Shown piece after piece: positions 1 through 64,000 of a DNA stretch of 64,000 nt. Under the pieces are notes generated by a model. The model worked only from the letters and a program-made list of their open reading frames with translations, searched no databases and was not told the origin of the DNA. Origin of the DNA: a virus; the IMG/VR virus record IMGVR_UViG_3300017706_001340, positions 23,770 through 87,769 of that record. One strand, written 5' to 3'. Numbering within the stretch: position 1 is the stretch's first letter; every line of letters begins with the position of its first letter. The translations under genes were made by a program, and so were the position numbers.

Positions 1-1
1 C

Positions 2-277
2 ATGTCAAATACATCAAAAGATGAGAATCTCATGCTAGAGCAGGCTTATATGAGAGTATATGAAGCTAGAATGTCTCAAATTGAGTCTGATGAGAGTGTG
101 GAGGAATCTACTGACGAGGAGCCTGAGAATGACAAGATGGCAGCAGCAGTAGCAGTACAGCAAACAGCTGATCAGGTTGAGGATGAAGGTGGAGAGATGA
201 CTCAGCAACTACAGAAGGCCAAGCAAGAGTCTGAAAAGTATGTAAGTAAGAAGATAAGTCAGTTCAAGAAGGACTAA
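2..277 (+). CDS. Acidic hypothetical protein, possible capsid-internal protein (at window edge)
   Basis: 91-aa ORF; N-terminal LEQAYMRVYEA resembles the motif shared by other late acidic proteins here. Confidence 0.55.
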   Translation: MSNTSKDENLMLEQAYMRVYEARMSQIESDESVEESTDEEPENDKMAAAVAVQQTADQVEDEGGEMTQQLQKAKQESEKYVSKKISQFKKD

Positions 278-1602
278 CGACTAAACTTCAGACTTCCTAG
301 TATTTGATTCACTGGTGCAAATATCCCGGTGAACTTATAGATCTTAGGTTTAGATTCACCGTCAGGTGTGTATGTAAACGTCAAACCTTCACTTGGAACG
401 ATAGTGTCTAAACCACCTAACTTATTTATCATCTTCAATTCATGTTGTAGTTTGTTCATCAACGTTAAATCACCAGTGGCTTCAATCTCTCTTGTGACTT
501 CTTCAATGCCTTGTCTTATCTCTTGTACAGCCTGTGAGGGATTCAATGTGAGAAGATTTGATATGTTGTTGTTCAACTCAACACCAAGCTTGAGAAACAA
601 CGCTTTGAGCGGTTCGATCATGTTATTGTAGTGTGTTTTGAGTTCCCCACTACGTTCTGTTGCACTTATCCATTGTAAAAATTCTTTGTTATCAACAATG
701 CCTTTAAGTTCCGGCAACCGGCTAAGTGCTACGGAATTGTAATCGCTAGGCCTTTTACCGGGTGTCAACATCTTGAATGCCCACCTATATGCGATACGTC
801 TCAACGTGTCTTGTTGAACATTGTAACCAAATTCACGCGCTCCATTCTGTATAACATTACTCATGTAACTAATCCAGTAGTCTCCTACGTTGTTGCTAGG
901 ATTTAGTTTATGCTCACCCATCAAACCACTCAGTATACCCATATACTCACCTATAGTTGTCTCAAAATTCTTAACTTCCGGTAACTTCATCAGCGGCATG
1001 CTCGTGATTGTGAACTTATCTTGTACGTGTTGGTTGATTTGCTCGATCATACCCGCCATCATGCGACCATATTCATTGAAATCACCATCTAAAGTGTTGC
1101 CATCCTCGTCATATTCTCGGAAGTTGTGTAAAACGATCAATTCATGGTTATAAGGTATGACATTCACTGTGGCTGGCCAGATTATCTCAATGTTGATCCA
1201 CCTCTTACCGTCCGCGAACAACAATTGCTTCTGTCGGTCGCTCAAAGCCATGATAGCCTTCTCTAGATCCTTGGCTGCAAACGTGAACGCTTCTTTCACG
1301 TTGTCATTTGGATGTTCTCTGAAGAATTCTGCAATACCTTTGGCTCCTTTTATAGCATTCTTACCAAAACCACGATAATGTCCTTTGTTACGAGCGAATA
1401 TCACGCGATTGGCACGATGACTCACTGCTAATGCTTGTCCATCGGTCTTTTCTTTGATCTCTCCTTTGATTCCACCGGTCAACGCTTGTTTGATGATGCG
1501 TTGCAGGTCTTCGAACTGTAAAGTGTAGTCTTCATGCACGTTCATCATATGGCCATATGCTCCACCTTCTTCTATCACTCTGTTGTATGTTTTAAAGTTC
1601 AT
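274..1602 (-). CDS. Putative covalent nucleotidyltransferase (RNA/DNA ligase-like fold)
   Basis: Motif I-like EKTDG, motif IV-like SEGLTF, motif V-like IYKFTG in the correct order; N-terminus MNFKTYNRVIEEGG. Confidence 0.55.
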   Translation of the reverse strand: MNFKTYNRVIEEGGAYGHMMNVHEDYTLQFEDLQRIIKQALTGGIKGEIKEKTDGQALAVSHRANRVIFARNKGHYRGFGKNAIKGAKGIAEFFREHPNDNVKEAFTFAAKDLEKAIMALSDRQKQLLFADGKRWINIEIIWPATVNVIPYNHELIVLHNFREYDEDGNTLDGDFNEYGRMMAGMIEQINQHVQDKFTITSMPLMKLPEVKNFETTIGEYMGILSGLMGEHKLNPSNNVGDYWISYMSNVIQNGAREFGYNVQQDTLRRIAYRWAFKMLTPGKRPSDYNSVALSRLPELKGIVDNKEFLQWISATERSGELKTHYNNMIEPLKALFLKLGVELNNNISNLLTLNPSQAVQEIRQGIEEVTREIEATGDLTLMNKLQHELKMINKLGGLDTIVPSEGLTFTYTPDGESKPKIYKFTGIFAPVNQILGSLKFSR

Positions 1603-1603
1603 A

Positions 1604-3127
1604 TTAATTGTTCAATTTAATTGTAAATCCACCGCGACCAGGCTCTCCTGCTTTTGCACCAGTGCTAGCACCAATACTGGCATTAGACATCATGAGAACA
1701 TTAAACGATTTGATTATATTATCACCATATTCACCGGTCATCATTATTGGATATGTATTAGTATAATTCTCACCGGGTACCTCACACATAGCCGCATAAT
1801 ACGCAAAACCCTCCCCGACAGCATAATCAGTGATCTGTATCGCACTTAATATACGTAGACCTATCTCTGTGATATGTGTTTGTTGTAATAAGTTATCATG
1901 AATAGCTGAACTCAGTATCTTCGATATTGCACCCTTCGCGTGTTTTGGTTTACTTGCCATCTTAGAGAGATCAGTAGCGAACGCATCTTGCATCTTTATA
2001 TCTGTTTTAAATTTTCCGAACCCATATTTTGATAGATATGATGAGACGAAGCCAGCACCACCGGTCGGCTTTGATGTACGTGCTCTTAGTGTCTGTTTTA
2101 TATGATTAAATTTTGTTATGATATCTTCTAGATAACCAGCTTTATTATCTACTGTTATTGCATCTATAATCTTCTTGTTATACACTGCCTTGCCACTCAG
2201 TTGTTTAGTTATTTTGTTAGCCATCTCTAGAATCTCATTATAGTCACAGCAATCAGATCGCTGTAATCGTTGATATATATCCTTCAGTGCTTTATGTACA
2301 TCCGGTCTGCTTATATAATATGGGTATATGACTGAAATATCTCGCATCACCGGTTCTTTTATCTCAAATATCTCATTCTGTCTTCTATTTTCATCAAAAT
2401 CATCAAAGCGCTTCATGGCGTATTGTTCGAACTTACTTGCTCTACCAACCACATCTCCCTTCCCGGGTCTGCCGGCAGCTCCCTTAAGCTCGATCTCTTC
2501 ACCAGAAGGTAACATCAAGTCACCCTTCTTCGGGTTAACAGCTTCAGTAAATAAAGTTATTAACACTTCTCCATTACCTACACCGACATTACCTTCAGTG
2601 AAATCACTCAACGTGACTAGTGATTTTATAAACTCTGCATTACCAATCATCGGCATTGTACTTCCAAACTGATTTACAAATTCATTTATAATATTGAATC
2701 TATCTCTCTTCACAAGTGATGTTAAAACCCTGAGATTCTTGCTCTCTTTTAACTCAATAAGCTCATTAACCTCACTGGTTATTCTATCCACGATACTTAT
2801 ATCGTTGAGATCATACATCGTATCTAACCTCTCAACTATTCCTGTAGGTATAGCCTTCCTTGCAGTAGCACTATCCCATCCACCAGACGCACACCACCTA
2901 CCAAACAACTCCGGTAATCTCAACTTAGCTTCATGCGCACCTAATGATAATGCTAAGTCATCTGACATTTTAAATTTTTGATCTTTTAATTTAGAATCAT
3001 CAAACTTTATTCCAATTGTAGCCTCGTTTATCACCTTATTATATAGGTCCTGTTCACGCTCTGGGTGAGTGTAATGATCTCCTCTTCTAATACCTTTGTA
3101 GATATCACCTATCTCCCTGTTACTCAT
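1604..3127 (-). CDS. Hypothetical protein with PD-(D/E)XK nuclease-like core
   Basis: VGNGEVLITLF...KGDLMLPSGEEIELKG gives the E...D...ExK spacing. Confidence 0.5.
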   Translation of the reverse strand: MSNREIGDIYKGIRRGDHYTHPEREQDLYNKVINEATIGIKFDDSKLKDQKFKMSDDLALSLGAHEAKLRLPELFGRWCASGGWDSATARKAIPTGIVERLDTMYDLNDISIVDRITSEVNELIELKESKNLRVLTSLVKRDRFNIINEFVNQFGSTMPMIGNAEFIKSLVTLSDFTEGNVGVGNGEVLITLFTEAVNPKKGDLMLPSGEEIELKGAAGRPGKGDVVGRASKFEQYAMKRFDDFDENRRQNEIFEIKEPVMRDISVIYPYYISRPDVHKALKDIYQRLQRSDCCDYNEILEMANKITKQLSGKAVYNKKIIDAITVDNKAGYLEDIITKFNHIKQTLRARTSKPTGGAGFVSSYLSKYGFGKFKTDIKMQDAFATDLSKMASKPKHAKGAISKILSSAIHDNLLQQTHITEIGLRILSAIQITDYAVGEGFAYYAAMCEVPGENYTNTYPIMMTGEYGDNIIKSFNVLMMSNASIGASTGAKAGEPGRGGFTIKLNN

Positions 3128-3474
3128 TACAAATCAGTATGTGGGTAGTTGTTGCGCACGATGCGACTCACAAGTTCTTGCATCTCTTCTAAATTTTCTG
3201 TATCAACTAACTTGGTCAATCTAGCATAGTCAACATCATCGATGTGTTTGGGAGCCATGATCAAAGCTTTTCTGATCATCTCCACATAATCCACCTTGAG
3301 TTTAGCTGTATCATCATCACCAGTATCGTCACTCGGTATGGCACTCTCTGGTGTCTCAGTATCTGGTGGTGGAGCAATTCCTTCCGCATCCGGTTCTGCA
3401 GGAGGTGGTGGTACTGCTTCTTCTTCGCTCAGTACACTCAATTTTTCTTCGATCATTGATAAAAATTTGTCCAT
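3127..3474 (-). CDS. Acidic Pro-rich hypothetical protein (late)
   Basis: 115-aa ORF; ATAAATA 5 nt upstream of ATG. Confidence 0.75.
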   Translation of the reverse strand: MDKFLSMIEEKLSVLSEEEAVPPPPAEPDAEGIAPPPDTETPESAIPSDDTGDDDTAKLKVDYVEMIRKALIMAPKHIDDVDYARLTKLVDTENLEEMQELVSRIVRNNYPHTDL

Positions 3475-3479
3475 AATAG

Positions 3480-3486
3480 TATTTAT
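3480..3486 (-). promoter_or_regulatory. T4-type late promoter
   Basis: ATAAATA 5 nt upstream of ATG 3474. Confidence 0.65.
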
Positions 3487-4115
3487 TGTGTGTTGTGTCT
3501 TTTAGCCCGAGACTTTTCTATGTCACCATATTTATTCATGTCATTACCATACAATTGCTTGTCTGTATCATCCATTCGACTCCATTGTGAAGCCACCCAT
3601 TGATCCCACTTGGCTTGATCACCAGTACCAGGTCTTCCTTGTTGTTGATTGACTGTCGTTTGTATTCCCATCTGACCTTTCTGGAAGCCTGGTTTGCTAG
3701 CTATCTGTTGTTCAGCGTGGTATCGTTGATAACCTTTGAGACCTTTCCAGTGTCTATATTTTGGGTCACTGTTTGCTTGTTGTTCCAACTCTTGATTCAC
3801 ATCTGACCACTGTGCTTGTTGAGCTGATGTCATCCGTTCCCATGAGCTCTTGATTCTCTTCTCAAGATCAATATCACCCTGATTTTTACCAACATCACCT
3901 AGATCTTGAACAACACCACCCACAGCACCAATCATGTCTCCACTCTTGGCTTTGTCCTTAAACGCCTTGCCAGCAGCAGCGAATTGATTCATACCACGCC
4001 CGATATTACCCATTATACCCTCTAGTATTTGATTGGTAGTGACTCGAGGAGCAGTTTCTTCTGGGAAATATTTTCCTTTCATCTCATGTAGTTTATTGAT
4101 GAACTTGTCAGTCAT
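3483..4115 (-). CDS. Gln/Gly-rich hypothetical protein (late)
   Basis: 210-aa ORF with two W.RM...Q motifs; TATAAATA upstream. Confidence 0.75.
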   Translation of the reverse strand: MTDKFINKLHEMKGKYFPEETAPRVTTNQILEGIMGNIGRGMNQFAAAGKAFKDKAKSGDMIGAVGGVVQDLGDVGKNQGDIDLEKRIKSSWERMTSAQQAQWSDVNQELEQQANSDPKYRHWKGLKGYQRYHAEQQIASKPGFQKGQMGIQTTVNQQQGRPGTGDQAKWDQWVASQWSRMDDTDKQLYGNDMNKYGDIEKSRAKRHNTQ

Positions 4116-4119
4116 ACTG

Positions 4120-4707
4120 TTATTTATATACCATACCCTTAATCTTCACACTATTAGTATAATGTTGATCAAGATATTTTAGTTTGTATTTTGACGTGAA
4201 TTTTTTAAATTTCTCCATGTTACATGGATGTATTCTTGTTTGTTTGATATCACATATCATCTCCGTATACTTGCCCTTGTTGTTATTATAATATTGTATG
4301 AATGTGTTGAATTTGACCGGAGCTACGAAAACACGTAGAGGTAGTATATTTTTTATTTGCTTCAGATAACGACTCATGAATTGTATGAACTCTGGTCTTG
4401 TGTCTCTCGTGGTACCCTTCCTTGTGCGTTGATTCTCACACTTCTTGAAGTCACACTTGATGTCCTTGTCGCTAAAATATGTCACAATCCTGTTGTCTGT
4501 GTTGATGGTAGACACTGTATCACATAATGTTTTAGTGATGTGATAGTAATATATCACCTTTGTGTCTTGAGACCTTATATTATAATCATTAAACTTGTCA
4601 TATGTATACAAATCTTGTACGATTTGCTTGTATGCATCATGAAACACATACTCAAAGTTTAGTAGATATAAATTATGATTGTTGAGCTCAACATGCCTTA
4701 GTTGCAT
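4120..4707 (-). CDS. Hypothetical protein
   Basis: 195-aa ORF tiling with neighbours; TTGCGC-17-GATAAT at 4741-4713, 5 nt before ATG. Confidence 0.7.
   Translation of the reverse strand: MQLRHVELNNHNLYLLNFEYVFHDAYKQIVQDLYTYDKFNDYNIRSQDTKVIYYYHITKTLCDTVSTINTDNRIVTYFSDKDIKCDFKKCENQRTRKGTTRDTRPEFIQFMSRYLKQIKNILPLRVFVAPVKFNTFIQYYNNNKGKYTEMICDIKQTRIHPCNMEKFKKFTSKYKLKYLDQHYTNSVKIKGMVYK
4121..4128 (-). promoter_or_regulatory. T4-type late promoter
   Basis: Exact TATAAATA 5 nt upstream of ATG 4115. Confidence 0.75.
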
Positions 4708-4723
4708 GACTAATTATCAACAA

Positions 4724-5221
4724 TTAACTACAAATGCGCAACAATACATCCTTATACTTCTCAAAGAACCCATCAAGTGATGTGATGACATTTATCTCCT
4801 TGTACACAAGGTAGTTAGCTCCATCCAATCTATTACAACTCTCAAACACACTTGTATTGAACGCCACGAATTTACCCTGGTTGTTGATTTTAAATATTAA
4901 AAACCAGACTTTTTCATCAGAGTAGGATTGCTCCAACCAACTGTCGAGCATCTTATTCTCAGTATAAAATTTACTGAAAGATATATCTTTATGTGCCTTG
5001 CATTCAATCTTCATCTCGTGCATCTCATCCGGTGGAATCAAGTCCCCTTCTAATAATAGTTTTTGTGAGTTTGACAACCGCGCTAACACATCAGCATTCA
5101 TCCCACCGGTCATAGCACCACTGGTTGGCACGCGAGTAAAATTTAATCCGAACACATCTGATAAGTGCTTTGCGGTGTCTCTTTCAAATGCATTTCCTTT
5201 GGCTTTTTGAGGTGATGGCAT
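4724..5221 (-). CDS. Holliday junction resolvase-like PD-(D/E)XK nuclease (Hjc/T5 D14-like)
   Basis: KGNAFERD, RVPTSGA, GDL, IECK motifs; GTAAATA 4 nt upstream. Confidence 0.75.
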   Translation of the reverse strand: MPSPQKAKGNAFERDTAKHLSDVFGLNFTRVPTSGAMTGGMNADVLARLSNSQKLLLEGDLIPPDEMHEMKIECKAHKDISFSKFYTENKMLDSWLEQSYSDEKVWFLIFKINNQGKFVAFNTSVFESCNRLDGANYLVYKEINVITSLDGFFEKYKDVLLRICS

Positions 5222-5228
5222 ACTGTAT

Positions 5229-5501
5229 TTACATACTTGTATCGAAAGGTCTACGTTGTGTTGGTATCAAAACATCTAAACTACCATCCTTTTTCTTGGT
5301 TTTTTTAGATTTACGCTTGTCTTTCTTACCACCTGTAGGTGTTCTCATGTCTCCAGGTGCATAAAAATCTGTGACTGGTGTGACAGCACCTCCATTACCC
5401 ATGCTCCCTGCATCACCAAACACACCACCAGCACCTGCTGAATTGTCTTCTGATATATGCTTCATGAAGCATGTTTTATAATAATTTGTTTGCTTTTCCA
5501 T
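5229..5501 (-). CDS. Small Gly/Lys-rich hypothetical protein (late)
   Basis: In-frame ATG 5501 downstream of ATAAATA at 5522-5516. Confidence 0.6.
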   Translation of the reverse strand: MEKQTNYYKTCFMKHISEDNSAGAGGVFGDAGSMGNGGAVTPVTDFYAPGDMRTPTGGKKDKRKSKKTKKKDGSLDVLIPTQRRPFDTSM

Positions 5502-5534
5502 TGAATGTATACTATTATTTATGGAGTCACTTGC

Positions 5535-5930
5535 ATGAAACAATTAGAAGAATATATTAAAGAGATGGGTAAAGATGTCGATCTCGATGAATTCAATTTA
5601 AAAGAGTCACAACTGAAGCTACCTGCTATCAAGCATAAATGGGTTGGTAGGTTGATCAGGCATAAGAACGAATTGGAGAGATACAATACAAATAGAGATA
5701 ACATGATCAAACAGATCGCTCAAGAAGTGATCGATCAAGCAACATATCAAGTAACACTATTAACTGCTCAGAAGGCGGCTGAAAAACACCCAAGTATCAA
5801 GCAAATAAACGACTCAATACGTGAGCAAAAATTGATAATAGAGTTCTTGGAGAAAGGTGAGAGAATTTTTGGTGGAATGGGATTCGATATTAAGAATATT
5901 ATAGAAATAATGAAGCTCGAGACACTATGA
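5535..5930 (+). CDS. uvsY: Recombination mediator UvsY
   Basis: Helical ~130 aa, C-terminal GFDIKNIIE, directly upstream of uvsW; GGAG before ATG. Confidence 0.8.
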   Translation: MKQLEEYIKEMGKDVDLDEFNLKESQLKLPAIKHKWVGRLIRHKNELERYNTNRDNMIKQIAQEVIDQATYQVTLLTAQKAAEKHPSIKQINDSIREQKLIIEFLEKGERIFGGMGFDIKNIIEIMKLETL

Positions 5931-7384
5931 CGAAATCTACAGTAACATTTGATTATGATGCGAGAAAAAGATTGGCTCTCATGTCGGGAGATCACTTCGA
6001 GGAGATACGAGAACACTTTTCAGTTCATAATGATGCTGCAAAGTTTGCTAGATACAAGAACAGGTTCATACCAAGCAGACGTTATGTTATAACACCTCAA
6101 GGTCGGTTCGAACCCGGACTCTATCACACCATCAAGCAGTATATCCGGGACAACACCGAAGGGTGTAAGATACATATCACTGATAGCTTACGTGAGATAG
6201 TCAACCCGGGATATGACAGAGTGTATCATGAATCCCGTGCCAAGCTGAGCCTGGACTTACGAGACTATCAACAGAGCATTGTGAGTGCTTGTTTGAAATA
6301 TGGTCGTGGTGTGACTATACTGGCAACCGCTGGAGGAAAAACGCTAACAATTGCTAGCTTAATACAGAGTGTTTATCAGAGCTGCAAGCAATTGAAGTGT
6401 TTAATTTTGGTCCCGGATCTCGGTCTTGTGAACCAAACTAGTAGTGACTTTCATGAGTATAGTACAACATTCCTTCACAGTAAGTGGACCGGTAGTGATA
6501 AATTAAACCTGGGTAGCAACGTAATAATTGCCAACATGGGAATTTTACAGAGTAGTAAATCTGAGACAGATTGGATCAAGGACATAGACATGCTGATAAT
6601 TGACGAAGTGCACAAATTACGTAAAGATAACAAGATAAACAAATTGATCAAGACTATTCGAACACCACATAAGTTTGGGTTTACTGGGACCATGCCTGAA
6701 CAGCAGCTCGATCAATGGAATATAATAGGTAAGATAGGCAAAATACTATATGAACGTAACAGTTATCAATTACGTGAACAGCAGTATGTAGCGAAGGCAC
6801 GAGTACAGGTTATAAAAATACTATACAATGAAAAACCACCGGTGTTCCCTGCTGATAGATTTGACCCTTCCGCACGATTTCGACGAGAGCAACAATTCAT
6901 CGCGAAAAATACATTCCGGAACAGTGTCATATCAAAACTGTCCGGGTCGTTTGATAACAATTGTTTGATAATGATAGATTATATTGAACATGGTGAAGAG
7001 TTGTACGGTATATTGCGTTCACAATGTCCTCAAAAGCAGGTGTTTTTCATCCGAGGTGACGTAGCAGTTGAAGAGCGAGACAAAGTTAAAAAATTAATGG
7101 AAAAAACAAGTGATGTGGTGTGTATTGCTATATCAAAAATATTTTCTACAGGAATTAACATCAAAAACCTCCATTATATTGTATTTGCAGGAGGTGGAAA
7201 GGCTAAGGTCAAAATAATACAGAGTATTGGTAGAGGTTTAAGGTTGCATAAGGATAAAAAAGGTGTTATAATTATAGACATAGCAGATATGTTACATTAC
7301 GGATCACAACACTATACAAAGAGACTTAGTTTATATAAAGGAGAGAAAATTGATTATGGTATCAAAAAAATCGAACAAAAGTAA
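5927..7384 (+). CDS. uvsW: SF2 DNA helicase UvsW
   Basis: LRDYQ, TAGGKT, DEVH, FTGT, QSIGRGLR. Confidence 0.93.
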   Translation: MTKSTVTFDYDARKRLALMSGDHFEEIREHFSVHNDAAKFARYKNRFIPSRRYVITPQGRFEPGLYHTIKQYIRDNTEGCKIHITDSLREIVNPGYDRVYHESRAKLSLDLRDYQQSIVSACLKYGRGVTILATAGGKTLTIASLIQSVYQSCKQLKCLILVPDLGLVNQTSSDFHEYSTTFLHSKWTGSDKLNLGSNVIIANMGILQSSKSETDWIKDIDMLIIDEVHKLRKDNKINKLIKTIRTPHKFGFTGTMPEQQLDQWNIIGKIGKILYERNSYQLREQQYVAKARVQVIKILYNEKPPVFPADRFDPSARFRREQQFIAKNTFRNSVISKLSGSFDNNCLIMIDYIEHGEELYGILRSQCPQKQVFFIRGDVAVEERDKVKKLMEKTSDVVCIAISKIFSTGINIKNLHYIVFAGGGKAKVKIIQSIGRGLRLHKDKKGVIIIDIADMLHYGSQHYTKRLSLYKGEKIDYGIKKIEQK

Positions 7385-7808
7385 AAAACCGAAAAAGCCG
7401 CATTACGTCAACTCGAAAGAGTTCACTGAAGATATAAAAGAGTACTACGGTAGTGGTGATGATGATATTGGTGAGAAACTTGGAGAAAGTATTTTTAAAA
7501 TAGCAAAGGGTTTGAGTTATGCACCTAATTTCATCAACTATTCATACAAAGATGATATGGTTGGAGATGCAATTGTTAAGATGTTCTCAGCTCTACAGAG
7601 TAAGAAGTTCAATCTCGAGACCGGTAACAATCCATTCTCTTACTTCACAACAATTGCTTTTCATGCTTTTATCAACAGAATCAAAAAAGAAAAGAAACAG
7701 AGACAGGTTGTGAGTGATTATCAAGAGATGGTATATGAGGAGCTTGCCAGTGAGTATCAAATAGGCAATCAGACTCAATCTAGTGATAGTATAGAGAATG
7801 GTTCTTAA
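7356..7808 (+). CDS. gp55: Late transcription sigma factor gp55
   Basis: HYVNSKEF, NFINYSYKDDMVGDA, NPFSYFTTIAFHAFINRIKKEKKQ; upstream of gp47/46. Confidence 0.92.
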   Translation: MVSKKSNKSKKPKKPHYVNSKEFTEDIKEYYGSGDDDIGEKLGESIFKIAKGLSYAPNFINYSYKDDMVGDAIVKMFSALQSKKFNLETGNNPFSYFTTIAFHAFINRIKKEKKQRQVVSDYQEMVYEELASEYQIGNQTQSSDSIENGS

Positions 7809-8853
7809 TTTAAGGAACCGTAAGGTTTGTTGCGTTTCTGATATACATGTTGGTGTACATCAAAATTCAGCAATGTGGCATGATATCTCTATAGAATGGG
7901 CTCGGTGGTTACGGGATGAGCTGAAGGAAAAGGGTGTACAGGATATCATCATACCAGGAGATTTGTTTCATTACAGAGATGAGATAGCGGTTAACACAAT
8001 CCATGTTGTCACGGAAATATTGAGAATATGGAAGCAGTTTAATATAGTGTTACTTGTAGGAAATCATGATGCATTTTACAAAGACAAATCAGATATAAAC
8101 TCTCTAAGTATACTGAGTGGATGGGATAATATAACAGTTGTTGAAACGCCAACATTATACGAGTATAAAACACGAAAGATAATGATTTGTCCATGGGGTA
8201 CGACAGTCAAACAAATAGATCCATGTGACATCATATTCGGTCATTTTGAGATACAATCATTCAAATTCAATCAACACAAGGTGTGTGAGGAAGGAATAAA
8301 AAGTGATACACTTTTAAAGCGCGCTCCATTAGTGATAACAGGGCATTTTCACTTGAGAGAAGAGCGTAAGTATAAGAATGGAACTATATTATATGTCGGT
8401 AATCCATACCAGATGGATTTTGGTGATGTGTACAGTAGTAAAGGTTATTATATTTTAGATATGATGACTGGAGAGTATGATTTTCATGAGAATAACATAT
8501 CACCAACACACCAAAAAATAAAACTATCTCAAATAGTTCAACATGAATCCTTATCATCTGAAGTGATTCAGATTTTCAATAATAATATTGTCAAGTTGAT
8601 TGTGGATCTCCCGGTGGCTCCAGATGATATGGATGTACTTCTCAAAAAATTTATACAACTCAACGCGATGAGCATAACCGTCGATTATGATATCAACTTT
8701 AATAAATTTGGCCTGGAAGATAGTGATGATCACGACTTGTCCGGAGTTGATATACCAATCGCGATTGAGGAATTCGTCAATTTGCTAGAAGATGTGCCTA
8801 ATAAGCAGCAAATAATTGAATACACAGTGGATTTATACAAAAGAAATAGATGA
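7798..8853 (+). CDS. gp47: Recombination endonuclease gp47 (Mre11/SbcD-like)
   Basis: Metallophosphoesterase motifs SDIH, GDLF, GNHD, GHFH. Confidence 0.92.
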   Translation: MVLNLRNRKVCCVSDIHVGVHQNSAMWHDISIEWARWLRDELKEKGVQDIIIPGDLFHYRDEIAVNTIHVVTEILRIWKQFNIVLLVGNHDAFYKDKSDINSLSILSGWDNITVVETPTLYEYKTRKIMICPWGTTVKQIDPCDIIFGHFEIQSFKFNQHKVCEEGIKSDTLLKRAPLVITGHFHLREERKYKNGTILYVGNPYQMDFGDVYSSKGYYILDMMTGEYDFHENNISPTHQKIKLSQIVQHESLSSEVIQIFNNNIVKLIVDLPVAPDDMDVLLKKFIQLNAMSITVDYDINFNKFGLEDSDDHDLSGVDIPIAIEEFVNLLEDVPNKQQIIEYTVDLYKRNR

Positions 8854-10664
8854 AATATGTTGATTTTAAGCGAGTTGAGATAAAAAACTTTTTGAGTGTT
8901 GGTGAGTCACCTGTTGTGATAGAGTTCAACAAGGGTTTGAACATCATAACAGGTAACAACAAAGATAAGCTCGACAGAAGAAATGGTGTTGGTAAGAGTA
9001 CTGTTGCTGACAGTGTGTATTTTGCTATTTTCGGTAGCACACTTAGAGAGTTGAAGAAAGATCACATTGTCAATAACATAACTCAACGAAATTGTTCAAT
9101 TGAGCTAGATTTCAATATAAACACAGATGGTGTTATTAGCGAATATAAGATATCACGCAGATTGAGCCCCACTAAGTGTAATTTGTATAAGGATGGTGAG
9201 GATATAACTCGTGACACCATACAGAATACCACTCAATATGTACAGGAGTTGTTAAACACTACACCTGAAGTGTTTCAGAACTGTGTGATCATGACTATAA
9301 ACAACACTGTACCGTTTATGGCCAAGAAAAAGCTTGAGAAACGGAAGTTTATCGAAGGTATCTTCAACTTACAGGTATTCAGCAACATGTTGACAGATGT
9401 AAGGGCAGAGTACAACAAGGTTAACAAGGATTTAGATATTGAGTGTGCTAGATATGAAGAAATATCAAACACACTGAGCAATCAGCAGAAGCAACAGTCA
9501 GATGCCGAGCAAGACATCATTCGTAACAAACAAAAACTGGTTCTCCGGAAAGCGAATTGTGAAAAGGATATAAAATCAATAGAATTGGAAATTGATGATG
9601 TATCGCCAATAAACACAGATGATATAACCGAGAAGATCAACAAGATAGACAGTATCATACCTAAAGCAGAAGCAAAGATGCAAGAATTGATAGGTACAGA
9701 GAGTAAACTATCTGCGATGGTTGAGGTTAACAAAACCAAACGATCAAAAATAAGTGATGAACACACAACATGCCCGACATGCTTACATAAACTTGATACT
9801 GAACATAAACATTTAATAAGGGAGGAAAAAGAACGTATAACAGATCAAATAGCAACATATCAAGAAGCTAGAGAGAAGGTGGCCGCTGAACTTAAAGAAT
9901 CAGTTGAGTTGAAGTCAAAGTTAACGACCGGGAGAAGAGAGTTAACAAGCAAATTACAACAAGCTCAGATCGAGAGACACAAACATAAGAATTTGAGAGA
10001 TCAACTTAGCAATCTACAATCTCAGATGAGTGATATTGATGATGATATCAAGTCAGTTGATAAAAATAGCGTGAGCTATGATAAAATGTTGAGTGACACA
10101 TCTGACCGGCTTGATAAGACACAAGTTGATATAGATCGAATAAAAACAGAACTAGCAAAGCTAGAGATAATTAAGTTTATTGTCAGTGAGGAGGGTGTCA
10201 AGTCGTATATCGTCAAGAAAATACTACAACTGTTCAATTCCAAGTTGGCGTATTATCTCAAGAGGATGGACAGTAACTGTATTTGTGTGTTCAATGAATA
10301 TTTTGAGGATGAAATTGTTGATGAAAAAGGCAAACCTTGCTCGTACTTCAACTTCAGTGGAGCTGAAAGAAAAAATATCGACCTGGCTTGCTTGTTCGCG
10401 TTTATGGACATAAGAAGATTGCAAGGTGATGTTGCGTTCAATTTCAGCATGTATGATGAGTTGTTTGATAGTAGTTTAGATGAACGAGGTGTAGAGCTCG
10501 TTATTGAGATTTTAAAGGAGCGAATAGATTCATTCAATGAATGTATCATGGTGATAAGTCACCGTAAAGAAAGTACCAAGCTGGCCACCGGTGAGGTTAT
10601 ATTTCTTGAGAAGCAAAACGGTGTGACGACACGAGTTGAAACACCAGAAAGTGAACTTAAATAA
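8850..10664 (+). CDS. gp46: Recombination ATPase gp46 (Rad50/SbcC-like)
   Basis: NGVGKST, coiled coil with CPTC hook, FSGAE signature, YDE, ISH. Confidence 0.95.
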   Translation: MKYVDFKRVEIKNFLSVGESPVVIEFNKGLNIITGNNKDKLDRRNGVGKSTVADSVYFAIFGSTLRELKKDHIVNNITQRNCSIELDFNINTDGVISEYKISRRLSPTKCNLYKDGEDITRDTIQNTTQYVQELLNTTPEVFQNCVIMTINNTVPFMAKKKLEKRKFIEGIFNLQVFSNMLTDVRAEYNKVNKDLDIECARYEEISNTLSNQQKQQSDAEQDIIRNKQKLVLRKANCEKDIKSIELEIDDVSPINTDDITEKINKIDSIIPKAEAKMQELIGTESKLSAMVEVNKTKRSKISDEHTTCPTCLHKLDTEHKHLIREEKERITDQIATYQEAREKVAAELKESVELKSKLTTGRRELTSKLQQAQIERHKHKNLRDQLSNLQSQMSDIDDDIKSVDKNSVSYDKMLSDTSDRLDKTQVDIDRIKTELAKLEIIKFIVSEEGVKSYIVKKILQLFNSKLAYYLKRMDSNCICVFNEYFEDEIVDEKGKPCSYFNFSGAERKNIDLACLFAFMDIRRLQGDVAFNFSMYDELFDSSLDERGVELVIEILKERIDSFNECIMVISHRKESTKLATGEVIFLEKQNGVTTRVETPESELK

Positions 10665-10668
10665 AAAT

Positions 10669-11919
10669 ATGCGAACACAAATACCAAATGCATCTGTTAT
10701 AGGTCTGAACACTGTGCAAGGTACAGTGATAGGATCCAAACAAAATCAACCAACCTCTCCGATAGGTAAAAGACCTCAGAGTAATCGTATAACACCCCAA
10801 ACTAGACCGCGAGAAACTCAGATGCCTCGAGGTTTGAATTACTATGCTGATTTTAGTGGTTGTGGATTTTGGCGGATGTTGTGGCCAGAGCACACATTGA
10901 ATGCATATCAGAAGGCGGTCATTCATGGTAGTACGGTGATGGTGACTGATGAGAAATATTATACTAACGTCAAGTGTGTACGTATACAGCGCCAAGCAAC
11001 ACCCAGTCAAATGAAGTTTGTCAAGTATCTCAAGCAGTTGGGTGACAAGATGAACTTCAATGTTGTGTACGAGATTGATGATATTGTGTTTCATGAAGAC
11101 ATTCCAGATTACAACAAATTCAAAGGTGCGTTTGTTGATGATGATATAAGAAAGGCCACCACTAGTATGATGCAGATGTGTGATGAGATCACTGTCACGT
11201 GTGATTATATGAAGCAGTATTATATCGACAAAACTGGTAACAAGAATGTTAGTATAATACCTAATTATCCACCTAGATATTGGTTGGATCAATATGATGA
11301 ACAAATGACTGAGAAAAATTTCAGTAAAAGAAAGAAAAAACCTCGGGTATTGTATGCAGGTAGTGGCGCACACTTTGATGTTGACAATTTAGCTGGTCAA
11401 CGTGATGATTTTTATCATGTGGTTGAAACAGTCAAAAAGACAATCAACAAATATCAATGGGTGTTCATTGGTGCATTCCCAGTTGGTTTGAGATCACTGG
11501 TACAGCAGGGCAAGATAGAGTTTTATCCATGGACGTCACTGTATGATTATCCGAGATTAGTTAAGAAGATTCGCCCTAATGTGATGGTAGCACCGTTAAT
11601 CGATAATATATTCAATAGATCCAAGAGTGATCTAAAGTTTGTTGAGGGTTGTGCGTTGGGTGTACCAGCAATTTGTCAGGATATGTGCACATATGAAAAT
11701 GCACACTATAAATTCAATACAGGTGATGAGATGGTTGATCAGATAGACAATCTGATGAAAGATAAATCGATGTACATGAAAGCAGTGCGTCGCGGTCGGA
11801 TGGAAGCAGAACTCAGATGGTTAGAACATCCAGATAATCTACAAAAATATGTAGAGTTATACACATTACCGTATGGTCATAAGGACCGTGTGCAATTGAA
11901 CAAGCTAAATGGTTGCTAG
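10669..11919 (+). CDS. Glycosyltransferase (GT-B/GT4-like)
   Basis: GCGFWRMLWP, YEIDD, APL..N.FN..KSDLKFVE...GVP; TTAAATA 5 nt before ATG 10669. Confidence 0.75.
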   Translation: MRTQIPNASVIGLNTVQGTVIGSKQNQPTSPIGKRPQSNRITPQTRPRETQMPRGLNYYADFSGCGFWRMLWPEHTLNAYQKAVIHGSTVMVTDEKYYTNVKCVRIQRQATPSQMKFVKYLKQLGDKMNFNVVYEIDDIVFHEDIPDYNKFKGAFVDDDIRKATTSMMQMCDEITVTCDYMKQYYIDKTGNKNVSIIPNYPPRYWLDQYDEQMTEKNFSKRKKKPRVLYAGSGAHFDVDNLAGQRDDFYHVVETVKKTINKYQWVFIGAFPVGLRSLVQQGKIEFYPWTSLYDYPRLVKKIRPNVMVAPLIDNIFNRSKSDLKFVEGCALGVPAICQDMCTYENAHYKFNTGDEMVDQIDNLMKDKSMYMKAVRRGRMEAELRWLEHPDNLQKYVELYTLPYGHKDRVQLNKLNGC

Positions 11920-12267
11920 TATAGCAACTATGTTAATTTTTGTACCTTTAGAGTGTTTAAGTTTTAAAAATTGTTTCTTGTTTACCCACTTGTAATTTTT
12001 ATGTTCATTAGACAGATTCACCTTGAGTATCTTGGGTGTAGCTACAAACAACTCAAAATCATTTTGTCTTATTAATGTCTTGAGTTTTGCGATTTTGATA
12101 CCAGTTTCTTCAAAAACCTCTCGCTTCGCACCTTGTGTGAAATTTTCACCGACATTCAAGTGTCCACCCGGTAATTCCCAGCCATCACCGTTGATACGTT
12201 CGAGCATTAAGCACTTGTCTCTCCATAACATAATAACTTTTGCAACTTTATTGGTATCTACACTCAT
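11905..12267 (-). CDS. Nudix hydrolase
   Basis: Nudix box PGGHLNVGENFTQGAKREVFEETG; CTAAATA upstream at 12282-12276. Confidence 0.92.
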   Translation of the reverse strand: MSVDTNKVAKVIMLWRDKCLMLERINGDGWELPGGHLNVGENFTQGAKREVFEETGIKIAKLKTLIRQNDFELFVATPKILKVNLSNEHKNYKWVNKKQFLKLKHSKGTKINIVAILATI

Positions 12268-12282
12268 ATGTCAAGTATTTAG

Positions 12283-12311
12283 TTGACTAAAATGACAATA
12301 ACAAGTATAAT
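12283..12311 (+). promoter_or_regulatory. Sigma70-type promoter of DNA polymerase (leaderless geometry)
   Basis: TTGACT-17 bp-TATAAT, ATG 6 nt downstream. Confidence 0.8.
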
Positions 12312-12317
12312 ATAGCT

Positions 12318-14882
12318 ATGTACAGAAACGTTTGCTACAATCCTAGAGATGAAACAGTAACCCTATTTACTTGGGATGATAATGGAACACGTATCGCGGT
12401 CGATATGAGTTACAACCCGTACATCTATACAGAGACAACACTCAAAAGTGACGCTCAGAGTATATTCGAAACACCACTACGTAAGAAATTATTCAAAGAT
12501 ACGAGACATAGAAACAATTATATAAAGGAATGTGGAACCAACAGAGTTTTTGAGAACATCCGACCAGAACAACAGTTTCTGATAGATACATTCTGGAAGA
12601 AAAATGAGGAATTAGAATTCACACAACATCCACTCAAAATACATTATATAGATATTGAGGTTTATTGTCCGGATGTTTTTCCAACACCTGATGAAGCTGC
12701 ACAACCGATAAACATCATAACTGTGTATGATTCTATAGATAAGCGCTTCTACACTTGGGGTACCAGTCGATTGGAAAAGAATATTAAGGATTGTGATTAT
12801 GTGTTTTGTCAAACGGAGCAACAACTGCTGGAGTGTTATCTGAATTATGTGTGTAGATCACAACCAGATATTATATCCGGATGGAACAGTGAGGGTTTTG
12901 ATATACCTTATATTGTTAATCGATGTGTACGCATTTTAGGTGAGGATAGTATCAAGAAATTGAGTCCAGTGGAGAATATATACAGTAGAATGATGACTGG
13001 AGCCTTCGGTAAGGAACAGCAACGGTGGTATATAAGTGGTGTGTCGTGCGTTGATTACCTGGATATTTACAAGAAATTTAGTATTGGGTTGAGAGAAAGT
13101 TACAAGTTAGATGCAATAGCAGAACTAGAGTTAGGTTCCCGGAAGGTTGATTATGGTAACACAAATTTAAGCTCATTAGCTGATGAGGATTGGCAGACCT
13201 TTGTTGAGTATAACATACAGGATGTAAATCTACTTGTTGAGCTGGAGGATAAATTACGCTACCTTGAATTGCTTCGCATGTTAGCATATACAGGTTTAAC
13301 CACAATTGAAAGTGCCATGGGTACTTTGAGTGTGATAACCGGTGCCACTGTTATCAAGGCTCGGAGTAAGGACCTTGTTGTACCAACCTTCATAAAGGAC
13401 AATTCCAATGCAGCTAAGTATGAAGGAGCATATGTGGGTGAACCTCAACGTGGTTTTCAACATGCAGTTATAAGTTTTGATGCGAACAGCTTGTATCCTA
13501 ACACGATGATAAGTCTCAATTTAAGTCCAGAGACAAAAGTCGGTAGAATAACTCACAAGGATGACGAGTTTGTTTATCTTAAGCATGTCACCGGGAAGGA
13601 TTTTAAATTAACACATCAAGGATTTATGGATTTTGTGAGAAAGGAAGATATCGCCATATCCAAAGCTAAAATATTATTCACACAAAAGAAAAAAGGTATC
13701 ATGCCTGAGATCGTCGATGGTATCTATCAACAACGCGTTGAAGTGAAGAAGACACTCAAGAAACTGTTGATACAATTATCAAAAATGAGCTCAGAAGATC
13801 CGGATCGATCCGCCATACAGCGGCAGGCTGATCAATTAGACATAAAACAGTTCACATTAAAGATCTTGATCAATACTGTTTACGGTTATTTTGGTAACAA
13901 ACATGCTCCGATTGGTGATCCTGATATAGCACGTAGTATCACGTTGACAGGTCAAGCTGTTATCAAAAAATCTAACGATATCTTACGGGATTACGTTAAT
14001 ATTCACGGTTCACCTGGAGCTGACCCAGTTATATACAATGATACAGACAGTAGTTACATTTCTATTGATAGAATAATGGACAAGATAGGAGATGACTTTA
14101 GTACTGATGGTATTATTGCGAAATCTGCATATGAACAAGCACAATCAGTTGAGGATCACTTAAATGAAGAGATAACCAAATGGAGTGCCACTGCTTTGAA
14201 TAGTAAGGATAGTAGATTTGTGTTCAAGCGTGAATGTATGAGTGATGTCGGTGTGTTTCTACAGAAAAAACGCTACGTGCTACATGTTTTAGATGATGAG
14301 GGTATTCCTGTAAATAAATACAAGTATACAGGAGTAGAAGTTGTCAGGAGCACGATTCCTGCGCCTGTTAAACCGTATATCAAGAAGATAATCGAGACAA
14401 TGATGTCAACAGAGAGTAGATCAGAGACCAATGATGTATTTTTGAAAGCATATGACACATTCAAATCATTACCTATAGAGGATTATTCTTTTGTGATGGG
14501 TATATCAGATTATGATAAATATGCAACTCGATGTAACGGGTTTGTTACTGCAAAGGGCATGCCAGCACATGTAAAGGCTGCATATCACTACAATATGTTA
14601 CTAGAGAAGATAGGGTTATCAGGTTTATATGAAGCAATTGACACCGGTGATAAAGTTAGATACTTTTATGTAAATCAACCAAACAAGTACGGTATAAAAG
14701 CAGTCGCATACAAATATTATTATCCAGATGAATTCAAGAAGATATTTGAACCGGACAAAGAAAAGATGTTTGAAAAAATCATATACAGTATCATCGAGAG
14801 GTTCTATGAATCAGTGAAATGGAAGCTAAACAAACCGAGTGCACAGGTACAGACAGATTTATTCGATCTATTAGGCGTTTAA
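12318..14882 (+). CDS. gp43: Family B DNA polymerase gp43
   Basis: Exonuclease DIE, GWNSEGFD, YNIQD; polymerase FDANSLYP, KILINTVYG, YNDTDS, KKRY. Confidence 0.97.
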   Translation: MYRNVCYNPRDETVTLFTWDDNGTRIAVDMSYNPYIYTETTLKSDAQSIFETPLRKKLFKDTRHRNNYIKECGTNRVFENIRPEQQFLIDTFWKKNEELEFTQHPLKIHYIDIEVYCPDVFPTPDEAAQPINIITVYDSIDKRFYTWGTSRLEKNIKDCDYVFCQTEQQLLECYLNYVCRSQPDIISGWNSEGFDIPYIVNRCVRILGEDSIKKLSPVENIYSRMMTGAFGKEQQRWYISGVSCVDYLDIYKKFSIGLRESYKLDAIAELELGSRKVDYGNTNLSSLADEDWQTFVEYNIQDVNLLVELEDKLRYLELLRMLAYTGLTTIESAMGTLSVITGATVIKARSKDLVVPTFIKDNSNAAKYEGAYVGEPQRGFQHAVISFDANSLYPNTMISLNLSPETKVGRITHKDDEFVYLKHVTGKDFKLTHQGFMDFVRKEDIAISKAKILFTQKKKGIMPEIVDGIYQQRVEVKKTLKKLLIQLSKMSSEDPDRSAIQRQADQLDIKQFTLKILINTVYGYFGNKHAPIGDPDIARSITLTGQAVIKKSNDILRDYVNIHGSPGADPVIYNDTDSSYISIDRIMDKIGDDFSTDGIIAKSAYEQAQSVEDHLNEEITKWSATALNSKDSRFVFKRECMSDVGVFLQKKRYVLHVLDDEGIPVNKYKYTGVEVVRSTIPAPVKPYIKKIIETMMSTESRSETNDVFLKAYDTFKSLPIEDYSFVMGISDYDKYATRCNGFVTAKGMPAHVKAAYHYNMLLEKIGLSGLYEAIDTGDKVRYFYVNQPNKYGIKAVAYKYYYPDEFKKIFEPDKEKMFEKIIYSIIERFYESVKWKLNKPSAQVQTDLFDLLGV

Positions 14883-14885
14883 CAG

Positions 14886-14914
14886 TAGATTTCAGTAACA
14901 AAATAGTATATCAT
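14886..14914 (+). promoter_or_regulatory. Sigma70-type promoter
   Basis: TAGATT-17-TATCAT, ATG 6 nt downstream. Confidence 0.55.
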
Positions 14915-14920
14915 AACAAT

Positions 14921-15301
14921 ATGGACAAAATAATAACATTCGTAGATAATGTAGGTCGTGTAATCGTCGGTCAAAAAGTAAAGTCTAAGGACACTAGTAT
15001 ATGGAGTATCAAAGAACCTGCAGTAGTTAACGTGCAAGTCAGTCAAGAGAACGGTCAAATTTCTGTTCAACTACTACCATTTGTATTCAGGGAGTTCATT
15101 TCAGCAGAAGCGCGAGAAGCGGGTGTTGTTTGGGACTTCAACAAGAATAACATAGTCACAAGTAATAACTTAGTACTTGATGATAACATTAAAACCCAAT
15201 ATGAAAACATATTCACAAAGCCAGTTGCTGTTGCACAGAAGCAACCAGCCCCGGCTCCGGTTGAACCAGAAGTTGTAAAGTTATTTGATGACGAAGATTG
15301 A
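14921..15301 (+). CDS. Hypothetical beta-rich protein (possibly Sm-like)
   Basis: 126-aa ORF between gp43 and uvsX; alternating hydrophobic strands. Confidence 0.65.
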   Translation: MDKIITFVDNVGRVIVGQKVKSKDTSIWSIKEPAVVNVQVSQENGQISVQLLPFVFREFISAEAREAGVVWDFNKNNIVTSNNLVLDDNIKTQYENIFTKPVAVAQKQPAPAPVEPEVVKLFDDED

Positions 15302-16373
15302 TAAAGATGTTCTCAAAGTTTTCGAAAAGCTCGAGAAACTAAATCCAGAAGCGAAATTTCTATCTGAAAGTGCACTAAGCACAGTAAGTGATTATGTTGA
15401 CACAGGATGTATGGTGTTGAATGCTATCATTTCCGGTAGTTTGTATGGAGGTGTACCTATGGGTCGTATCACAGGTTTCAGTGGACCTAGTGCCGCGGGA
15501 AAAACATACATTATAAACAAGATACTAGCTAATGGTCAGAAGAAGGGTATGATACCCGTGATATTTGATACTGAAGCTGCTGTTGATGCTAGTAGTACAG
15601 TAGGTGTGGGTTTAGATAACGAACAAGTCAAATATGTGCCTGTTCAGACAGTAGAGGATTGTAGGAATCAAATATCTGCTTTCTTGGACGGTGTGATCGA
15701 TACTAAGATGAGAGATAAATTCATCATCAGTATTGACAGTCTCGGGAACCTTGCAAGTCAAAAAGAGATTGATGATGCCGAGAAAGGCAAAACAGCAATG
15801 GACATGGGAACAAGAGCCAAAGGTCTCAAGAGTATGATGAGATTACTAACATTCAAAGCAGCTCAAGCTGGTGTCACTATATTATTTAGTAATCATACAT
15901 ATGATGACCCAAGCGCCATGTTCCCTACGCTCGTCAAGGCACAGAGTGGCGGTAAAGGTCCAGTGTATCTCGCAAGTGTACTTGTACAACTCGCTAAGCG
16001 TGATGAAAAGCATGATGCTAACAGAGGTGATTCGGATGAATTGCTACCAGAAGCCAATAAAGTTAGTGGAACAACATTACGTGCACTGACGGTCAAGAAT
16101 CGATTTGTACCGCCATTCCTAGAATGTGAGGCGTATCTAAACTTCCGTAAAGGTCTTGATAAATACAGCGGACTTAAGGAGATGGCTGTAAATCATGGAG
16201 TGATAATTCAGACTGGTAGTACATTCACCATGCCAGAATCAAAAGAAGGTGCACCTGGTAAAAAGTTAGGGTATTACAAGAACTGGAAGAGTGATGAATC
16301 ACTATGGGAAGAGTATATACTTCCGGAGTTAGAAAAAAAGCTCAAGGCGCAATATAGCTATAGTGTGGATTAA
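15288..16373 (+). CDS. uvsX: RecA-like recombinase UvsX
   Basis: GPSAAGKT, FDTE, IDSLG, NH, SGG, KNRF. Confidence 0.93.
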   Translation: MTKIDKDVLKVFEKLEKLNPEAKFLSESALSTVSDYVDTGCMVLNAIISGSLYGGVPMGRITGFSGPSAAGKTYIINKILANGQKKGMIPVIFDTEAAVDASSTVGVGLDNEQVKYVPVQTVEDCRNQISAFLDGVIDTKMRDKFIISIDSLGNLASQKEIDDAEKGKTAMDMGTRAKGLKSMMRLLTFKAAQAGVTILFSNHTYDDPSAMFPTLVKAQSGGKGPVYLASVLVQLAKRDEKHDANRGDSDELLPEANKVSGTTLRALTVKNRFVPPFLECEAYLNFRKGLDKYSGLKEMAVNHGVIIQTGSTFTMPESKEGAPGKKLGYYKNWKSDESLWEEYILPELEKKLKAQYSYSVD

Positions 16374-17902
16374 ATTGGTGTTTCAGCACTACTTAAATAC
16401 CGTCTAAAAGCTTGTTCATAGCCACGACTACCGGGTCTCATCTGCATTTTGTCGCGAGGTGATAAGGATTTCTCAAATTCATCTCTATGATACTCGTCCG
16501 CACCACTTCTCTGAAACATTGTCTCCTCTTGATCTGGGTTGTATGGTAACTCTTGTTCGGGTGGTGTTGCAGTAACTGTATCATCCGGAGTTTCTGGAGC
16601 GACTTCCGGAGGAGCGGTCACTGGCGCGGTAGTTGCGTTTGAATCTTGTGGTGGTACGCTTTGTGGATCAACCTCAGGGTTAGTGACAGCAGCTTCACCG
16701 CCACCCATCATTGCCTCGGCACCTCCAGCTAATGCCCCTGCTCCAGCGGCCATCGCACCGGTTTTACCAGCTTGGTTCAAGCCACCCATGACTCTGTCTC
16801 CGATTCCACCTTGTGTAGTTGCGGCACCCTTGACAAAACCAATCCCGGCACCGGCTATGCCAGTTTTTAATGCTGGTAATGCGATAGCTGCAGTTGCTGG
16901 GTTGGTCATCATCAAACCTAAGACACCAATAGCAACTGCGCCTGTTAAAATGCCTTTGTTATTTTTCAAAAAGCTCCATATTTTCCCTAATACACCTTGA
17001 CCTCCTTGAATAGCGTTCGGGTCAATTGGTGTAACATCTGCATCCGGTGTAGCTTGTGGTGGTCCACTCGTTGTTGGAACATCCGATGCAGGTGCTTCTG
17101 GTGCAGGTGCTTCTGGTGCAGGTGCTTCTGGTGCAGGTGCTTCTGGTGCAGGTGCTTCTGGTGCAGGTGTGGCTTGTGATTGTGTGGCCTGTGATTGTGC
17201 TTTTACAAAATTCTGAAACCTTTTGTTTATCTTGTATAGTTGTGGAAACACTTCTCCCTTGCTACCACCTGGAGCACTTTTAGCAAGCTGATCTATTTGC
17301 TTTGCTATTGTTTTATTCTCATTGATGGAATCTGACACTGGCATCCATGGACATTCGTCTGGCTGGTTCGCTTCACTAAAAAGTGTATTTATTGTGTTAG
17401 TATAGTATCTCTCTTGTATCACTTGTGAGTGTTGTGATGTAATCAAACCTGTATCAACAAGAGCTTCACAAATCATGTCATTCATTTGGAATTGATATGT
17501 ATATGCCTCTGCCGCAGTTCCGGCTTCCGTACCTGTTGGTGTTGATTGGATTTGTTGTTGTACACTCGGATCACCTTCAGTTTGAGCTAGTGCAGCAATC
17601 GCCTCTGGTCCCTGATCCACAGCACCTGCAACTTTTTGTGCTGCAGCCGGATCCTTCGCAAGTGCACCAACCAACATATCGATCACTGGTTTGAGTAGTT
17701 TCTGAGCCGCGAAATTTTTAACTTTACCAAATGCACCCTTGACACCATCCATCAATCCTTCGTTCATTAAAAATTGCTCTATATACTTGAGATCCGCTTC
17801 CAGTAAGTCCTCCATCTTATACTTGATTTTATGATCAACTCTGTTTTGAAGGCTCTCCCAGATCAGATCATTATCACTTGTATTGTATTTTTTTCTGTAC
17901 AT
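16370..17902 (-). CDS. Late Ala/Gly/Pro-rich protein with glycine-zipper-like hydrophobic segments
   Basis: ATAAATA (17914-17908) 5 nt before ATG 17902; GxxxG-rich helices; APEAP repeats. Confidence 0.7.
   Translation of the reverse strand: MYRKKYNTSDNDLIWESLQNRVDHKIKYKMEDLLEADLKYIEQFLMNEGLMDGVKGAFGKVKNFAAQKLLKPVIDMLVGALAKDPAAAQKVAGAVDQGPEAIAALAQTEGDPSVQQQIQSTPTGTEAGTAAEAYTYQFQMNDMICEALVDTGLITSQHSQVIQERYYTNTINTLFSEANQPDECPWMPVSDSINENKTIAKQIDQLAKSAPGGSKGEVFPQLYKINKRFQNFVKAQSQATQSQATPAPEAPAPEAPAPEAPAPEAPAPEAPASDVPTTSGPPQATPDADVTPIDPNAIQGGQGVLGKIWSFLKNNKGILTGAVAIGVLGLMMTNPATAAIALPALKTGIAGAGIGFVKGAATTQGGIGDRVMGGLNQAGKTGAMAAGAGALAGGAEAMMGGGEAAVTNPEVDPQSVPPQDSNATTAPVTAPPEVAPETPDDTVTATPPEQELPYNPDQEETMFQRSGADEYHRDEFEKSLSPRDKMQMRPGSRGYEQAFRRYLSSAETPI
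17087..17169. repeat. 15-bp perfect tandem repeat (TGCAGGTGCTTCTGG) x5.5 encoding (APEAP)n
   Basis: Directly visible; in frame in the minus-strand ORF. Confidence 0.95.
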
Positions 17903-17915
17903 ACATTTATTTATG

Positions 17916-17944
17916 TTGGACATTTCTATTTTATATAGTATAAT
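17916..17944 (+). promoter_or_regulatory. Sigma70-type promoter for the queC operon
   Basis: TTGGAC-17-TATAAT, back-to-back with a late promoter at 17914-17908. Confidence 0.6.
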
Positions 17945-17953
17945 ATGTGTTAT

Positions 17954-18667
17954 ATGGAAAAGTGTATTGTACCGATCAGTGGAGGTTTAGACTCAACAAC
18001 CATCTTATACATGGCCAAAGCAAGAAACATGCAAATACATGCAGTTAGTTTCAATTACGGTCAACGACACATGGACAGTGAATTAGCGTGTGCACAACAT
18101 CATGTGAATAAAGTGGGTGTGGAGAGTTGGAAAGTTCTAGATATCACCTTCTTCAAGGAAATTGCAAACACGAGCTCATTGACAAATAGCGATATAGATG
18201 TTGCTGATGCACGTGATGTTGTGGGTGATCCTCAGACAGTTAATTATGTCCCAAACCGCAACATGATGATGTTGAGTATATGTGCTGCATATGCTGAAAG
18301 TCTTCAAGCTGAAACTGTGTTTCACGGAGCTGCTCTTGTTGATAGCCAGGCTGGTTTCTGGGATGGTAGTGTAGAGTTCTTAGAGTATATAAACAATCTA
18401 CTGTCCTTGAATCGCCGAGATCGAGTCAAGGTGGAGTGTCCTTTGATTGAGCTATCTAAAGAGCAAATTATACACAAGGCTGTGTCACTTGGAGTTGATG
18501 TCTCTAAAACATGGACGTGTTACAGAGGTGGCGAACGACCATGTGGTTATTGTACGGCTTGTAGTTCTCGTATCGCTGGATTCATGTCTGCTGGCTATAT
18601 AGATCCATTGGATTATCAGAGAACAGACATACCATGGAGTGGTCAGCAACCAATATCAGCACTATAG
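17954..18667 (+). CDS. queC: QueC-family PP-loop ATPase (7-cyano-7-deazaguanine synthase-like)
   Basis: SGGLDS, FNYGQRH, VPNRN, TWTCY...PCGYCTAC; canonical YPDC replaced by FWDG. Confidence 0.88.
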   Translation: MEKCIVPISGGLDSTTILYMAKARNMQIHAVSFNYGQRHMDSELACAQHHVNKVGVESWKVLDITFFKEIANTSSLTNSDIDVADARDVVGDPQTVNYVPNRNMMMLSICAAYAESLQAETVFHGAALVDSQAGFWDGSVEFLEYINNLLSLNRRDRVKVECPLIELSKEQIIHKAVSLGVDVSKTWTCYRGGERPCGYCTACSSRIAGFMSAGYIDPLDYQRTDIPWSGQQPISAL

Positions 18668-18670
18668 TAT

Positions 18671-19396
18671 ATGTGTGGTATATTTGGTAGTTTCAACTTC
18701 CGGCGGTTCGAACAGCTGTACGAAGCAAACCGGAAGCGTGGTGACTTTGCGGTTGGTACGATGTATATAACTAAAAATGCATCCCCAGGTATGGCGAAAA
18801 ATACCTGGTTGAGAAAGAAGCAAGGTATAGTTGATCTCACTAGTCATTATTCTTTTAAGAATGATTACGATCAATACCTGGGTCACACACAAGCACCAAC
18901 AAGTATTAACCGTGAATTTAGTCCGGAGACAACACATCCATTTGATAGTATACATTATCAAGTAGCACATAACGGTGTACTGAGCAACCATAAGCAGCTT
19001 GGAGAGGATCTACTAGACGCGTGGTGGAGGGACGATTGTGTTGATAGTGAGATCATACCAGGATTATTATCCGTCAATGTTGAGTTTGATGAAGATATCA
19101 TATTGAGCTATCAAAATGATACCGGAAAAACTGAGGATGTGTTGACAGTTGAGAAAACATGCAGCATGCTGAAGGGTACATTTGGTTTGTGGGTGTACAG
19201 TAAACTAACAGGTGATACATTTATCGTTCGCAACGGTTGCACGTTATTTGGAAACATTGAATCTGGTGATTTTAGTAGTGTGCCTATCGCTGGTATTTGT
19301 GAAGAACCTCTGAAGGAAGGTGTAGTGTACTGCGTGACATGTGAAGGGTTAACAGAGTGTGGAGAGTTCGAATCAAGTAGTCCATTTTTTTTATGA
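18671..19396 (+). CDS. Class II (Ntn) glutamine amidotransferase
   Basis: N-terminal MCGIFG, RG, GHT, HPF, HNG, DSE. Confidence 0.88.
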   Translation: MCGIFGSFNFRRFEQLYEANRKRGDFAVGTMYITKNASPGMAKNTWLRKKQGIVDLTSHYSFKNDYDQYLGHTQAPTSINREFSPETTHPFDSIHYQVAHNGVLSNHKQLGEDLLDAWWRDDCVDSEIIPGLLSVNVEFDEDIILSYQNDTGKTEDVLTVEKTCSMLKGTFGLWVYSKLTGDTFIVRNGCTLFGNIESGDFSSVPIAGICEEPLKEGVVYCVTCEGLTECGEFESSSPFFL

Positions 19397-20076
19397 ATAA
19401 GAACAAGAAAATTTTAATTGTAACATGCTCGAAAGATGACGGTAAAAAGTCACAGCTAGTCCAATCACTAGATGCAATACGAGATGACATATCATTAATA
19501 ATAAACGCAAACAACAAGGCAGGATTGTCAGAAACTTACAACAGACAGCTAAAGCCGGAAAATCTCATAAAGCATGACATTGTGTTATTTGTACATGATG
19601 ATGTGTTCATTGATGATGTCAAGCTAAGAGGTAAATTGTATGTAGCGATGGAGTCATTAAAGTATGATATTGTAGGTCTAGCTGGTGCTAGTAAGATGAA
19701 GATAGGAAACCCGGCGTTATGGCATCAAATGTCGCCCCGGGAATCATGGAGCGGTGCCGTGTCACACCCTGTAGGTGATAAGCAATTGAATATAACTAGT
19801 TTCGGACCATGGCCAGCAAGATGTTTAGTATTGGACGGATTGTTTCTTGCAGTCAACTTGGCGAGAGTATTGGAGATTGGATGGAGATTTAACGAAGATT
19901 ATAAATATCATCATTATGATATAGCTAGTTGTTTAGATGCGAACAAAGTTAAGCTCAAGATGGGAACATATCCAATCAATGTGACTCACAGCAGCCCCGG
20001 ACTGAGAGACATCAACGACGAATCATTCCAAAGATCACAACAAACATTTATACGTAATTATTCAGATGTCAGTTAA
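19393..20076 (+). CDS. GT-A glycosyltransferase-like protein (GT2-related)
   Basis: YN...FVHDDV, IVGLAG, LDGLFLA, HHYD..SCL. Confidence 0.75.
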   Translation: MNKNKKILIVTCSKDDGKKSQLVQSLDAIRDDISLIINANNKAGLSETYNRQLKPENLIKHDIVLFVHDDVFIDDVKLRGKLYVAMESLKYDIVGLAGASKMKIGNPALWHQMSPRESWSGAVSHPVGDKQLNITSFGPWPARCLVLDGLFLAVNLARVLEIGWRFNEDYKYHHYDIASCLDANKVKLKMGTYPINVTHSSPGLRDINDESFQRSQQTFIRNYSDVS

Positions 20077-21394
20077 TCAATTAGATAGTGAGTTCTATGA
20101 AACGATCATCGCATACAACATGTTGTTGGATGAACCATATCTCGCGAGTATAATTGACCATCTTGATGAAAGATTCTTCGAGAATAAAAATATAGCTAAT
20201 ATTGTTAAGATAATAACAGAGTTTTATAATCGCAGAAGTGTTGCTCCGACACTGACTGAGATCAAGAGCTATCTTATCGATGATAAACTCAAGATGAGTT
20301 TCAAATCTGTTGTTAGTATGTTTGATGAGATTGATAAGAACTTTAATAAGACTGAATTGTATGAAAACACAGAGAAATTTTTAAAAGAAAAGTCTGTGTA
20401 CCATACACTATTAGAGGTCGCAGATCAAACAGGTGATGAGATGAACACTGGTGAGATACTACATAAATTTGAGAAAGCTTGTAGTGTGACATTAGCCGCT
20501 GATTTAGGTTTAGATTATATTGATGAGATAGATAGACACATAAACGACTTGAAGACGATCGATAGTACAATCTCATGCGGATGGCCGTGGTTGGATAGAA
20601 AAATGGATGGTGGTTTCTTGGAACAAGGTCGAGCAATATATGTTTTCGCTGGTGAGACAAATATCGGTAAGAGTATATTTCTTGGTAACATCGCGAAAAA
20701 TATTGCCGATCAAGGGAAAACAGTACTGTTGATAAGCTTGGAGATGAGTGAGCTGGTTTACGCTAAAAGAATTACTACTAATTTGACACAGATACCAATA
20801 AGAGATTTACACTCCCGTACAGATGATATCGAGTCAGCGGTAAAACAATACAAACAACGTAACAGTAAATCCAAAGTCATCGTAAAGGAGTTTCCTCCGA
20901 GTACAGTAACATGCAAGCATCTCAAGGGATATATAAAAAAATTAACTGACCGAGGTGTGAAGTTAGATGCTATTGTGGTAGATTACGTAAATTTACTTAA
21001 AAGTGACCTAGGTACAAACAGCTATGAGCGGATAAAATATGCTACTGAAGAACTGCGAGCTTTAAGTTATGTGTTTGAGTGTCCCGTCATAACAGCAACA
21101 CAATTGAATCGCTCTGGTTATAGTGAGGTCAATCCAGGGTTGGATACCGTTGGAGAGAGTTATGGTTTAGCAGCAACAGCAGATGCAATCTTTAGTATAT
21201 GGAGAGAGGAAGAAGATATTGAAGCTGGTGTACTAAAATTAGGAGTCATGAAGAATAGATTTGGTGAGAATTACGGTAGTGTCATAATGGAGATTGATTA
21301 CGATACATTGACACTAAAGGAAGCTAGTGAACAGGTACAAAATATCGACATGACAGACACGATAAACAGCCTGGATCTACTCAATAACAGTTGA
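20066..21394 (+). CDS. gp41: Replicative DnaB-like helicase gp41
   Basis: GETNIGKS, SLEM, VVDY, ATQLNR, KNRFG. Confidence 0.95.
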   Translation: MSVNQLDSEFYETIIAYNMLLDEPYLASIIDHLDERFFENKNIANIVKIITEFYNRRSVAPTLTEIKSYLIDDKLKMSFKSVVSMFDEIDKNFNKTELYENTEKFLKEKSVYHTLLEVADQTGDEMNTGEILHKFEKACSVTLAADLGLDYIDEIDRHINDLKTIDSTISCGWPWLDRKMDGGFLEQGRAIYVFAGETNIGKSIFLGNIAKNIADQGKTVLLISLEMSELVYAKRITTNLTQIPIRDLHSRTDDIESAVKQYKQRNSKSKVIVKEFPPSTVTCKHLKGYIKKLTDRGVKLDAIVVDYVNLLKSDLGTNSYERIKYATEELRALSYVFECPVITATQLNRSGYSEVNPGLDTVGESYGLAATADAIFSIWREEEDIEAGVLKLGVMKNRFGENYGSVIMEIDYDTLTLKEASEQVQNIDMTDTINSLDLLNNS

Positions 21395-21427
21395 TTGTTT
21401 TTTTACTGTTAATAAATAAATTAAATA

Positions 21428-22327
21428 GTGAAAAAGATAGCTGTATTTACTGATTGCGACCTGGATGGACTTAGCTGTATGTCTGTTTTCCGATGGTTTA
21501 CAAACACAAAGATGGATCACCAGATATGTTCTCAATCCAACTTCAGAAAAACATTTACCCGATGGTGTCAGAGAAATCGACCAGAGACGTTTGATAAGAT
21601 TTACATCTTTGATCTTGATGTGTCACAATCTAATATTGACCTTGTTGATCATCATAATTTCACTATAATAGATCACCATGACACACATGTGGCTAACAAG
21701 GATAAGTATAAAAATGCAAGTGTGATATTGAAGGACTATAGTAGTTGTTGTAAGCTGATATATCACCTCATGGTCAAGAAGTATCCAGATAAAGTTTTAG
21801 ATGATACTCAACGATTATTAGTTCTACTAGCAGATGATTATGATAGTTATGAGTTGAAATTAAAAGACTCGTATAGTCTGAATGTGATTGTGTGGAATTA
21901 TGTTGGAGATAGAGCAGAACAATTTCAACGAGATTTTGGTGACGGATTCAAGGGATTTAACGAATCACACTTGAACATGATACACTTGAACAACAAACAG
22001 GTCAATCGCATATTGTCGGAGCTTGAGATATACAGTGGAGAGATACCTATAAATGGTAGAATGTATAAAATATATGCCACGATGGCAGACAAGAGTCTGA
22101 ACGAGGTAGCACACCATGTAATCAACAGCTATGATTGTGAGATTTGTTTGGTGATGAATTTGAGAACAAAAAGGGTTAGCTTCAGAAAGAATAAAGAAAA
22201 AATTCCAGACCTGGATTTAGGTAAGCTGGCTCAAAACATTGCAGAAGGTGGAGGTCATGTACATTCATCCGGAGGGCAAATAACAGATAATATTTTAACA
22301 GTAACAAAAATGTTACAACCAGTATAA
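21428..22327 (+). CDS. DHH/DHHA1 phosphoesterase
   Basis: DCDLDG, FDL, IDHH, DDYD, GGGH; GTG start. Confidence 0.88.
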   Translation: MKKIAVFTDCDLDGLSCMSVFRWFTNTKMDHQICSQSNFRKTFTRWCQRNRPETFDKIYIFDLDVSQSNIDLVDHHNFTIIDHHDTHVANKDKYKNASVILKDYSSCCKLIYHLMVKKYPDKVLDDTQRLLVLLADDYDSYELKLKDSYSLNVIVWNYVGDRAEQFQRDFGDGFKGFNESHLNMIHLNNKQVNRILSELEIYSGEIPINGRMYKIYATMADKSLNEVAHHVINSYDCEICLVMNLRTKRVSFRKNKEKIPDLDLGKLAQNIAEGGGHVHSSGGQITDNILTVTKMLQPV

Positions 22328-22638
22328 TGGCATCTTATATTAAAGGTTCAATCTCTCAAACAGATCCTGTTGAGGTAGCGTATGAAAATGAGTATGTACA
22401 TTTGTTCTTAAGCTTTTGCTCGTATGTATGTATTGTTAAAAATAAGAAGTTAAACCTACCTAACATATTTTTGTGTCTGTTGAGAGAACCGGAGTTGAGA
22501 GATATATTCAAGATGCTCGTCGATGTGGAGACTGATTATGATGTGCTGAAGTGTTTTCTTGATCATGACCCGACCTTACATCGCTCAAAATATATTCGCA
22601 ATTTCTTGATACAAAATCCGACTCTAAATGTTAAATGA
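22327..22638 (+). CDS. Hypothetical protein
   Basis: 103-aa ORF, translationally coupled. Confidence 0.7.
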   Translation: MASYIKGSISQTDPVEVAYENEYVHLFLSFCSYVCIVKNKKLNLPNIFLCLLREPELRDIFKMLVDVETDYDVLKCFLDHDPTLHRSKYIRNFLIQNPTLNVK

Positions 22639-22976
22639 CAGAATTAGAGAAGAGAATATATAACTGTTGGTTAGCGACTACGAGATCAAAAACAAACAAA
22701 CCATTTAAGCTGCGTAAAAAGTGGGATGGTTTTGAGGATAAGATTGAATACAATTATGTAAAAAAAGTTGCATCTATACTTAAGAGATACGATAATATTA
22801 ATATTGATGATTGGTTCAACGCACCTTATGACTTATACCCTGAACAACATGTTGCATACGACTTGCAATTTTACAGCACTATGAAAGCATTCGCATGCTA
22901 CAGAATCAACAAACAAAAAACAGAAAAACTAACACACGACGAATTCTATAAAACGATTAAAAAAACAAGTTGCTAA
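22635..22976 (+). CDS. Hypothetical basic protein (gp59-like position)
   Basis: 113-aa basic ORF just upstream of gp32; function suggested by position only. Confidence 0.55.
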   Translation: MTELEKRIYNCWLATTRSKTNKPFKLRKKWDGFEDKIEYNYVKKVASILKRYDNINIDDWFNAPYDLYPEQHVAYDLQFYSTMKAFACYRINKQKTEKLTHDEFYKTIKKTSC

Positions 22977-22998
22977 AGAGACAAATATAATATAAAAT
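22970..22998 (+). promoter_or_regulatory. Sigma70-type promoter for gp32
   Basis: TTGCTA-17-TAAAAT, 8 nt before ATG. Confidence 0.55.
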
Positions 22999-23006
22999 AA
23001 ATTAAA

Positions 23007-23891
23007 ATGAGTACATTCACAAAATCCATGTTCGCGAGTATCAAAGATGCTCTAACAAAAGAAGGTAGTAGTAATAAGACTGCAGATATAATGAGAACCA
23101 AACCAGGTAATTCATATGAGGTAAGATTATTACCTAACGTTGAAGATCCAAGTAAGACCTTTTATCATTACTTTAGTCATGGTTGGACTAGTTTCAGTAC
23201 TGGTCAGTATGTCTCAGCATTGAGTCCTATGACTTGGGGTGATAGAGATCCAATTTCTGAATACAGGCTCAAAGTTTATAGAGGTGGTTCTCCGGAAGAA
23301 AAGGCTAAGTCGGATTCAATCTTCCGGAGAGAGAATTGGCTAGTTAATGCGTATGTTGTGAATGATCCTGATGATCCTGAGAACAATGATACAGTGAAAA
23401 TTTTGCGCTTTGGTAAACAATTACATAAGATCATCATGGAGGGTATTACTGGTGAGGATTCAGATCAGTTCGGTGAGAAAATTTTTGATCTATCTAGCAG
23501 TGGTTGTACATTCAGAGTGAGGTGTGAGAAGCAGGGTGATTATCCTACATATGTATCAAGTAAATTCTTGATGCCTGCGGAAATACCTGGCATGACTGAC
23601 TCGAGAATTAAAGATGTGTATGATAGCTGCCACACGCTTGATGATACGTTCAGATCAAAAACATATGAAGAGTTGAAGCAGATGTTAGATGAACATTTTC
23701 ATTGTAAGGATCCTAGTGCAGTGGAAGATTCTCCAACAGTCACAGTCCCGTCGAGTGTCAGAGAGGATACTGATACAGAGGAAGAGGTTCCTATGGATTT
23801 TGGTGATAAATCGTCAAAATCATCTAATGATGATGACCCACTTGAAGACGATAAGGTCAAGGAGTTGTTAGCTGGTTTAGATGATGTCTAA
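23007..23891 (+). CDS. gp32: Single-stranded DNA-binding protein gp32
   Basis: VRLLP, N.YVVNDP..PEN...VKILRFGK, YPTY..SKF, acidic tail. Confidence 0.9.
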   Translation: MSTFTKSMFASIKDALTKEGSSNKTADIMRTKPGNSYEVRLLPNVEDPSKTFYHYFSHGWTSFSTGQYVSALSPMTWGDRDPISEYRLKVYRGGSPEEKAKSDSIFRRENWLVNAYVVNDPDDPENNDTVKILRFGKQLHKIIMEGITGEDSDQFGEKIFDLSSSGCTFRVRCEKQGDYPTYVSSKFLMPAEIPGMTDSRIKDVYDSCHTLDDTFRSKTYEELKQMLDEHFHCKDPSAVEDSPTVTVPSSVREDTDTEEEVPMDFGDKSSKSSNDDDPLEDDKVKELLAGLDDV

Positions 23892-24459
23892 TACTGAAGA
23901 ACAGTCAAATCCATACAATTATAGGGATCATGAGAATGAATCCCCGATGGGTAGAGATGATGTATTGGCGGTTGCTAGTTTGTTTGGTCAGGTCGCTGGT
24001 TCTCTGAGTGAGATTGATAAAAATAATGTTGGTAGTGAGAGTGTGAATATAAAGGCAAAAAAAATTGACCCAAAAACAGCACTAAAGAATTACACTAATA
24101 GTGCAGTCGGTCAAACAACACCTCTACCAGCACATCAACCGATATCAATACCAACTGAACCACAACAGCATGTTCAACAGGCTCAACCAGTCCAACAACC
24201 CCTACCAGTCATAACACAACAACATGTTGATACTGAGAATAATCTAGAGCGACGAGTGATCGAACTAGAAAAAATTGTTGAGACGTATCGGAGCATCGTC
24301 AAATTTAAGCGTGGTATTAGCTACAACATAACAACAAGTAAGATATCTGGTACGTTCAAGGACATGAGTACAATTCTGGACATAATAACAGCAGAACTTG
24401 CAAAGCAGACAAAAAGCATTACAATAAAGCTTAATGACAACACTAAAAATAAGCGATAG
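23881..24459 (+). CDS. Hypothetical protein with Gln/Pro linker
   Basis: 192-aa ORF overlapping its neighbours. Confidence 0.7.
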   Translation: MMSNTEEQSNPYNYRDHENESPMGRDDVLAVASLFGQVAGSLSEIDKNNVGSESVNIKAKKIDPKTALKNYTNSAVGQTTPLPAHQPISIPTEPQQHVQQAQPVQQPLPVITQQHVDTENNLERRVIELEKIVETYRSIVKFKRGISYNITTSKISGTFKDMSTILDIITAELAKQTKSITIKLNDNTKNKR

Positions 24460-25171
24460 AGCAACATTTATAAATAACTTCCTCTCACCTATAGGTAAAC
24501 TGACTGAGAATACAGTCGTGAAAGTGAGAGAACAAGAACTAGCTGCCGTTAGCTCGAGTAGTGACGGTACATTGATTGTGAATTGCTCCTTACCACAGCA
24601 AAACAGTGTATCGGATACGTTATTCCTGAACATACCTGACATCAATAAGTTGATAAAGGTGTTAGGTTGTGTTGAATCAGAAGAGATTGAACTGTTGTAC
24701 AACAATAACAACTTAGAGTACAAGTCAGCAAATGTTGGTTTCAAATATCACCTACTTGAAGATGGTATAATCGATCTACCATCTGTTGATATTAATAAAA
24801 TACAAGGTATTGATTTTCCATTTAAATTTGATGTACAACCAGCAATAATAAATCAGCTGATCAAAGCGAGTACATTCGTGACAGATACTAACAAAATATA
24901 TTTCCATGTCAATGGTGATTCAGTTGATGCTACACTAACCGATAAACAGAGACATAACGTAGATAGTTACACTCAGCAGATATCCGATCAATTCACCGGT
25001 GCTCCACTCACAAAGAATCTCGCGATGAACTTCGAAACAATCCGGATAATCAGTACTTTGAGATTTGACAGTCTGAGCATCCATGTAAATCCGGATTTAA
25101 ACGTGTTTCTATTTCGTATAAATGTCAAGGGTTGTAATATAATCATTGTTTCTTCTGGTTACGTGGGATAA
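24434..25171 (+). CDS. gp45: Sliding clamp gp45-like
   Basis: 245 aa, two-domain clamp-like pattern (IPDINKLIKVL, FKYHL, INQLIKAS); replication context. Confidence 0.7.
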   Translation: MTTLKISDRATFINNFLSPIGKLTENTVVKVREQELAAVSSSSDGTLIVNCSLPQQNSVSDTLFLNIPDINKLIKVLGCVESEEIELLYNNNNLEYKSANVGFKYHLLEDGIIDLPSVDINKIQGIDFPFKFDVQPAIINQLIKASTFVTDTNKIYFHVNGDSVDATLTDKQRHNVDSYTQQISDQFTGAPLTKNLAMNFETIRIISTLRFDSLSIHVNPDLNVFLFRINVKGCNIIIVSSGYVG

Positions 25172-25180
25172 ATCATATTA

Positions 25181-25510
25181 ATGAAGAATAAAATTTACAC
25201 ATTATCATACTTTAAGAAAAGACTTAAGGACTCAGGATACATTGTATGGGATATTATGAATAAGTATGCCATGGAGGATCCAAGGAAGTGGACTGTGCTT
25301 GTCAATCCTAGCATTGAGTCAGTATACATAACATGTATAGTCAATAGAAATGAGCTAGGTCAACTTCCGGAATTTGAGATAAACGACGGTGGTATGCGGT
25401 TTCAGAAAAATTTGACTTTAATGACTAGTAGTATGGAGGTTATTATAAACTTACTGTCGAGAAAAGGTATTGTGGCGGATGATTCTTTATTGTATAAGAA
25501 AGATAAATAA
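25181..25510 (+). CDS. Hypothetical protein
   Basis: 109-aa ORF. Confidence 0.7.
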   Translation: MKNKIYTLSYFKKRLKDSGYIVWDIMNKYAMEDPRKWTVLVNPSIESVYITCIVNRNELGQLPEFEINDGGMRFQKNLTLMTSSMEVIINLLSRKGIVADDSLLYKKDK

Positions 25511-25888
25511 ATGTACATGACACAAGAAAACGATAAGTCACCTAAAAAACGGCAACCTGGTTCAACCGGTCCACGTAAGAAGAAGACATCAAAATCAAAG
25601 ACTAATCGTAAGGATGACGAGTACAAGAAAAAAATACATAATGCCATAAAAGTTAATCTTGACGAATATCTTAAGCAACGTAATATAAATCAAAAGCAGA
25701 TCACTTCCATCAATGCGATTATTGAGGAACACTTGAGTTGCTTTATTTTGGTCGGTTATACTGATGACGGTGAACCTGTCACACTTGTAAATGCTGCAAC
25801 ACAAAAAGATAGTGATTCATTAGGAACCATCTTACATAAGGTTATTAAAAAATATTCAGATCCTCCAAACAATCTACCACTACTTTAA
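25511..25888 (+). CDS. Hypothetical protein with basic N-terminus (start may be 25517)
   Basis: ATAAATA at 25503-25509. Confidence 0.7.
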   Translation: MYMTQENDKSPKKRQPGSTGPRKKKTSKSKTNRKDDEYKKKIHNAIKVNLDEYLKQRNINQKQITSINAIIEEHLSCFILVGYTDDGEPVTLVNAATQKDSDSLGTILHKVIKKYSDPPNNLPLL

Positions 25889-25891
25889 GTA

Positions 25892-26791
25892 ATGAAAATA
25901 TTGATATTAGGTAAAGGGTATGTAGGAACTGCCCTGGCAAAAAACTTATCTACATGTTACGAAATCGTACATGTATCACGTTCCGAACTAGACTATACTG
26001 ATAGAGGTACACTCTTCAGATATTTAACCGGTAACGACATCGAGTATATTATAAATACATGCGGTTACACTGGGAGACCCAATGTAGACGCCTGTGAAGA
26101 CAATACCAGTGATACCTGGCATTATAATGTTGTTGTACCTGTTAATATACAGAAGACGTGTAAGGATGCAGGTGTAAAAATGATACACATATCAAGTGGA
26201 TGTATCTATGACGGATACGCAAAGGATTACACTGAAGAGGATGAACCAAATTTTGGGTTACATAGTAATGACAGTAGCTGGTATAGTAAGACTAAGCATG
26301 CATGTGAGATGATGATGAAGGATAAAGATGTGTATATTTTCCGTATCCGCATGCCGTTTTGTGAGTCTTGGTCAGAGAGGAACGTACTAACAAAATTAAT
26401 AAAATATGATAATGTTATTGATCATTTAAACTCTGTCACAAATATAGAAGATCTCTGTGGATTTATAATGTATTTTATTGCTGATATAACCGAGGGTACA
26501 ATAGTTCATGAGTATGGTATTTACAATGTTGTGAATCCTTGTCCTGTAACAACAAGTGCTATTTGTGACCTTTTAAATACAACAGAATTGGGTAATAAAA
26601 ACTGGCAGCATATCGAGTTAGAGGAACTATATAAGACAACCAAAGCGAAACGTTCGAATTGTATACTCAGTGACGATAAAATTAAAAATTTAAACTTGAG
26701 ACTACCTGATACAATCGATAGCTTGAGACGATGCATTAAAAAGATGAAACAAGAGTTAGATGCTCAAGAGAATAACAAAGCTACTGGCTAG
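25892..26791 (+). CDS. NDP-4-keto-6-deoxyglucose 3,5-epimerase/4-reductase (RmlD/NRS-ER-like SDR)
   Basis: GKGYVG, GYTGRPNVDACE, SSGCIY, EEDEPNF, YSKTK, RIRMP. Confidence 0.85.
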   Translation: MKILILGKGYVGTALAKNLSTCYEIVHVSRSELDYTDRGTLFRYLTGNDIEYIINTCGYTGRPNVDACEDNTSDTWHYNVVVPVNIQKTCKDAGVKMIHISSGCIYDGYAKDYTEEDEPNFGLHSNDSSWYSKTKHACEMMMKDKDVYIFRIRMPFCESWSERNVLTKLIKYDNVIDHLNSVTNIEDLCGFIMYFIADITEGTIVHEYGIYNVVNPCPVTTSAICDLLNTTELGNKNWQHIELEELYKTTKAKRSNCILSDDKIKNLNLRLPDTIDSLRRCIKKMKQELDAQENNKATG

Positions 26792-27104
26792 TAATAGTCA
26801 TAAACGGAAAATATTTGCTGTAAGAGAAGGTACCTACAAGGGTAACTTCATTGTTTGTGTGAATGTATCAGACGAAAAGTATGATTTCTTGATGTTACCA
26901 CATAATGAATCTATATCAATGTCTAGAGATGACTTTGATACCGGTATAAAAAATAAAATAGTTGACGTTATTGAGAAATTACCTCATAATGTATTTGAAA
27001 TCTGCTGTGCACAATATAATGAATCAAAAGCCAAAGACAATATTAATAGACTCAAGCAATCTGTTACACCGAGCGGTGTGGATCGCGGAGAACACGAGAA
27101 ATAA
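26760..27104 (+). CDS. Hypothetical protein
   Basis: 114-aa ORF filling the gap; long 3' overlap with rnh. Confidence 0.6.
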   Translation: MLKRITKLLASNSHKRKIFAVREGTYKGNFIVCVNVSDEKYDFLMLPHNESISMSRDDFDTGIKNKIVDVIEKLPHNVFEICCAQYNESKAKDNINRLKQSVTPSGVDRGEHEK

Positions 27105-27939
27105 CGTACATCCAGCATCCATCTTCCTGGGTAGTATAAGGAAGTATGCAACGATGTTCAGTTGTTGTAATATATATTCAATTTGGGACAAGAGGCTCAT
27201 AAGAGGTGTCAAAAACTATCGTAGACTTGCTAAAAATGTTGAATATAAGGGTAACAGAGACGTAGTTAAGAATGAACATGTATTTAGTTACGAGGAATCA
27301 ACAACAGAGTTATTGAACTGTTTGGGTATTAAAAATATGTACCCTGGAATACTTGAAGCAGATGATGTAATTGCTTGGTTATGCAAGCAAGGTGATGACC
27401 GTAAGGTGATTGTAAGTGTTGATCAAGACATGCTACAATTGGTGAGTGAAAATGTTGATGTTTATAGTCCCATAAAGGATAAGCATATAAATCTAGACAA
27501 CTTTGAGGAACATACAAATGTATCAATTGATCAATTTTTGAGATACAAATCATTGATTGGTGACAAATCCGACAATTTACCTGGTCTAGATAAATGTGGA
27601 CCTAAGACAGCTAAAAAATTAATTACAGAGTGTCCGAATGACAATTTATTAATTGAAAAGGTAGGAAACGAGAGGTTGAGAAATTACTTTGTGAATTTAG
27701 AGATGATTGATCTCAAGCAAGGAGAGTTGAAGCACCCAGAGGATACAAAACTGTATATCAAACAGTATGATGAATTACAAGAACATCAACCGGATTTTGA
27801 TACCTTTAGATCGAAGTGTGAGTCACTTAATATGAATAGTATTGTTAATCGTATAGATGACTGGAAACAGATATTCACGAATAGTAATATAAATGATAAG
27901 CTTGAAAGCATTGTAAATAGTCTATCCTTGAATAAATAG
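27019..27939 (+). CDS. rnh: T4 RNase H-like 5'-3' exonuclease (FEN family)
   Basis: ILIDSSN, YKGNR, EADD, SVDQDMLQL, GDKSDNLPG..CGPKTA. Confidence 0.9.
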   Translation: MNQKPKTILIDSSNLLHRAVWIAENTRNNVHPASIFLGSIRKYATMFSCCNIYSIWDKRLIRGVKNYRRLAKNVEYKGNRDVVKNEHVFSYEESTTELLNCLGIKNMYPGILEADDVIAWLCKQGDDRKVIVSVDQDMLQLVSENVDVYSPIKDKHINLDNFEEHTNVSIDQFLRYKSLIGDKSDNLPGLDKCGPKTAKKLITECPNDNLLIEKVGNERLRNYFVNLEMIDLKQGELKHPEDTKLYIKQYDELQEHQPDFDTFRSKCESLNMNSIVNRIDDWKQIFTNSNINDKLESIVNSLSLNK

Positions 27940-27943
27940 TGTT

Positions 27944-28129
27944 ATGAACAACATACCATTTGTACAACCAATCATAATACAGTCACCATTTAGTGGTAGT
28001 CCAATGAAACCTCAGATTAGAACTAGAGAGACAGAAGGTAACATCTATACCGAGGCACATTGGTATTGTCCTGATTCCGGTAGATTTGTGCGAAAAGGGG
28101 TCGTAAAGATTGACCCTGTGAAAAGATAG
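27944..28129 (+). CDS. Small ribbon-like protein (late)
   Basis: SPFSG...CPDSG; ATAAATA at 27932-27938. Confidence 0.6.
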   Translation: MNNIPFVQPIIIQSPFSGSPMKPQIRTRETEGNIYTEAHWYCPDSGRFVRKGVVKIDPVKR

Positions 28130-28158
28130 TTGTCAAACCTGATCTTATAGTTTATAAT
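28130..28158 (+). promoter_or_regulatory. Sigma70-type promoter for primase
   Basis: TTGTCA-17-TATAAT, 8 nt before ATG. Confidence 0.75.
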
Positions 28159-28166
28159 AAACTGGT

Positions 28167-29180
28167 ATGATTATACCAGAAGAATTCATAATTCAAAAAT
28201 TCTATCAACATGCCGGTTATCCCAAGCATGTACGATCAACCAATACTTACATGGGAGGTTGTCCGATATGTAGAGAAGGTAAGAGTTGGGGAAGAAAGTC
28301 TAGATTATATTATATACCTAAAGATGGTGTGATATGTTGTCATAATTGTGGTTGGTATGGTAAGCCATTGCAATGGATATTAGAGGTTGAAAAAATACCA
28401 TATGATGAATTAATAAAACAGATAGATAAGTGTGATTATACATATGGAGTACCTGTTGAAGAGAAAGTGAAGCAACAGACAGCGGATTTACCGCTGGATA
28501 GTATAAATTTATTTGACAAGTCACAATTGTCATATTATGTTAATGAGAGTATCGTCCGGCAAGCCGCAGAAACTATCGTTAAACGTCGGTTAAATACAGC
28601 AATTAACAAACCAAAATCAATATATGTCTCACTAAATGACCCGGTGCATAAAAACAGACTGGTTATACCCTTCTATGATAAAACGAGGTCCATTCTGTTC
28701 TATCAGACGCGAACGATACTAGCGAGTGACGAGAGACCCAAATATTTATCTAAACAAAATAGTGAGAAGACACTGTTTAATTATGAGCAAATTGATTCTG
28801 GTACTGATAATGTATTTATAACTGAAGGACCGATAGATTCATTCTTCATCCGGAATTCTGTTGCAGTAGCTGGTATACAAGAGAAGAGTAAGAACACATT
28901 CACTACAACACAACAATCACAGATCGATCGACTGTTTTTAATGCAAAAGGTATGGGTGCTGGATAGTCAGTGGTTAGACTCTGCTAGTAGAATGAAAAGC
29001 GAGATGTTACTAAAATCAGATAACTGTGTATTTATATGGCCTAAAGATATAGGTATGAAGTTTAAGGATATTAATGACATGTGCATACACTTTAAAATAG
29101 ATGAGATCTCTAGCAATTTCTTGCTGGAAAACACTTACTGCGGACTTAAAGGTATTGTGAAACTTCGACAGGTCAGATAG
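28167..29180 (+). CDS. gp61: DNA primase gp61
   Basis: CPIC...CHNC zinc finger, RLVIPF, KYL, Toprim TEGPIDS, KDIND. Confidence 0.92.
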   Translation: MIIPEEFIIQKFYQHAGYPKHVRSTNTYMGGCPICREGKSWGRKSRLYYIPKDGVICCHNCGWYGKPLQWILEVEKIPYDELIKQIDKCDYTYGVPVEEKVKQQTADLPLDSINLFDKSQLSYYVNESIVRQAAETIVKRRLNTAINKPKSIYVSLNDPVHKNRLVIPFYDKTRSILFYQTRTILASDERPKYLSKQNSEKTLFNYEQIDSGTDNVFITEGPIDSFFIRNSVAVAGIQEKSKNTFTTTQQSQIDRLFLMQKVWVLDSQWLDSASRMKSEMLLKSDNCVFIWPKDIGMKFKDINDMCIHFKIDEISSNFLLENTYCGLKGIVKLRQVR

Positions 29181-29622
29181 ATTCTGAACCAGACTCCTTA
29201 CGTCTTGCTAATAGTAGATATTGTTTGAGAGATTCACTCAACCCGGATAGATCTTGTGCTAACCTTGATATTTTTTTACTCTCACTACGTTGTATATCTG
29301 TGAGTATACTGTCACAATCTGCAGAATTAATTGTAAAGTTTATTGATCCTTGATCTGTACCGTTGAGATAATCAATAAAATTTTCAACTTCACCTATCCA
29401 TGTGTTTAATGTCTGTATGGTCCTAGCCGTCTGTTGTTGTTTCAATGCAATCTCCGGATTGTCCGGGATGGCCAGCTGATCAACGTTACCGGCATCCATT
29501 TGTGCACCTGCCGCGGCAACCTCTGCTTCTGGATCCTCCGGTAAAGGTGTTATTGGACCTGGCTGGAGATCTTCAGGAGCCTCCTCTATTATACTGAAAA
29601 ATTTTCTTTGAAATACGTTCAT
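29173..29622 (-). CDS. Acidic hypothetical protein (late)
   Basis: ATAAATA at 29639-29633; N-terminal FFSIIEEA. Confidence 0.75.
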   Translation of the reverse strand: MNVFQRKFFSIIEEAPEDLQPGPITPLPEDPEAEVAAAGAQMDAGNVDQLAIPDNPEIALKQQQTARTIQTLNTWIGEVENFIDYLNGTDQGSINFTINSADCDSILTDIQRSESKKISRLAQDLSGLSESLKQYLLLARRKESGSESI

Positions 29623-29632
29623 GATCTATGTT

Positions 29633-29660
29633 TATTTATGCTAGTTGTATAAGTATTTAT
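29633..29660. promoter_or_regulatory. Divergent overlapping late promoters
   Basis: TATAAGTA (+, 29648-29655) overlaps ATAAATA (-, 29660-29654); second ATAAATA (-) at 29639-29633. Confidence 0.6.
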
Positions 29661-29665
29661 TGAAC

Positions 29666-30100
29666 ATGTCACAAGAAAAAAACAAAAAAGAAACATTATT
29701 CGAAGATCTTCAAGCTGGATCAAATAACTTCATGGGTGTAGGTAAGGGTCCTGGTCAATCAGCTATGCAATTGAAGCCGGCTAAGATAACGTTGATGGAT
29801 CTAATAAGCCAGGCGAAAGATTGGGAGAATCAGATGGGTAAGGCACCCAACCGATTACCATACCCGTTGCAGGATGGTCTTGGTGATCAATTAGGGGATT
29901 TATATGTTAAATCAGTCGATATAAAGAATAAAGTTGCAGAAAGTGGAAAATTTAGTATAATTAAAGATAATGAAAAGGCATACAAAGCTGTACAGCGTAT
30001 ACATAAAAAATTATCTGCTATTGGCGCCGCGATACAAGATGTTGTTGATGATATTGACAACCTTGGAGTTGGTACCAGTACTACTGAATACCATGCATGA
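29666..30100 (+). CDS. Hypothetical protein
   Basis: ATG 10 nt after TATAAGTA. Confidence 0.7.
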   Translation: MSQEKNKKETLFEDLQAGSNNFMGVGKGPGQSAMQLKPAKITLMDLISQAKDWENQMGKAPNRLPYPLQDGLGDQLGDLYVKSVDIKNKVAESGKFSIIKDNEKAYKAVQRIHKKLSAIGAAIQDVVDDIDNLGVGTSTTEYHA

Positions 30101-30534
30101 TTAGAAGTATAGTAACATCAATCGCGATAACCAGTGTTGTTGCGGCAATAGGTGGATTACTATTCAATTATATTTTTGATTACCATCTAATCAAGTCAAT
30201 TATATGCACATTCCTGGTACAAATTGTTATATTCTATGTTTGGAACAGTATATCACAAATGATACTAACCATCCGAGTAGAGCAAGAGCAAACCCGCCAA
30301 GCTGAGATGTTGTCTCAACAGGGTATTGATGTCGTGTGTGCACACTGTAAGAGTGAGAACTTTGTACCTATAAGATTAGACGAATCAAACGAATTTGCAT
30401 GTGATAAGTGCGGTAAAGAGAATTCTATATACATTGATATATCAATTGCACAAAAGGCTCGTATACTTGATAGAGATCAACTATCTGTTAATTATATCAA
30501 AGATAAATTAGATGAATCAAAAAAAGTTAAGTAA
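30097..30534 (+). CDS. Two-TM membrane protein with zinc ribbon
   Basis: Two hydrophobic helices, then CAHC...CDKC. Confidence 0.7.
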   Translation: MIRSIVTSIAITSVVAAIGGLLFNYIFDYHLIKSIICTFLVQIVIFYVWNSISQMILTIRVEQEQTRQAEMLSQQGIDVVCAHCKSENFVPIRLDESNEFACDKCGKENSIYIDISIAQKARILDRDQLSVNYIKDKLDESKKVK

Positions 30535-30955
30535 AGATAGCGAGATACAAAACATGCCGGTGACAAAACCCGCCTCAACCGTAAGTGATAAACCACCAAC
30601 TGAGCGTATGACGTTCGATCAACTGTGTGAGTGTATGAACAATTTCTTCAATGATAGAGATTTCGAGAGCAAACAGGCATTTAAAAAAGGATACACATGC
30701 ACTGTTGGTGAGGATTATACAAATATTGATTTGTTGTGCAACATGAACGATCTAGTATATAATTACTGTAACAACAATGAGAATATATCCAAGACAGAAA
30801 AACGGAACCTCAAGACTTTATGTAGTGGTATCAACTCTGTAACGATGAGCATGGAGCAATACAACATTACAACACAAATGGATAAAGTCCTGATCTCAAC
30901 ACTAATGGGATACATATTAAAAATAACAAGAAATTACTTTCATGATAGACATTGA
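30512..30955 (+). CDS. Hypothetical protein
   Basis: 147-aa ORF. Confidence 0.65.
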   Translation: MNQKKLSKDSEIQNMPVTKPASTVSDKPPTERMTFDQLCECMNNFFNDRDFESKQAFKKGYTCTVGEDYTNIDLLCNMNDLVYNYCNNNENISKTEKRNLKTLCSGINSVTMSMEQYNITTQMDKVLISTLMGYILKITRNYFHDRH

Positions 30956-31217
30956 TAAACACAAAAAAACAAAGGTCGAATTGACCACACCTAAAGGCGC
31001 CAAACATGTTATGTCAGAGTATGAAATCAGCAGATGGTTCTCCATGATAGAGGCGGTTGATATCATAGATCAGAAGGCAAATCAACTAGGAATAAAAGGC
31101 AAGGGTGTTAATTGGGTGAAACCAATCGCAATACAAAAGTATATTGATGAACGAACAGAGAGTATGTTGTTCGAAGTCAAGGATGATCTAAGTAAAGAGA
31201 AGAGATGCACTACATAG
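30942..31217 (+). CDS. Hypothetical protein
   Basis: 91-aa ORF. Confidence 0.7.
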   Translation: MIDIDKHKKTKVELTTPKGAKHVMSEYEISRWFSMIEAVDIIDQKANQLGIKGKGVNWVKPIAIQKYIDERTESMLFEVKDDLSKEKRCTT

Positions 31218-31537
31218 TAGGTACACATTTACAATTACCTGCATCTAAATCCGGGCAACAGATTCGCCCCGGGATGACCAGTCAACAAATTCGTGCGAAT
31301 AGCCGGGGACCGGCCGGTTTTGCTGAGCAGCGACAGTTACTCACTCCAGGTACACAATACACACTTATACGGATATTAAAGGTGGATGATGGTGTGAATT
31401 ATATCTTCTCATCCAGCGTTGGTGATCGAGTCACACTATCATTCAGTAGTGTATCAGAAGCAGAAAAGTTTATATCTAGTGTTATAGGTGAAGCGGTCCC
31501 GGATTATTCATCTGCATATATAGATCAAACGGATTAA
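31205..31537 (+). CDS. Hypothetical protein
   Basis: 110-aa ORF. Confidence 0.65.
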   Translation: MHYIVGTHLQLPASKSGQQIRPGMTSQQIRANSRGPAGFAEQRQLLTPGTQYTLIRILKVDDGVNYIFSSSVGDRVTLSFSSVSEAEKFISSVIGEAVPDYSSAYIDQTD

Positions 31538-32259
31538 TCATCATATCCACCGTATATATCGTCATAGTCCCCATATACACTATAATCAAAAATATTCCGG
31601 CCTTGCCGGTCAATATCATTGAAATATAGACTATCATCTTCCATCTGCTCATCACCACTCAATCCACCGTGGTAAGTATCATCAGTTGGTTGCTGCAACC
31701 CAGGTTCTTTATCAATACCGAGCTCATAACTATAGTCGAAACGCTTGCCTTTTATCAGCCAGACATAATGACCTAGTAATGGATTGAGTTGTTCAACATC
31801 TTGGTCCAATCTTTCAGTTATTTCGAACTTTTTAGCACCTCTCCCACCTGGTCTGGATGATCCGAATTCACTGAGCTCTATAACATCGCCAGCATTTGGT
31901 TCTGGATTAGGATTATCCTCAGAGCTCATAGCTAATGTGTAACTCTCGATGGGTATAAACCCAGTCAGTTCATCATCAGCCATAAGACCAAACTTTTGAA
32001 GTACAACTGAATTTTCATTCAATGTCATAGCAAATATCAATTTCTTTGGATCTTGAAACTGTTGAGCAGGTGACTCTCCGTATAGTGGATCAACATTCTG
32101 TAGTGTGGTGCCATTAACATAATAGTCTACTATTGTACCATATTGATAGATCTGCTCGACCCACCACCCTTTGTAATTGTTTATCTCATTGCAATTAGCA
32201 TGCTTGTCTAAAAATCGCAAACTATTACTATGCTTGAATATATCATCAATCTCACTCAT
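31534..32259 (-). CDS. gp14: Neck protein gp14-like
   Basis: EQIYQYG..V.Y, DPLYGE, KFGLMADDEL, PNAGDVI, FEIT, F.YSYE. Confidence 0.8.
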   Translation of the reverse strand: MSEIDDIFKHSNSLRFLDKHANCNEINNYKGWWVEQIYQYGTIVDYYVNGTTLQNVDPLYGESPAQQFQDPKKLIFAMTLNENSVVLQKFGLMADDELTGFIPIESYTLAMSSEDNPNPEPNAGDVIELSEFGSSRPGGRGAKKFEITERLDQDVEQLNPLLGHYVWLIKGKRFDYSYELGIDKEPGLQQPTDDTYHGGLSGDEQMEDDSLYFNDIDRQGRNIFDYSVYGDYDDIYGGYDD

Positions 32260-32638
32260 ATCTTTTGAGAATATAACAATCTTTGACAGGGTCCCAAATT
32301 ATACCAACACCTGAGAATAATGTCTTCGGTTTATCTTTAGGTAGTTCCTTTATTTTATAATTCTTCATTATGTGCTTTATATCAACATCGGATAACATTT
32401 TCATTTTAGATGTACCATTACGGAGAGCCTCGATCTTGTGATTCAATTCTCCAGCGAATGCGAACTCACCCCCACCGGTATGTCGCCCCTGATACCTCTT
32501 GGCAACTTGATGTTGATTCATCGCTCCACCACCTCTTGACACCTTACGATGCCATGGACTCTTCGCATTATCTCTCTTTCGTTGCTGATAATCCTGAAAC
32601 TCAAGGATCACGTGAAATCTATCTCTATAAACTGACAT
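32252..32638 (-). CDS. Basic hypothetical protein (late)
   Basis: TATAAATA (32652-32645) 6 nt before ATG. Confidence 0.75.
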   Translation of the reverse strand: MSVYRDRFHVILEFQDYQQRKRDNAKSPWHRKVSRGGGAMNQHQVAKRYQGRHTGGGEFAFAGELNHKIEALRNGTSKMKMLSDVDIKHIMKNYKIKELPKDKPKTLFSGVGIIWDPVKDCYILKRYE

Positions 32639-32651
32639 CAACAGTATTTAT

Positions 32652-32683
32652 AAAAAAAGCCGTTCAAATGAACGGCTCTTTTT
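32652..32683 (-). terminator. Intrinsic terminator, possibly bidirectional
   Basis: Stem AGCCGTTC/GAACGGCT with 4-nt loop, T-tract on both strands. Confidence 0.85.
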
Positions 32684-32708
32684 GTGATTTGGGGGGTTAA
32701 ATTGAAAA

Positions 32709-33569
32709 TTAATCTCCGATCGCCTTACTTTTAGGGTTGTTGATCTTGTTGCTACCGGATCCAGTGTTACCTGCATCTGGATGTGTACGATCACCATGTC
32801 CACCTAAAGGTTTTGGATCTGGATCTTCTTTTACAGTACCACCGTCAGCAGTTCCACCGTCAGTACTACCTGTTTTTGAGCTCTTAACCTTATTACTCTT
32901 GTTACCTGCGTAAGGATGTTGACGATCACCGTGTCCACCTAGGGGCTTTGGATCTGGCTCACTAACAACACTATCACCTAACATCTCATCATCATTACCA
33001 AAAGGATTATCACTCTCACTATCCTCTAGTTCATCACCAAGCTCATCTTCACTATCTTCTAGTTGATCCATCAAAGCTTCATGAAGCTTTTCTGCTAGGT
33101 CACGAGGAAGACTAATTGTAATTTCATCACCGCCGATTTCAAGCTCGTCATCACCGAACTCTTCATCGCCTCCTGTGTCTTCATCACCCATTCCACCTAT
33201 ATCGGCAAAAGGATCATCACCTTCCATGATTGTTGAGTATAATTTGTCAAAGATATTTGTAGGTTCGTTGCTCATAATTGTAGAAGTATTTATTTGCTCC
33301 TTGGCAATTTTCCCGTGTTTTTCTTTGTTTTCTTTTAATCTATCACTTATTTTTTTCATGTAATAGTCACTATCCTCACCAGAATTCTCTGGAGTCACTA
33401 CATCTTCGACACCATCTGGAGTGTTCTCCTCTGGTTTCAAATCACCTGCAAGCTCAGAATCTCCGAGTGCTGATGGACAATCTCCGGATTTCCAGACCTT
33501 GTTATCTTCATTTTCTGTTAACAAGTCGTACGCTTGCTCAATGTTCTTGATATCTCTTGACTCATTCAC
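32709..33569 (-). CDS. Highly acidic low-complexity late protein with duplicated PDPKPLGGHGDR.HP.AGN motif
   Basis: GTG start 5 nt after ATAAATA; followed by a terminator. Confidence 0.7.
   Translation of the reverse strand: MNESRDIKNIEQAYDLLTENEDNKVWKSGDCPSALGDSELAGDLKPEENTPDGVEDVVTPENSGEDSDYYMKKISDRLKENKEKHGKIAKEQINTSTIMSNEPTNIFDKLYSTIMEGDDPFADIGGMGDEDTGGDEEFGDDELEIGGDEITISLPRDLAEKLHEALMDQLEDSEDELGDELEDSESDNPFGNDDEMLGDSVVSEPDPKPLGGHGDRQHPYAGNKSNKVKSSKTGSTDGGTADGGTVKEDPDPKPLGGHGDRTHPDAGNTGSGSNKINNPKSKAIGD
33287..33293 (-). promoter_or_regulatory. Internal late promoter
   Basis: ATAAATA 11 nt upstream of in-frame ATG 33275. Confidence 0.5.
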
Positions 33570-33582
33570 ATAAGTATTTATG
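33569..33582. promoter_or_regulatory. Bidirectional late promoter (near-palindrome CATAAGTATTTATG)
   Basis: ATAAGTA (+) toward gp17 and ATAAATA (-) toward the acidic gene, in an 18-bp gap. Confidence 0.7.
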
Positions 33583-33587
33583 TTAAC

Positions 33588-35327
33588 ATGTCAACAAAAC
33601 AAACCACAACACCAAAAAAACCGAAAGTAGATCCAAAACATGTATACATGGGTAATCAAAACCTACCCACGAGCAAGGCTGAGTTTGAGTGGACACCTAC
33701 TATGGTCAGAGATCTTAAGAAGTGCCAGAAAAACTTACTATATTTCGCTGAAAATTTCTTTACAATCATAAATCTTGATCGCGGTAGGGAGAAGATAACA
33801 CTATTTAAATGTCAGAAGAAGGTATTACGAGCACTACGAGACAACAGATTCAACATTGTGTTAGCCTCTCGACAGGTAGGTAAAACGACAATGATGACCA
33901 TATACACTTTATGGGTAGCTTGTTTCCTCGAGGATCAACGTATACTTGTTGTAGCAAATAAAGAGCAGACAGCAATAAACATTTTCAAGCGAATCAGACT
34001 GGCGTACGAACAACTACCAAACTGGATTAAACCTGGTGTAGTTGAGTACGGTAAGACAAGCATGACATTAACCAACGGTAGTAGTATCGGAATCAGCACT
34101 ACCAGTAGTGATGCTGGTCGAGGTGATAGTTGTAATTGTTTGGTACTAGATGAGCTAGCATTTATTGACAATCATCTTGTTGAGAGTTTCTGGAAGTCAG
34201 TGTATCCGATAATATCATCTAGTAAGAAGAGTAAGATCTTCATCGCTAGTACACCAAATGGAACAGGTAACTTGTTTCACGATCTATATAGTAATGCAAT
34301 CCGAGGAAAAAATAATTGGTGTGCGAGTCGCATCGACTGGTGGGAAATTCCTGGTAGGGACGAGAAGTGGAAACAGGACACAGTACAGTCACTCGGAAGT
34401 ACAGACATTTTTGATCAGGAGTTTGGATGTCAGTTCATAGAAACTGGTGAGAGTGTGTTGGATGAGGAGTTGATACGTAAGAGCTCACTGTCCATACAAG
34501 ATCCGGAGCATCTATTCGATGATGGTAAATATAAAGTATGGTCCTTGCCTGATGAAACACGATCTTATGCAATTGGCGTGGATATATCAGAAGGTGTAGG
34601 TGAGGCTGCTAGTGTCATACAGGTAATTGACATAACAGACTTGACAGAGATTGAACAGGTAGCAGTATATCACAGCAATACTATCAGTCCGTACAACTTC
34701 ACAACAAAATTATTAGAGGTACTACAACAATGGGGGTCTCCACCCGCGTTGATAGAGAGGAACAATTGCGGTGCACAAGTTGTAGATACATTAAAGAATG
34801 TATATGGTTACGAGAATATAGTCAATTATACCCCAAGTAAAAATCAAGCAATTGAACGTCCTGGAGTAATAGCACATACAAACACCAAATATAAAGGTGT
34901 TGTCAACATGAAATATTGGTTGAGTGAAGTTTATTCGGTTGTGTTGCGAGACACTAACACATTAGAGGAGTTGAAAACATTCGTAAGATATCCTAATGGT
35001 ACATGGAAAGCGATTAAAGGTACAAATGTGCATGATGACAGAGTCATGAGTTTGATCTGGTCACTCATGATACTTGAAACATCAATAACCGAACAGTTTT
35101 TTGAGATTTTACAGGTGGATAAAAATAACAAGCCGGCAGAATTAGGTCGTTTGGACTTTGGTTATCGACAGTTCAGTGACACACTCTCACTTTATAGTAA
35201 CGAGAAACAACAAAATAAATACAGTGCACTGCCCATATATATGGATAGTGAGAACTTCGATAATACAAGCGAAGCAAACAACCCGGAGCTTGAAGAAATG
35301 CAAGAACAAGGATGGACAACAGTATGA
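33588..35327 (+). CDS. gp17: Terminase large subunit gp17
   Basis: SRQVGKTT, LVLDELAF, STPNG, FDQEFGC, GVDIS, HDDRVM. Confidence 0.97.
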   Translation: MSTKQTTTPKKPKVDPKHVYMGNQNLPTSKAEFEWTPTMVRDLKKCQKNLLYFAENFFTIINLDRGREKITLFKCQKKVLRALRDNRFNIVLASRQVGKTTMMTIYTLWVACFLEDQRILVVANKEQTAINIFKRIRLAYEQLPNWIKPGVVEYGKTSMTLTNGSSIGISTTSSDAGRGDSCNCLVLDELAFIDNHLVESFWKSVYPIISSSKKSKIFIASTPNGTGNLFHDLYSNAIRGKNNWCASRIDWWEIPGRDEKWKQDTVQSLGSTDIFDQEFGCQFIETGESVLDEELIRKSSLSIQDPEHLFDDGKYKVWSLPDETRSYAIGVDISEGVGEAASVIQVIDITDLTEIEQVAVYHSNTISPYNFTTKLLEVLQQWGSPPALIERNNCGAQVVDTLKNVYGYENIVNYTPSKNQAIERPGVIAHTNTKYKGVVNMKYWLSEVYSVVLRDTNTLEELKTFVRYPNGTWKAIKGTNVHDDRVMSLIWSLMILETSITEQFFEILQVDKNNKPAELGRLDFGYRQFSDTLSLYSNEKQQNKYSALPIYMDSENFDNTSEANNPELEEMQEQGWTTV

Positions 35328-35905
35328 ATGACACTATACAGCAATCAATTTTAAACAAAAGCAAGAAGGATAAATTTGTATTCATCCTCACACTACCTGA
35401 GGCTATGAAGGAAATCGCATACACACAATCAGAGAACCGAGATGATGATCACGTGCTACCTGATACATTACAATTCAGCGTGTATGGCGCTCTGTTACCA
35501 TCTGTGCGAGTAGATAGTGGGAACATACGATATGGCGGACAAGCTGTGAAGTTCAGTGCACATAGCCGTCCGGAATATGATAATGTTAGAGTAAACTTTA
35601 CTGTTGACAATAGATTCAACAACTACTGGGTAATATGGAAGTGGCTAAACATCATGAATGATGATGAATCCGCTGTTTTTATGTCAACACGTGACATAAC
35701 AACACAAGAATCCATATTTAAACAATATCAAGGCACAGCAACAATGTATGCACTAGATGAATATAACAAACAAGTGGCAAGATTCGACTATCAGGGGGTT
35801 GTCCCTGTTAGTTTAGGTGAGATAGACTACAATTACAGGACTACAGACGAGATTGATACCACGTTTGAGTTCTCTTTTTCGAAGCTCACTCCAACTTTGT
35901 TATGA
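35324..35905 (+). CDS. Tail completion/tube terminator gp3-like
   Basis: Tube-fold pattern VNFTVD....NYW..WKW, PVSLGEI.Y, FEF.F. Confidence 0.7.
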   Translation: MNDTIQQSILNKSKKDKFVFILTLPEAMKEIAYTQSENRDDDHVLPDTLQFSVYGALLPSVRVDSGNIRYGGQAVKFSAHSRPEYDNVRVNFTVDNRFNNYWVIWKWLNIMNDDESAVFMSTRDITTQESIFKQYQGTATMYALDEYNKQVARFDYQGVVPVSLGEIDYNYRTTDEIDTTFEFSFSKLTPTLL

Positions 35906-35933
35906 AAATCTTCTAAAAGCTGGTCATGGATCA

Positions 35934-35951
35934 ATAAATAATTCCAGAGGT
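35934..35951 (+). promoter_or_regulatory. Late promoter plus Shine-Dalgarno for gp18
   Basis: ATAAATA, then GAGGT 7 nt before ATG. Confidence 0.7.
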
Positions 35952-35958
35952 AACAATT

Positions 35959-38900
35959 ATGGCACGTACAATACAATCACCAGGAGTAGAGGTCAAGGAA
36001 GTCGATCTTTCTTTGCGCCCACAATTACCAATTGGAACTACGGTATTTATACCAGGTTTCGCTAACCAAGGACCGACAGACGAGTTGCTGACACTCAGCA
36101 GTCTGAGCGAGTTTGAGCAGATCTACGGTTTGCCTCAAAACGCTGCAGAGAGGTACATGTACCACACCGTCAAAGCAGTGTTTCAAAGCCCTGCTAATGT
36201 TCTGGTATCCAGGTTACCATACGGTCAAGGAGCTGGTGCAACTGTTGCTGATAAATACAGTGTTCAAGTGTTCCCCGTTATACCACGTCCGATTATGATT
36301 GATCTCGGTGATTACGAAGGTGAGATTAACACAATCGCGACAGACACACGAAAAATTGCATGGTATCCAACAGATAGCAGAACATTATCTGCTGAAGGGT
36401 CAGATTTCGTGCTACCAGTGGCAGCAACATTTACAGGAGAAGTAGGAGGAGCTACATATACTATAACAGCTGATGTATCCGGTGAGGAAGGTAACATCAC
36501 TCTTGTGGGTAACAGTTTATCTTCAGTAGGACAACTTATAACTGAATCCGGTGTCTCAGTATCTGTATTAACAGGTGATGATACATACACATTACCAACC
36601 GGTGAAAGCATAACCTTAGCAGGTGGTCAGTCAGGTTTCAGTACCAAAGTAGTACCAACAGATCAATGGATCTTTGGTACATCCGCACCAGCAGGTGATT
36701 ATACATCAACAACACTTAAAGATGCCGTTGATAGTGTGTTGGCATCATTGAGTAGTGTAGAACTTTACGGTCAACCATTAAGCTCATATGCACAAGGTGA
36801 TACATTTTGGACGGAATCAATTGCAGATGACATATTAAGTGTACCTGCTTTAAAGGCGTATCAAATACCAGAGGTTGCAGAGCTTGTATCTCAGGCTGTT
36901 AATGCAGTTGGATGGGATCTAGGATCAAGTGACAGGTATTACTTAGGTGAACCTAGCAACATTGAGTTGTCGAATGACGAGTTTCAGAAGACCATCAAAG
37001 GTGAGATTAAAATGAAAGAGTCTGAGGCTGGTAAGCTTGAGAACCAAAAATTCACATCATATAACGACTTGTTAACCAAAGGTGGTGCTGGTCTAATGAT
37101 TGTCAATGATAAGAAGTTTGTTATTAACGAAAAATTTGAAGGTTACTACATCGGAGTGAGTGACAACACAAATCTCAATCCAGCAAGTGATTTTGATAGT
37201 GTTGGAAAGCTCAAGTCATTGAGTAAGAAGCTCGGTGGTACCACTGGTGGTTATGTTGATGTACCGGATCAGAGTGATGGTACACGTAGTCGATTGACAT
37301 TCTCTTTGAGTGCCGGATTTTTGTTCGATCAATTTGGAAACAAGCAACAGGTCGGATTAGATGGTAGCATGAGTGAAGTGCTTGAGAATTTGAGTGAGTT
37401 TGATTTGAATACTGAAGAGTTCAGCGATGTTCTAACATTGGCTGTATTCAAAGTGAGACAATCAACATTAGAGCCAGATGCTACCAAGCTAGATTACCTA
37501 GTTGCTGACAGCGTTATTGGTAGTGTTAATTACTTCAGGGAACGCTTCTTATCAACAGGTGGTACAGCTGTATCATACTACATTGAGAGTGAGGCTGAAA
37601 ATAGTAATAACTTGTACCTCAAGATGAACGAGGGTATCGCTAAAACAGCTGGTAACTGGCAAGATGAGAACGGATATCCTACAAGGAAGATACGTATTTT
37701 ACCTGCTAAGGATACACGATACTACGATGAATTGGATGGTGCTGAGCAAGCCGCTCTTCAGGGTGAGACTGTTGAAGAGAAAAAAGAAGTCAATGACTTC
37801 AAAGTGAGTCAGAGTTTCCTCAACGGAAAGGAAGAAGCTGAAGATAGATTGTACATCAAATCATGGCAAGATTTACAGAGAGCCGGTGCTGCTGCTATCA
37901 AACATGGTAACAACGTATATCCACACGGAGTGTATCGCAAGCAAATGGCTGAAGCCAAAGAAACTGGTAACATACCATCAAAGCTTGATCGTATATTTGA
38001 GCTTGCTGATAACTTTGACCTGTTTCCGATCGACATAACTGTTGAAGGTGGTCTAGGTACTGTGTATGTAGGATCAGAAGGTGGTACTAAGGGTCATTTC
38101 GATGATGAAGAGTTCTTCCCGATTGGTGAACATGTTGTTAGTAGTACAGGATTGAGTGGAAGTGGTCTGTATCAAACAAAAATAATTGATAATCGTAATG
38201 AAATCAAATTCTTAACCGATTATGACACAATTTTTGATACATTCAAGAGTTTCAGTCAATTTGCACGTAAAGATAATATTTTTATCGCCGATCCATTACG
38301 TTACATATTTGTACAGGGCCGAAATAGTAAAACATTGACAAGTAAGCAGCGTGAAGCAGGAGTAAACTTCTCTCAACACATATACTGGCCGTTGCGTCAC
38401 ATGATGACAGGTGGTACCAAGAACAGTAGTTATTGTACAACATACGCCAATTGGGGATTCACAAACGATAAGGCCATGAACAGGCCAGTTTGGGTACCAA
38501 TGAGTGGTTTTGCAGCAGCAGCCATGGCTAATACGGACAGTAACTTCTATCCATGGATAGCCCCTGCTGGTTTCACAAGAGGGCTTGTGAGCGGTGTTCA
38601 AGATTTAGCGTTTTATCCTAAACAGAAAGAGCGTGACCAGTTGTACAAAATCGGATTGAATCCAATTGCTAATTTTCCTAATGAAGGATTTGCAATATTC
38701 GGTCAGAAAACAATGCAAGCAAAACCAAGTGCTTTTGATAGAATTAATGTGAGAAGATTGTTCTTGTATCTGCAAAAGGCAGTGATGAACACTATCAAGT
38801 ACTTTGTATTTGAACCAAACACATTGTTCACTCGTACACAAGTTATAAACGTTTTAAGACCTATATTTGAAGAGGTGAAGAACACGCAAGGATTATATGA

Positions 38901-39063
38901 CTATCTATTAGTATGTGATGAGCGTAACAATTCACCTGATGTTATTGACCGTAACGAGCTTGTAGTTGATATTTATATCAAACCTACACGTGCTGCGGAG
39001 TTCATCTTAGTGAACTTTTATGCTACCCGAACTGGTCAAGACTTCAGCGAATTAGTGTCGTAA
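35959..39063 (+). CDS. gp18: Tail sheath protein gp18 (enlarged, 1034 aa)
   Basis: SPGVEVKEVD, PWIAPAGFTRG, DRINVRRLF, FEPN, CDERNN, IKPTRAAEFI. Confidence 0.96.
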   Translation: MARTIQSPGVEVKEVDLSLRPQLPIGTTVFIPGFANQGPTDELLTLSSLSEFEQIYGLPQNAAERYMYHTVKAVFQSPANVLVSRLPYGQGAGATVADKYSVQVFPVIPRPIMIDLGDYEGEINTIATDTRKIAWYPTDSRTLSAEGSDFVLPVAATFTGEVGGATYTITADVSGEEGNITLVGNSLSSVGQLITESGVSVSVLTGDDTYTLPTGESITLAGGQSGFSTKVVPTDQWIFGTSAPAGDYTSTTLKDAVDSVLASLSSVELYGQPLSSYAQGDTFWTESIADDILSVPALKAYQIPEVAELVSQAVNAVGWDLGSSDRYYLGEPSNIELSNDEFQKTIKGEIKMKESEAGKLENQKFTSYNDLLTKGGAGLMIVNDKKFVINEKFEGYYIGVSDNTNLNPASDFDSVGKLKSLSKKLGGTTGGYVDVPDQSDGTRSRLTFSLSAGFLFDQFGNKQQVGLDGSMSEVLENLSEFDLNTEEFSDVLTLAVFKVRQSTLEPDATKLDYLVADSVIGSVNYFRERFLSTGGTAVSYYIESEAENSNNLYLKMNEGIAKTAGNWQDENGYPTRKIRILPAKDTRYYDELDGAEQAALQGETVEEKKEVNDFKVSQSFLNGKEEAEDRLYIKSWQDLQRAGAAAIKHGNNVYPHGVYRKQMAEAKETGNIPSKLDRIFELADNFDLFPIDITVEGGLGTVYVGSEGGTKGHFDDEEFFPIGEHVVSSTGLSGSGLYQTKIIDNRNEIKFLTDYDTIFDTFKSFSQFARKDNIFIADPLRYIFVQGRNSKTLTSKQREAGVNFSQHIYWPLRHMMTGGTKNSSYCTTYANWGFTNDKAMNRPVWVPMSGFAAAAMANTDSNFYPWIAPAGFTRGLVSGVQDLAFYPKQKERDQLYKIGLNPIANFPNEGFAIFGQKTMQAKPSAFDRINVRRLFLYLQKAVMNTIKYFVFEPNTLFTRTQVINVLRPIFEEVKNTQGLYDYLLVCDERNNSPDVIDRNELVVDIYIKPTRAAEFILVNFYATRTGQDFSELVS

Positions 39064-39065
39064 GA

Positions 39066-39081
39066 CTAAATAATTAGGAGG
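39066..39081 (+). promoter_or_regulatory. Late promoter plus Shine-Dalgarno for gp19
   Basis: CTAAATA, then AGGAGG. Confidence 0.7.
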
Positions 39082-39089
39082 ACAAATTT

Positions 39090-39638
39090 ATGCCAGATGT
39101 AAGACAGACAATATCAGATTTCTATAGAGTAGCACAAGAACGGGATTTCAGCCGTGATTTCCAGTTCCGTGTTCTCAATATTCAAAACGGTGACAGTAGT
39201 GTTACCATAAATGAGGACGATCTAGTGTACGCCAAGGGTGGTAGTATACCGGGCCGGACGATCAATGTATCCGAGATACCATTTATGGGACTAAACTTCA
39301 GGGTACCTGGTGGAGCCACATATACAGGTGAGTATACACTCAGCTTTTATAGTGACCGAGTCGATAGCTTGAGAACATTGTTGTTAAACTGGACTAGAGA
39401 CACATTCGATGATGCGACTAGTACCGGTAATTACTTCATTGCAAAAGAAACATCGATTGTTGACTTAGTACAACTAGACACACAGTTGAATCGAGTGAGT
39501 CAATACACACTCGTTGGTGCATTTCCTACAAGTGTTGGTGATGTATCATACGATCCATCTGGTAGTGGTGCTCCTGTTGAGTTTGAAGTCACATTAGGTT
39601 ATCAATACGTTCGTAACCAGAGCTTCCAGTCTTTGTAA
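39090..39638 (+). CDS. gp19: Tail tube protein gp19
   Basis: IPG....IPFMG....PG, VQLD, GAFPTSVG, EFEVT..YQY; follows the sheath gene. Confidence 0.9.
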   Translation: MPDVRQTISDFYRVAQERDFSRDFQFRVLNIQNGDSSVTINEDDLVYAKGGSIPGRTINVSEIPFMGLNFRVPGGATYTGEYTLSFYSDRVDSLRTLLLNWTRDTFDDATSTGNYFIAKETSIVDLVQLDTQLNRVSQYTLVGAFPTSVGDVSYDPSGSGAPVEFEVTLGYQYVRNQSFQSL

Positions 39639-39661
39639 TATTTTTAACATATTATACCATC

Positions 39662-39688
39662 AGAAAGCCGCTTTCGAGCGGCTTTTCT
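39662..39688 (+). terminator. Intrinsic terminator with UUCG loop
   Basis: AAAGCCGCT-TTCG-AGCGGCTTTT after gp19. Confidence 0.88.
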
Positions 39689-39715
39689 GTGTTTGGGTAT
39701 TAAATATTATTGTAT

Positions 39716-40828
39716 ATGTTTGATGATATTAGAAGAGTTGGAGAAAAAGTCGATGATTTACTCGGTACAGATATATTCCCGTTTAATTATCCATTCAGTC
39801 ACACTGAAAACTTCTTACAACATATGGACAAGTGGGAGTTCGCAATACCAAACAAGTTTTTATGGTTGATTAACATAGAAGAGGCTGTACATCCCAACAG
39901 GATGACAAGTAAAAACTTCTCATCACTACACCCGATACCCAAATTTATACGCTCTTCTAACATGCACGCTTTGGAACCAGGTGATAATGGTCAACATTCA
40001 GGATCCATCAATGCACCCGGTTCACAAACAAAAGGATGGGACATAGATCAGGCTAGAGTTGAGATAACTCAGGATACATACATGAAGACCGGTGGTGGTA
40101 AGCATGGATGCTTGCTTGCTCAAGGTGTAGTCTTACCAGGTGAAAACTACGAAATACGAGATGTACCCATTCAAAACAACATGGGGTTTCTTCCTGGTAA
40201 AGTGGGAGGAAATCGTTCCGGCATGCAACCACTCGTTATACAATGGAGAGAAACTAATAGAAGCTTTACAGATATGGTGATTCGACCATGGCTTATACTC
40301 GCCTCGCACCTAGGACTTGTTGCTAGACATTCATCTGACAATAGAAACATTAAAGCTAACATCAGTATCGTGCAGCTCGCCAAAACATATCAATACACAC
40401 CACTAGTTGAAAGAAAAATCTGGAGATTTTACAATTGTGTACCAGCGAGTATAAACTCCAATGAGCTAACATATCAAGATGGTAACAATTTTGATATATA
40501 CACAACTCATTGGCACTACACACACTATACAATAGAGAGTCTACCTGACCAAAACATGAATGATTACCTAAACAAACAAGGATTCAAGAGATTTGTCATG
40601 GGTATGGCTGATAAATTGTTGAGTAAGAGTAGAGCTTACCGTAAGTTGAAGGGTAAAATAGCAAAAGTGGAAGAATTTGTGGATAAAGCAGCAAACATCA
40701 AAAAGAAAATAAACAAGGTTGTTGGTTTTCTCGGTGGCAATAAAGGACCCAGACCACAACAGGGTCCACGTGGTAGATTGTCTGGTAGAGGTGGATCCGC
40801 TCGATTTACATCTGATGATATAGAGTAA
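39716..40828 (+). CDS. Tube-fold baseplate/tail tube initiator (gp54-like)
   Basis: V.LPGE, F...IRPW, FYNCVP, W.Y; TTAAATA upstream. Confidence 0.6.
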   Translation: MFDDIRRVGEKVDDLLGTDIFPFNYPFSHTENFLQHMDKWEFAIPNKFLWLINIEEAVHPNRMTSKNFSSLHPIPKFIRSSNMHALEPGDNGQHSGSINAPGSQTKGWDIDQARVEITQDTYMKTGGGKHGCLLAQGVVLPGENYEIRDVPIQNNMGFLPGKVGGNRSGMQPLVIQWRETNRSFTDMVIRPWLILASHLGLVARHSSDNRNIKANISIVQLAKTYQYTPLVERKIWRFYNCVPASINSNELTYQDGNNFDIYTTHWHYTHYTIESLPDQNMNDYLNKQGFKRFVMGMADKLLSKSRAYRKLKGKIAKVEEFVDKAANIKKKINKVVGFLGGNKGPRPQQGPRGRLSGRGGSARFTSDDIE

Positions 40829-40832
40829 TATA

Positions 40833-41741
40833 ATGTCGGATTTTACGTATAAAACATATCTACCCACAAAAAAGGTATATCTGAGCTTCCGGTTGCTATC
40901 TGGTCGAGAATATTTAATCATAGGTAAATATCTACAGAACAACGATACATCCTCCTTGATCAAGGAGTTTACACAATTAATTAATGGATGTTGCTTGAGT
41001 GATATATGTGTAAATGAACTATCAACAGTGGATATTTTTTGTATCCTGTTGAACATGCGAATCATGAGTGTGTCCCAAACATTCGACTTCGAAGGCACTA
41101 TACGCAAAGGAAGGGAAGTAATGAAAGGTACTCAAAAGTTAGATTTATACGATATATTAGACAAAGTGACAAATCATAATTCAGAATGTATTCGAAGTGT
41201 GCAGTTTGACGATAAGTATACTATAAAGCTGGGTGTACCTCGTGGGTTTCAAGTTGAAAATGTAGATAGTTTAGTTGTTGATGTTATCGAGAGTATCAAC
41301 GTATTGGGCAATGAGCACAGCATGCAGGGACTCACCAGTGATGAGAAGAGTATAATATTAGATGAACTATCTGGTGATGTGTTATCTGAGATTGTCAGAT
41401 ACATACGTGATCTAGATCAAGAGTATAGAATAAAAGTATTTGAGGGTGTAGTTGATGATGAGCTCAGTAGAATAGAGTTAAAATTATTTGACAACAGTCT
41501 ATTCGAATTTATCAAAGCTATGTTTAACTGCAATTTGCAGGAGCAGTATTACATCAGATATATAATGGTCAAAAGACTTAATTTTAACCTACAGGACGTC
41601 GAGGATATCACGCCAATCGACACACAGAACTACATCAATTTATACAAGGAAGAACTAGAGGAGGAACGCAAGGCTAATGAGAAGCAATCCAGTGAGCAAA
41701 AGCCTGGGATGTCGCTACCCAACCCAGGATTTGAGCAGTAG
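40833..41741 (+). CDS. Hub assembly chaperone, gp26-like with gp51-like C-terminus
   Basis: FR.L...EY, LSTVDIFCILLNMRIMSV; C-terminal YY..Y.MVK..NF....VE.ITP. Confidence 0.65.
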   Translation: MSDFTYKTYLPTKKVYLSFRLLSGREYLIIGKYLQNNDTSSLIKEFTQLINGCCLSDICVNELSTVDIFCILLNMRIMSVSQTFDFEGTIRKGREVMKGTQKLDLYDILDKVTNHNSECIRSVQFDDKYTIKLGVPRGFQVENVDSLVVDVIESINVLGNEHSMQGLTSDEKSIILDELSGDVLSEIVRYIRDLDQEYRIKVFEGVVDDELSRIELKLFDNSLFEFIKAMFNCNLQEQYYIRYIMVKRLNFNLQDVEDITPIDTQNYINLYKEELEEERKANEKQSSEQKPGMSLPNPGFEQ

Positions 41742-41775
41742 TTGATACAGATACCAACTTAAATAAATATAATAT

Positions 41776-42582
41776 ATGAGCGAAGAACAGCAACCGGTGG
41801 AAGCGAGTAAACCTAATGTTAATGATATATTAGCTAGCTTGAGTGAGTTAAACAAAAAGCAGATAATAAAAATATATGTACCAAGCATGCAGGAAGACAT
41901 ATCGTTTAGACCATTGACAGTAAAGCAGCAGAAAAATCTACTATCCAGTGGTGTTGATGTTGAGATAGAAAATCTAACATTCAGTAACACTATAAATAGT
42001 ATAATCACTGAAAATTGTCTGTCAAACAAAGATCAGATAAGACTAACAGACAGATCCATGATAGTTTATCAATTGAGATGCAATTCTGTTGGTGAGACGT
42101 TAAGTTTTATAGATGATGACGTTACATACACAGTAAATTTACGTGAACATATTGATAACATCAAGCAAAACGATCTGAATCCACCCACAAAATTCAAAGT
42201 GAGTGTGGAAGATCTTGTAGTAGAGGGTGAAGTACCTGGTTTGGATAGAGACACTAAATATAATAAGCAATTCACGAAAACGATGAAAGGTAATAAAACA
42301 GTTGATGGTATAAAATTGACTGACATTGTAGGTGACATATACATACATGAGATGATGAAGTATGTCACAACCATACAGGCACAGGATCAAATTTTGAATC
42401 TAGATGATGTCAAGATTTCACAAGCTATATCCATATTTGAAAGTTTGCCTATGACTGTTAGTAGTCAGGTTGCTAAGGAAATAAAAAATTGCCGGGAACT
42501 GGAACTAATGGCCATGTCCGCTGATCAACTACCAGAGGATGTACAGCTACCGTTTGATGCAAGTATGTTTACTGGTGAATAG
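41776..42582 (+). CDS. gp26: Baseplate hub assembly protein gp26-like
   Basis: VPS....SFRPLTVKQQK.LL, D......LR..SVGE. Confidence 0.7.
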   Translation: MSEEQQPVEASKPNVNDILASLSELNKKQIIKIYVPSMQEDISFRPLTVKQQKNLLSSGVDVEIENLTFSNTINSIITENCLSNKDQIRLTDRSMIVYQLRCNSVGETLSFIDDDVTYTVNLREHIDNIKQNDLNPPTKFKVSVEDLVVEGEVPGLDRDTKYNKQFTKTMKGNKTVDGIKLTDIVGDIYIHEMMKYVTTIQAQDQILNLDDVKISQAISIFESLPMTVSSQVAKEIKNCRELELMAMSADQLPEDVQLPFDASMFTGE

Positions 42583-42611
42583 ATGATTAGAGTCATAAAT
42601 AATTATGACTC

Positions 42612-45600
42612 ATGGAAGAAAACATAACAGAGCTCGTAACCACATTAACATCACTCGTAGAGAAGTTAGACGACAAGTCAACGAAGCAGGGAGTTAGTGA
42701 TGCACGTAACTCATATAATCCTGATGATGCGTTTGACAGTGAAGAGAAGCATTTAAAAGATCAACAAAAACAACAAGCGAAGTTAAATGCCGAGGAATCT
42801 GAAAAACTCGACAAAAAGAGGAAGAATCCAAGAAAAATTTTACAGACCGTGATGCCTATCAAGGTGATGGAGTTTGATAAGAGAGCAATCAAGCAATTGC
42901 AGTCAATCATGATCTCACCTGTACAGATAGAGGAAGAGCAAGATAAGAAGCCCAATAAATCCAGCTGGTGGCCGGCATTATTGGCGGGTGTAGTGGTTGT
43001 GTGGGACAAGCTCAAAGATGCTTGGCTTGTAATACGTACAACAGTTGGTGATTGGGCAACTGCCATGAGTAAATGGTGGAAAAAATTCAAGAAAACTATG
43101 AACATCAGATGGTCACGCTTAAAAGGATGGTTTAATAAGTTTAAGGTGGGTGATTTGATACCACAATCGATCAAAAAATGGTGGATACAATTCCGCAAGG
43201 GTGTGTCCACGAAGTGGTTGGGAGTTAAGAGCTGGTTTAATAAATTTAAAGTCAGTAGTCTAATTCCGGAATCGGTCAAAAAGTGGTGGAAGAACATGAA
43301 CAAATCGATGGTGAAGAGATGGTCCGGTATCAAGACATGGTTCACAAATTTCAGTCCCAAGAAATTGATACCTCAATCGATACGTGGTTGGTGGAGCAAG
43401 CTGAACTTCAGCAAGAAGTGGACCGGTATCAAGACATGGTTCACAAATTTCAGTCCCAAAAAATTGATACCAAGTGGAATACGCAATTGGTGGAAAGGTT
43501 TCGATATGGGTAAAAAATGGCTCAGCTTTAAAACATTTTTTGTTGATCTCCCAGGGAAAGTTAAAGCATTGATACCACAGTCTATAAGGACAGCATTGAG
43601 CACTGTAGTTAAGACGATGAAAGCAGCTTTGCTCCCAATTACAGCATTCTTCACCGGTCTAAGTGGACTGTTTGGTGGTGGTAAGGGAGCAAATAGTACG
43701 AGCATATTCACTAAAATCGCGAAGTTTTTCGGTCCCACTAATCCTGTAATCAAAGGTATCTTCACATTCTTAAAAACTGCCGGATCGGTACTAGGTAAGC
43801 TGTTTTTACCAATAACTATAATAATGGAAGCTTTTAACTTTGTGACTGGCTTCATGGAGGGTTTCAAGAAGGATGGTATAATAGGAGGAATAAGAGAAGG
43901 TGTAAAGTCGGTATTCAACAGTCTGGTCGCATTTCCATTAGATCTACTCAAGAGTGGTGTTTCATGGATAGCAGGTAAATTAGGATTTAAGGAAGTTGAG
44001 AAAACGTTAGATGAATTCTCATTCAAAGAGTTGTTCACTGACTTGTTCGACAAGTTGTTTGGTGTGATTGATATGTCTATTGGCTTTATAAAGAATCTAA
44101 TAAACGATGGAGCTGAGAGAGTGAAAGATATGTTTAGGTCTGAAGAAGAGATCAAAGCCAGAAAGGCTGCCGGTGCTCGAGCCAAAAATAAAGAAGCAGC
44201 CATGAAAGAAACTTTCCAGCGATCTGTAAGTTCAGATGGCATGAACAAGATATTAGCAGCCAAAAAGACGAGTGATGAGAATGAGGCTGAGATAATAGAG
44301 TCACAAACAGCTCGATGGAGAGATGCTATGGCTTCCGCAGCTAGACAGACCAAAGATGAGAAAGAATTCCGGGAATTGGTTATAAAACAACTTGAAAATG
44401 ACAAGAAGGGTAGTTCCAGGACGTTTCTCGCCATGCAACAAAAAGCGGTGGGTAGTGATTGGGAGAAAAATGCTCTTAAGAACTTTAAGAAGGTCCGAGG
44501 TCAGAATGTTGTTGATACGAATGCCATGGGTGATTTGGCACAAACATTGGCAAATCAGCGTGCACAAACACGCAGATTCAATGATACTGTCAAGGTGGTT
44601 ACTGATGATTGGAAAAAATCTGGTAGTTTAAAACTCGGTGACATGAAGATTGATCTCACGGCTCTTAAGAATGATAAGAGTAAAATTGATCCTAAGATTG
44701 TTGAACATTACGAGTCCCTGATCCGCATGCGGGATGAAACGAATAACAATGAGCTCAAGATACAGTATGGCGCGATGATCAAGAGTCTTGACAATGTAGG
44801 TGTGAAAGAGGCTGTGGATCACATCAAAGCACAACAAGCAGAGACGGAAAAATTTAAAGCGGATCTAGAGGATTACGATCGCGCAATTAAACAGGGAGGT
44901 CCCCAACGTATATTGCAGACTCCAGAGAAACTCGACCTGATTTCAACTAATTACGAGATGCCCCAAGAAGAGAGGTTGAAGGAATGGAAATTAACAGCTG
45001 GTCCTCAACCGACAAAACCTACCAGATCATTAGAAGAAACCAAAGCGTATCTCAACGCCATATCAAGTGTGAATGTTGATCAATTAAAGGTGAATGAACA
45101 AGTCAAGGCCGCCGAAGCAGCCGCTATCAAGCAGACTAAACTTGTATCACCAGTTGTACCACAACCATCAAAGCAGACATCAATAGATCCCGGGAGATTA
45201 TCTGAATTAGAGCTCACGTTGGAACAACCGTTACCAGAACTAAATACAAAGCAAGCATCTGATCATATCAAACAATCCGGCGACAAGATAAATCAAGGAG
45301 CACAGTCCTTGCATTTCGAAACATTAGAAGGATGGCCCAGACCTCAAAGTCCATACGCGTGGGATTATGTCAAGATGGCCGGTGAGTCTATAACAAGAGG
45401 TAGTAAACAATTACACGAACAGGCGATCCAATATGAAAAGGCAGCAAGTAACACCAACAAATCCGCACAGAAAAACAATCAGAATATCGAGAAGAAGATG
45501 AGTGAGATGGTTAATATAATGACGGAGACTGTTGGTATACAGAAGAAGACACTCAACGCACTAGAACAACATGGATTGATCGACAAACAAGGTAATACAA

Positions 45601-45704
45601 CTGTAAACAGTGGCGGAAACAACACTACAGTTAACAACGTCACGGTCGATTCAGACATAATGAAATTTAGAGACAAGGTTGTAGGGAGACTATACAACAA
45701 GTGA
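42612..45704 (+). CDS. Tape measure-like protein
   Basis: 1030 aa, helical, Trp/Phe-periodic repeats, hydrophobic LGKLFLPITII segment, NNTTVNN tail; follows chaperones. Confidence 0.75.
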   Translation: MEENITELVTTLTSLVEKLDDKSTKQGVSDARNSYNPDDAFDSEEKHLKDQQKQQAKLNAEESEKLDKKRKNPRKILQTVMPIKVMEFDKRAIKQLQSIMISPVQIEEEQDKKPNKSSWWPALLAGVVVVWDKLKDAWLVIRTTVGDWATAMSKWWKKFKKTMNIRWSRLKGWFNKFKVGDLIPQSIKKWWIQFRKGVSTKWLGVKSWFNKFKVSSLIPESVKKWWKNMNKSMVKRWSGIKTWFTNFSPKKLIPQSIRGWWSKLNFSKKWTGIKTWFTNFSPKKLIPSGIRNWWKGFDMGKKWLSFKTFFVDLPGKVKALIPQSIRTALSTVVKTMKAALLPITAFFTGLSGLFGGGKGANSTSIFTKIAKFFGPTNPVIKGIFTFLKTAGSVLGKLFLPITIIMEAFNFVTGFMEGFKKDGIIGGIREGVKSVFNSLVAFPLDLLKSGVSWIAGKLGFKEVEKTLDEFSFKELFTDLFDKLFGVIDMSIGFIKNLINDGAERVKDMFRSEEEIKARKAAGARAKNKEAAMKETFQRSVSSDGMNKILAAKKTSDENEAEIIESQTARWRDAMASAARQTKDEKEFRELVIKQLENDKKGSSRTFLAMQQKAVGSDWEKNALKNFKKVRGQNVVDTNAMGDLAQTLANQRAQTRRFNDTVKVVTDDWKKSGSLKLGDMKIDLTALKNDKSKIDPKIVEHYESLIRMRDETNNNELKIQYGAMIKSLDNVGVKEAVDHIKAQQAETEKFKADLEDYDRAIKQGGPQRILQTPEKLDLISTNYEMPQEERLKEWKLTAGPQPTKPTRSLEETKAYLNAISSVNVDQLKVNEQVKAAEAAAIKQTKLVSPVVPQPSKQTSIDPGRLSELELTLEQPLPELNTKQASDHIKQSGDKINQGAQSLHFETLEGWPRPQSPYAWDYVKMAGESITRGSKQLHEQAIQYEKAASNTNKSAQKNNQNIEKKMSEMVNIMTETVGIQKKTLNALEQHGLIDKQGNTTVNSGGNNTTVNNVTVDSDIMKFRDKVVGRLYNK
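43324..43471 (+). repeat. 49-bp direct repeat (1 mismatch) with 99-bp period in the Trp-rich repeat region
   Basis: 43324-43372 vs 43423-43471, encoding GIKTWFTNFSPKKLIP twice. Confidence 0.9.
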
Positions 45705-45715
45705 TAAATATTGAC

Positions 45716-46150
45716 ATGCTTACTAACGATACAACAGTAACATTGATGAATGGTAATGACCGGGTATCAACAAAACTTCCAGAGATATTAGAGATGATAT
45801 GCACTGATGATGAGCTGATAATCGAATCATATGAATCAAAAATAACTACAGCGACGATCTCCAGTATACGTACATCAGATAGTAAGGATTTCCTGTACTT
45901 AAAAACGTGTTGTGATAATACGTTAATGTTGACACCAGATCATAAAATATATCTACCAGAAACCAAAGAATGGATTCGAGCTGAAAACATGAGTAAAGGG
46001 TTGTGCGTGTTGATGTCTGATGGATCTACATCAGAGATACTATCGACACACATAGTAGCAGATAATACAGCCAGTAGAGTGTATTCTCTTGCTATAACAC
46101 CAACACAATGTTATTTTGCAAACAACATACTAGTACATAACGAGAGTTAA
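45716..46150 (+). CDS. Stand-alone Hint (intein-like) domain protein
   Basis: Block A-like MLTNDTTVTLMNG, block B LTPDH, WIRAENM, blocks F/G VYSL...YFANNILVHN; ATAAATA at 45704-45710. Confidence 0.85.
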   Translation: MLTNDTTVTLMNGNDRVSTKLPEILEMICTDDELIIESYESKITTATISSIRTSDSKDFLYLKTCCDNTLMLTPDHKIYLPETKEWIRAENMSKGLCVLMSDGSTSEILSTHIVADNTASRVYSLAITPTQCYFANNILVHNES

Positions 46151-46152
46151 TT

Positions 46153-47439
46153 ATGGATATAACGAACAGAAAATTTAAGGAGAATACCAACACTGGGCAG
46201 ATCGAAGAGTACGATGATTTGCAAATCGCAAAGGCAACTGAAACCACCAGTTTCTATTGGTCGATGTCATATCCCAGAAGAGCCACAATACAACCTCCAA
46301 AACCTAAAAAGGGTGAAAAGATAGCCGCCACCGGCGCATGGTTGAAGAGTGTGGGAGGATACGGGCCCGCACCTACATTGTTACCAATAAATCAGAAGGG
46401 TGAACCTAATGAAGTTAATAAAAACACACCGAAGCCATCAGTACCTGTGAATGTTAGAGACAGTCATCACTGGACCGAGTCGCCTATCTCGTCTCGTCGA
46501 GAGGTACCCATGTTGAACATAAAGGAAAATAAGATTTTAACAAACACATCATTGAATCAGATGCTCAACATGGGAATGGCAGCTGCGACATCAGCTGGAT
46601 CTGCAGTTGAGAATGTAGAAAAGGTGATGAAAATGGTGAAGGAGGGTAGTTATGATGAAGCGCTAAAAAATTTGGGAGTGAATTCTGATAATGTTTCTCA
46701 GCTAGCTGCAGAAACAACATATTATGACCCCATGAATCCGTACAACATGCTATACAGCACAATACCGACAGGTTTTAAGTATGTGTTCCCATACATGCAA
46801 GACAGCTATATAAACAATAACAGTAATTTTGGCAGTGTAGATTCAGGCTCTGTAGTCATGGATGCACTTAAGGATTACGCAGAAGGTGCCAATGAAGTGT
46901 TTGCCATGGCAAATCTCTCAAAACAATTAGCTCCTGGTAGGATGATAGAGACACCCAAGGGGTTCACATTTGATGGTCGTGAAAAATCATACACCGTTAC
47001 ATTTCCACTATTCAACACAAAATCATATAGCGAGATCGTTAGAAACTGGCAATTCATCTATTTACTGTCATATCAGAACACTCCAAACAGAGTATCACGT
47101 GATTTGATTGATCCTCCATGTATTTACGAAGCGTACATACCCGGTGTGTGGTACAGTAAGTATTCAGCACTCACCAACATGACTGTGGATTTCATAGGAG
47201 CTCGCAGAGAGATGTATATACCTGTAAAAATAATAGATCACGCAGACAGTGGTAAGAATCGAGCAACCGCGGAAGGTAATTGGGTTGAATCACAGAAAAA
47301 AACACTCGCAGTGATACCGGATGCATATAATATCACACTAACATTCACGGAGTTGTTTTCTGAGACACAGAACTTTAAATATCAGATGTTGAGGGAGTCG
47401 ATGAATGATATTATAACTACAGGAACAAAGGTTAATTGA
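46153..47439 (+). CDS. Baseplate tail-tube cap gp48-like
   Basis: F....KSYTVTFPL, PP...E..IPG, ALTNMTVDF, ITLTFTE. Confidence 0.7.
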   Translation: MDITNRKFKENTNTGQIEEYDDLQIAKATETTSFYWSMSYPRRATIQPPKPKKGEKIAATGAWLKSVGGYGPAPTLLPINQKGEPNEVNKNTPKPSVPVNVRDSHHWTESPISSRREVPMLNIKENKILTNTSLNQMLNMGMAAATSAGSAVENVEKVMKMVKEGSYDEALKNLGVNSDNVSQLAAETTYYDPMNPYNMLYSTIPTGFKYVFPYMQDSYINNNSNFGSVDSGSVVMDALKDYAEGANEVFAMANLSKQLAPGRMIETPKGFTFDGREKSYTVTFPLFNTKSYSEIVRNWQFIYLLSYQNTPNRVSRDLIDPPCIYEAYIPGVWYSKYSALTNMTVDFIGARREMYIPVKIIDHADSGKNRATAEGNWVESQKKTLAVIPDAYNITLTFTELFSETQNFKYQMLRESMNDIITTGTKVN

Positions 47440-47822
47440 TGAGCAGCGAAGCTATAAAATATAATAAGTATGAAGTTGAGATGTTGCTCAAATTGTCAAA
47501 GAGTCAGGAATTCAAGTTGGAGAGAATATTTGATGTGTATAAACAACGCGAATCAAAGCATTTTTATTACAACATCTTCAACACCATCAACTTCCCGGAC
47601 AATATGAACACAAGTATTTTTGATGTTTATTACACAAAAGCGGAAGAACCATGGACATTGATATCATATAAGCATTTTGGAAGGATTGATTTGTGGTGGT
47701 TGATCGCATGCTTGAATAAAGTGAAGAATACATTTATATTACCACAAGCCGGAACTAGACTGTTAATACCTACTGGAGAGACGATCAGAACAATTATAGA
47801 TGAAATAAAAGCTAAGATATGA
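47436..47822 (+). CDS. gp53: Baseplate wedge gp53-like (LysM-like)
   Basis: Y....E.W..ISYKHFG...LWWLIA.LN. Confidence 0.82.
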   Translation: MMSSEAIKYNKYEVEMLLKLSKSQEFKLERIFDVYKQRESKHFYYNIFNTINFPDNMNTSIFDVYYTKAEEPWTLISYKHFGRIDLWWLIACLNKVKNTFILPQAGTRLLIPTGETIRTIIDEIKAKI

Positions 47823-49477
47823 CAGCGATACATGATTTTTATGACGGTGTTATTAAGACACTGAATCTAGATGTGGGTAATGAGAAATCAATTGAACAGT
47901 TTGATGATAGGAGATTTCAGTTTGGTGTTTATCTGGTAAATCCGGATGGTAGAGCTATCAAAATACGTAAAGGTTTTATAGAGGAACTAATAATTGAGGA
48001 TGATATGCTTGAGTGGTTTCATAAAGGTCACATAGTTTTCAAAAACCCGGATGACGTGATAGAGAGAGTAACGAGTCAACTGGCTGGAGAAATACCTAGT
48101 GCTGATCGTGTACCAATAAGGTCATATCGTTTCCGTGGTGATGCGAGAGATATGTTATATATAAAAATGGAACCGCATTTATCTAGTGATTCAACAAGAC
48201 AACCAGAGGCGGAGCTAGAGAGTATGGTACACTCTATGAAGTTTTTGTTTAGTGTATATGCAATTGAGGATATAACACCGACAGCTAACAAGAAAGACAA
48301 ATTACAGAAATTATACTTTCATGATTATAGATTGCAGATGTTAAGAGAGAAGAATTTATACTACAGCACAGCTAAAACAATAAACAACAAGCTCGGTACC
48401 ACAGTTACACGGCAAACGCATGTCAATCATTTGAATGATAGAGATCGAAGCAAGGTAACAGGTGAGATTGTTCAAGACTTGTTAAGTTCGGCGCTATTAA
48501 CAGAGGACACTAAAGGTTTATTCTCATCACATTGGGAATTTGGTGATGAGATGATGTTTTACACGAGTCCATCAGAGAATAAAGCGATTGACGATTTAAA
48601 TTATGTACTTGACAGACATGTAAGTACACTAGAGCATGACAATCAACCATGTCTGCTTAAGCTCCAGAGATATACAGAGAGATGGGAGTTGTTACCTATA
48701 TCAAAATACTTCGATAGAGCGGTCAGTACAGATGGTGGTCCTGGTCCATATCAATCTGAGTACTTCACACTATCGTTTGATTCTGAATCGACTCCCAATG
48801 AAATACCACCATCATCAAAAACATTCGGAGGAGATCTAACTTCTCCTATGATAAACTACCATTTCGCAGATGTATCCATAATAGACAGCTACACGTTCAA
48901 TGAGATCAACGGTGTTGACTGTCAAGAGATATTGAACAGCGTTATAACTCATAGATATAGTGAAGACACTAAAACATTCAGTGTAGACGTTGAATCCGGT
49001 AACCTTGCGACCGTGTATTCAAAGTTTCAGAAGTTATTCATAGATAGTACATATGGTGGTGTTAATGGCCATGGCCATGTCGGGTGGTTACCGGATAATT
49101 CTAGAATTGAAAATTATAATATTAGCATAGCCACTAGTTGGACACCTGACAAAAATGCTAGCTTGAGTGTTGGAAGAAACAAAAAATTATTAGCAGCATT
49201 CTTACTAGGCAACTCGATACAATTCACCTCCAAGGGAAATACAGCTCGAAGATCTGGCGTGTGGATAGCTATCGACCGGTCTAATAATTATATTGACAAT
49301 GATTATGAGAGTAAATTATTGGGTCAATATTTTGTGACAAGGGTGACACACAGAATAACTGCTGCTGGTTATGAGAACACAATATTAGGTGTTAAACCCT
49401 ATCTATATGATATACCGGAGCAAAGATTTAACAATAATGATGTATTCATGAAGAATACAGAGTCAATACAAGTATAA
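47819..49477 (+). CDS. Baseplate hub protein (gp27/VgrG N-terminal-like)
   Basis: EELIIEDD...G.I; C-terminal GN..RRSG..I.I...GQYFVTRVTH. Confidence 0.65.
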   Translation: MTAIHDFYDGVIKTLNLDVGNEKSIEQFDDRRFQFGVYLVNPDGRAIKIRKGFIEELIIEDDMLEWFHKGHIVFKNPDDVIERVTSQLAGEIPSADRVPIRSYRFRGDARDMLYIKMEPHLSSDSTRQPEAELESMVHSMKFLFSVYAIEDITPTANKKDKLQKLYFHDYRLQMLREKNLYYSTAKTINNKLGTTVTRQTHVNHLNDRDRSKVTGEIVQDLLSSALLTEDTKGLFSSHWEFGDEMMFYTSPSENKAIDDLNYVLDRHVSTLEHDNQPCLLKLQRYTERWELLPISKYFDRAVSTDGGPGPYQSEYFTLSFDSESTPNEIPPSSKTFGGDLTSPMINYHFADVSIIDSYTFNEINGVDCQEILNSVITHRYSEDTKTFSVDVESGNLATVYSKFQKLFIDSTYGGVNGHGHVGWLPDNSRIENYNISIATSWTPDKNASLSVGRNKKLLAAFLLGNSIQFTSKGNTARRSGVWIAIDRSNNYIDNDYESKLLGQYFVTRVTHRITAAGYENTILGVKPYLYDIPEQRFNNNDVFMKNTESIQV

Positions 49478-49478
49478 C

Positions 49479-50732
49479 ATGTCAAAACAAACAACGGATC
49501 CTCACTTCATAGATATAAATCTAGCAACATCACTAGATCTGCAAATACATATGTCTGACTATATAGACCTGATAACAGATCTAACTGATGAAGTGACCAC
49601 AAATCTCAATTACTGGCACCGCTTTTCGCATAGTGATCCAACCACAAGTAAGACTAATTTTTACAAAGATTTAAACAATAAAACATTAAAGTTGAAGGAC
49701 AGTAATGACGGTACAGTCAAGCGTGATGTAACTAGTGACAAGCTGATGAATAAAAACTATAGAGATCAGTTACCTGACAACATGCAGATCGCGACATCAT
49801 CTGGCAACAAGTATAGTAAACCAACACTAGAGTCCGGCGGCACGATGGTCGCAGCGAGTCGCAATGTTAAGACCAGATACTGGAAGGGTGATAAGGATAT
49901 ACAATCAACCGGTGAGTGGGTTATCGAGACGAAATCAGAAAACACTAGTGCTAAAGTTACACCTGTGTTAGACATACAAAAATCACCACCATCACCGTCA
50001 GATGTGTTTGGAATGAAGGATATGTCAGCTTGGTTTAAAATGTGGTGGATTGAGAAATTCAACACATCACACAGTGTTATAAAAAGTGATTTGATAGAGC
50101 TTCTTGGAGATGATAATGAGTTCTTCGTTGAGTTTAGTGAGAGTGTAGGTCAACTTAAGAATATAGCTGACACATACGATACTAGCACGTTACCTGTATG
50201 GGATGTCAACGTGAGCTCATACGGTGATACATACTCAATCCCCTCAACGACTGCAGGTGTCGCGAAATATTGTATGAAACCGGAATCTATTGTTTTCAGC
50301 GATCAAATATCAAAGCAAACCAACATGGTATATAGAAAAAATCTTTCAAACATGATGGAAGATCCAAGTAGAGATAGTTTAATCACCGGTACACTACCAA
50401 GCTTTCCAGGAAACAGTCATGGTAATAATTTCGTTAATGACATGCAACATTTCAGTCGGATGTATCAGAATGCTGAGACTGTCGATTCAGCCATAAGAGA
50501 TCATTTGAAAGGTTTATATGATGTGTTGACACTATTAAGTGATCGTGAAAATTATATGATAGTGAATAAACCCAAACAAATAATGCTTAAGGTAGAGGAT
50601 TTTACTATATCTGTTGACATGTTTAAGAACAGAATAAAATCATCTTTACTGGATGATGATAATATCACATCCAGCCGATATGGTAAATACGTCAAATACA
50701 ACACCTATAAAAGTAACGATACATTAGGTTAA
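49479..50732 (+). CDS. Hypothetical protein in baseplate operon
   Basis: 417-aa ORF, no recognised motif. Confidence 0.7.
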   Translation: MSKQTTDPHFIDINLATSLDLQIHMSDYIDLITDLTDEVTTNLNYWHRFSHSDPTTSKTNFYKDLNNKTLKLKDSNDGTVKRDVTSDKLMNKNYRDQLPDNMQIATSSGNKYSKPTLESGGTMVAASRNVKTRYWKGDKDIQSTGEWVIETKSENTSAKVTPVLDIQKSPPSPSDVFGMKDMSAWFKMWWIEKFNTSHSVIKSDLIELLGDDNEFFVEFSESVGQLKNIADTYDTSTLPVWDVNVSSYGDTYSIPSTTAGVAKYCMKPESIVFSDQISKQTNMVYRKNLSNMMEDPSRDSLITGTLPSFPGNSHGNNFVNDMQHFSRMYQNAETVDSAIRDHLKGLYDVLTLLSDRENYMIVNKPKQIMLKVEDFTISVDMFKNRIKSSLLDDDNITSSRYGKYVKYNTYKSNDTLG

Positions 50733-51187
50733 TCAGTATCTTTTATTTCTGCATCTATCAAATCACCAGAGCTGAACAATTGTTCCATTATCTCTTCCCT
50801 TGTGAATGTACTCTTATCATCCCGCTTTTCCGCCAGAGCTTGTTTCGATTGTATATCCATTGTTTTTATTGTAACTTGAGCATCCGCACGCTGCTGCTGT
50901 ATCAGTATCTTATTGAGAGTTTCAATAGCACCAGTACTAGCTTTGTATAGTTCAGCTAATGAGTGTACATCCTCTGGTTCCGGTGCACTGATAATATATT
51001 CTTTTATACTATCAATTGTTTGCATACTATCCTGTATGAGCCTGCCGGTGTTATTCAGAACAAACTGCTCTAAATCCTTTCTCTCGAGAGTGAATGGTTG
51101 TTTCTGTATTTGTTTGGCAGTTTTTGTTGTGTCCTTCAATTGATCTAACAATGAGCGTACATCTTGTTTGTCTTGTGGTTCGTCCAT
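50729..51187 (-). CDS. Terminase small subunit gp16-like
   Basis: 152 aa, helical P..VHSLAELYKA....IETLNK; TATAAATA at 51204-51197. Confidence 0.55.
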   Translation of the reverse strand: MDEPQDKQDVRSLLDQLKDTTKTAKQIQKQPFTLERKDLEQFVLNNTGRLIQDSMQTIDSIKEYIISAPEPEDVHSLAELYKASTGAIETLNKILIQQQRADAQVTIKTMDIQSKQALAEKRDDKSTFTREEIMEQLFSSGDLIDAEIKDTD

Positions 51188-51247
51188 ACGTTTAATTATT
51201 TATAATAAGTTGTGGAAAATCAAAGCCGATTATATTATAATAGAAAG

Positions 51248-51397
51248 ATGATAACAGTACAAATACAAGGTCACGGTTCATTTGTTATACATAGTGAAAA
51301 ACTAAATGATTTATTAGGATGGTTGAGAGCTAATTCGATGCCTGTTGAAGTTAACAGTAGACCACTAAAAGATGACGATACACTTTTGAACGGATGA
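51248..51397 (+). CDS. Small hypothetical protein
   Basis: TATAAT at 51236-51241, 6 nt before ATG; coupled to dut. Confidence 0.65.
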   Translation: MITVQIQGHGSFVIHSEKLNDLLGWLRANSMPVEVNSRPLKDDDTLLNG

Positions 51398-51834
51398 TAA
51401 ATATAAAATTCAAAAAAACACATCCAGACGCGGTGTTACCCAGTGCTAATAACAAGCAGCTCAATACTGGAGATACAGGGTATGATCTAGTAGCTGTAGA
51501 GGATGTTACTATCAATCAACGCGATTCATCGACAGTGCCAGTAGGTTTAACATTAGCAGATTTGACACCAGGTTTTTGGTTCCGGATCGAACCCCGGAGC
51601 GGACTAGGTTTCAAACATAGTATACAACCACATCTAGGTGTTATTGACAATGGATACAGGGGGGATTTAGGCGTCAAGCTATACAACTTTGGTGAAAAAA
51701 CATACACAGTACACAAGGGTGATAAGATTGCTCAACTAGTCGTATATCCGCTGCTACAGGCTGAATGTTCATGGTCTGATAGTGTATCAGACAGTTCCCG
51801 TGGAAGTAAGGGATTTGGAAGCAGTGATGTTTGA
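51394..51834 (+). CDS. dut: Trimeric dUTPase
   Basis: GYDL, RSG, GVIDNGYRG, IAQLV, RGSKGFGSS. Confidence 0.96.
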   Translation: MINIKFKKTHPDAVLPSANNKQLNTGDTGYDLVAVEDVTINQRDSSTVPVGLTLADLTPGFWFRIEPRSGLGFKHSIQPHLGVIDNGYRGDLGVKLYNFGEKTYTVHKGDKIAQLVVYPLLQAECSWSDSVSDSSRGSKGFGSSDV

Positions 51835-52753
51835 TAACCTATGGGTTGAAAAATATCGACCTCGAGATCTTGAGGAGATAGTTTTATCTGATACCAACAT
51901 CAGAGTATTATCTAAATTTAAAGATCAAAAGGAGATACCTAATTTGTTGTTTGTCGGTCATGCCGGGATAGGTAAGACGAGTCTAGCTAAGCTATTATGT
52001 TTAAATGTACTGGATTGTCAGTATCTATATATAAATGCTAGTGATGAGAATGGCATTGATACTATTCGAACTAAGGTGACCAATTTCGCTCGCACAAAAA
52101 GCTTTGATGGTAATGTTAAGTGTATTATTCTAGATGAAACTGACGGATTGAGTTTGGATGCACAAAGAGCACTACGTAACACGATGGAAGAACATGCATC
52201 TATCACTAGATTCATACTGACCGCCAATTATAAACATCGCATAATACCTCCATTGTTGAGCAGATGTCAATCGTTAGACTTGACGCCACCTATAGATAAG
52301 TGTTGTGATCGAATTGAGTTTATCCTGAATAACGAAGATGTACAGTTACCAGATAGTGATAGACCCAGGTTGATTGAGTTTATTAAAACAGCATACCCGG
52401 ATCTCCGGAAGTGTATAAACGAGATACAAAAAAATGTAAACAAAAATACATTATATCTTGACGATCTAGTGAAGATAAAGGATGCATTTGTTGAAAATCT
52501 TTATAAGATCACAACACAGGGCTTAGCTATGAAAGCTAGAAAAAAAGTGATAGAGAACGAGCATGTGTTCGGAGGTGATTATAATGAGCTGTTACGCAGC
52601 TTGTTCAATCATATTGATGCATCATCTACACCATCTGATAAAAAATCACAACAACTCTTAGTTGTTTCAGAGCATATATACAGGTCTGTGTTCGTCGCAG
52701 ATCCTGAGATAAATTTTTATGCTTGTCTGCTCAGTCTAACGACCGATAATTGA
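51827..52753 (+). CDS. gp44: Clamp loader ATPase gp44 (RFC-like)
   Basis: WVEKYRP, GIGKT, NASDE, LDETD, QRALR, SRC. Confidence 0.95.
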   Translation: MFDNLWVEKYRPRDLEEIVLSDTNIRVLSKFKDQKEIPNLLFVGHAGIGKTSLAKLLCLNVLDCQYLYINASDENGIDTIRTKVTNFARTKSFDGNVKCIILDETDGLSLDAQRALRNTMEEHASITRFILTANYKHRIIPPLLSRCQSLDLTPPIDKCCDRIEFILNNEDVQLPDSDRPRLIEFIKTAYPDLRKCINEIQKNVNKNTLYLDDLVKIKDAFVENLYKITTQGLAMKARKKVIENEHVFGGDYNELLRSLFNHIDASSTPSDKKSQQLLVVSEHIYRSVFVADPEINFYACLLSLTTDN

Positions 52754-52960
52754 CTTTAAGAAGCCACCTACACATCGAATCATGCTACACACACATAGCA
52801 TAGGTGCACAACAACTTTTAGTGTTATCACAACATTCTGATTTCTTCACAACTGGTTTCTTTGTTGGTCTCTTTTTAGGTGCTGTCGCTTTAGCTTGTGT
52901 GACGGCTTTTTTTGGTCGACCTCTAGGTCTCTTCGGTTTTGTTGTCTTTTTCTCACTCAT
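52736..52960 (-). CDS. Small Lys-rich AT-hook protein with Cys-rich tail
   Basis: KRPRGRPKK, PKK repeats, CC..CC...CVC...C. Confidence 0.65.
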   Translation of the reverse strand: MSEKKTTKPKRPRGRPKKAVTQAKATAPKKRPTKKPVVKKSECCDNTKSCCAPMLCVCSMIRCVGGFLKSIIGR

Positions 52961-52961
52961 A

Positions 52962-53537
52962 TTATGAAATATATTTTGCAGTGTATGAATTTGCACCGGT
53001 GACACCGGGTAATTTGGTGTTTTTATCTGCTAACCGCCGGTTAGTCTTATCACTCATACCAGTTTGTTTGACCGGGTCATTCATCAAATCTTCAGTTTGA
53101 CTATCCTCCGTATCCTCTCCAGTCAGCTCTTTAGGTTTCAGGTCGACATCATCTTTACGCTTGAGTGATTCAGGTACCTCTGGTGGTCCCTCAACGTTAC
53201 CAAGTTCAACCAGCTGTTGTGGTACAGTTAGAAAATGACCGTTCCAGTAACCTGGGGCAGTCTCTTGCGCGATATCTAGAAAAAAGCCATCAACACCTGA
53301 TGCCTGATCAACACTTGAATTTACTGAAGGTCTCACTGCTTGTACGCTACTTACTCGGAGAATTAGATCAGATGCAGCTAATTCTCTTATCTTGTCGAGC
53401 ACCTGTGCCGGTGCATCTTTACACCAATCTTCCGACTCCCAACCTTCTTTAAACTTTATAATATCACCAGTGAGATACCCTCCACCCTGCATTCTAGTGA
53501 AATTACTCTCAAATATTGTATCAAATCTACTTGTCAT
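52962..53537 (-). CDS. Hypothetical protein (late)
   Basis: ATAAATA at 53550-53544; N-terminal FDTIFES. Confidence 0.75.
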   Translation of the reverse strand: MTSRFDTIFESNFTRMQGGGYLTGDIIKFKEGWESEDWCKDAPAQVLDKIRELAASDLILRVSSVQAVRPSVNSSVDQASGVDGFFLDIAQETAPGYWNGHFLTVPQQLVELGNVEGPPEVPESLKRKDDVDLKPKELTGEDTEDSQTEDLMNDPVKQTGMSDKTNRRLADKNTKLPGVTGANSYTAKYIS

Positions 53538-53578
53538 CGTAATTATTTATCAATCCTCCGCTCATTTCCAGCCTCCAT

Positions 53579-53586
53579 TATAAATA
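53579..53586 (+). promoter_or_regulatory. T4-type late promoter
   Basis: Exact TATAAATA 7 nt before the gp25 ATG. Confidence 0.78.
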
Positions 53587-53593
53587 ATTATGT

Positions 53594-54085
53594 ATGTCTA
53601 TAAACATTAACAGAGTAGGAGCACCAACTCCAGTGGATTCTGTATCCAAAAATCAGTACAGAGATCTGTACTTGGATCTTGCTGAAAACACAAAACCTTC
53701 GAATAACGCTTCATACGGCAAAACAACTCAGACTGACATACATGCATCTATTGATGAAGGTTGTATCATGAACAGTTTAACAAATCTGTTCAACACAGTA
53801 CCAGGACAAAAAATATTGAATCCCGAGTTCGGTATAAATCTTATGCAATGGTTGTTCGAACCTGTTAATGAGTTCACAGCGCGTGAGATAGGTGAGGCGA
53901 TACAATTCGGTATAACAAAATTTGAACCCAGGATACAACTCACGCATGTATCAGTAATTTCAGATCAAGAAAAAAATCAGTACATAATCAAGCTAGCTAT
54001 ACAGATTCCTAGCTTAAATATAAGTACAACCCATGATGCAGCCTTGAATCAATTTGGATTTGAATTTTTAACAGAAAATGAGTAA
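53594..54085 (+). CDS. gp25: Baseplate wedge gp25
   Basis: YRDL, NSL.NLF.T.PG...NPEFG...LFEP, FEPRI. Confidence 0.92.
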   Translation: MSININRVGAPTPVDSVSKNQYRDLYLDLAENTKPSNNASYGKTTQTDIHASIDEGCIMNSLTNLFNTVPGQKILNPEFGINLMQWLFEPVNEFTAREIGEAIQFGITKFEPRIQLTHVSVISDQEKNQYIIKLAIQIPSLNISTTHDAALNQFGFEFLTENE

Positions 54086-55886
54086 GAACTTAACAGAATA
54101 CAACTTACCGGAAACGGCATACACAACATTTGATGCAGAGAGTCTCAAATCTTTGATTATCGAGCGATTGACCGAACAAGGTACATTCACGGATCAGATA
54201 TACGAGGGTAGTAACTTGTCGTCATTTATCGATGTAATCGCTTACAGTTATCATGTGTTGCTCTTTTATTTGAATCAAACTGCTAGTGAAAGTGTGTTTA
54301 CAGAGTCAACAATATATGAGAATGTAAACAGGATAGTGAAAGTCTTGAATTATAGCCCTCTAGGTTATCAGACATGCTCATTATCATTCGAGACAACAGC
54401 AACTGAAGACCTTGTTCCAGGTACGTATACAATACCAAGATACACATTCATAAACAACAACGGGATAGCCTACTCATTGAACAAGGATATATCGTTCACA
54501 AAGTATACCACTGGTGAGGAAAAAATTGATGTTATCGGTGACAATTATTTATTGTATCAAGGCAAGTGGATCGAGAGTGTTCCGGTGGAATCTACTGGTG
54601 CTGATTTCGAGACAATTGCACTGGCAGTTAACGGTGAAGATAAGAAAATAGATCACTTTAATGTCAATGTGTATGTGATGAGTAAAAATGATGGTAAGTA
54701 TTATGAGTATAGTGAGACAACATCACTATATCTGCATAAATCTACTGATCATGTGTTCGAGAAGAGGTTGAGTGAGGATATGTCATATGAGATAAAGTTT
54801 GGTAACAACATAAACGGCCGAAGGCTGGAACCTGGCGATAGTATACAGGTATACTACCTTGAATCGATTGGTGATGAGGGTAGAGTTGGTTCTAATTTCC
54901 TAGATGATAGCAAGTTTGTATTGATGGGTACAACGAAATACAATGACATAATGAAGGACACCCGTGCTGAAAACATTAATTATATAACACTGGATAGTAT
55001 AGAGATGTTGCAGTTGACAAACAATTCTCCCAGTACATTCGCACAAGAACGGGAATCCATTGAAGATATAAAACGTAAAGCTCCTATACACTATATTAGC
55101 CAAGATAGACTCGTGACATTAACCGACTTCAAGACACACATCTCAAAGAATTTTGATGCATTACTCTCATCATCCGATGTTGTGGATAACAACACATATC
55201 TAGATGGTCATTTCAAATATTTAGCTGAAGAGTTAGGGTTGAACAATCCTTTGACTGAGAGTAGGGTGATGCAGAGTCACCTGGATTATGCCTCCACTAG
55301 TACAGGAAACAACATCTACATATACGGTGTACCTAAAATAACACAAAATACATCACTCCTACCAATGACGACCTTTCTCAATCCAGCTCAAAAGACCTTA
55401 ATTACAAATGAAGTGAGTCGATTGATGATGGTGTCACACCAACCCATAATGATGGATCCAGTGTATGTTGCAGTGAGTATATCGACTCGAACCGCCTCAG
55501 AGCCTGAAGTGATAGATCATATTGAGAACACAACACTCGAGGTCAAGCGTGCTAGTGCTGTATCACGTGATGATTCAGCGATAGTGAATCAGATTATACA
55601 AGTGATGACAGACTATTTTGCTAATGGTCAAGTGACGCTCGGTCACTTGATCGATCTACCAGAATTAAGTCAGCAATTACTGAGTATACCTGGTGTTGAT
55701 GAGATAACAACAGTTCGTACGGACACTGGTCAGAGAACACCAGGTATTAGTTTATGTGTATGGAACCCGGTATATTCTGAGATGGATGTCAATATAACCA
55801 ATCAGAGTATTAAACTACCATATTTTAAATATCCATATTTGAATGATGCATTCGGATTGAAGGACAAAATAACAATAGTCAAATAG
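54078..55886 (+). CDS. gp6: Baseplate wedge gp6
   Basis: FTD..YEGSNLS..ID..AY, IKFG....G, ESIE.IK..AP, QDRLVT..DF. Confidence 0.92.
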   Translation: MSKNLTEYNLPETAYTTFDAESLKSLIIERLTEQGTFTDQIYEGSNLSSFIDVIAYSYHVLLFYLNQTASESVFTESTIYENVNRIVKVLNYSPLGYQTCSLSFETTATEDLVPGTYTIPRYTFINNNGIAYSLNKDISFTKYTTGEEKIDVIGDNYLLYQGKWIESVPVESTGADFETIALAVNGEDKKIDHFNVNVYVMSKNDGKYYEYSETTSLYLHKSTDHVFEKRLSEDMSYEIKFGNNINGRRLEPGDSIQVYYLESIGDEGRVGSNFLDDSKFVLMGTTKYNDIMKDTRAENINYITLDSIEMLQLTNNSPSTFAQERESIEDIKRKAPIHYISQDRLVTLTDFKTHISKNFDALLSSSDVVDNNTYLDGHFKYLAEELGLNNPLTESRVMQSHLDYASTSTGNNIYIYGVPKITQNTSLLPMTTFLNPAQKTLITNEVSRLMMVSHQPIMMDPVYVAVSISTRTASEPEVIDHIENTTLEVKRASAVSRDDSAIVNQIIQVMTDYFANGQVTLGHLIDLPELSQQLLSIPGVDEITTVRTDTGQRTPGISLCVWNPVYSEMDVNITNQSIKLPYFKYPYLNDAFGLKDKITIVK

Positions 55887-55889
55887 CAC

Positions 55890-58800
55890 ATGGCAACATA
55901 CTCACAGTTAGTTGGATCAAGCTACACGGATGTTGTAGTACCGATCACATCAGATAATGGATTAGGTACCATAGATACATGCAAAACAACACTAACCGGA
56001 TACACACTACCCCAAACACAATTCACATTCACAGCAGAGTTATCCTCGCTAGATAACACTTATATCGGTGCTAGTATGGATAAATTGATCTGGGATCTCG
56101 GGGACGGTACATACAGCACCGGTGTGAGTGTGACAAAACACTACCCATACCCAGGTGAATTTCAAATCACAACAATTTTTACAGATCAAAACGGAGTGAC
56201 ACATCGCAACAGATTGTCACAAACAATCCGAGTGTTGAATTATATACCAGACAGTCTAGTGTGGTACACACCCACTATTGCTGATCCATTTGGTGGTAGA
56301 CCAGAACGAGCTGTGTGTGGTGCACCTAGTGAAGATTTATCAATATACAGAATGAACAGCTGGCAGAGCTGGCCGATGGTTAGCGGTGATGGTGGGTATT
56401 ATATCAATCTATATTCCACTGGTAGTAAGAGTCGACCACTATCCACCAGGCAGTATGAATCAAACCCGGATACACATTTCATTCCTAGTTGGAGATTCGT
56501 GGAGAATAAAGAGAGTAAGTTGCCGGTTGAGCGTGTGCAAACTGATAATGAGTTTGTATACGTCAAGGTGGTGGACAGCGAACTTGTGCGGGTCCCTAGT
56601 GATGATATAGATGCAATTTTCGCCGGGACCTCCGGCATGATGACAGTCAATTATATTGACGATAACCCGAACAGATTGACAAGTGCAAGAAGTGTGGAGG
56701 CATCAAAGAATAACGCTGGTGCTACACAATCTAACACCAATGTAACTACAGAAGAAGCGGAGATGATGAATTTAGGATTGGAGGATAGAGACATAATATT
56801 ATACGCATCATTTGATACATCCAAATTCCCGGTTTCCAATGGTGACAGAGACATTGATAAGTTTGAGTTGATGAAGAGTAACTATTTTCAGGTATATGAA
56901 ACTCAAAAGGTTGGTTTACCTATACAGATAAAATTTAATAGTCCGAGAGAGTTGTCGTTAACCACCACCGGAATACATGAAGATGGCTTTCAGATATCTG
57001 GTAACAAATTTGTAAACTCACCGCTGCCGCTTGTGGTGAGCACGATGGATTTATCAAGCAACACACTCAACACCGAGGAATTGGCACCACTATCTTCACG
57101 ATGGACTGCCGAGAGTCAGCACTTCTCTGGTGGCGACATAACCACCGATGTGCTCACTGCGCAGGGGTTCGTAACATTGTACCTATCCGGTAATGACAGT
57201 AGCTTCACACAACTCAAATCTGTGTATCGAACAGATGATGATTTCAAGGTGTGGGATATAGGTCAGATCCTTCCGGAGCAAGTAGAGAACAAACAATTGA
57301 GAATACTCCTGGCCGACAGGCGTGACAATACATTACTAACCACACCATTTGAGGATAACACACGGAACCGAATAGTATCATTATTGTACAGTGAGATACA
57401 TCCTGATCAGCAAGAGGAGCTAATCTATACAAATATATCGGACCACAGTTACCCGGGTGGCAAGCCTCGTGAGTGGCAAACTCGTGCCGGTTTGAAGTAT
57501 TACGGATTTGTTTTACCGACGTCAAACTTCACAGAATCAGGATACGTTGATATGGAACTCAAAGACGCAACAGAGAAGTTCGATCACACCGGCAGTTGGC
57601 TCACATATGTTAATTTTAATGTCGAGGAGAGTAGTTTTGACTTTGATAAAACAAAATATAGATTTTACGCACATACACTGATCGATCCACCAGAAACTTT
57701 TACATACGATGTGGCATATTACTATATAACCAACCCTACTAATGATAGACTCTGGCAGATAAAGCCTGTGTATCATCGGGAGTATAGTTATGGTGATGAT
57801 GGGTTCACTCAGACATACACACCACCCATATCAACACAAACTCCAGGTAACAGCGGCATGTATGGTTTGGCGGTTGATACACTTGGTGATGTGATTGCTG
57901 TTGATGGTGACACGGACAAGGTCATCAGATACTGGCGCAACAGAACCAGCAGATCAGAACATGCGCTATCTGATATTTTACCGGAAGATGTAACATGTAA
58001 TCATTGGCCTAAAGATCCAGATGCATATGGATACACTCCTAGTAGTGTGTCATTGGATAAAAAATTAGATTATTGGGTCACTTTGTATGACGCTGTGTCA
58101 ACAGTAAAATTTTCCGGTGAGACCAATCTACCCATTGCTTATGCTGTACCATCCACCCCCAATTATCTAGCAGATGTCCGCACAACATCTCCATCCTCAC
58201 ACTGGACAATAGATCCTGAATATCAAATGAATATTGTGGGTGGACGACCCGGGGAGTACGGTGAGAATATAATCAATCCATCGATGGTAGAGACTTGTGT
58301 CAATAATGATATTGTCGTGACATATACAAACCCTCTGTGTAGCTTCATAGCCAGATACGACTCAACCGGACAGTTGAAGAACAAATATGAATTTCCTGGT
58401 GAGGATCGATATTTCTCCGGAGATGTATGTGTTGATGTTAGTGATCATGTGTGGGCGATAACTGAGAGTACCGGGTTGACTTTTGATGGTCAACCAGATG
58501 ATCAGGTGGCAAGCATGCTATATGCATTTGATGAGGAACTGACACTCAGATTTGTTGTCAGTTCACTCGAGGGTACAGATTATCAGGACATGCTCAAACC
58601 GGCTCCACCAAAACGTGAAGAGATTGATATCATTATAAACATGGAACAAGAGTATAATTATGATACTCAAGAGTACTATGAAACTGCAATTCTAGTTGAT
58701 GGTTATGGTGACAGTGTAAATCCACAATTGACATTATATGAGGGTAATGTATATCATTTTGAAAATCAGTATTACAACAGAGGCAAACACAATTTAAAAT

Positions 58801-61361
58801 TTCAATATATAATACCAGAAAATTCAACATTACCAGCTAGTGCAGTTCCATTCGAGTATGCAAAATCTGGAGATGTAATCACACAGGATGTATCTGGTAA
58901 CGATTCTTCTAGAGTCTCAATTGAGATCACTGATGAGACACCTAAGAGGTTTTTGTATGTTGATAGAAATTACCCTAACACCATCGCGCTAGTTGTAAAC
59001 GTGATACCTAAACCCAAGATTGACAGCCGGCAAGCAGATACATTCAAATATATGAACAACGCTAGCTTCATCACACCTGATGTTAAAAACAACATTTGGA
59101 TATCATGGGGGAAGAGATTCTGCTCGAGATACAACACTATGAAGAACGAGATAGACATGACTGTTGCTGTTGGCTCAGCATATGATGACCCAAGATATCA
59201 TCCACTGTCTGCTGAAACTCATGACCGAAGAGACAACGCCGGGAGGAGATCGGTGGTTGAAGGTTTAGCGATGGACACCGCGAACAATCTACTGATCATA
59301 AACAACAACGAAAAAGTGTTATATTCACTAAACTCCGATCAACCTACGTTGAGTTCATTTATAAAGATAGAGGATTATCAGATACCATATGAAGAGTTTA
59401 ACTGGGTGGAGAGCATCTCTAGTGATGATGAGGCCACAAGAGATGATTTTATGTTGTATCCTGAGAGTCATATGACTAAGGAACAGATCAAGGTGTTTTT
59501 AAACAACGTCAATTTCTCCGGGACGGAAGAAGAGAAAATGCAAGCGTTCATCAACTATAATAACACGATGACGATATCCGGAGGAGATAGTAAATTCCGC
59601 ACTGCCCATGGAGCTAACCCTGTATCTGCTACTGGATTTGAGTCTGAAATTTGCGCGTTTGGAGACTGGACTGGTTTCCGGTGGATCAACAAATATGATG
59701 ATAGAGCAGTGGCAAGTGATGAGACCACAGGGTTTGTAAGTGTCACTGGATCATCAAATGAATTTGATTTGATTAAATCCACAGGCACAAATGAAATAGT
59801 TAAGGTTAATGAAGATATTGATTTCGCGGGTGTGTTGAGATCATATATGAAGCAACCAAGTCTGGTGAATAGCCCTAAGTTGTATGAAGAGTTATTAACA
59901 GCAGTTTTCGGTACAAACACGTCATCAGTCAACTCTTTAGGTAAGCGAGTATATGAAAGAATTTCAAATTATATCGAAAACACAGTTGATATAGACACAT
60001 GCACTATAACAGCACTACACGGCCTGGCGGAGATGGTCAATTATAACCTAACCGGTGTTGGTTACACCTTCCCGGCAGACATGCAAAGATTATTAGACAT
60101 ACTGTCAATAAGTTACACACGACTGAGAGGAACAGCTGTAACTGAAGAACTAGATTTTGAGAAGTATGGCAATTGGACGCAACAGACTGCGGGTGTGAAT
60201 TTAGGTCATGAACTGTTGTTTGTATTTGATTATAGAGCAGACCATGGCTATTCAACTGGTGATTATGTTAAGTATGGTAAAAATTATTATGAGTGTGTAG
60301 AGAGCATATCAAATGTAACACCCAGCAAACTGTCTGAATACTGGATACATCACCCACGTGGTGAGATTAGAGCTATAACCCCATCGCGTGGTAGAATAGT
60401 ATATAATAAGATGTCTGAAGATCAACAACTAGAATATGATGGTTTTGAGGACTTTTATCAGCAAGAGGTCAACTTACGAATACAATTGATACAAAATCTA
60501 GATCTGGCGGTGGATAAAAAGGTAGTGTTACATAACGAGACTACAGGTGAATTTAATCTCGTACAAGGTCGGACGATCCGCTTGGAAGATGGCCGGACAT
60601 ACAAGATGACGCTGCATGATTCTAATCATATCAAAATAACGACACCTAATCTGTCTCGACCACTACACCCCGAGCATGTCGCGACAGTTGATGATTATGA
60701 ACCACTGTATACTGAAACAGATGATGGTGTTATCACTGTTATAGGTCAAGATAATCACAACATGACAATAGTTTTGTTCAGGAACCGGAATTATAGATTT
60801 GAAGTTGAGAGTTTAGACCACCCTATCATAATAACAGAATCACCCGGACCTAGCGCTGTACCGACAACATATGTAAATGATCAATTTGTAGAACTAGGTA
60901 AAATAAACATAAGCACCATGGATGACCCGGTACATGGTTTGCTTCCAACAAAACTATATTATCAAAGCACAAAGGATCACACCATATCTGGAACTATCAT
61001 AATAAAAGATGTAGATGCCACTATTGGTTACTCAACACTGTATGATGGATTGACATCATATTCATTGAACCTGTCGGTTAGTGGCCATCGAGAATTGGAT
61101 CAACTTGGATGGGGTATGGATTTTCCTGCTAATGGAAGTGCATGGCAGTATTATAGTCTGTTTGAATATGTTGAACCAACTGTAGATCAAGTAAAATATA
61201 TAAACAATGTTATAGACTGGGACAGCAATCAAACAACAGTCAAGCAAGACACACCATTTGCGTCTTGGTATGAAGAGGGTGGTATCGCACAAACTATGAT
61301 AGAAAAAACATTGAGAGAAGGTTTAGGTATGATGGATGGTATGGACTCAATAAGTAAATGA
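55890..61361 (+). CDS. Large multidomain baseplate protein (gp7/P2 gpI-like) with PKD, propeller-like and CBM-like modules
   Basis: PKD WDLGDG...HYPYPG.F; DIDTC...L..LAEMV motif; YSTGDYVKY....Y.C...P...YW; follows gp6. Confidence 0.65.
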   Translation: MATYSQLVGSSYTDVVVPITSDNGLGTIDTCKTTLTGYTLPQTQFTFTAELSSLDNTYIGASMDKLIWDLGDGTYSTGVSVTKHYPYPGEFQITTIFTDQNGVTHRNRLSQTIRVLNYIPDSLVWYTPTIADPFGGRPERAVCGAPSEDLSIYRMNSWQSWPMVSGDGGYYINLYSTGSKSRPLSTRQYESNPDTHFIPSWRFVENKESKLPVERVQTDNEFVYVKVVDSELVRVPSDDIDAIFAGTSGMMTVNYIDDNPNRLTSARSVEASKNNAGATQSNTNVTTEEAEMMNLGLEDRDIILYASFDTSKFPVSNGDRDIDKFELMKSNYFQVYETQKVGLPIQIKFNSPRELSLTTTGIHEDGFQISGNKFVNSPLPLVVSTMDLSSNTLNTEELAPLSSRWTAESQHFSGGDITTDVLTAQGFVTLYLSGNDSSFTQLKSVYRTDDDFKVWDIGQILPEQVENKQLRILLADRRDNTLLTTPFEDNTRNRIVSLLYSEIHPDQQEELIYTNISDHSYPGGKPREWQTRAGLKYYGFVLPTSNFTESGYVDMELKDATEKFDHTGSWLTYVNFNVEESSFDFDKTKYRFYAHTLIDPPETFTYDVAYYYITNPTNDRLWQIKPVYHREYSYGDDGFTQTYTPPISTQTPGNSGMYGLAVDTLGDVIAVDGDTDKVIRYWRNRTSRSEHALSDILPEDVTCNHWPKDPDAYGYTPSSVSLDKKLDYWVTLYDAVSTVKFSGETNLPIAYAVPSTPNYLADVRTTSPSSHWTIDPEYQMNIVGGRPGEYGENIINPSMVETCVNNDIVVTYTNPLCSFIARYDSTGQLKNKYEFPGEDRYFSGDVCVDVSDHVWAITESTGLTFDGQPDDQVASMLYAFDEELTLRFVVSSLEGTDYQDMLKPAPPKREEIDIIINMEQEYNYDTQEYYETAILVDGYGDSVNPQLTLYEGNVYHFENQYYNRGKHNLKFQYIIPENSTLPASAVPFEYAKSGDVITQDVSGNDSSRVSIEITDETPKRFLYVDRNYPNTIALVVNVIPKPKIDSRQADTFKYMNNASFITPDVKNNIWISWGKRFCSRYNTMKNEIDMTVAVGSAYDDPRYHPLSAETHDRRDNAGRRSVVEGLAMDTANNLLIINNNEKVLYSLNSDQPTLSSFIKIEDYQIPYEEFNWVESISSDDEATRDDFMLYPESHMTKEQIKVFLNNVNFSGTEEEKMQAFINYNNTMTISGGDSKFRTAHGANPVSATGFESEICAFGDWTGFRWINKYDDRAVASDETTGFVSVTGSSNEFDLIKSTGTNEIVKVNEDIDFAGVLRSYMKQPSLVNSPKLYEELLTAVFGTNTSSVNSLGKRVYERISNYIENTVDIDTCTITALHGLAEMVNYNLTGVGYTFPADMQRLLDILSISYTRLRGTAVTEELDFEKYGNWTQQTAGVNLGHELLFVFDYRADHGYSTGDYVKYGKNYYECVESISNVTPSKLSEYWIHHPRGEIRAITPSRGRIVYNKMSEDQQLEYDGFEDFYQQEVNLRIQLIQNLDLAVDKKVVLHNETTGEFNLVQGRTIRLEDGRTYKMTLHDSNHIKITTPNLSRPLHPEHVATVDDYEPLYTETDDGVITVIGQDNHNMTIVLFRNRNYRFEVESLDHPIIITESPGPSAVPTTYVNDQFVELGKINISTMDDPVHGLLPTKLYYQSTKDHTISGTIIIKDVDATIGYSTLYDGLTSYSLNLSVSGHRELDQLGWGMDFPANGSAWQYYSLFEYVEPTVDQVKYINNVIDWDSNQTTVKQDTPFASWYEEGGIAQTMIEKTLREGLGMMDGMDSISK

Positions 61362-61362
61362 T

Positions 61363-64000
61363 ATGACCTATGATTTAACAAGTCTAACGACGTTTGTACC
61401 GGAAAACAGTATAATCAATGAGATTCATGGTGGTGATGCAATCAAGCCTTATAGTTATACACAGTGGCTCGAGCAGTCAAACTTCACAGGAAACCAAAAT
61501 CGAAACCACTCAACAGAATACAACAAATATATACGTGAATGGAATGATCGTGTGATTAGAAGGAAAACAAAGTACAGCAAGCAAGACAGATACAAGTTGT
61601 TGATTAAGAATATATCATTAAATTATACCACAGATGAAGAGAAGAGGTTTCTCACAAACATTGACTACGATAACGAGCGACATGTTGCTGCAGCAACCAC
61701 CTTTTTCGCGAAAAAAATTCAAGAAATATCCACGTATTATTCAGCTGCTCGACAAAACATAAAACAATCTAGTACCCGTGCTGGAACAACAGGATCAATA
61801 ACATCAATTGAAAGATTGATATATAATGAAATACCTAAGCTTGTTTCTGAGAGGAGTATTATAGGCAATCAAAAAGTAGAATCAATTAGAGTAAGTAAGA
61901 CCAAAGTTAGTGTAAATGACTTGTATGAAGTTGATGCACATACACAAACAAAAATACCGATTGTATTTGACAAGGATATATTCATAGATATACAACAATC
62001 GATCGAAAATCTGGTTAATGAGTGTCTGCCAGTATTAGAAATATCTCCAGGAATATCCTTGACATTGAGTAATCAAATTGAAGCTACCGACACAACTATA
62101 AATCTACTTGATTACGAAAACTTCATCGATTATACAAAATCTCCTGACAATTTAAACATTTATAATGTAGAGAAGTATCTACCTAAATTAACAGGAGCTG
62201 ATATGTACACTATTTCAGATGGTGAGTTGAGTTTGTTGTTTGTCGGAGAAAATAAACATAGAAACATTTTACACACCGGTGGACCACATGTGATCACGTC
62301 TAGTTCTAAGAGTTATAAGACTAGGTCTCAACTGGGAAGATTGTTTGTACCGAGTAATATGGGCGTGTTGTCTTATTATAGTCACAAGCCAATTACAACC
62401 ATTTCAACGGATACTGATATACAGGCATTACCAGACCCGTACAGAATAAACACAACCAACGTCACGTTGATTGAAGATAATGTTGAATGGGTGAAGGCTT
62501 CATCAGCTAATGACGGATTGGCTGGAGATATAGTGGATGCCAACAGATTACCTAAATTCTTTTCATATAGGTCTGATGAAGAGACCAAGTTGTACACCGG
62601 ATTGGGAACCAGCAGGTCCTATGATCCTGTTGGGTTCTTCACAGGTTATGCCAATTCTAATTGGGCCAATGCAGATGTATTTTCGGTGGATGCAGCGAAC
62701 ATATATGATATTGATTCTAGACAGGATACGTTGATGATAGGTGATCATACTGTCACGAGTTGGAGTTCAGATATATATGGCAATCAATATGCTTTATACA
62801 AGAAAACACCAACAAAAAATCCGAGCGCATTCATATTTGGAGAATCAGAAGAAGATTATGAAACTAATAGTGTTTGTGTGATAATTGATGGTGGTAATAC
62901 ATTGAAACCACGTCCAAAATATTGGTCTGATGGTGTTTCATTCAAGATATATGAAGGTGGTCGGAGATGGGGTATAGATTCTAAAATAGAGCAACAGATA
63001 AACATGACACTATTTGAAGACCTCCGGCAAATGATACGGATTGTAAATTCCGACGGTACAACACGCGAGGTGATTGAAGAGAAGAACGCGTGGGACTTCC
63101 AACCAAACAAAACGAGAACGGAAATGGTTTCCACGCGGTTGACGTATCATGGATTTAAGAAAAAAGGTCTGGAGCCAGTGTATGACGAGCAAGCGTATGG
63201 TGGATTGTTCACTGATCAGACATGTGGGCAGATAGACCCGAGCAACCGAGAGTGTGTGATTAGAGACAACTATGCGTTCAGTACGTTTAGTGATGTGATC
63301 AGTGCATTGAGTGGTGAGAACTATTATGTATCTGCATCTGAACCCCTCACCGGGAGAAAGGATGCGTTTGAAGTGTATTTCAACACTGGTTATAGTGAAG
63401 ATGTAACATTTTCTGACACCACAGTAAATAGTGCCACTGAATTGTTTGTGAGTGAGGATGTTGATGCTGGTAATTTCACTGGTAGTAATTGTTTTGATGA
63501 GCTACAAGCTGAGTTTGTTTATGAGATTGAAAGTGACACACAATTTTATAACAAACCGTTGAATATAAGCAGAACCAAATTGACAGAAACGGAAGATGTT
63601 GAAGATATTGACACAACACAATACACAAGAGATCAACTGGGCGGTGAAATATACTACAGATCGTATAATGATGCGATCATCAAACCACTCACTGAAATAT
63701 TAGCCGAGCTAGCAGTGGATTTTGGAGATTCAACCGGAACTGATCGAGAAAGATTCATCAAGCAGGTTGATGGAGGTGTGTTGAACATGGAGATGTTTTT
63801 TGATGTGATATACATACAGACCGAAGAATTTATATATCTTGAAAAGGTTAAATTTGATGAAGATACCAACAAGATGCTCAAGAGTGATTATCCGAGTGTG
63901 TTAGTTCGTACAGAAATTGGTCCTGTTTCAAGACATGTGCAACCCATATATAATAAGAGAACACATGAACTAGTCTATGGTCAGATAATGAATGATGAGA
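61363..64000 (+). CDS. Large virion structural protein, truncated at window end (absent from the ORF track)
   Basis: ATG 1 nt after the previous stop; reads MTYDLTSLTTFVPENSIINEIHGG... and appears open to the window edge. Confidence 0.75.
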   Translation, partial: MTYDLTSLTTFVPENSIINEIHGGDAIKPYSYTQWLEQSNFTGNQNRNHSTEYNKYIREWNDRVIRRKTKYSKQDRYKLLIKNISLNYTTDEEKRFLTNIDYDNERHVAAATTFFAKKIQEISTYYSAARQNIKQSSTRAGTTGSITSIERLIYNEIPKLVSERSIIGNQKVESIRVSKTKVSVNDLYEVDAHTQTKIPIVFDKDIFIDIQQSIENLVNECLPVLEISPGISLTLSNQIEATDTTINLLDYENFIDYTKSPDNLNIYNVEKYLPKLTGADMYTISDGELSLLFVGENKHRNILHTGGPHVITSSSKSYKTRSQLGRLFVPSNMGVLSYYSHKPITTISTDTDIQALPDPYRINTTNVTLIEDNVEWVKASSANDGLAGDIVDANRLPKFFSYRSDEETKLYTGLGTSRSYDPVGFFTGYANSNWANADVFSVDAANIYDIDSRQDTLMIGDHTVTSWSSDIYGNQYALYKKTPTKNPSAFIFGESEEDYETNSVCVIIDGGNTLKPRPKYWSDGVSFKIYEGGRRWGIDSKIEQQINMTLFEDLRQMIRIVNSDGTTREVIEEKNAWDFQPNKTRTEMVSTRLTYHGFKKKGLEPVYDEQAYGGLFTDQTCGQIDPSNRECVIRDNYAFSTFSDVISALSGENYYVSASEPLTGRKDAFEVYFNTGYSEDVTFSDTTVNSATELFVSEDVDAGNFTGSNCFDELQAEFVYEIESDTQFYNKPLNISRTKLTETEDVEDIDTTQYTRDQLGGEIYYRSYNDAIIKPLTEILAELAVDFGDSTGTDRERFIKQVDGGVLNMEMFFDVIYIQTEEFIYLEKVKFDEDTNKMLKSDYPSVLVRTEIGPVSRHVQPIYNKRTHELVYGQIMNDE

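Follow-up and report, generated by a model that had tools for sequence, protein, structure and literature searches.

Results

The window, by which we mean the whole stretch of 64,000 nt analyzed here, comes from an uncultured marine T4-like phage and carries CCGG as a dispersed field over its entire length (1..64000, unstranded; 196 sites, 3.1 per kb, evaluated by counts, Markov models, and synonymous shuffles). Its genes include a late operon (274-3474) and a PDDEXK_15 nuclease (4724-5221), both of which, like FolE2, are specific to the CCGG-rich clade described below, and a plus-strand cassette of QueC-like, amidotransferase-like, and glycosyltransferase-like genes (17945..20076; 8 CCGG), with QueC assigned by PHROG match. 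The longest CCGG-free gap (19997..22269, unstranded, 2272 bp) lies over a gp41-like helicase gene and is within the range of random placement, while the densest gene is a plus-strand ORF of 1823 aa (55890..61361) with 31 CCGG, or 5.7 per kb, against 9.3 expected from composition and 12.8 from the synonymous shuffle. The preliminary description had counted 14 CCGG by hand in 1..3000 (unstranded; 4.7 per kb, 4.5 sites expected from composition) and 14 in 55980-58000, inside the 1823-aa ORF, and both counts were exact; its estimate of about 3-5 each of GGCC, GCGC, and CGCG in 1-3000 agrees with our recount of 4, 3, and 5. It had set the GC content too low, at about 36% with roughly 1 CCGG per kb expected; the actual value is 38.5%, which puts the naive expectation at 1.4 per kb.

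Over the whole window, CCGG (n = 196) far outnumbered GGCC (41), GCGC (36), and CGCG (56). The expected count was 88 under a zero-order model of base composition, 53 under a first-order model of dinucleotides, and 111 under the maximal-order Markov model, where the z-score of 10.8 ranked first among all 256 4-mers. Synonymous-codon shuffles, done inside genes with protein sequence and per-gene codon usage held constant, gave 110.3 +/- 7.5 against 193 observed (z 11.0); the excess thus survived the very comparison that had been set beforehand as its refutation. For the whole contig (G000), the same shuffle gave 232 versus 141, and this ratio of 1.64 was the top observed/expected value of any 4-mer. 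Karlin's tau was only 1.17 in G000 (rank 5 of 136) and 1.21 in the relative G001, below the customary cut-off of 1.23, a comparison in which small differences between our formula and Rusinov's Kr are possible. Tau corrects also for gapped words that are themselves inflated by CCGG, and the over-representation, initially called strong, is therefore strong against simple nulls but moderate against this most conservative one.

The excess was present in every codon phase. With hyphens marking codon boundaries, the synonymous shuffle of the window gave 71 CCG-G versus 56.9, 91 nCC-GGn versus 42.3, and 31 nnC-CGG versus 11.1, and the corresponding enrichments in the contig were 1.19x, 1.98x, and 2.72x. 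CCGG alone among NCGN words was raised in all three phases, bearing out the earlier claim that this is not a single codon or dipeptide effect. Something therefore favors this 4-mer, or preserves it, at the level of DNA, within a phage group in which avoidance is otherwise as common as expected for phages; the other XC-GY codon junctions were all avoided in the contig. At the third base of NCN codons, C was used before GG in 28% of cases in G000 and 36% in G001 versus 9-13% elsewhere, a gain drawn from A and G, not T, that corresponds to a log-odds pressure of about 1.4 to 1.5. Putative non-coding DNA across the clade held 18 CCGG versus 6.3 expected in 7.4 kb, with many of these stretches resembling small ORFs.

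Gaps between sites were exponential (CV 1.1), indicating random spacing, and a search of the window revealed no periodicity or clustering. No extended flanking motif was found around the sites, and the flanks otherwise follow base composition, with a mild preference for ACCGGT/TCCGGA and a deficit of GCCGGN, including depletion of GCCGGC. Observed counts exceeded expected ones in 58 of 84 genes in G000 and 71 of 83 in G001, with replication, structural, early, and late genes alike. These two contigs are 79% identical, and in identical amino-acid contexts they have 19 CCGG positions in common versus 18.4 expected, a sharing ratio of 1.03 compared with 1.19 for all words. CCGG sites thus turn over between relatives while their density is held. 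Of the suggestion that the word is positively selected or protected, the part that stands is that the 4-mer is favored or preserved in the DNA as such; protection of individual sites was not seen. A sugar island (G000 8831-15589) missing from G001 was as rich as the remainder (11 CCGG versus 5.6 expected), with no amelioration signal of the kind a recent island might show. Contigs of runs X2-X5 were >99% identical, and none of their 28 variant places in 20 kb lay in or created a CCGG, where the 0.35 expected leaves the comparison no power.

In the polymerase tree, the phage falls in an 11-leaf clade (SH-aLRT 99) of marine and estuarine contigs, and CCGG reached a z-score of at least 4.8 in 11 of 11 members, with a pooled z of +27 over ten independent contigs. 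Sister clades were neutral or purged of the word, with 0 of 32 expected sites in L041; the synonymous-shuffle ratio was 1.66 in G001, 0.78 in the complete sister genome G002, and 0.17 in G003, and T4 had no excess (z 1.0). Palindromes of 4 bp, taken as a class, stood at 1.08x in the CCGG-rich clade, 0.97x in the other relatives, and 0.88x in T4, so short palindromes are not avoided in this clade, which would fit restriction-resistant, modified DNA. Megablast of window positions 1-20000 found nothing in a phage collection, and among cultured phages the best polymerase match was about 31% identical. The metagenome collection yielded no near-identical contigs; the closest was 91% identical over part of the polymerase.

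The agents proposed in the preliminary description were a phage methyltransferase or the QueC/glycosyltransferase system. Homologues of all three cassette genes occur in CCGG-rich relatives and equally in CCGG-poor or CCGG-free ones, including L026, L029, and L041 with 0 CCGG in 12-22 kb, and G002 and G003 with few; the trait is not tied to the cassette, and the second proposal is not supported. For the first, the clade DNA examined was 88 + 98 kb, from genomes that CheckV puts at 41-46% complete, and no methylase match was obtained there. Specifically, Pfam searches at this completeness gave no match to a C5 methylase (PF00145) in G000-G003 and G005, or to N4/N6 methylases or Vsr (PF03852) in G000, and methylase motif IV was absent from the G000 and G001 proteins at hand. 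TGT/DpdA (PF01702) likewise had no match in G000-G003 or G005, the complete G002 among them, in a search that a divergent DpdA could escape. Clade-specific proteins of 442, 507, and 517 aa had no informative match in PHROG, Pfam, or PDB sequences. CCGG may yet be a modification target or self-recognition mark, as had been supposed, but nothing in these data points to it.

A lead on the host that is new here comes from FolE2. The phage protein is 77-85% identical to FolE2 of three marine Pirellulaceae metagenome-assembled genomes (MAGs; G006, G007, and G008) and 60-66% to the next bacteria, and the tree joins phage and MAGs in one clade (support 99); no phage genes were found in the flanks of the MAG genes. 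In 160-kb samples, CCGG ranked second in over-representation among 4-mers, both in G006 (z 6.4) and in G007 (z 7.2), with synonymous-shuffle ratios of 1.24 (z 8.1) and 1.34 (z 12) and an NCC-GG choice of 33-41% versus 22-25%; G008 had no excess (0.94x). Similar ratios occurred in only 2 of 32 other Pirellulaceae genomes, and 0 of 62 loci from other phyla exceeded a ratio of 1.26 with z >2. G006 and G007, being closely related, represent roughly a single lineage. Their enrichment was confined to phases 0 and 1, with no phase-2 excess, and the bias was stronger in the phage both as a ratio and as log-odds of NCC-GG choice (1.4-1.5, against 0.44 in G006, 0.90 in G007, and 0.10 in G008). Between the phage and the MAGs, the overall profiles of tetranucleotides and of palindromes correlated only weakly (r 0.2-0.34) and did not single these MAGs out. 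On the enzyme side, C5 methylases (PF00145) had no match in G006-G008, MAGs of unknown completeness, nor did Vsr (PF03852) in G006-G008, G013, and G028; all MAGs carry N4/N6 methylases whose specificity is not readable from Pfam matches, and since these occur in CCGG-rich and CCGG-neutral MAGs alike, they provide no contrast. A DNA comparison of window positions 1-20000 with five Pirellulaceae genomes gave no spacer-like match, the sole match being a low-complexity (APAPE)n repeat. Marine Pirellulaceae (Planctomycetota) are thus a candidate host, suggested by one shared gene, FolE2.

Discussion

A single clade of uncultured marine T4-like phages bears the CCGG excess as a true genome signature, which is real in this phage and its closest relatives, acts at the DNA level, and is about 1.7- to 2.2-fold in size; it stands as a solid compositional observation. 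The explanation we tentatively prefer is a weak genome-wide pressure at the DNA level, probably tied to the host cell. Such a pressure would act on the DNA word itself, throughout the genome, and not on codons or particular sites, with sites gained and lost freely while density is maintained. Its source would be the cell where the phage replicates, and it could take the form of mutation or repair biased by sequence context, or of a host system directed at CCGG. The phage bias may exceed that of the MAGs because the clade does not avoid short palindromes, as restriction-resistant, modified DNA would allow. In favor of a host link, two of the three FolE2-linked Pirellulaceae MAGs share a CCGG-specific bias, more weakly; against it, the link is a single gene, G008 has no excess, and searches on the phage and the MAG side pinpointed no responsible enzyme. 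Since T4-like phages rely on polymerase and repair proteins of their own for replication, a mutational bias imposed by the host would not be the first thing to expect.

An unlikely alternative is that the phage itself encodes a system that modifies or reads DNA at CCGG, in which each added site, as an extra protected or marked patch, is slightly beneficial, and selection therefore lifts density everywhere with positions unfixed. This agrees with a DNA-level effect in all phases, with a trait that belongs to a phage clade and surpasses the bias of the candidate-host MAGs, and with turnover at constant density, as selection on number and not place predicts. The tolerance of short palindromes suggests DNA that already resists restriction, the available sequence covers less than half of each clade genome, and the clade-specific late operon, PDDEXK_15 nuclease, and FolE2 have no assigned function. 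However, no methylase, TGT/DpdA, or Vsr was found in the clade DNA examined, the QueC cassette does not co-vary with the trait, the clade-specific proteins lack informative Pfam or PDB matches, and two candidate-host MAGs carry the same bias with no phage genes nearby.

The textbook route to palindrome excess is the very-short-patch (VSP) repair that acts at Dcm sites of E. coli, in which the palindrome targeted by a methylase becomes over-represented through biased T:G repair. Its effect on CCWGG and CTAG was reportedly described by Bhagwat and McClelland in 1992 and by Merkl et al. in 1992. A methylation-dependent repair "ratchet" has been proposed to explain highly iterated palindromes, rCCGGy of Oscillatoria among them (Elhai 2015, PMC4390886). 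No other mechanism, established or published, is known to raise a short palindrome across a whole genome. A methylase paired with such repair could convert near-CCGG words to CCGG, consistent with random placement, site turnover, and the mild preference for ACCGGT; we nevertheless consider this quite improbable here. No C5 methylase or Vsr was matched in the phage DNA or the searched MAGs, and the VSP footprint is missing, as the transition neighbors CTGG/CCAG were enriched instead of depleted in the pooled clade (944 versus 764, 1.24x, z +7.9), and CTAG, which VSP would deplete, stood at 1.41x (z +12.8). The C gained at NCN-GG comes from A and G, not T, and GCCGGC is depleted, so the word in excess is not rCCGGy.

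It is very doubtful that a translational codon-pair preference common to phage and host, with pairs such as ACC-GGT and CCG-GAN favored by the ribosome and tRNA pool, produces CCGG as a by-product. Codon pairs in general are strongly biased in this genome, with several abundant words at z 11-17 under the synonymous shuffle, and the MAG enrichment in phases 0 and 1 only would suit such a cause. Yet three distinct codon-pair classes, including nnC-CGG at 2.7x, would have to converge on one 4-mer while other XC-GY junctions are avoided, highly expressed structural genes are not more affected (sheath 1.25x), and sister phages with similar proteins span 0.17x to 0.78x. A statistical or compositional artefact, from a wrong null model or chance, is for practical purposes refuted, as Karlin's tau of 1.17-1.21 falls short of the usual cut-off but four other nulls yield z 10-14 in two contigs, all ten independent clade contigs reproduce the excess, and T4 and the sister clades are without it.

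More speculatively, and with little probability attached, CCGG could be a positively maintained DNA mark, written or read by an undescribed system common to marine Pirellulaceae and this one phage clade, in which the phage would gain from each extra site, sisters facing CCGG-cutting hosts would have erased the word, and the rise of CTAG and CTGG/CCAG would be a decay halo of hypermutable, modified inner cytosines. If so, one 4-mer would be both mark and target inside a single phage group.

Short palindromes are usually purged from phage genomes, and the few enriched cases, CCGG in Helicobacter and the HIP words of cyanobacteria, are unexplained. Here one phage group lies at both extremes, with one clade at 1.7-2.5x and sister clades at zero, a natural contrast in which the driver of palindrome gain can be sought. 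Should a modification or repair system lie behind the excess, CCGG density would serve as an inexpensive marker of that system, readable from sequence alone; should the excess derive from the host, the word would help to predict hosts for an uncultured lineage of T4-like phages, one that possibly infects planctomycetes. To our knowledge, few planctomycete phages have been described.

One of the nearest precedents is Helicobacter, where CCGG is over-represented with a Kr of 1.4-1.5, for which the authors give no biological explanation (Rusinov et al. 2015, PMC4687349). There, too, CCGG exceeds expectation, in genomes of about 39% GC and at a ratio of the same order, but those genomes carry CCGG restriction-modification, whereas here the genome is that of a phage, tau is 1.17-1.21, no cognate system was found, and sister phages purge the word. 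The HIP words of cyanobacteria, namely HIP1 (GCGATCGC) and alternates such as rCCGGy in Oscillatoria PCC 10802 (Elhai 2015, PMC4390886), are likewise short palindromes raised genome-wide, in all reading phases and in a lineage-specific manner (here 11 of 11 clade members), and a methylation-linked repair drive has been proposed for them (PMC4390886). Their excess is far greater, with a passage in PMC5861425 putting HIP1 at 15- to 300-fold, and they have a cognate methylase; the excess in this phage, 1.6-2.2x across four nulls, is below such order-of-magnitude hyper-abundance, and it comes with no methylase found in partial genomes, depleted GCCGGC, and positions that are not kept. Dcm/Vsr VSP repair in E. 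coli also leaves a palindrome over-represented but depletes T-containing neighbors and CTAG, unlike the enriched CTGG/CCAG and CTAG seen here, where neither Vsr nor a C5 methylase was matched. As in the oligonucleotide similarity used for k-mer host prediction, two of three candidate MAGs share the CCGG bias and the NCC-GG choice, although k-mer usage as a whole correlates weakly, the bias is more pronounced in the phage, and the host is a candidate only. Lastly, restriction-site avoidance in phages (Rusinov et al. 2018, PMC6286503) is mirrored in the sister clades, which are under clear restriction-type selection on CCGG (0 of 32 in L041, 0.17x in G003), whereas in the clade described here the sign is opposite and 4-bp palindromes stand at 1.08x.

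CCGG excess in the window and contig

The preliminary description had reported an abundance of the palindrome CCGG, and its hand counts were correct to the site (14 in window positions 1-3000 and 14 in 55980-58000). Across the window, which has a GC content of 38.5%, CCGG occurs 196 times, against 41 for GGCC, 36 for GCGC, and 56 for CGCG, whereas 88 sites are expected from base composition and 53 from dinucleotides. A maximal-order Markov model predicted 111 sites (z 10.8), placing CCGG at the top of the 256 words in the window. The excess also survived the test that had been proposed to refute it, a synonymous-codon shuffle within each gene that preserves every protein and the per-gene codon usage (193 observed in the window genes vs 110.3 ± 7.5, z 11.0). 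For the whole contig (G000), this shuffle gave 141 sites against the 232 observed, a ratio of 1.64 that is the largest of any 4-mer (the next being 1.37), and whole-codon permutation gave 106. Karlin's tau is the most conservative measure, as it divides also by gapped words inflated by CCGG itself, and was 1.17 (rank 5 of 136), below the customary cut-off of 1.23. As the null models were exceeded and the shuffle was withstood, the excess is genuine and about two-fold, not extreme. The shuffle of the contig also showed TTGA, TGAT, and GATG to be strongly in excess on coding strands (z 12-17), which produces many off-frame TGA triplets and is a general codon-pair bias separate from CCGG.

The phage and its clade

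G000 is an 87.8-kb IMG/VR contig with a CheckV completeness of 41%, of which the window forms bases 23770-87769. T4-type replication and tail genes are encoded in the window, including a gp43 polymerase (12318-14882), a gp46-like SbcC, a gp41-like helicase, and a tail sheath (35959-39063). The lineage is distant from all cultured phages: the closest cultured polymerase match is ~31% identical, and a megablast search with window 1-20000 against the phage collection gave no match. Strains more than 99% identical to window 1-20000 recur in four runs (X2-X5) of a single 2022 marine study, and near-identical strains (>99%) were seen in several further studies as well. In one run X4 contig, 4 bases are missing at window position 2205, inside a 507-amino-acid ORF (1604-3127) whose frame would thereby shift. 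The minus strand at 4724-5221 encodes a 165-amino-acid PDDEXK_15 "phage putative endonuclease" (Pfam E 2e-24), possibly a nuclease acting on junctions or mismatches; its detected homologues are confined to clade members and L016, with none seen in the sister G003 or the complete sister G002.

Searching viral and metagenome contigs by polymerase yielded ~100 loci, and the polymerase tree placed the window in an 11-leaf clade (SH-aLRT 99) whose contigs, as far as can be judged from their titles, are marine or estuarine. All 11 members are rich in CCGG (z of at least 4.8, 1.5-3.9 times composition). The 98-kb relative G001 (polymerase identity 79%) holds 423 sites against 169 expected from composition, and 405 against 243.8 by synonymous shuffle. 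Outside the clade, CCGG is neutral or purged, with 0.78x in G002 (184.5 kb), 0.17x in G003, no site against 32 expected in L041, where CpG itself is at 0.32, and no excess in T4 (z 1.0). A freshwater sister clade (L026, L029, L041, L098, and G003, the latter comprising L053-L056) has erased CCGG (0-2 sites vs 18-32 expected), with CpG at 0.31-0.35 of expectation and GATC and CATG strongly depleted. In G003, the final 10 kb hold 17 of the 24 CCGG sites and may be a recent island, and the otherwise CCGG-poor G002 (L057-L066) has a 5-kb bin at ~50-55 kb with 17 sites, against 0-7 in other bins, which suggests an island of different origin. In two more distant loci, L044 and L047 (polymerase identity 42%), GTAC has almost vanished (5 sites against 37-44 expected, z about -6 to -7) and GATC is also depleted.

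We pooled ten clade contigs (G000, G001, L010, L014, L015, L069, L070, L078, L093, and L099; 317 kb), which together contain 1030 CCGG sites against 552 (z +27). CTAG (1.41x by Markov model, pooled z +12.8), CGCG (1.42x), and CCAG/CTGG (1.24x) were raised alongside CCGG in all ten, a joint rise absent from other relatives. CTAG is usually under-represented in bacteria and phages. Either a degenerate CYRG preference or a decay halo left by hypermutable inner cytosines could account for the rise in CTAG and CTGG/CCAG. Taken together, 4-bp palindromes reach 1.08x in the clade, compared with 0.97x among the other relatives and 0.88x for T4, indicating that the usual avoidance of short palindromes has been lost in the clade; 6-bp palindromes are neutral.

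Codon phase, placement, and turnover of sites

CCGG is the sole NCGN word elevated in every codon phase (CCG|G 1.19x, nCC|GGn 1.98x, and nnC|CGG, or phase 2, 2.72x), whereas codon junctions of the C|G type are otherwise avoided. The third base of NCN codons is C in 28% of cases before GG vs 9-13% elsewhere, and the share of CGG among Arg codons is 15% after C vs 4-7% otherwise. No extended motif was found around the sites beyond a mild preference for ACCGGT/TCCGGA and a deficit of GCCGGN. Gaps between sites are exponential (CV 1.0-1.1), and observed counts exceed expectation in 58 of 84 genes, structural and replication genes alike, with the sheath gene unremarkable. A sugar-gene island missing from the nearest relative is as rich in CCGG as the rest of the contig, and stretches scored as non-coding hold 18 sites vs 6.3 expected, although many of them look coding.

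The 62 orthologues common to G000 and G001 are nearly saturated at four-fold sites (39% identical vs 32.5% expected by codon usage). At codon pairs encoding the same two residues in both, 19 CCGG places are shared vs 18.4 expected from density alone, a ratio of 1.03, compared with 1.19 for all words and 1.38 for other NCGN words. Density is thus inherited and position is not, which speaks against the earlier proposal that existing sites are simply protected from mutation, and against site-specific functions of CCGG. A pressure acting globally is favored instead, which could be selection on the number of sites or a drive from mutation or repair.

A possible planctomycete host

A phage gene for FolE2 (GTP cyclohydrolase I type 2; G000 21889-22929) lies 1.9 kb upstream of the window; it is found in G001, not in G002 or G003, and the observation also covers L050:6325-7470 (minus strand) and L131-L133. 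Its product shares 77-85% identity with FolE2 from three marine Pirellulaceae MAGs, whereas the next bacterial sequences reach 60-66%, and phage and MAG copies form a single clade (support 99). This kinship indicates gene exchange, and a planctomycete is a possible host of this uncultured T4-like clade; the MAG FolE2 loci held no further phage genes.

In 160-kb samples, CCGG ranked second among over-represented 4-mers in two of the MAGs (z 6.4 and 7.2), and GCGC, GGCC, and CCGA were depleted there as in the phage. By synonymous shuffle, CCGG reached 1.24x (z 8.1) and 1.34x (z 12) in these two, with NCC|GG codon choice as in the phage, and the third MAG showed no excess (0.94x). A ratio of 1.2 was reached by only 2 of 32 other genomes of the family, none of 62 loci of other phyla exceeded 1.26 with z above 2, and marine low-GC Flavobacteriales had 0.4-0.9 of composition. 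A weakness of this lead is that it comes from one gene, FolE2, and that the two MAGs with the excess are closely related; a phase-2 excess is also lacking in the MAGs, whole-profile correlations with the phage are weak, and no spacer-like DNA matches were found between window 1-20000 and five Pirellulaceae genomes. A 15-nt tandem repeat encoding (APAPE)n (17088-17169, minus strand, inside a 517-amino-acid ORF at 16370-17923) is 76-82% identical to similar repeats, frequently at the ends of contigs, in each of the five Pirellulaceae genomes searched, but it is weak evidence of kinship as low-complexity sequence.

Source of the pressure

A weak pressure towards CCGG that acts on the DNA across the whole genome is consistent with the data, its log-odds being ~1.4-1.5 for the phage, 0.9 for MAG G007, and 0.44 for MAG G006. 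Our leading explanation, which we hold tentatively, is that it would come from a cellular environment common to the phage and a planctomycete host, and would show its full strength in a phage clade where palindromes are no longer avoided. That CCGG is instead a mark encoded by the phage seems unlikely. Of the agents proposed earlier, the QueC/GT system was not supported, as homologues of the QueC-like, amidotransferase-like, and glycosyltransferase-like genes (window 17945-20076) occur equally in CCGG-rich and CCGG-free relatives, and no phage methyltransferase was found in the clade DNA searched (less than half of each genome). Neither C5 methylase (PF00145) nor TGT/DpdA (PF01702) had a match in G000-G003 or G005, where under half of each clade genome was covered; N4/N6 methylase (PF01555), Vsr, and ThyA-like hydroxymethylase had none in G000 (41% complete), and methylase motif IV was not found in proteins of G000 and G001 (each under half of a genome).

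We give somewhat less credence to a ratchet of methylase plus repair, since the footprint of a drive by very-short-patch (VSP) repair is missing: T-containing neighbors are enriched, not depleted, and the C gained before GG replaces A and G rather than T. Codon-pair selection is the least probable source.

Comparison with known systems

The closest published parallels to the phage excess are Helicobacter CCGG, the cyanobacterial highly iterated palindromes, and the Dcm/Vsr effect known from E. coli. The CCGG excess of Helicobacter was given no explanation (PMC4687349), and the cyanobacterial palindromes include rCCGGy (PMC4390886). The phage case shows neither the hyper-abundance nor the VSP footprint of known palindrome-excess systems, and no cognate methylase was found in the less than half of each clade genome that was searched, but it shares with them an excess that is lineage-wide and present in all codon phases.

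Follow-up and report, generated by a model that had tools for sequence, protein, structure and literature searches.

Modification of DNA with 7-deazaguanines is one of the main ways in which phages evade restriction and, to our knowledge, has so far been known almost solely from cultured phages. The closest described counterparts of the gene pair considered here, a QueC followed by a glutaminase subunit (Gat), are found in T4-like Vibrio phages: nt-1 (ORF392/YP_008125324), phi-Grn1 (phi-Grn1_0237), the KVP40 group and 2.275.O, in which the second protein is called a ‘nucleophile aminohydrolase’. In these phages, a stand-alone Gat homologue lies directly 3′ of a QueC with a GYWD loop and a full preQ0 pathway is encoded, the gene order in phi-Grn1 being QueD-FolE-DpdA2-QueF-QueC-Gat. 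The bases in the DNA of nt-1 and phi-Grn1 are all known ones, namely dPreQ0, dADG and dG+ for nt-1 (PMC6884629), and dPreQ1 and mdPreQ1 without dG+ for phi-Grn1 (PMC10516641, Table 1). The latter composition indicates that the QueC–Gat pair of phi-Grn1 makes preQ0. In the supplement of the 2019 survey, the row for nt-1 does not count the Gat gene among the pathway proteins. Deazaguanine genes are also inserted in the replication module of other T4-like phages: the order is pol-UvsX-FolE-QueC-DpdA2-QueE-gp41 in Stenotrophomonas phage Moby, and similar in Xanthomonas phage BUDD. The uvsX–gp41 interval is a slot for deazaguanine genes in several T4-like lineages.

The locus described here occupies this same interval in an uncultured marine T4-like phage, known from an 87.8-kb record that is 41% complete, of which the window (the whole stretch of DNA that was analysed) represents 64,000 nt. 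On the plus strand, between the ORF of a UvsX recombinase (15285-16373) and the gene of a gp41-type DnaB-like replicative helicase (20066-21394; PF03796, 94 bits), the cassette comprises a putative QueC of the G[YF]WD-loop subfamily (ORF 17945-18667, 240 aa), a predicted stand-alone class II (Ntn) glutamine amidotransferase subunit, Gat (18671-19396, 241 aa), and a predicted GT-A fold glycosyltransferase similar to PF13712, hereafter GT (19393-20076, 227 aa). QueC and Gat are separate ORFs with a stop codon between them and a gap of 3 nt, Gat overlaps GT in an ATGA, and the 3′ end of GT overlaps the start of gp41 by 11 nt. The cassette is covered, with 0-1 differences per piece, by Illumina-derived contigs from two runs of a separate marine study, and the contigs of run X2 span all of its gene junctions; the cassette is thus not an assembly artefact, and its three genes are confirmed as real and tightly coupled, as first proposed. 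No match to the DNA of positions 17000-21500 was found in 50,697 cultured phage records, and the DNA polymerase of the clade shares only approximately 31% identity with its counterpart in any cultured phage.

The initial annotation also gave the cassette its own sigma70-type promoter, which holds only in part. A TGGACA-16-TATAAT match (17917-17944, plus strand), directly 5′ of queC, agrees with the sigma70 consensus at 11 of 12 positions and is the top site within 16200-21600, but it is a consensus match only, and promoter-like sites in this interval are not in excess (20 versus 16.6 in shuffles). Its position would imply a leaderless or near-leaderless queC transcript. In the relatives QueC begins at the point that corresponds to the second ATG, so the true start is probably at 17954.

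QueC reaches 178.5 bits on TIGR00364 (equivalog cut-off 150.3) and 193.4 bits on PF06508 (profile positions 1-209 of 210), and also matches Asn_synthase (PF00733). Alignment to the solved QueC structures 2pg3 and 3bl5 bears out what had been read from the sequence: the PP-loop SGGLDS is kept at residues 11-16, as are the four Zn-binding cysteines of the C-terminal TCY...PCGYCTAC, and the canonical SGYPDCR loop is absent, AGFWDGSVEF being aligned here with SGYPDCRDEF of 2pg3 and 3bl5 (GFWDGS in place of GYPDCR). The altered loop had been taken as a sign of new chemistry, a proposal that finds no support. Indeed, a G[YF]WD loop is present in all clade members (40+ relatives), as well as in the Vibrio phages nt-1 (GYWDCT), phi-Grn1 (GYWDCT) and 2.275.O. 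Since it is clade-wide and shared with nt-1 and phi-Grn1, whose DNA bases are ordinary, the loop is, as far as alignments tell, a subfamily marker rather than new chemistry. In phi-Grn1, this variant is compatible with the synthesis of preQ0. It would mark a Gat-dependent subfamily of QueC, in which it may form a docking or ammonia-entry surface.

Gat starts with MCGIFG, and its family profile matches the GlmS glutaminase domain 1xff (E 6e-13), PurF and AsnB. The AF2 model (pLDDT 88.7) resembles the same GlmS domain by Foldseek (1xff, TM 0.72), with PurF matched as well. C2, R23, G24, H72, R81, N101, G102 and D125 are invariant across 18 sequences, so that the catalytic set of such enzymes (N-terminal nucleophile Cys, Arg, Asn-Gly, Asp) appears complete with C2, R23, R81, N101-G102 and D125. 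By fold, profile and catalytic residues, the second gene of the cassette is predicted to encode an Ntn (class II) glutaminase that is intact. The protein is also a divergent stand-alone domain by sequence, missing the curated Pfam and NCBIfam cut-offs (22.3 bits on GATase_6, under the cut-off of 27, and far under those of the GlmS and PurF models). Tblastn against cultured phages returned a single weak match, in Vibrio phage 2.275.O, and a scan for close relatives with Gat alone returned no locus. The family HMM matches the N-terminal domain of the 9g Gat-QueC, nt-1 ORF392, the Ntn hydrolase of 2.275.O and phi-Grn1_0237. The QueC–Gat pair is kept across the clade and is also encoded by cultured Vibrio phages whose DNA is known to contain deazaguanines; in all relatives examined the two genes are separate, and no Gat-QueC fusion was seen there. 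By analogy with asparagine synthetase B, Gat most likely supplies ammonia to QueC. The split Gat/QueC pair of 7-deazaguanine metabolism proposed at the outset is supported by these homologies and by the pathway encoded along with it.

The other genes of this pathway lie outside the window. Pfam searches for TGT, FolE, PTPS and radical-SAM domains inside the 64 kb gave no match, in line with the initial statement that folE, queD, queE and dpdA/tgt are lacking there. FolE2 (PF02649, 243 bits), QueD (PF01242, 56 bits) and QueE (phrog_2076, E 1e-42) were identified in the same record, 0.8-5.3 kb before the first base of the window; the sole PDB matches of the QueE family alignment are QueE structures (5tgs, 6nhl and 4njg). 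PF01227 (FolE type IA) and PF04055 gave no match to the record in spite of these real genes, because the cyclohydrolase is of type IB and QueE has diverged too far to be recognised by the radical-SAM model. Together, FolE2, QueD, QueE and QueC show, by homology, a predicted full route from GTP to preQ0 in the record. Consequently, an ordinary preQ0 pathway encoded elsewhere, which the initial annotation had set against its own idea of a novel modification, is largely what the record contains, and the complete relatives add a DpdA3-like gene, QueF and a formyltransferase, i.e. a system of a known kind.

The wider search proposed for dpdA along with folE, queD and queE was thus successful for the synthesis genes but not for DpdA, which was detected in the 87.8 kb neither by Pfam TGT, nor by a DpdA2 HMM (built from five proteins), DUF6610/DpdA4 or a DpdA3-like profile. 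Pfam TGT, the DpdA2 HMM and DUF6610/DpdA4 were also without match in a complete relative (G001), and phmmer with the DpdA2 of nt-1 was negative too. All three relatives with a completeness of at least 88% (G001, 100%; G002, 88%; G006, 91%) carry a DpdA3-like gene, as do G004, G007, G014 and one further contig; the family of this gene matches the DpdA3 of Cellulophaga phage phiST (hhalign, 98.4%, E 9e-15). QueF adjoins this gene in the relatives, including the three most complete, and the complete relatives also carry a formyltransferase. In a quick IQ-TREE phylogeny of gp41, the subclade of the window, whose own most complete genome reaches 41%, is nested between DpdA3-positive lineages; IMG/VR contains more than 540 relatives by gp41. 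At the place in the record where synteny would put the DpdA3/QueF segment of G001 (0-19 kb), this block is lacking, and neither QueF nor a formyltransferase was seen in the record; given a completeness of 41%, little weight attaches to the lack of QueF. Searches with the terminal 588-aa ORF at the 5′ end of the record found no relative, and those with gp41 of a deep lineage (L070) found L070 itself only. No ThyA-family enzyme was found in any relative, and hence no competing hydroxymethyl-pyrimidine route.

Taken together, the cassette is probably the local part of a system for 7-deazaguanine modification of DNA whose genes are dispersed and whose kind, the DpdA3 type, is known; its carriers are a large clade of uncultured marine T4-like phages. 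Gat would dock on QueC, a coupling suggested by gene order and analogy only, and its N-terminal cysteine would hydrolyse glutamine and pass the ammonia to the PP-loop site of QueC. There, CDG would be adenylated, converted to the amide ADG and then dehydrated, giving preQ0, the two proteins representing a split form of the architecture of asparagine synthetase B and Gat-QueC. Such a glutamine-fed QueC could be of advantage at low levels of free ammonium. A DpdA3-like transglycosylase, probably accompanied by QueF, is predicted by phylogenetic bracketing for the 59% of the genome that lies beyond the record and would put the base into DNA after replication; this base may be preQ0, ADG, G+ or a derivative of preQ1.

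Three other readings concern the product of the pair or its destination. Gat and QueC could proceed past preQ0 to the amidine, as in phage 9g, and yield archaeosine (dG+) in phage DNA. Gat is indeed homologous to the Gat domain of 9g, whose Gat-QueC with DpdA yields dG+ (PMC6884629), QueF was not seen in the 87.8 kb, and nt-1, with the split pair, has some dG+ (PMC6884629). However, the dG+ of nt-1 was attributed to its ArcS homologue (PMC6884629), the DNA of phi-Grn1 is devoid of dG+ despite the same split pair (PMC10516641), and the complete relatives encode QueF, an enzyme which needs preQ0; with 41% completeness, its absence from the record weighs little, and we regard archaeosine as an unlikely product. 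Alternatively, the absence of DpdA from the record and of the syntenic DpdA3 block could indicate auxiliary metabolic genes supplying preQ0 or preQ1 for host tRNA queuosine, with no modification of phage DNA. This is quite improbable, as a DpdA3-like gene occurs in every relative at least 88% complete, DpdA3-positive lineages flank the subclade in the gp41 tree, and the genes sit within the replication module and are apparently co-expressed with it; moreover, all viruses encoding the synthesis genes are stated to encode a DpdA too (PMC10516641). Finally, weak local matches at the Zn-ribbon end (Cap9, 9nto, 33 bits; QatC, 17.5 bits) could point to a protein-modifying PP-loop enzyme of the QatC/Cap9 defence type in place of a preQ0 synthase. 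Yet the QatC match covers residues 174-229 only (approximately 55 residues) against a cut-off of 280 bits, whereas the full-length QueC score exceeds its equivalog cut-off, FolE2, QueD and QueE are co-encoded, and the neighbours are replisome rather than defence genes; we thus give this reading hardly any credence.

The role of GT is less readily settled. It scores 31.2 bits on PF13712 (Glyco_tranf_2_5; cut-off 27), its AF2 model (pLDDT 93.6) has as top PDB match the UDP-binding majastridin (2qgi/2nxv; TM 0.73, 20% identity), and its FVHDDVFI (DxD) motif includes H68, D69 and D70, invariant with other residues in 26 sequences. From sequence and model, it is predicted to be a genuine GT-A enzyme transferring sugar from an NDP-sugar, and it appears to be expressed together with the replisome. 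A role in the glucosylation of hydroxymethyl-pyrimidines was rejected, the ThyA-family gene being absent from every relative. GT might instead belong to the deazaguanine pathway, adding a sugar to the free base, the nucleotide or the DNA and producing an undescribed sugar-decorated deazapurine; otherwise, its acceptor would be a protein or a glycan. The co-occurrence of QueC, Gat and GT in relatives, the lack of which would have counted against the initial proposal, was found indeed: GT adjoins gp41 with QueC and Gat upstream at 49 of the 51 informative loci (non-redundant, with GT-gp41 present and at least 3.5 kb of upstream sequence), and the two exceptions retain deazaguanine genes (QueC, QueD and QueE in L070; Gat in L174). 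A further locus with approximately 1.7 kb upstream, and hence outside the 51, reads UvsX-FolE-GT-gp41 (L147), with FolE before GT. The start of GT abuts or overlaps the preceding gene, whichever gene that is, and where relatives have further genes inserted in the island, these encode enzymes that tailor bases or nucleotides (IMPDH/GuaC family, GNAT, dGTP_diPhyd_N and formyltransferase), with a cytidylyltransferase-containing protein immediately 5′ of GT in one subclade. In addition, GT and the pathway share a coarse, clade-wide distribution, tblastn of GT against cultured phages gave no match, and deazaguanine is the sole non-canonical base route in view. GTs 66-71% identical to that of the window are encoded on public contigs of 160-238 kb (P0045, 238 kb; P0022, 195 kb; P0063, 194 kb; P0067 and P0080). 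However, GT paralogues (approximately 46% identical to the GT of G001 and 40% to that of the window) occur in sugar islands adjoining a baseplate gene (GT1, galactosyltransferase, NTP-transferase, PfkB kinase, sulfotransferase) or lead an island of several GTs, with no deazaguanine gene within up to 10 kb per side. Bacterial homologues are either TPR-fused and flanked by TPR-GT41 proteins or placed after nuo genes, and none is near queC. Moreover, majastridin, the nearest solved fold, has no established acceptor, the known deazaguanine side chains carry no hydroxyl, and the preQ1 amine would already be capped where relatives have a formyl- or acetyltransferase. Membership of GT in the pathway is therefore possible but doubtful, and the more specific proposal that it is the last enzyme of the island, transferring sugar onto the 7-substituent (the preQ1 amine or the amide or amidine N of ADG or G+) at the DNA or nucleotide level, is if anything more tentative. 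A sugar-bearing purine in DNA made by GT is not favoured by the present evidence.

Under the preferred reading, a DpdA3-type system of 7-deazaguanine modification, the cassette would extend this version to a deep clade of T4-like marine phages, recurrent and without cultured members; our literature search returned nothing on DpdA3 in marine metagenomes or on queuosine genes of pelagimyophages. The component newly pointed to is the putative free-standing glutaminase subunit of QueC, not named in the literature searched, in which no amidotransferase with DpdA was found since 2024; its homologues in the model Vibrio phages nt-1, phi-Grn1 and 2.275.O are present but not named as glutaminase. Such a subunit would explain preQ0 synthesis under scarce ammonium. 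If GT did act in the pathway, an abundant marine T4-like clade would carry glycosylated 7-deazaguanine, a class of DNA base not yet described; no paper tying a glycosyltransferase to 7-deazaguanine was found.

Compared with the T4-like Vibrio phages, the clade has a DpdA3-like enzyme in the place of DpdA2 and a GT that has no homologue there, and the QueC of the window is only 34-38% identical to theirs. The gene set of its complete members resembles that of fdPreQ1 systems (DpdA3-like, formyltransferase, QueF, FolE, QueD, QueE and QueC), but it is spread over three loci, is extended by the stand-alone Gat, GT, DUF366 and a thymidylate-kinase-like protein, with a GuaC-family protein or GNAT in some, and is represented in the 41%-complete record of the window without DpdA3, QueF or formyltransferase having been seen. 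As regards GT, majastridin, encoded in the ATPase operon of Rhodobacter blasticus, is likewise a compact single-domain GT-A fold with a DxD motif, but it is a cellular protein without link to nucleic acids. The alpha- and beta-glucosyltransferases of T4, whose genes map near uvsX, would be functional analogues if GT glycosylated a modified base in DNA; they differ in their GT-B fold and in their substrate, hydroxymethylcytosine, the ThyA-family hydroxymethylase being absent from the clade. The 9g Gat-QueC (gp06, an architecture also found in Crenarchaeota) combines the same modules, a class II glutaminase and a PP-loop QueC, likewise in phage 7-deazaguanine DNA modification, the Gat HMM of the clade matching its residues 23-180 and the QueC HMM residues 252-469 (114 bits). 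However, the two are fused in 9g, as opposed to two genes 3 nt apart here, the loop is GAYPDN in 9g, GYPDCR in bacterial QueC and GFWDGS here, and 9g has DpdA1 and dG+ where the clade has a DpdA3-like gene, with QueF in its complete members. The chemistry proposed for the pair is that of asparagine synthetase B, in which ammonia derived from glutamine converts an adenylated carboxylate to an amide; consistently, the Gat profile matches AsnS structures and QueC matches the Asn_synthase family. AsnB is a single polypeptide acting on aspartate, whereas the phage pair would divide this task between two polypeptides, act on CDG and add a second, ATP-dependent dehydration to the nitrile.

The window spans bases 23770–87769 of an 87.8 kb IMG/VR virus record (G000; CheckV completeness 41%) and carries a T4-like replication and structural region, whose DNA polymerase (12318–14882) shares at most approximately 31% identity with the polymerase of any cultured phage. 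Between uvsX (15285–16373) and the gp41 helicase gene (20066–21394, + strand) lie a reverse-strand low-complexity gene (16370–17923; 517 aa, PEAPA repeats and Ala/Gly-rich stretches) and, on the plus strand, the genes for QueC (17945–18667), a stand-alone glutaminase, Gat (18671–19396), and a predicted glycosyltransferase, GT (19393–20076). Unrelated-looking acidic or low-complexity reverse-strand genes occupy the same island in loci L016, L054, L061 and L018. The cassette junctions consist of a 3-nt spacer (QueC–Gat), an ATGA overlap (Gat–GT) and an 11-nt overlap (GT–gp41). Of the sigma70-like matches in this region, the strongest, TGGACA-16-TATAAT (11/12), ends one base 5' of the first queC ATG, and the QueC of relatives begins at the second ATG position (17954); judging from these two features, the cassette message is probably leaderless. 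The stretch was found again in marine and seawater metagenome runs of several studies; contigs of two runs from another study tile the cassette with 0–1 differences per piece, and those of sequencing run X2 span every cassette junction. Directly 3' of gp41, a DHH/DHHA1 phosphoesterase gene (21428–22327, +; PF01368; phrog_4771) keeps its position in most of the clade of uncultured marine T4-like phages. In a deep relative, the DNA polymerase gene (L070:2–3606) is interrupted by an ORF of 356 aa that weakly resembles a restriction endonuclease and is probably an insertion of the homing-endonuclease or intein type.

The initial annotation had noted the absence of folE, queD and queE, which holds inside the window; the same record encodes FolE2, QueD and QueE just before it, and a search of all 87.8 kb recovered these three enzymes without DpdA, the transglycosylase inserting 7-deazaguanine into DNA. 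QueE (G000:18450–19244) matches phrog_2076 (E 1e-42), and a profile of three sequences (G000 and two relatives) matches only the three QueE structures in PDB; QueD (G000:19232–19840) matches PF01242. FolE2, a type IB GTP cyclohydrolase (G000:21889–22929, +, or L229:9889–10929; PF02649, 243 bits), lies 0.8–1.9 kb before window base 1 and occupies the slot of a type IA FolE in the complete relative G001, a non-orthologous replacement in the same pathway slot. Adjoining QueE, a thymidylate-kinase/deoxynucleoside-kinase-like P-loop protein (G000:17712–18416, −, or L229:5712–6416; AAA_28, dNK, phrog_2107) is kept across the clade (also in G001 and L070), with a second copy within the DpdA3–QueF operon of G001; in the DpdA model, where modification follows replication, nothing accounts for a deazaguanine pathway step at the nucleotide level. 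A DUF366 protein (G000:8219–8791, −; L228:8207–8791; PF04017, 80 bits) also occurs in relatives G001, G002, G006, G007 and G022. Before the window, and 1–2 kb from QueE/QueD, stands a run of approximately ten sugar-related genes (G000:9129–16500, −: a NeuA-like cytidylyltransferase, an aldolase-like protein, a nucleotidyltransferase and several glycosyltransferases), which may supply GT with a donor, act with it as a partner pathway, or form a separate glycan system.

QueC itself scores 178.5 bits on TIGR00364, above the equivalog cut-off of 150.3, covers the whole Pfam model, and in an alignment shares the PP-loop and four C-terminal cysteines with QueC proteins of known structure (2pg3 and 3bl5). 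The same alignment confirms the altered loop reported initially, AGFWDGSVEF replacing SGYPDCRDEF; its reading as new chemistry was not borne out. G[YF]WDGS is found in all of the approximately 40 clade QueC sequences, and cultured Vibrio phages have GYWDCT (nt-1 and phi-Grn1) or GYWDTS (2.275.O). DNA of nt-1 holds dPreQ0, dADG and dG+ (PMC6884629), and that of phi-Grn1 dPreQ1 and mdPreQ1, without dG+ (PMC10516641, Table 1). Since the loop is common to the clade and to Vibrio phages whose published DNA bases are known ones only, it marks a QueC subfamily and does not point to a new substrate.

Homologues of GT were retrieved from 73 IMG/VR loci, gp41 relatives numbering more than 540. The co-occurrence of QueC, Gat and GT across related phages, proposed as a check in the initial annotation, was found: where GT–gp41 and at least 3.5 kb upstream were available (51 non-redundant loci), both QueC and Gat were present in 49. 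The exceptions are L070, with QueC, QueD and QueE but without Gat, and L174, whose contig includes Gat and stops 3.6 kb upstream. None of the 51 loci retained GT with the pathway lost. The short contig L147 reads UvsX–FolE–GT–gp41. In G001, a complete 200.8 kb relative with terminal repeats, we find the genes for FolE, QueD and QueE, the order QueC, IMPDH/GuaC-family gene, Gat, GT, gp41, and a distant operon of DpdA3-like protein, formyltransferase, orf116, kinase and bimodular QueF. This DpdA3-like family matches Cellulophaga phiST DpdA3 (hhalign probability 98.4%, 238 columns); the gene, adjoined by QueF, is carried by each of the three relatives with a completeness of 88% or more (G001, G002 and G006) and by four further contigs. 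The cassette probably belongs to a known kind of system, DpdA3-type 7-deazaguanine DNA modification. No DpdA of any subfamily was detected in the 41%-complete window record, where the block syntenic to G001 0–19 kb is missing from its expected position, and its subclade contains no complete genome. In a quick gp41 tree this subclade is nested between DpdA3-positive lineages, and from this bracketing we infer that the window phage carries DpdA. Across G000, CCGG is over-represented (237 observed versus 135 expected, O/E 1.75, second-order Markov) and none of the 4-base palindromes is clearly under-represented (lowest O/E 0.78), a pattern expected for, and weakly suggestive of, DNA shielded from type II restriction.

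The uvsX–gp41 interval, which holds FolE, QueC, DpdA2 and QueE in the cultured T4-like phages Moby and BUDD, is a variable island in the clade, its insertions (GuaC-family gene, GNAT, dGTP_diPhyd_N diphosphohydrolase, formyltransferase, cytidylyltransferase-containing protein) differing by subclade. In one large subclade, an IMPDH/GMP-reductase-family gene (PF00478, 206 bits; L048:8279–9232, equal to G001:147882–148862, and approximately 30 related loci) separates QueC from Gat. Toyocamycin biosynthesis likewise includes a GMP-reductase homologue, and the resemblance is a hint that a deazapurine nucleotide may be acted on. The Gat–GT insert of the G002 subclade (L054:8117–10005 and 10+ related loci) comprises a GNAT acetyltransferase, dGTP_diPhyd_N (PF18909, 71 bits) and, immediately 5' of GT, a 364-aa protein with an N-terminal cytidylyltransferase domain and its C-terminal half unassigned. 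A PF00551 formyltransferase lies between Gat and GT in L018 (4673–5215) and beside the DpdA3-like gene in G001 (12233–12817, −); the Gat–GT and DpdA3 loci are therefore functionally tied.

GT exceeds the PF13712 cut-off and has an invariant FVHDDVFI motif, and its model (pLDDT 93.6) resembles UDP-bound majastridin (TM 0.73): it is a real GT-A enzyme. That it places a sugar on deazaguanine, giving a sugar-bearing base, is rather unlikely, even though its linkage to QueC and Gat is near-perfect, it is translationally coupled to its neighbours, tailoring enzymes are interleaved in its island, and the absence of a ThyA-family hydroxymethylase leaves no other modified base in view. Indeed, GT paralogues (approximately 46% identical to the GT of G001 and 40% to that of the window) sit in sugar islands adjoining a baseplate gene (L038, L039 and L067) or head a multi-GT island behind topoisomerase II (L069), with no deazaguanine gene within the sequence available around them. 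Moreover, bacterial homologues are either TPR-fused with TPR-GT41 proteins on their flanks or placed after nuo genes, and the Atlas neighbours are multi-GT phage proteins. To our knowledge, known deazaguanine side chains have no hydroxyl, which also counts against this activity. The constancy of GT beside QueC–Gat is striking. Of the initial interpretation as a whole, what stands is a split QueC–Gat in a deazaguanine system, and not the loop as new chemistry.

Gat falls below Pfam and NCBIfam cut-offs; a profile of 18 sequences matches the isolated GlmS glutaminase domain 1xff (E 6e-13), PurF and asparagine synthetase, and an AF2 model of Gat (pLDDT 88.7) aligns structurally to 1xff with TM 0.72. 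Nucleophile Cys2, R23, R81, N101-G102 and D125 are invariant. The family HMM recognises Gat-QueC of phage 9g in its N-terminal domain (26.8 bits), the gene directly 3' of queC in nt-1 (ORF392, YP_008125324; L097:9723–10331), and its equivalents in 2.275.O (annotated 'nucleophile aminohydrolase') and phi-Grn1 (phiGrn1_0237; L233:5714–6322), where the order is QueD–FolE–DpdA2–QueF–QueC–Gat. In nt-1 and phi-Grn1, this stand-alone Ntn glutaminase homologue right behind queC is unannotated, and the 2019 survey's pathway table does not list ORF392 for nt-1. Because phi-Grn1 has QueC–Gat and makes preQ1-type DNA, Gat would most simply provide the glutaminase activity of a preQ0 synthase that depends on glutamine and is split into separate subunits, and need not mark archaeosine. 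The QueC–Gat pair is a split form, a new variant of a known module, which would match asparagine synthetase B in architecture and chemistry.

Follow-up and report, generated by a model that had tools for sequence, protein, structure and literature searches.

What can a Hint domain do when it is a gene product by itself, placed among the tail genes of a phage? To our knowledge, Hint domains, whether in inteins, bacterial intein-like (BIL) domains, Hedgehog-type proteins or pretoxin-release modules, are always covalently embedded and act on their own flanks. In the literature that we searched, no paper describes a Hint gene standing alone among the tail genes of a phage, and those on phiCbK, CBB and staphylophages mention only ordinary inteins. 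The present case comes from a 64,000-nucleotide stretch of a viral contig (IMG/VR record IMGVR_UViG_3300017706_001340, positions 23,770 to 87,769), called here the window, in which the following features were located.

42612..45704, + strand: putative tape measure or tail-length determinator, 1030 aa, at the T4 gp29 position (synteny, variable length)
45704..45710, + strand: ATAAATA box, T4 late-promoter-like; overlaps the stop of the tape measure gene and lies 5 nt before the start codon of Hint
45716..46150, + strand: stand-alone Hint gene, 144 aa (ORF, profiles, model, conservation, selection)
45716..45733, + strand: block A equivalent M-L-T-N-D-T, with Met1 at the Cys1 position (family consensus M[LIV]xxxT)
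45869..45871, + strand: Arg52, in the family-specific motif (S/N)TR-S-(D/S)SKDF (Arg in 35 of 36 members, Lys in the remaining one)
45932..45943, + strand: block B T73-P-D-H76 (TxxH)
46085..46087, + strand: Ser124, block F position 4 (HMM alignment to the NrdJ-1 intein)
46136..46150, + strand: block G end H141-N142, then E143-S144 and TAA
46153..47439, + strand: gp48-like baseplate or tail-tube initiator, 428 aa (model match to T4 5iv5_BE), the fusion partner of Hint in some relatives
47436..47822, + strand: gp25-like baseplate wedge subunit, 128 aa (phrog_7145, E 5e-7)

A Hint fold encoded between tail genes

The AlphaFold model of the 144-residue protein (pLDDT 94.6, pTM 0.88) found its best Foldseek match in the BIL2 domain 6y75 (TM 0.85, E 2.6e-10), followed by the NrdJ-1 intein (TM 0.84), the RadA, DnaB and RecA inteins and Hedgehog; 69 PDB entries matched at E<=1e-3, and those listed have the Hint fold (inteins, BIL domains, Hedgehog). 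Profile comparisons pointed the same way. The Pfam family PF14890 (Intein_splicing) matched the protein with E 3.4e-7 and 30.6 bits, under its gathering cut-off of 35.8 bits (15.5 bits for the gene in the genome scan), and PT-HINT matched with E 3.5e-4. Precomputed annotations list PF14890 or PF07591 for several homologues, the family profile matches solved mini-inteins at E 2e-6, and the nearest sequences outside the family are tandem BIL-like arrays in whose junctions His-Asn is followed by Lys, Arg or Ser. The predicted fold, all-beta across the whole domain, places the protein in the Hint (Hedgehog/intein) superfamily. The initial annotation had described the whole gene as one Hint fold free of any homing endonuclease, and both points stand: the model is that of a complete mini-Hint that fills all 144 residues, the protein matches mini-inteins of about 140-150 aa end to end, and no endonuclease domain of the homing-intein or HO type is inserted in it.

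ATG 45716, from which the frame runs for 144 codons to TAA 46148-46150, is the preferred coding start over the alternative in-frame GTG 45701 (149 aa), because the conservation among relatives starts exactly at this Met while the five codons before it vary (VINID, VINTT or unrelated). At position 45704, first given as the start of the gene, the TGA of the upstream gene ends and the ATAAATA box begins.

Regarding the neighbouring genes, the 1030-aa product upstream has no family match, and its assignment as tape measure therefore rests on synteny: it follows two phrog_150 "baseplate hub" genes and precedes the gp48-like gene, as gp29 does in the T4 order 51-27-28-29-48-54. Its length varies across relatives (1030, 1089 and 1323 aa), and its C-terminal 160 residues are 55% identical in G001/G002. 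The 428-aa product downstream has no Pfam or PHROGs match and no PDB match by single sequence or profile; gp48 aligned to it with an hhalign E of 0.11. Its model, with a pLDDT of only 66, gave weak Foldseek matches (best E 4e-3). By contrast, VIA-align superposed 152 residues of the model on T4 chain 5iv5_BE (Z 9.9, rmsd 3.4), whose residue range, 32..358, agrees with gp48 (364 aa) but not with gp54 (320 aa), and it gave Z 9.0-9.1 for KP1 baseplate chains over tail-tube-cap-like residue ranges. The predicted structure thus suggests a gp48-like protein over a tube-like core, and the original placement of the Hint gene between tape measure and gp48-like genes holds on these two lines. The module resembles that of T4 (gp29-gp48-gp54) in that its hub genes are followed by a long tape-measure-like gene and this in turn by a gp48-like protein, but in T4 genes 29 and 48 are separated by 8 nt and no gene.

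The Hint gene had also been credited with a late promoter of its own. The ATAAATA box is indeed where it was reported, it is conserved in four relatives, and the heptamer stands just before ORF starts at 14 of its 38 sites in the window, compared with 1-6 for seven permuted 7-mers. However, the box is better read as a putative promoter or junction of the Hint plus gp48-like unit, because a relative without Hint has the equivalent box at the junction before its gp48-like gene. At the other end, the last Hint codons, GAG AGT, hold a Shine-Dalgarno-like GAGAG, and the gp48-like ATG lies 2 nt past the stop; in three diverged sub-families this start is found either at that distance or overlapping the Hint ORF. 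The codon of the conserved Glu143 overlaps the Shine-Dalgarno-like GAG/GAAGG of the gp48-like gene, so that conservation of the Hint tail is explained without chemistry.

Splicing capacity and catalytic residues

An intein of any class is an in-frame insertion whose N- and C-exteins are ligated. The Hint ORF, by contrast, begins at block A and stops 2 residues past block G, a layout shared by about 28 relatives. Compared with class 1 mini-inteins (NrdJ-1, Ssp/Npu DnaB, Mtu RecA; TM 0.77-0.84), blocks A, B, F and G can be traced as MLxxDT, TxxH and VYxLxV...FANNILVHN, and both TxxH and the terminal His-Asn, reported as intact, are read in the sequence as T73-P-D-H76 and H141-N142-E143-S144. The nucleophiles, however, are missing. 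Position 1, which in class 1 is Cys, Ser or Thr, is the initiator Met, aligned with Cys1 of intein P0045 (Cys followed by VTGDTKVTL at its start, His-Asn followed by Cys at its end); position +1, which should likewise be Cys, Ser or Thr, is Glu; the Asp of block F position 4 is replaced by Ser124, and the His of block F position 13 by Gln131 in the alignment to NrdJ-1. Ordinary inteins of viral contigs may also end in FANNILVHN, but they lie inside ORFs of 370-1660 aa and are followed by Cys.

Class 3 inteins resemble the Hint family in having no position-1 nucleophile and use instead a Cys at block F position 4 (PMC4031507, PMC7664689). In the family this position is Ser, Thr, Ala, Asn or Met, with Asp or Cys in no member, and exteins and a +1 nucleophile are absent as well. 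Neither is the protein one half of a split intein, as its fold is complete. No second Hint or intein was found in the 87.8-kb contig, itself only 41% complete. These observations support the earlier claim that the protein cannot splice in cis, including its reading of block F as carrying Ser and not the class 3 Cys.

The closest known system is that of the type A BIL domains (Amitai 2003; Dassa 2004), which, as far as the review PMC4031507 sets them out, share with the Hint family the mini-Hint fold, the C-terminal His-Asn without a +1 nucleophile (here His-Asn-Glu) and a location outside the conserved sites of essential enzymes. Unlike the Hint protein, they have an N-terminal Cys or Ser and lie within larger proteins that flank them at either end, whereas here there is an initiator Met, no N-flank and a C-flank of 2 residues, and His-Asn is dispensable family-wide.

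A second comparison concerns gene organisation. The yeast HO endonuclease is a free-standing intein-derived gene, without exteins or splicing. It is like the Hint gene in that an intein-derived protein forms its own gene, but HO keeps and uses a LAGLIDADG endonuclease and a zinc-finger domain, and the present protein is a bare Hint.

Spread, selection and fusion of the Hint family

A first profile scan of IMG/VR returned mostly ordinary inteins (His-Asn before Cys in large ORFs) and a few C-terminal Hint proteins; the true relatives were found in IMG/VR with a family-specific degenerate DNA pattern. The family has about 28 diverged clusters of stand-alone Hint proteins of 138-150 aa, all of which start with Met at the Cys1 position; the profile search contributed about 25 50%-identity clusters of this size and start. 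Scans of IMG/VR for the context of the diverged members P0029 and P0015 gave short matches or none. Among 50,697 phage records, searched for cultured phages, none matched the region DNA, the Hint protein or the gp48-like protein. The phage is T4-like and belongs to an uncultured marine clade.

Each of the 36 copies examined is intact; they agree in length and start position and are 21-81% identical. The Met start is common to all of them and aligned to position 1 in 33. Thr73 is likewise invariant, but only 20 of 36 retain the His of block B, and 25 of 36 the terminal His-Asn (18/29 stand-alone and 7/7 fused forms, described below), and the His of block F position 13 occurs only in P0025 and P0222. 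By our reading, the (S/N)TR-S-(D/S)SKDF motif lies outside the usual intein blocks. The copy of locus L057 illustrates the losses: it retains Met1, has Thr-Gly-Lys-Gln in block B and ends in ...ILTRT, with neither block B His nor His-Asn, and is nevertheless intact and in the usual place between tape measure and gp48-like genes. Judged from the alignments, the catalytic residues are dispensable across the family. A catalytic action in trans on tail proteins, raised at the outset, is accordingly left unsupported, the family often losing the catalytic His and His-Asn while keeping its genomic position. By contrast, in the window's sub-family TxxH, Cys132 and His-Asn are invariant, and residual chemistry could matter there.

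The gene is under purifying selection. Compared with an 81%-identical relative, dN/dS was 0.106 (dN 0.100, dS 0.94), against 0.03 for the tape measure C-terminus and 0.06 for the gp48-like N-terminus. In contigs of four marine runs, which cannot prove the absence of Hint-deleted forms, the gene showed no indel or joint and three base substitutions only. In every locus with context (the window, L048/L054, L049/L055, L057, L058-L060, L134 and L135), which represent three diverged sub-families, it lies between the tape measure and gp48-like genes. It is nonetheless found in only 6 of 80 related viral loci. In the Hint-less close relative L056, a 51%-identical gp48-like protein directly follows the tape measure; the 74 of 80 loci devoid of the gene, L056 among them, indicate that phages of this group can in general assemble tails without it. 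The initial annotation had named absence or decay in relatives, or descent as a recent remnant of an ordinary intein, as what would refute its view. The outcome is divided: the absence from 74 loci does count against it, but where the gene occurs its low dN/dS speaks for it, and the gene does not represent a recent remnant of an ordinary intein.

In seven 90%-identity clusters (P0019, P0025, P0193, P0198, P0207, P0208 and P0222), each of up to 7 contigs, Hint forms the N-terminal part of a fusion with a gp48-like protein; fused homologues are 48-49% identical to the 428-aa protein of the window. All seven junctions keep His-Asn, followed by Met in four, Thr in one and Ala in two, and all seven have Gln in place of the block B His. 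The fused forms are one clade nested among the stand-alone forms; the fusion was probably a single event and therefore counts as a single piece of evidence for association. Taken together, purifying selection, the spread over about 28 clusters, the fixed position and the sub-lineage fused to the gp48-like protein support the view, proposed from the start, of a domesticated Hint.

Possible roles of the Hint protein

The reading that we favour, with a confidence a little above even, is that an intein or BIL ancestor gave rise to a domesticated, non-splicing mini-Hint protein that acts with the gp48-like initiator by binding. The protein would be made late, from the junction that would drive the gp48-like gene in Hint-less relatives, and would work with the initiator through binding and not protein splicing. 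From its position and the fusion we infer a physical association with the gp48-like protein and a part in assembly; the likeliest role would be that of an accessory assembly factor or cap for the initiator, or of a small decoration at the baseplate-tube junction. As part of the same explanation, TxxH and His-Asn in the window's sub-family would be inherited and not family requirements.

Persistence of His-Asn at the fusion junctions leads to a different reading, which we regard as unlikely, namely that Hint still performs Asn cyclisation at His-Asn and cleaves itself at its C-terminus. In the fused relatives it would be an N-terminal pro-domain, shed to free the mature gp48-like protein; in the window only Glu-Ser would be trimmed, leaving a C-terminal succinimide, or the activity would be vestigial. 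All fused forms have lost the His of block B, a residue that only the N-terminal reaction requires, His-Asn stands exactly at the junction in all of them, and it is invariant in the window's sub-family. The arrangement also recalls engineered C-cleaving tags (Cys1Ala mini-inteins), artificial constructs proven to cleave, in which an N-terminal Hint devoid of a position-1 nucleophile carries His-Asn directly before the cargo; the fused relatives, by contrast, are natural, are known from sequence and lack two supporting block F residues. Type A BIL domains offer a precedent, as they cleave at C-terminal His-Asn without a +1 nucleophile (PMC4031507). However, the Asp of block F position 4 is found in no member and the His of position 13 only in the two fused clusters P0025 and P0222, and the difference between 7/7 and 18/29 is not significant (hypergeometric estimate about 0.1), the fused forms being moreover one clade. 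In the window gene the sole leaving group is a dipeptide, and the ribosome-binding site of the next gene accounts for the conservation of Glu143.

Comparably improbable to us is an extended form, in which the family would be a natural device that matures the tail-tube initiator in two formats. In fused phages the N-terminal Hint would keep the gp48-like protein inactive and then remove itself by Asn cyclisation at the His-Asn junction; in split phages, the window's included, Hint would hold the initiator in trans, serving it as a dedicated chaperone or as a cap.

The patchy spread bears on another doubtful reading, that of an accessory late gene ("moron") whose function is unrelated to the tail and which is parked at a permissive junction; it might interfere with Hint or intein proteins of host or competitor, or serve superinfection exclusion or counter-defence. 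Accessory genes of T4-type phages are often inserted at intergenic junctions, and the Hint gene is inserted exactly at one, is present in 6 of 80 related loci and is absent from the close relative L056; furthermore, unrelated phages also have small proteins that consist of a lone Hint fold (BFVD entries of 143-172 aa, viral Hint-only ESM Atlas clusters). Against this, three diverged sub-families all keep the same position, with the gp48-like start 2 nt after the stop or overlapping, the gp48-like fusion has been maintained and diversified, and the contig (41% complete) encodes no partner Hint or intein.

We consider it very unlikely that the gene is a functionless intein or BIL remnant, slowly decaying after losing its host context. 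Erosion of catalytic residues family-wide and absence from most relatives would fit such decay, but this reading is largely refuted by the selection signal in the sequences (dN/dS 0.11 at dS 0.94), as well as by 36 intact copies out of 36, the conserved Arg52 and Thr73, the confident AlphaFold model and the contigs of the four marine runs. Finally, although the Hint gene overlaps the tape measure gene by GTGA and is read in frame -1 to it and the next gene follows within 2 nt, an extein context restored by -1 frameshifting from the tape measure or by recoding or readthrough into the gp48-like protein is hardly credible and was rejected on the reading frames, since TAG 45668-45670 closes the Hint frame with no slippery heptamer in the remaining 34 nt, TAA 46138-46140 stands in the gp48-like frame so that any shift would yield HN-RELIM... 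with no nucleophile, and conservation starts exactly at Met1 in all sub-families.

These results describe a diverged family under selection in which the bare Hint fold is the gene product itself, with the initiator Met in the place of the nucleophile, and which is linked to a defined phage structural protein through position and gene fusion. If Hint binds the tube initiator, this would be a clear case of an intein-type fold co-opted non-catalytically for virion assembly. If the fused forms cleave, they would provide a natural self-removing N-terminal pro-domain, and a two-format device, if true, would give the Hint fold a new biological use, in the timing of phage tail assembly.

The Hint fold and its residues

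The Hint ORF runs from GTG 45701 or ATG 45716 to the TAA at 46148-46150. Since conservation among homologues starts at the Met of MLT(N/K)DT, and the five preceding codons differ or are unrelated, sequence comparison makes ATG 45716 the likely start, with a product of 144 aa. This protein matched the Pfam families Intein_splicing (30.6 bits, below the cut-off of 35.8; E 3.4e-7) and PT-HINT (likewise below threshold), and its family profile reached solved mini-inteins at E 2e-6. All matches listed by Foldseek for its AlphaFold model (28-sequence alignment, pLDDT 94.6, pTM 0.88) were Hint-fold proteins, the Tetrahymena BIL2 domain being the best (TM 0.85, E 2.6e-10), followed by the NrdJ-1, RadA, DnaB and RecA inteins and Hedgehog. 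This fold evidence and a residue-by-residue reading confirmed every sequence claim of the initial annotation: the whole gene is one Hint fold, on which Pfam, profile, AlphaFold and Foldseek agree; the initiator Met occupies the Cys1 position, as aligned to the bona fide intein P0045 (...C/VTGDTKVTL...NNILVHN/C); block B TxxH (T73-P-D-H76) and the terminal His-Asn (H141-N142) are present, followed by Glu-Ser-stop with no +1 nucleophile; block F carries Ser and not the class 3 Cys (in the alignment, Ser124 and Gln131 stand where NrdJ-1 has its Asp and His); and 144 aa leave no room for a homing endonuclease.

By structure and nearest sequence neighbours (tandem BIL-like arrays with HN-K/R/S junctions, a BUBL-type protein and P0046), the protein has its nearest kin among type A BIL domains and mini-inteins. 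It has none of the exteins, position-1 and +1 nucleophiles of inteins, it lacks the block F position 4 Cys of class 3 inteins, and it has neither the N-terminal nucleophile nor the two flanks of BIL domains. These results show that the Hint protein cannot splice.

Among metagenomic proteins, P0020, P0036, P0037, P0043 and P0046 are tandem Hint arrays joined by HN-K/R/S/G...C; the first Hint of P0046 is a Met-Hint (MLTGDT...) and a Cys-Hint comes immediately after it, and in P0033 a ubiquitin-like sequence directly follows the Hint (BUBL type). In the IMG/VR loci L018-L021 (ORFs of ~624 aa) and L034 (610 aa), the Hint lies at the extreme C-terminus after a part of ~490 aa and ends in HN-KMP-stop, HN-KEP-stop or HN-K-stop, a Hedgehog-like or BIL-like layout without C-extein. 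Other phages also encode small, uncharacterised stand-alone Hint-fold proteins, and our literature search found no description of such a gene in a phage tail module.

Gene neighbourhood and distribution

The parent IMG/VR contig measures 87.8 kb at an estimated completeness of just 41%, so the source is a large phage; the window DNA recurs at at least 99% identity in marine metagenomes from several studies. Neither the region as DNA nor the Hint and 428-aa proteins had a match in a collection of cultured phages. The gene order is as follows.

First part: large terminase, tube-like gene, sheath, tube, 372-aa tube-like gene
Middle: two phrog_150 'baseplate hub' genes, 1030-aa gene (tape measure by synteny), 144-aa Hint ORF
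End: 428-aa gene (gp48-like), gp25-like gene, 552-aa gene, 417-aa gene

From hub to gp48-like gene this order mirrors 51-27-28-29-48-54 of T4, and the tail module has T4-type replication genes and a gp6-like wedge gene close by. Coordinates of genes in and near the module are listed here.

35312-35905, tail-tube-like gene (phrog_45) before the sheath gene
39090-39638, tail-tube-like gene (phrog_45) after the sheath gene
39710-40828, 372-aa phrog_45 version, which may be a gp54-type initiator
54078-55886, gp6-like wedge gene
55890-61361, 1823-aa ORF directly after the wedge gene, probably encoding a large protein of the baseplate or a fibre

No sequence-level family was found for the 428-aa protein in Pfam, PHROGs, PDB sequence or profile searches, and hhalign to gp48 gave E 0.11. 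Its structural matches, which rest on a model with pLDDT 66, are led by T4 baseplate chain 5iv5_BE (Z 9.9), in which the residue range 32..358 agrees with gp48 (364 aa) but not with gp54 (320 aa). KP1 baseplate chains gave Z ~9 over ranges that fit the 350-aa tail tube cap, a gp48 homologue, and other tube initiators scored lower.

The annotated place of the Hint gene, between a long tape-measure-like gene and the gp48-like gene, recurred in every locus with context (the window, L048/L054, L049/L055, L057, L058-L060, L134 and L135). Of 80 IMG/VR loci that encode a gp48-like homologue, only the six closest have the gene (gp48-like identity at least 49%); in L056 (51%) the tape measure is followed by TGATAAGTAATATCG and then the gp48-like ATG, without Hint. 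From these loci we conclude that it is an accessory insertion at the tape measure/gp48-like junction.

Conservation, fusions and proposed function

In 36 family sequences (29 stand-alone, 7 fused), the Met start is universal (aligned at position 1 in 33), as is Thr73, and 35 of them carry Arg52, a residue specific to the family that lies in the motif TR-S-SKDF. Block B His is retained in only 20 and the terminal His-Asn in only 25, other endings being RN-D, SN-N, KSN, ILIS, VSC, IKC, VRG, IMP and TRT; none has Asp or Cys at block F position 4. At the sequence level, these counts show the classical catalytic residues to be dispensable across the family. The most degenerate copy (L057 1902-2339, ending ...ILTRT) lacks block B His and His-Asn, yet remains intact at the usual genomic position; there, the Hint ORF and the open gp48-like frame (2303-3595) overlap, so the two genes are still tightly coupled after loss of all catalytic residues. 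Within the window's own sub-family, TxxH, Cys132 and His-Asn-Glu are invariant; the Glu143 codon overlaps the Shine-Dalgarno-like GAG/GAAGG of the gp48-like gene, whose ATG lies 1-2 nt past the Hint stop in all four relatives compared.

In seven 90%-identity clusters (each present on 7 contigs at most; the longest contig is 105 kb), the Hint is joined to the N-terminus of the gp48-like protein, giving proteins of 565-627 aa whose gp48-like part is 48-49% identical to the window's. The Met at the Cys1 position is their start as well, and block B His is replaced by Gln in all. His-Asn is kept at every junction (HN/MSDEEW... in four, HN/TSVQ... in one, HN/A... in two), where the Met that follows His-Asn looks like the old start codon. 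In a tree, fused forms make one clade nested among stand-alone forms, most simply read as a single gene fusion that later diversified.

Fixed adjacency and persistent fusion connect the Hint protein with the gp48-like tube initiator. In the best-supported mechanism, which on balance we favour and whose binding step we infer, a domesticated Hint would work through binding and serve this initiator as assembly factor, as cap or as a small structural addition. Residual C-terminal autocleavage by the Hint domain is attractive for the fused forms and nonetheless unlikely. That this accessory gene is unrelated to the tail is similarly doubtful.

Divergence from L135, an 81%-identical relative
Hint: dN 0.100, dS 0.94, dN/dS 0.11
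Tape measure C-terminus: dN 0.041, dS 1.29, dN/dS 0.03
gp48-like N-terminus: dN 0.065, dS 1.04, dN/dS 0.06

Each of seven close homologues has the same length of 144 aa, and an exhaustive profile search added ~25 clusters at 50% identity (138-150-aa proteins starting M[LIV]xxxT). Three marine population variants fall in the gene, and both amino-acid changes are at positions variable among homologues.

46004, T>C, C97R
46040, C>T, synonymous, Leu109
46055, G>A, V114I

The initial annotation had considered absence or decay in relatives: the gene is indeed absent from most loci, but these data show that it is not decaying and is kept by selection. A functionless remnant, contradicted by the dN/dS, is thus very improbable.

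Reading frames and ATAAATA boxes

The Hint frame is shut by TAG 45668-70, the remaining 34 nt hold no slippery site, and the gp48-like frame has a TAA at 46138-40. Because of this, recoding fusions with the neighbours are not supported; the frameshift fusion envisaged initially has no route, the Hint is a separate protein, and a recoded product is barely credible.

45704-45710, + strand, ATAAATA box 5 nt before the Hint ATG, candidate late promoter
41763, 42595, 45704 and 53580, + strand, examples of boxes upstream of ORF ATGs
53550, 51203, 32651, 17914, 4127 and 3486, - strand, examples of boxes upstream of ORF ATGs

In other loci, the junction that matches the box before the Hint gene stands ahead of the gp48-like gene. 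Within the window, 14 of the 38 ATAAATA boxes sit 5-11 nt before ORF starts, compared with 1-6 sites for each of seven permuted 7-mers. Should these boxes be late promoters of the T4 type, the phage would make many late mRNAs with little or no leader.
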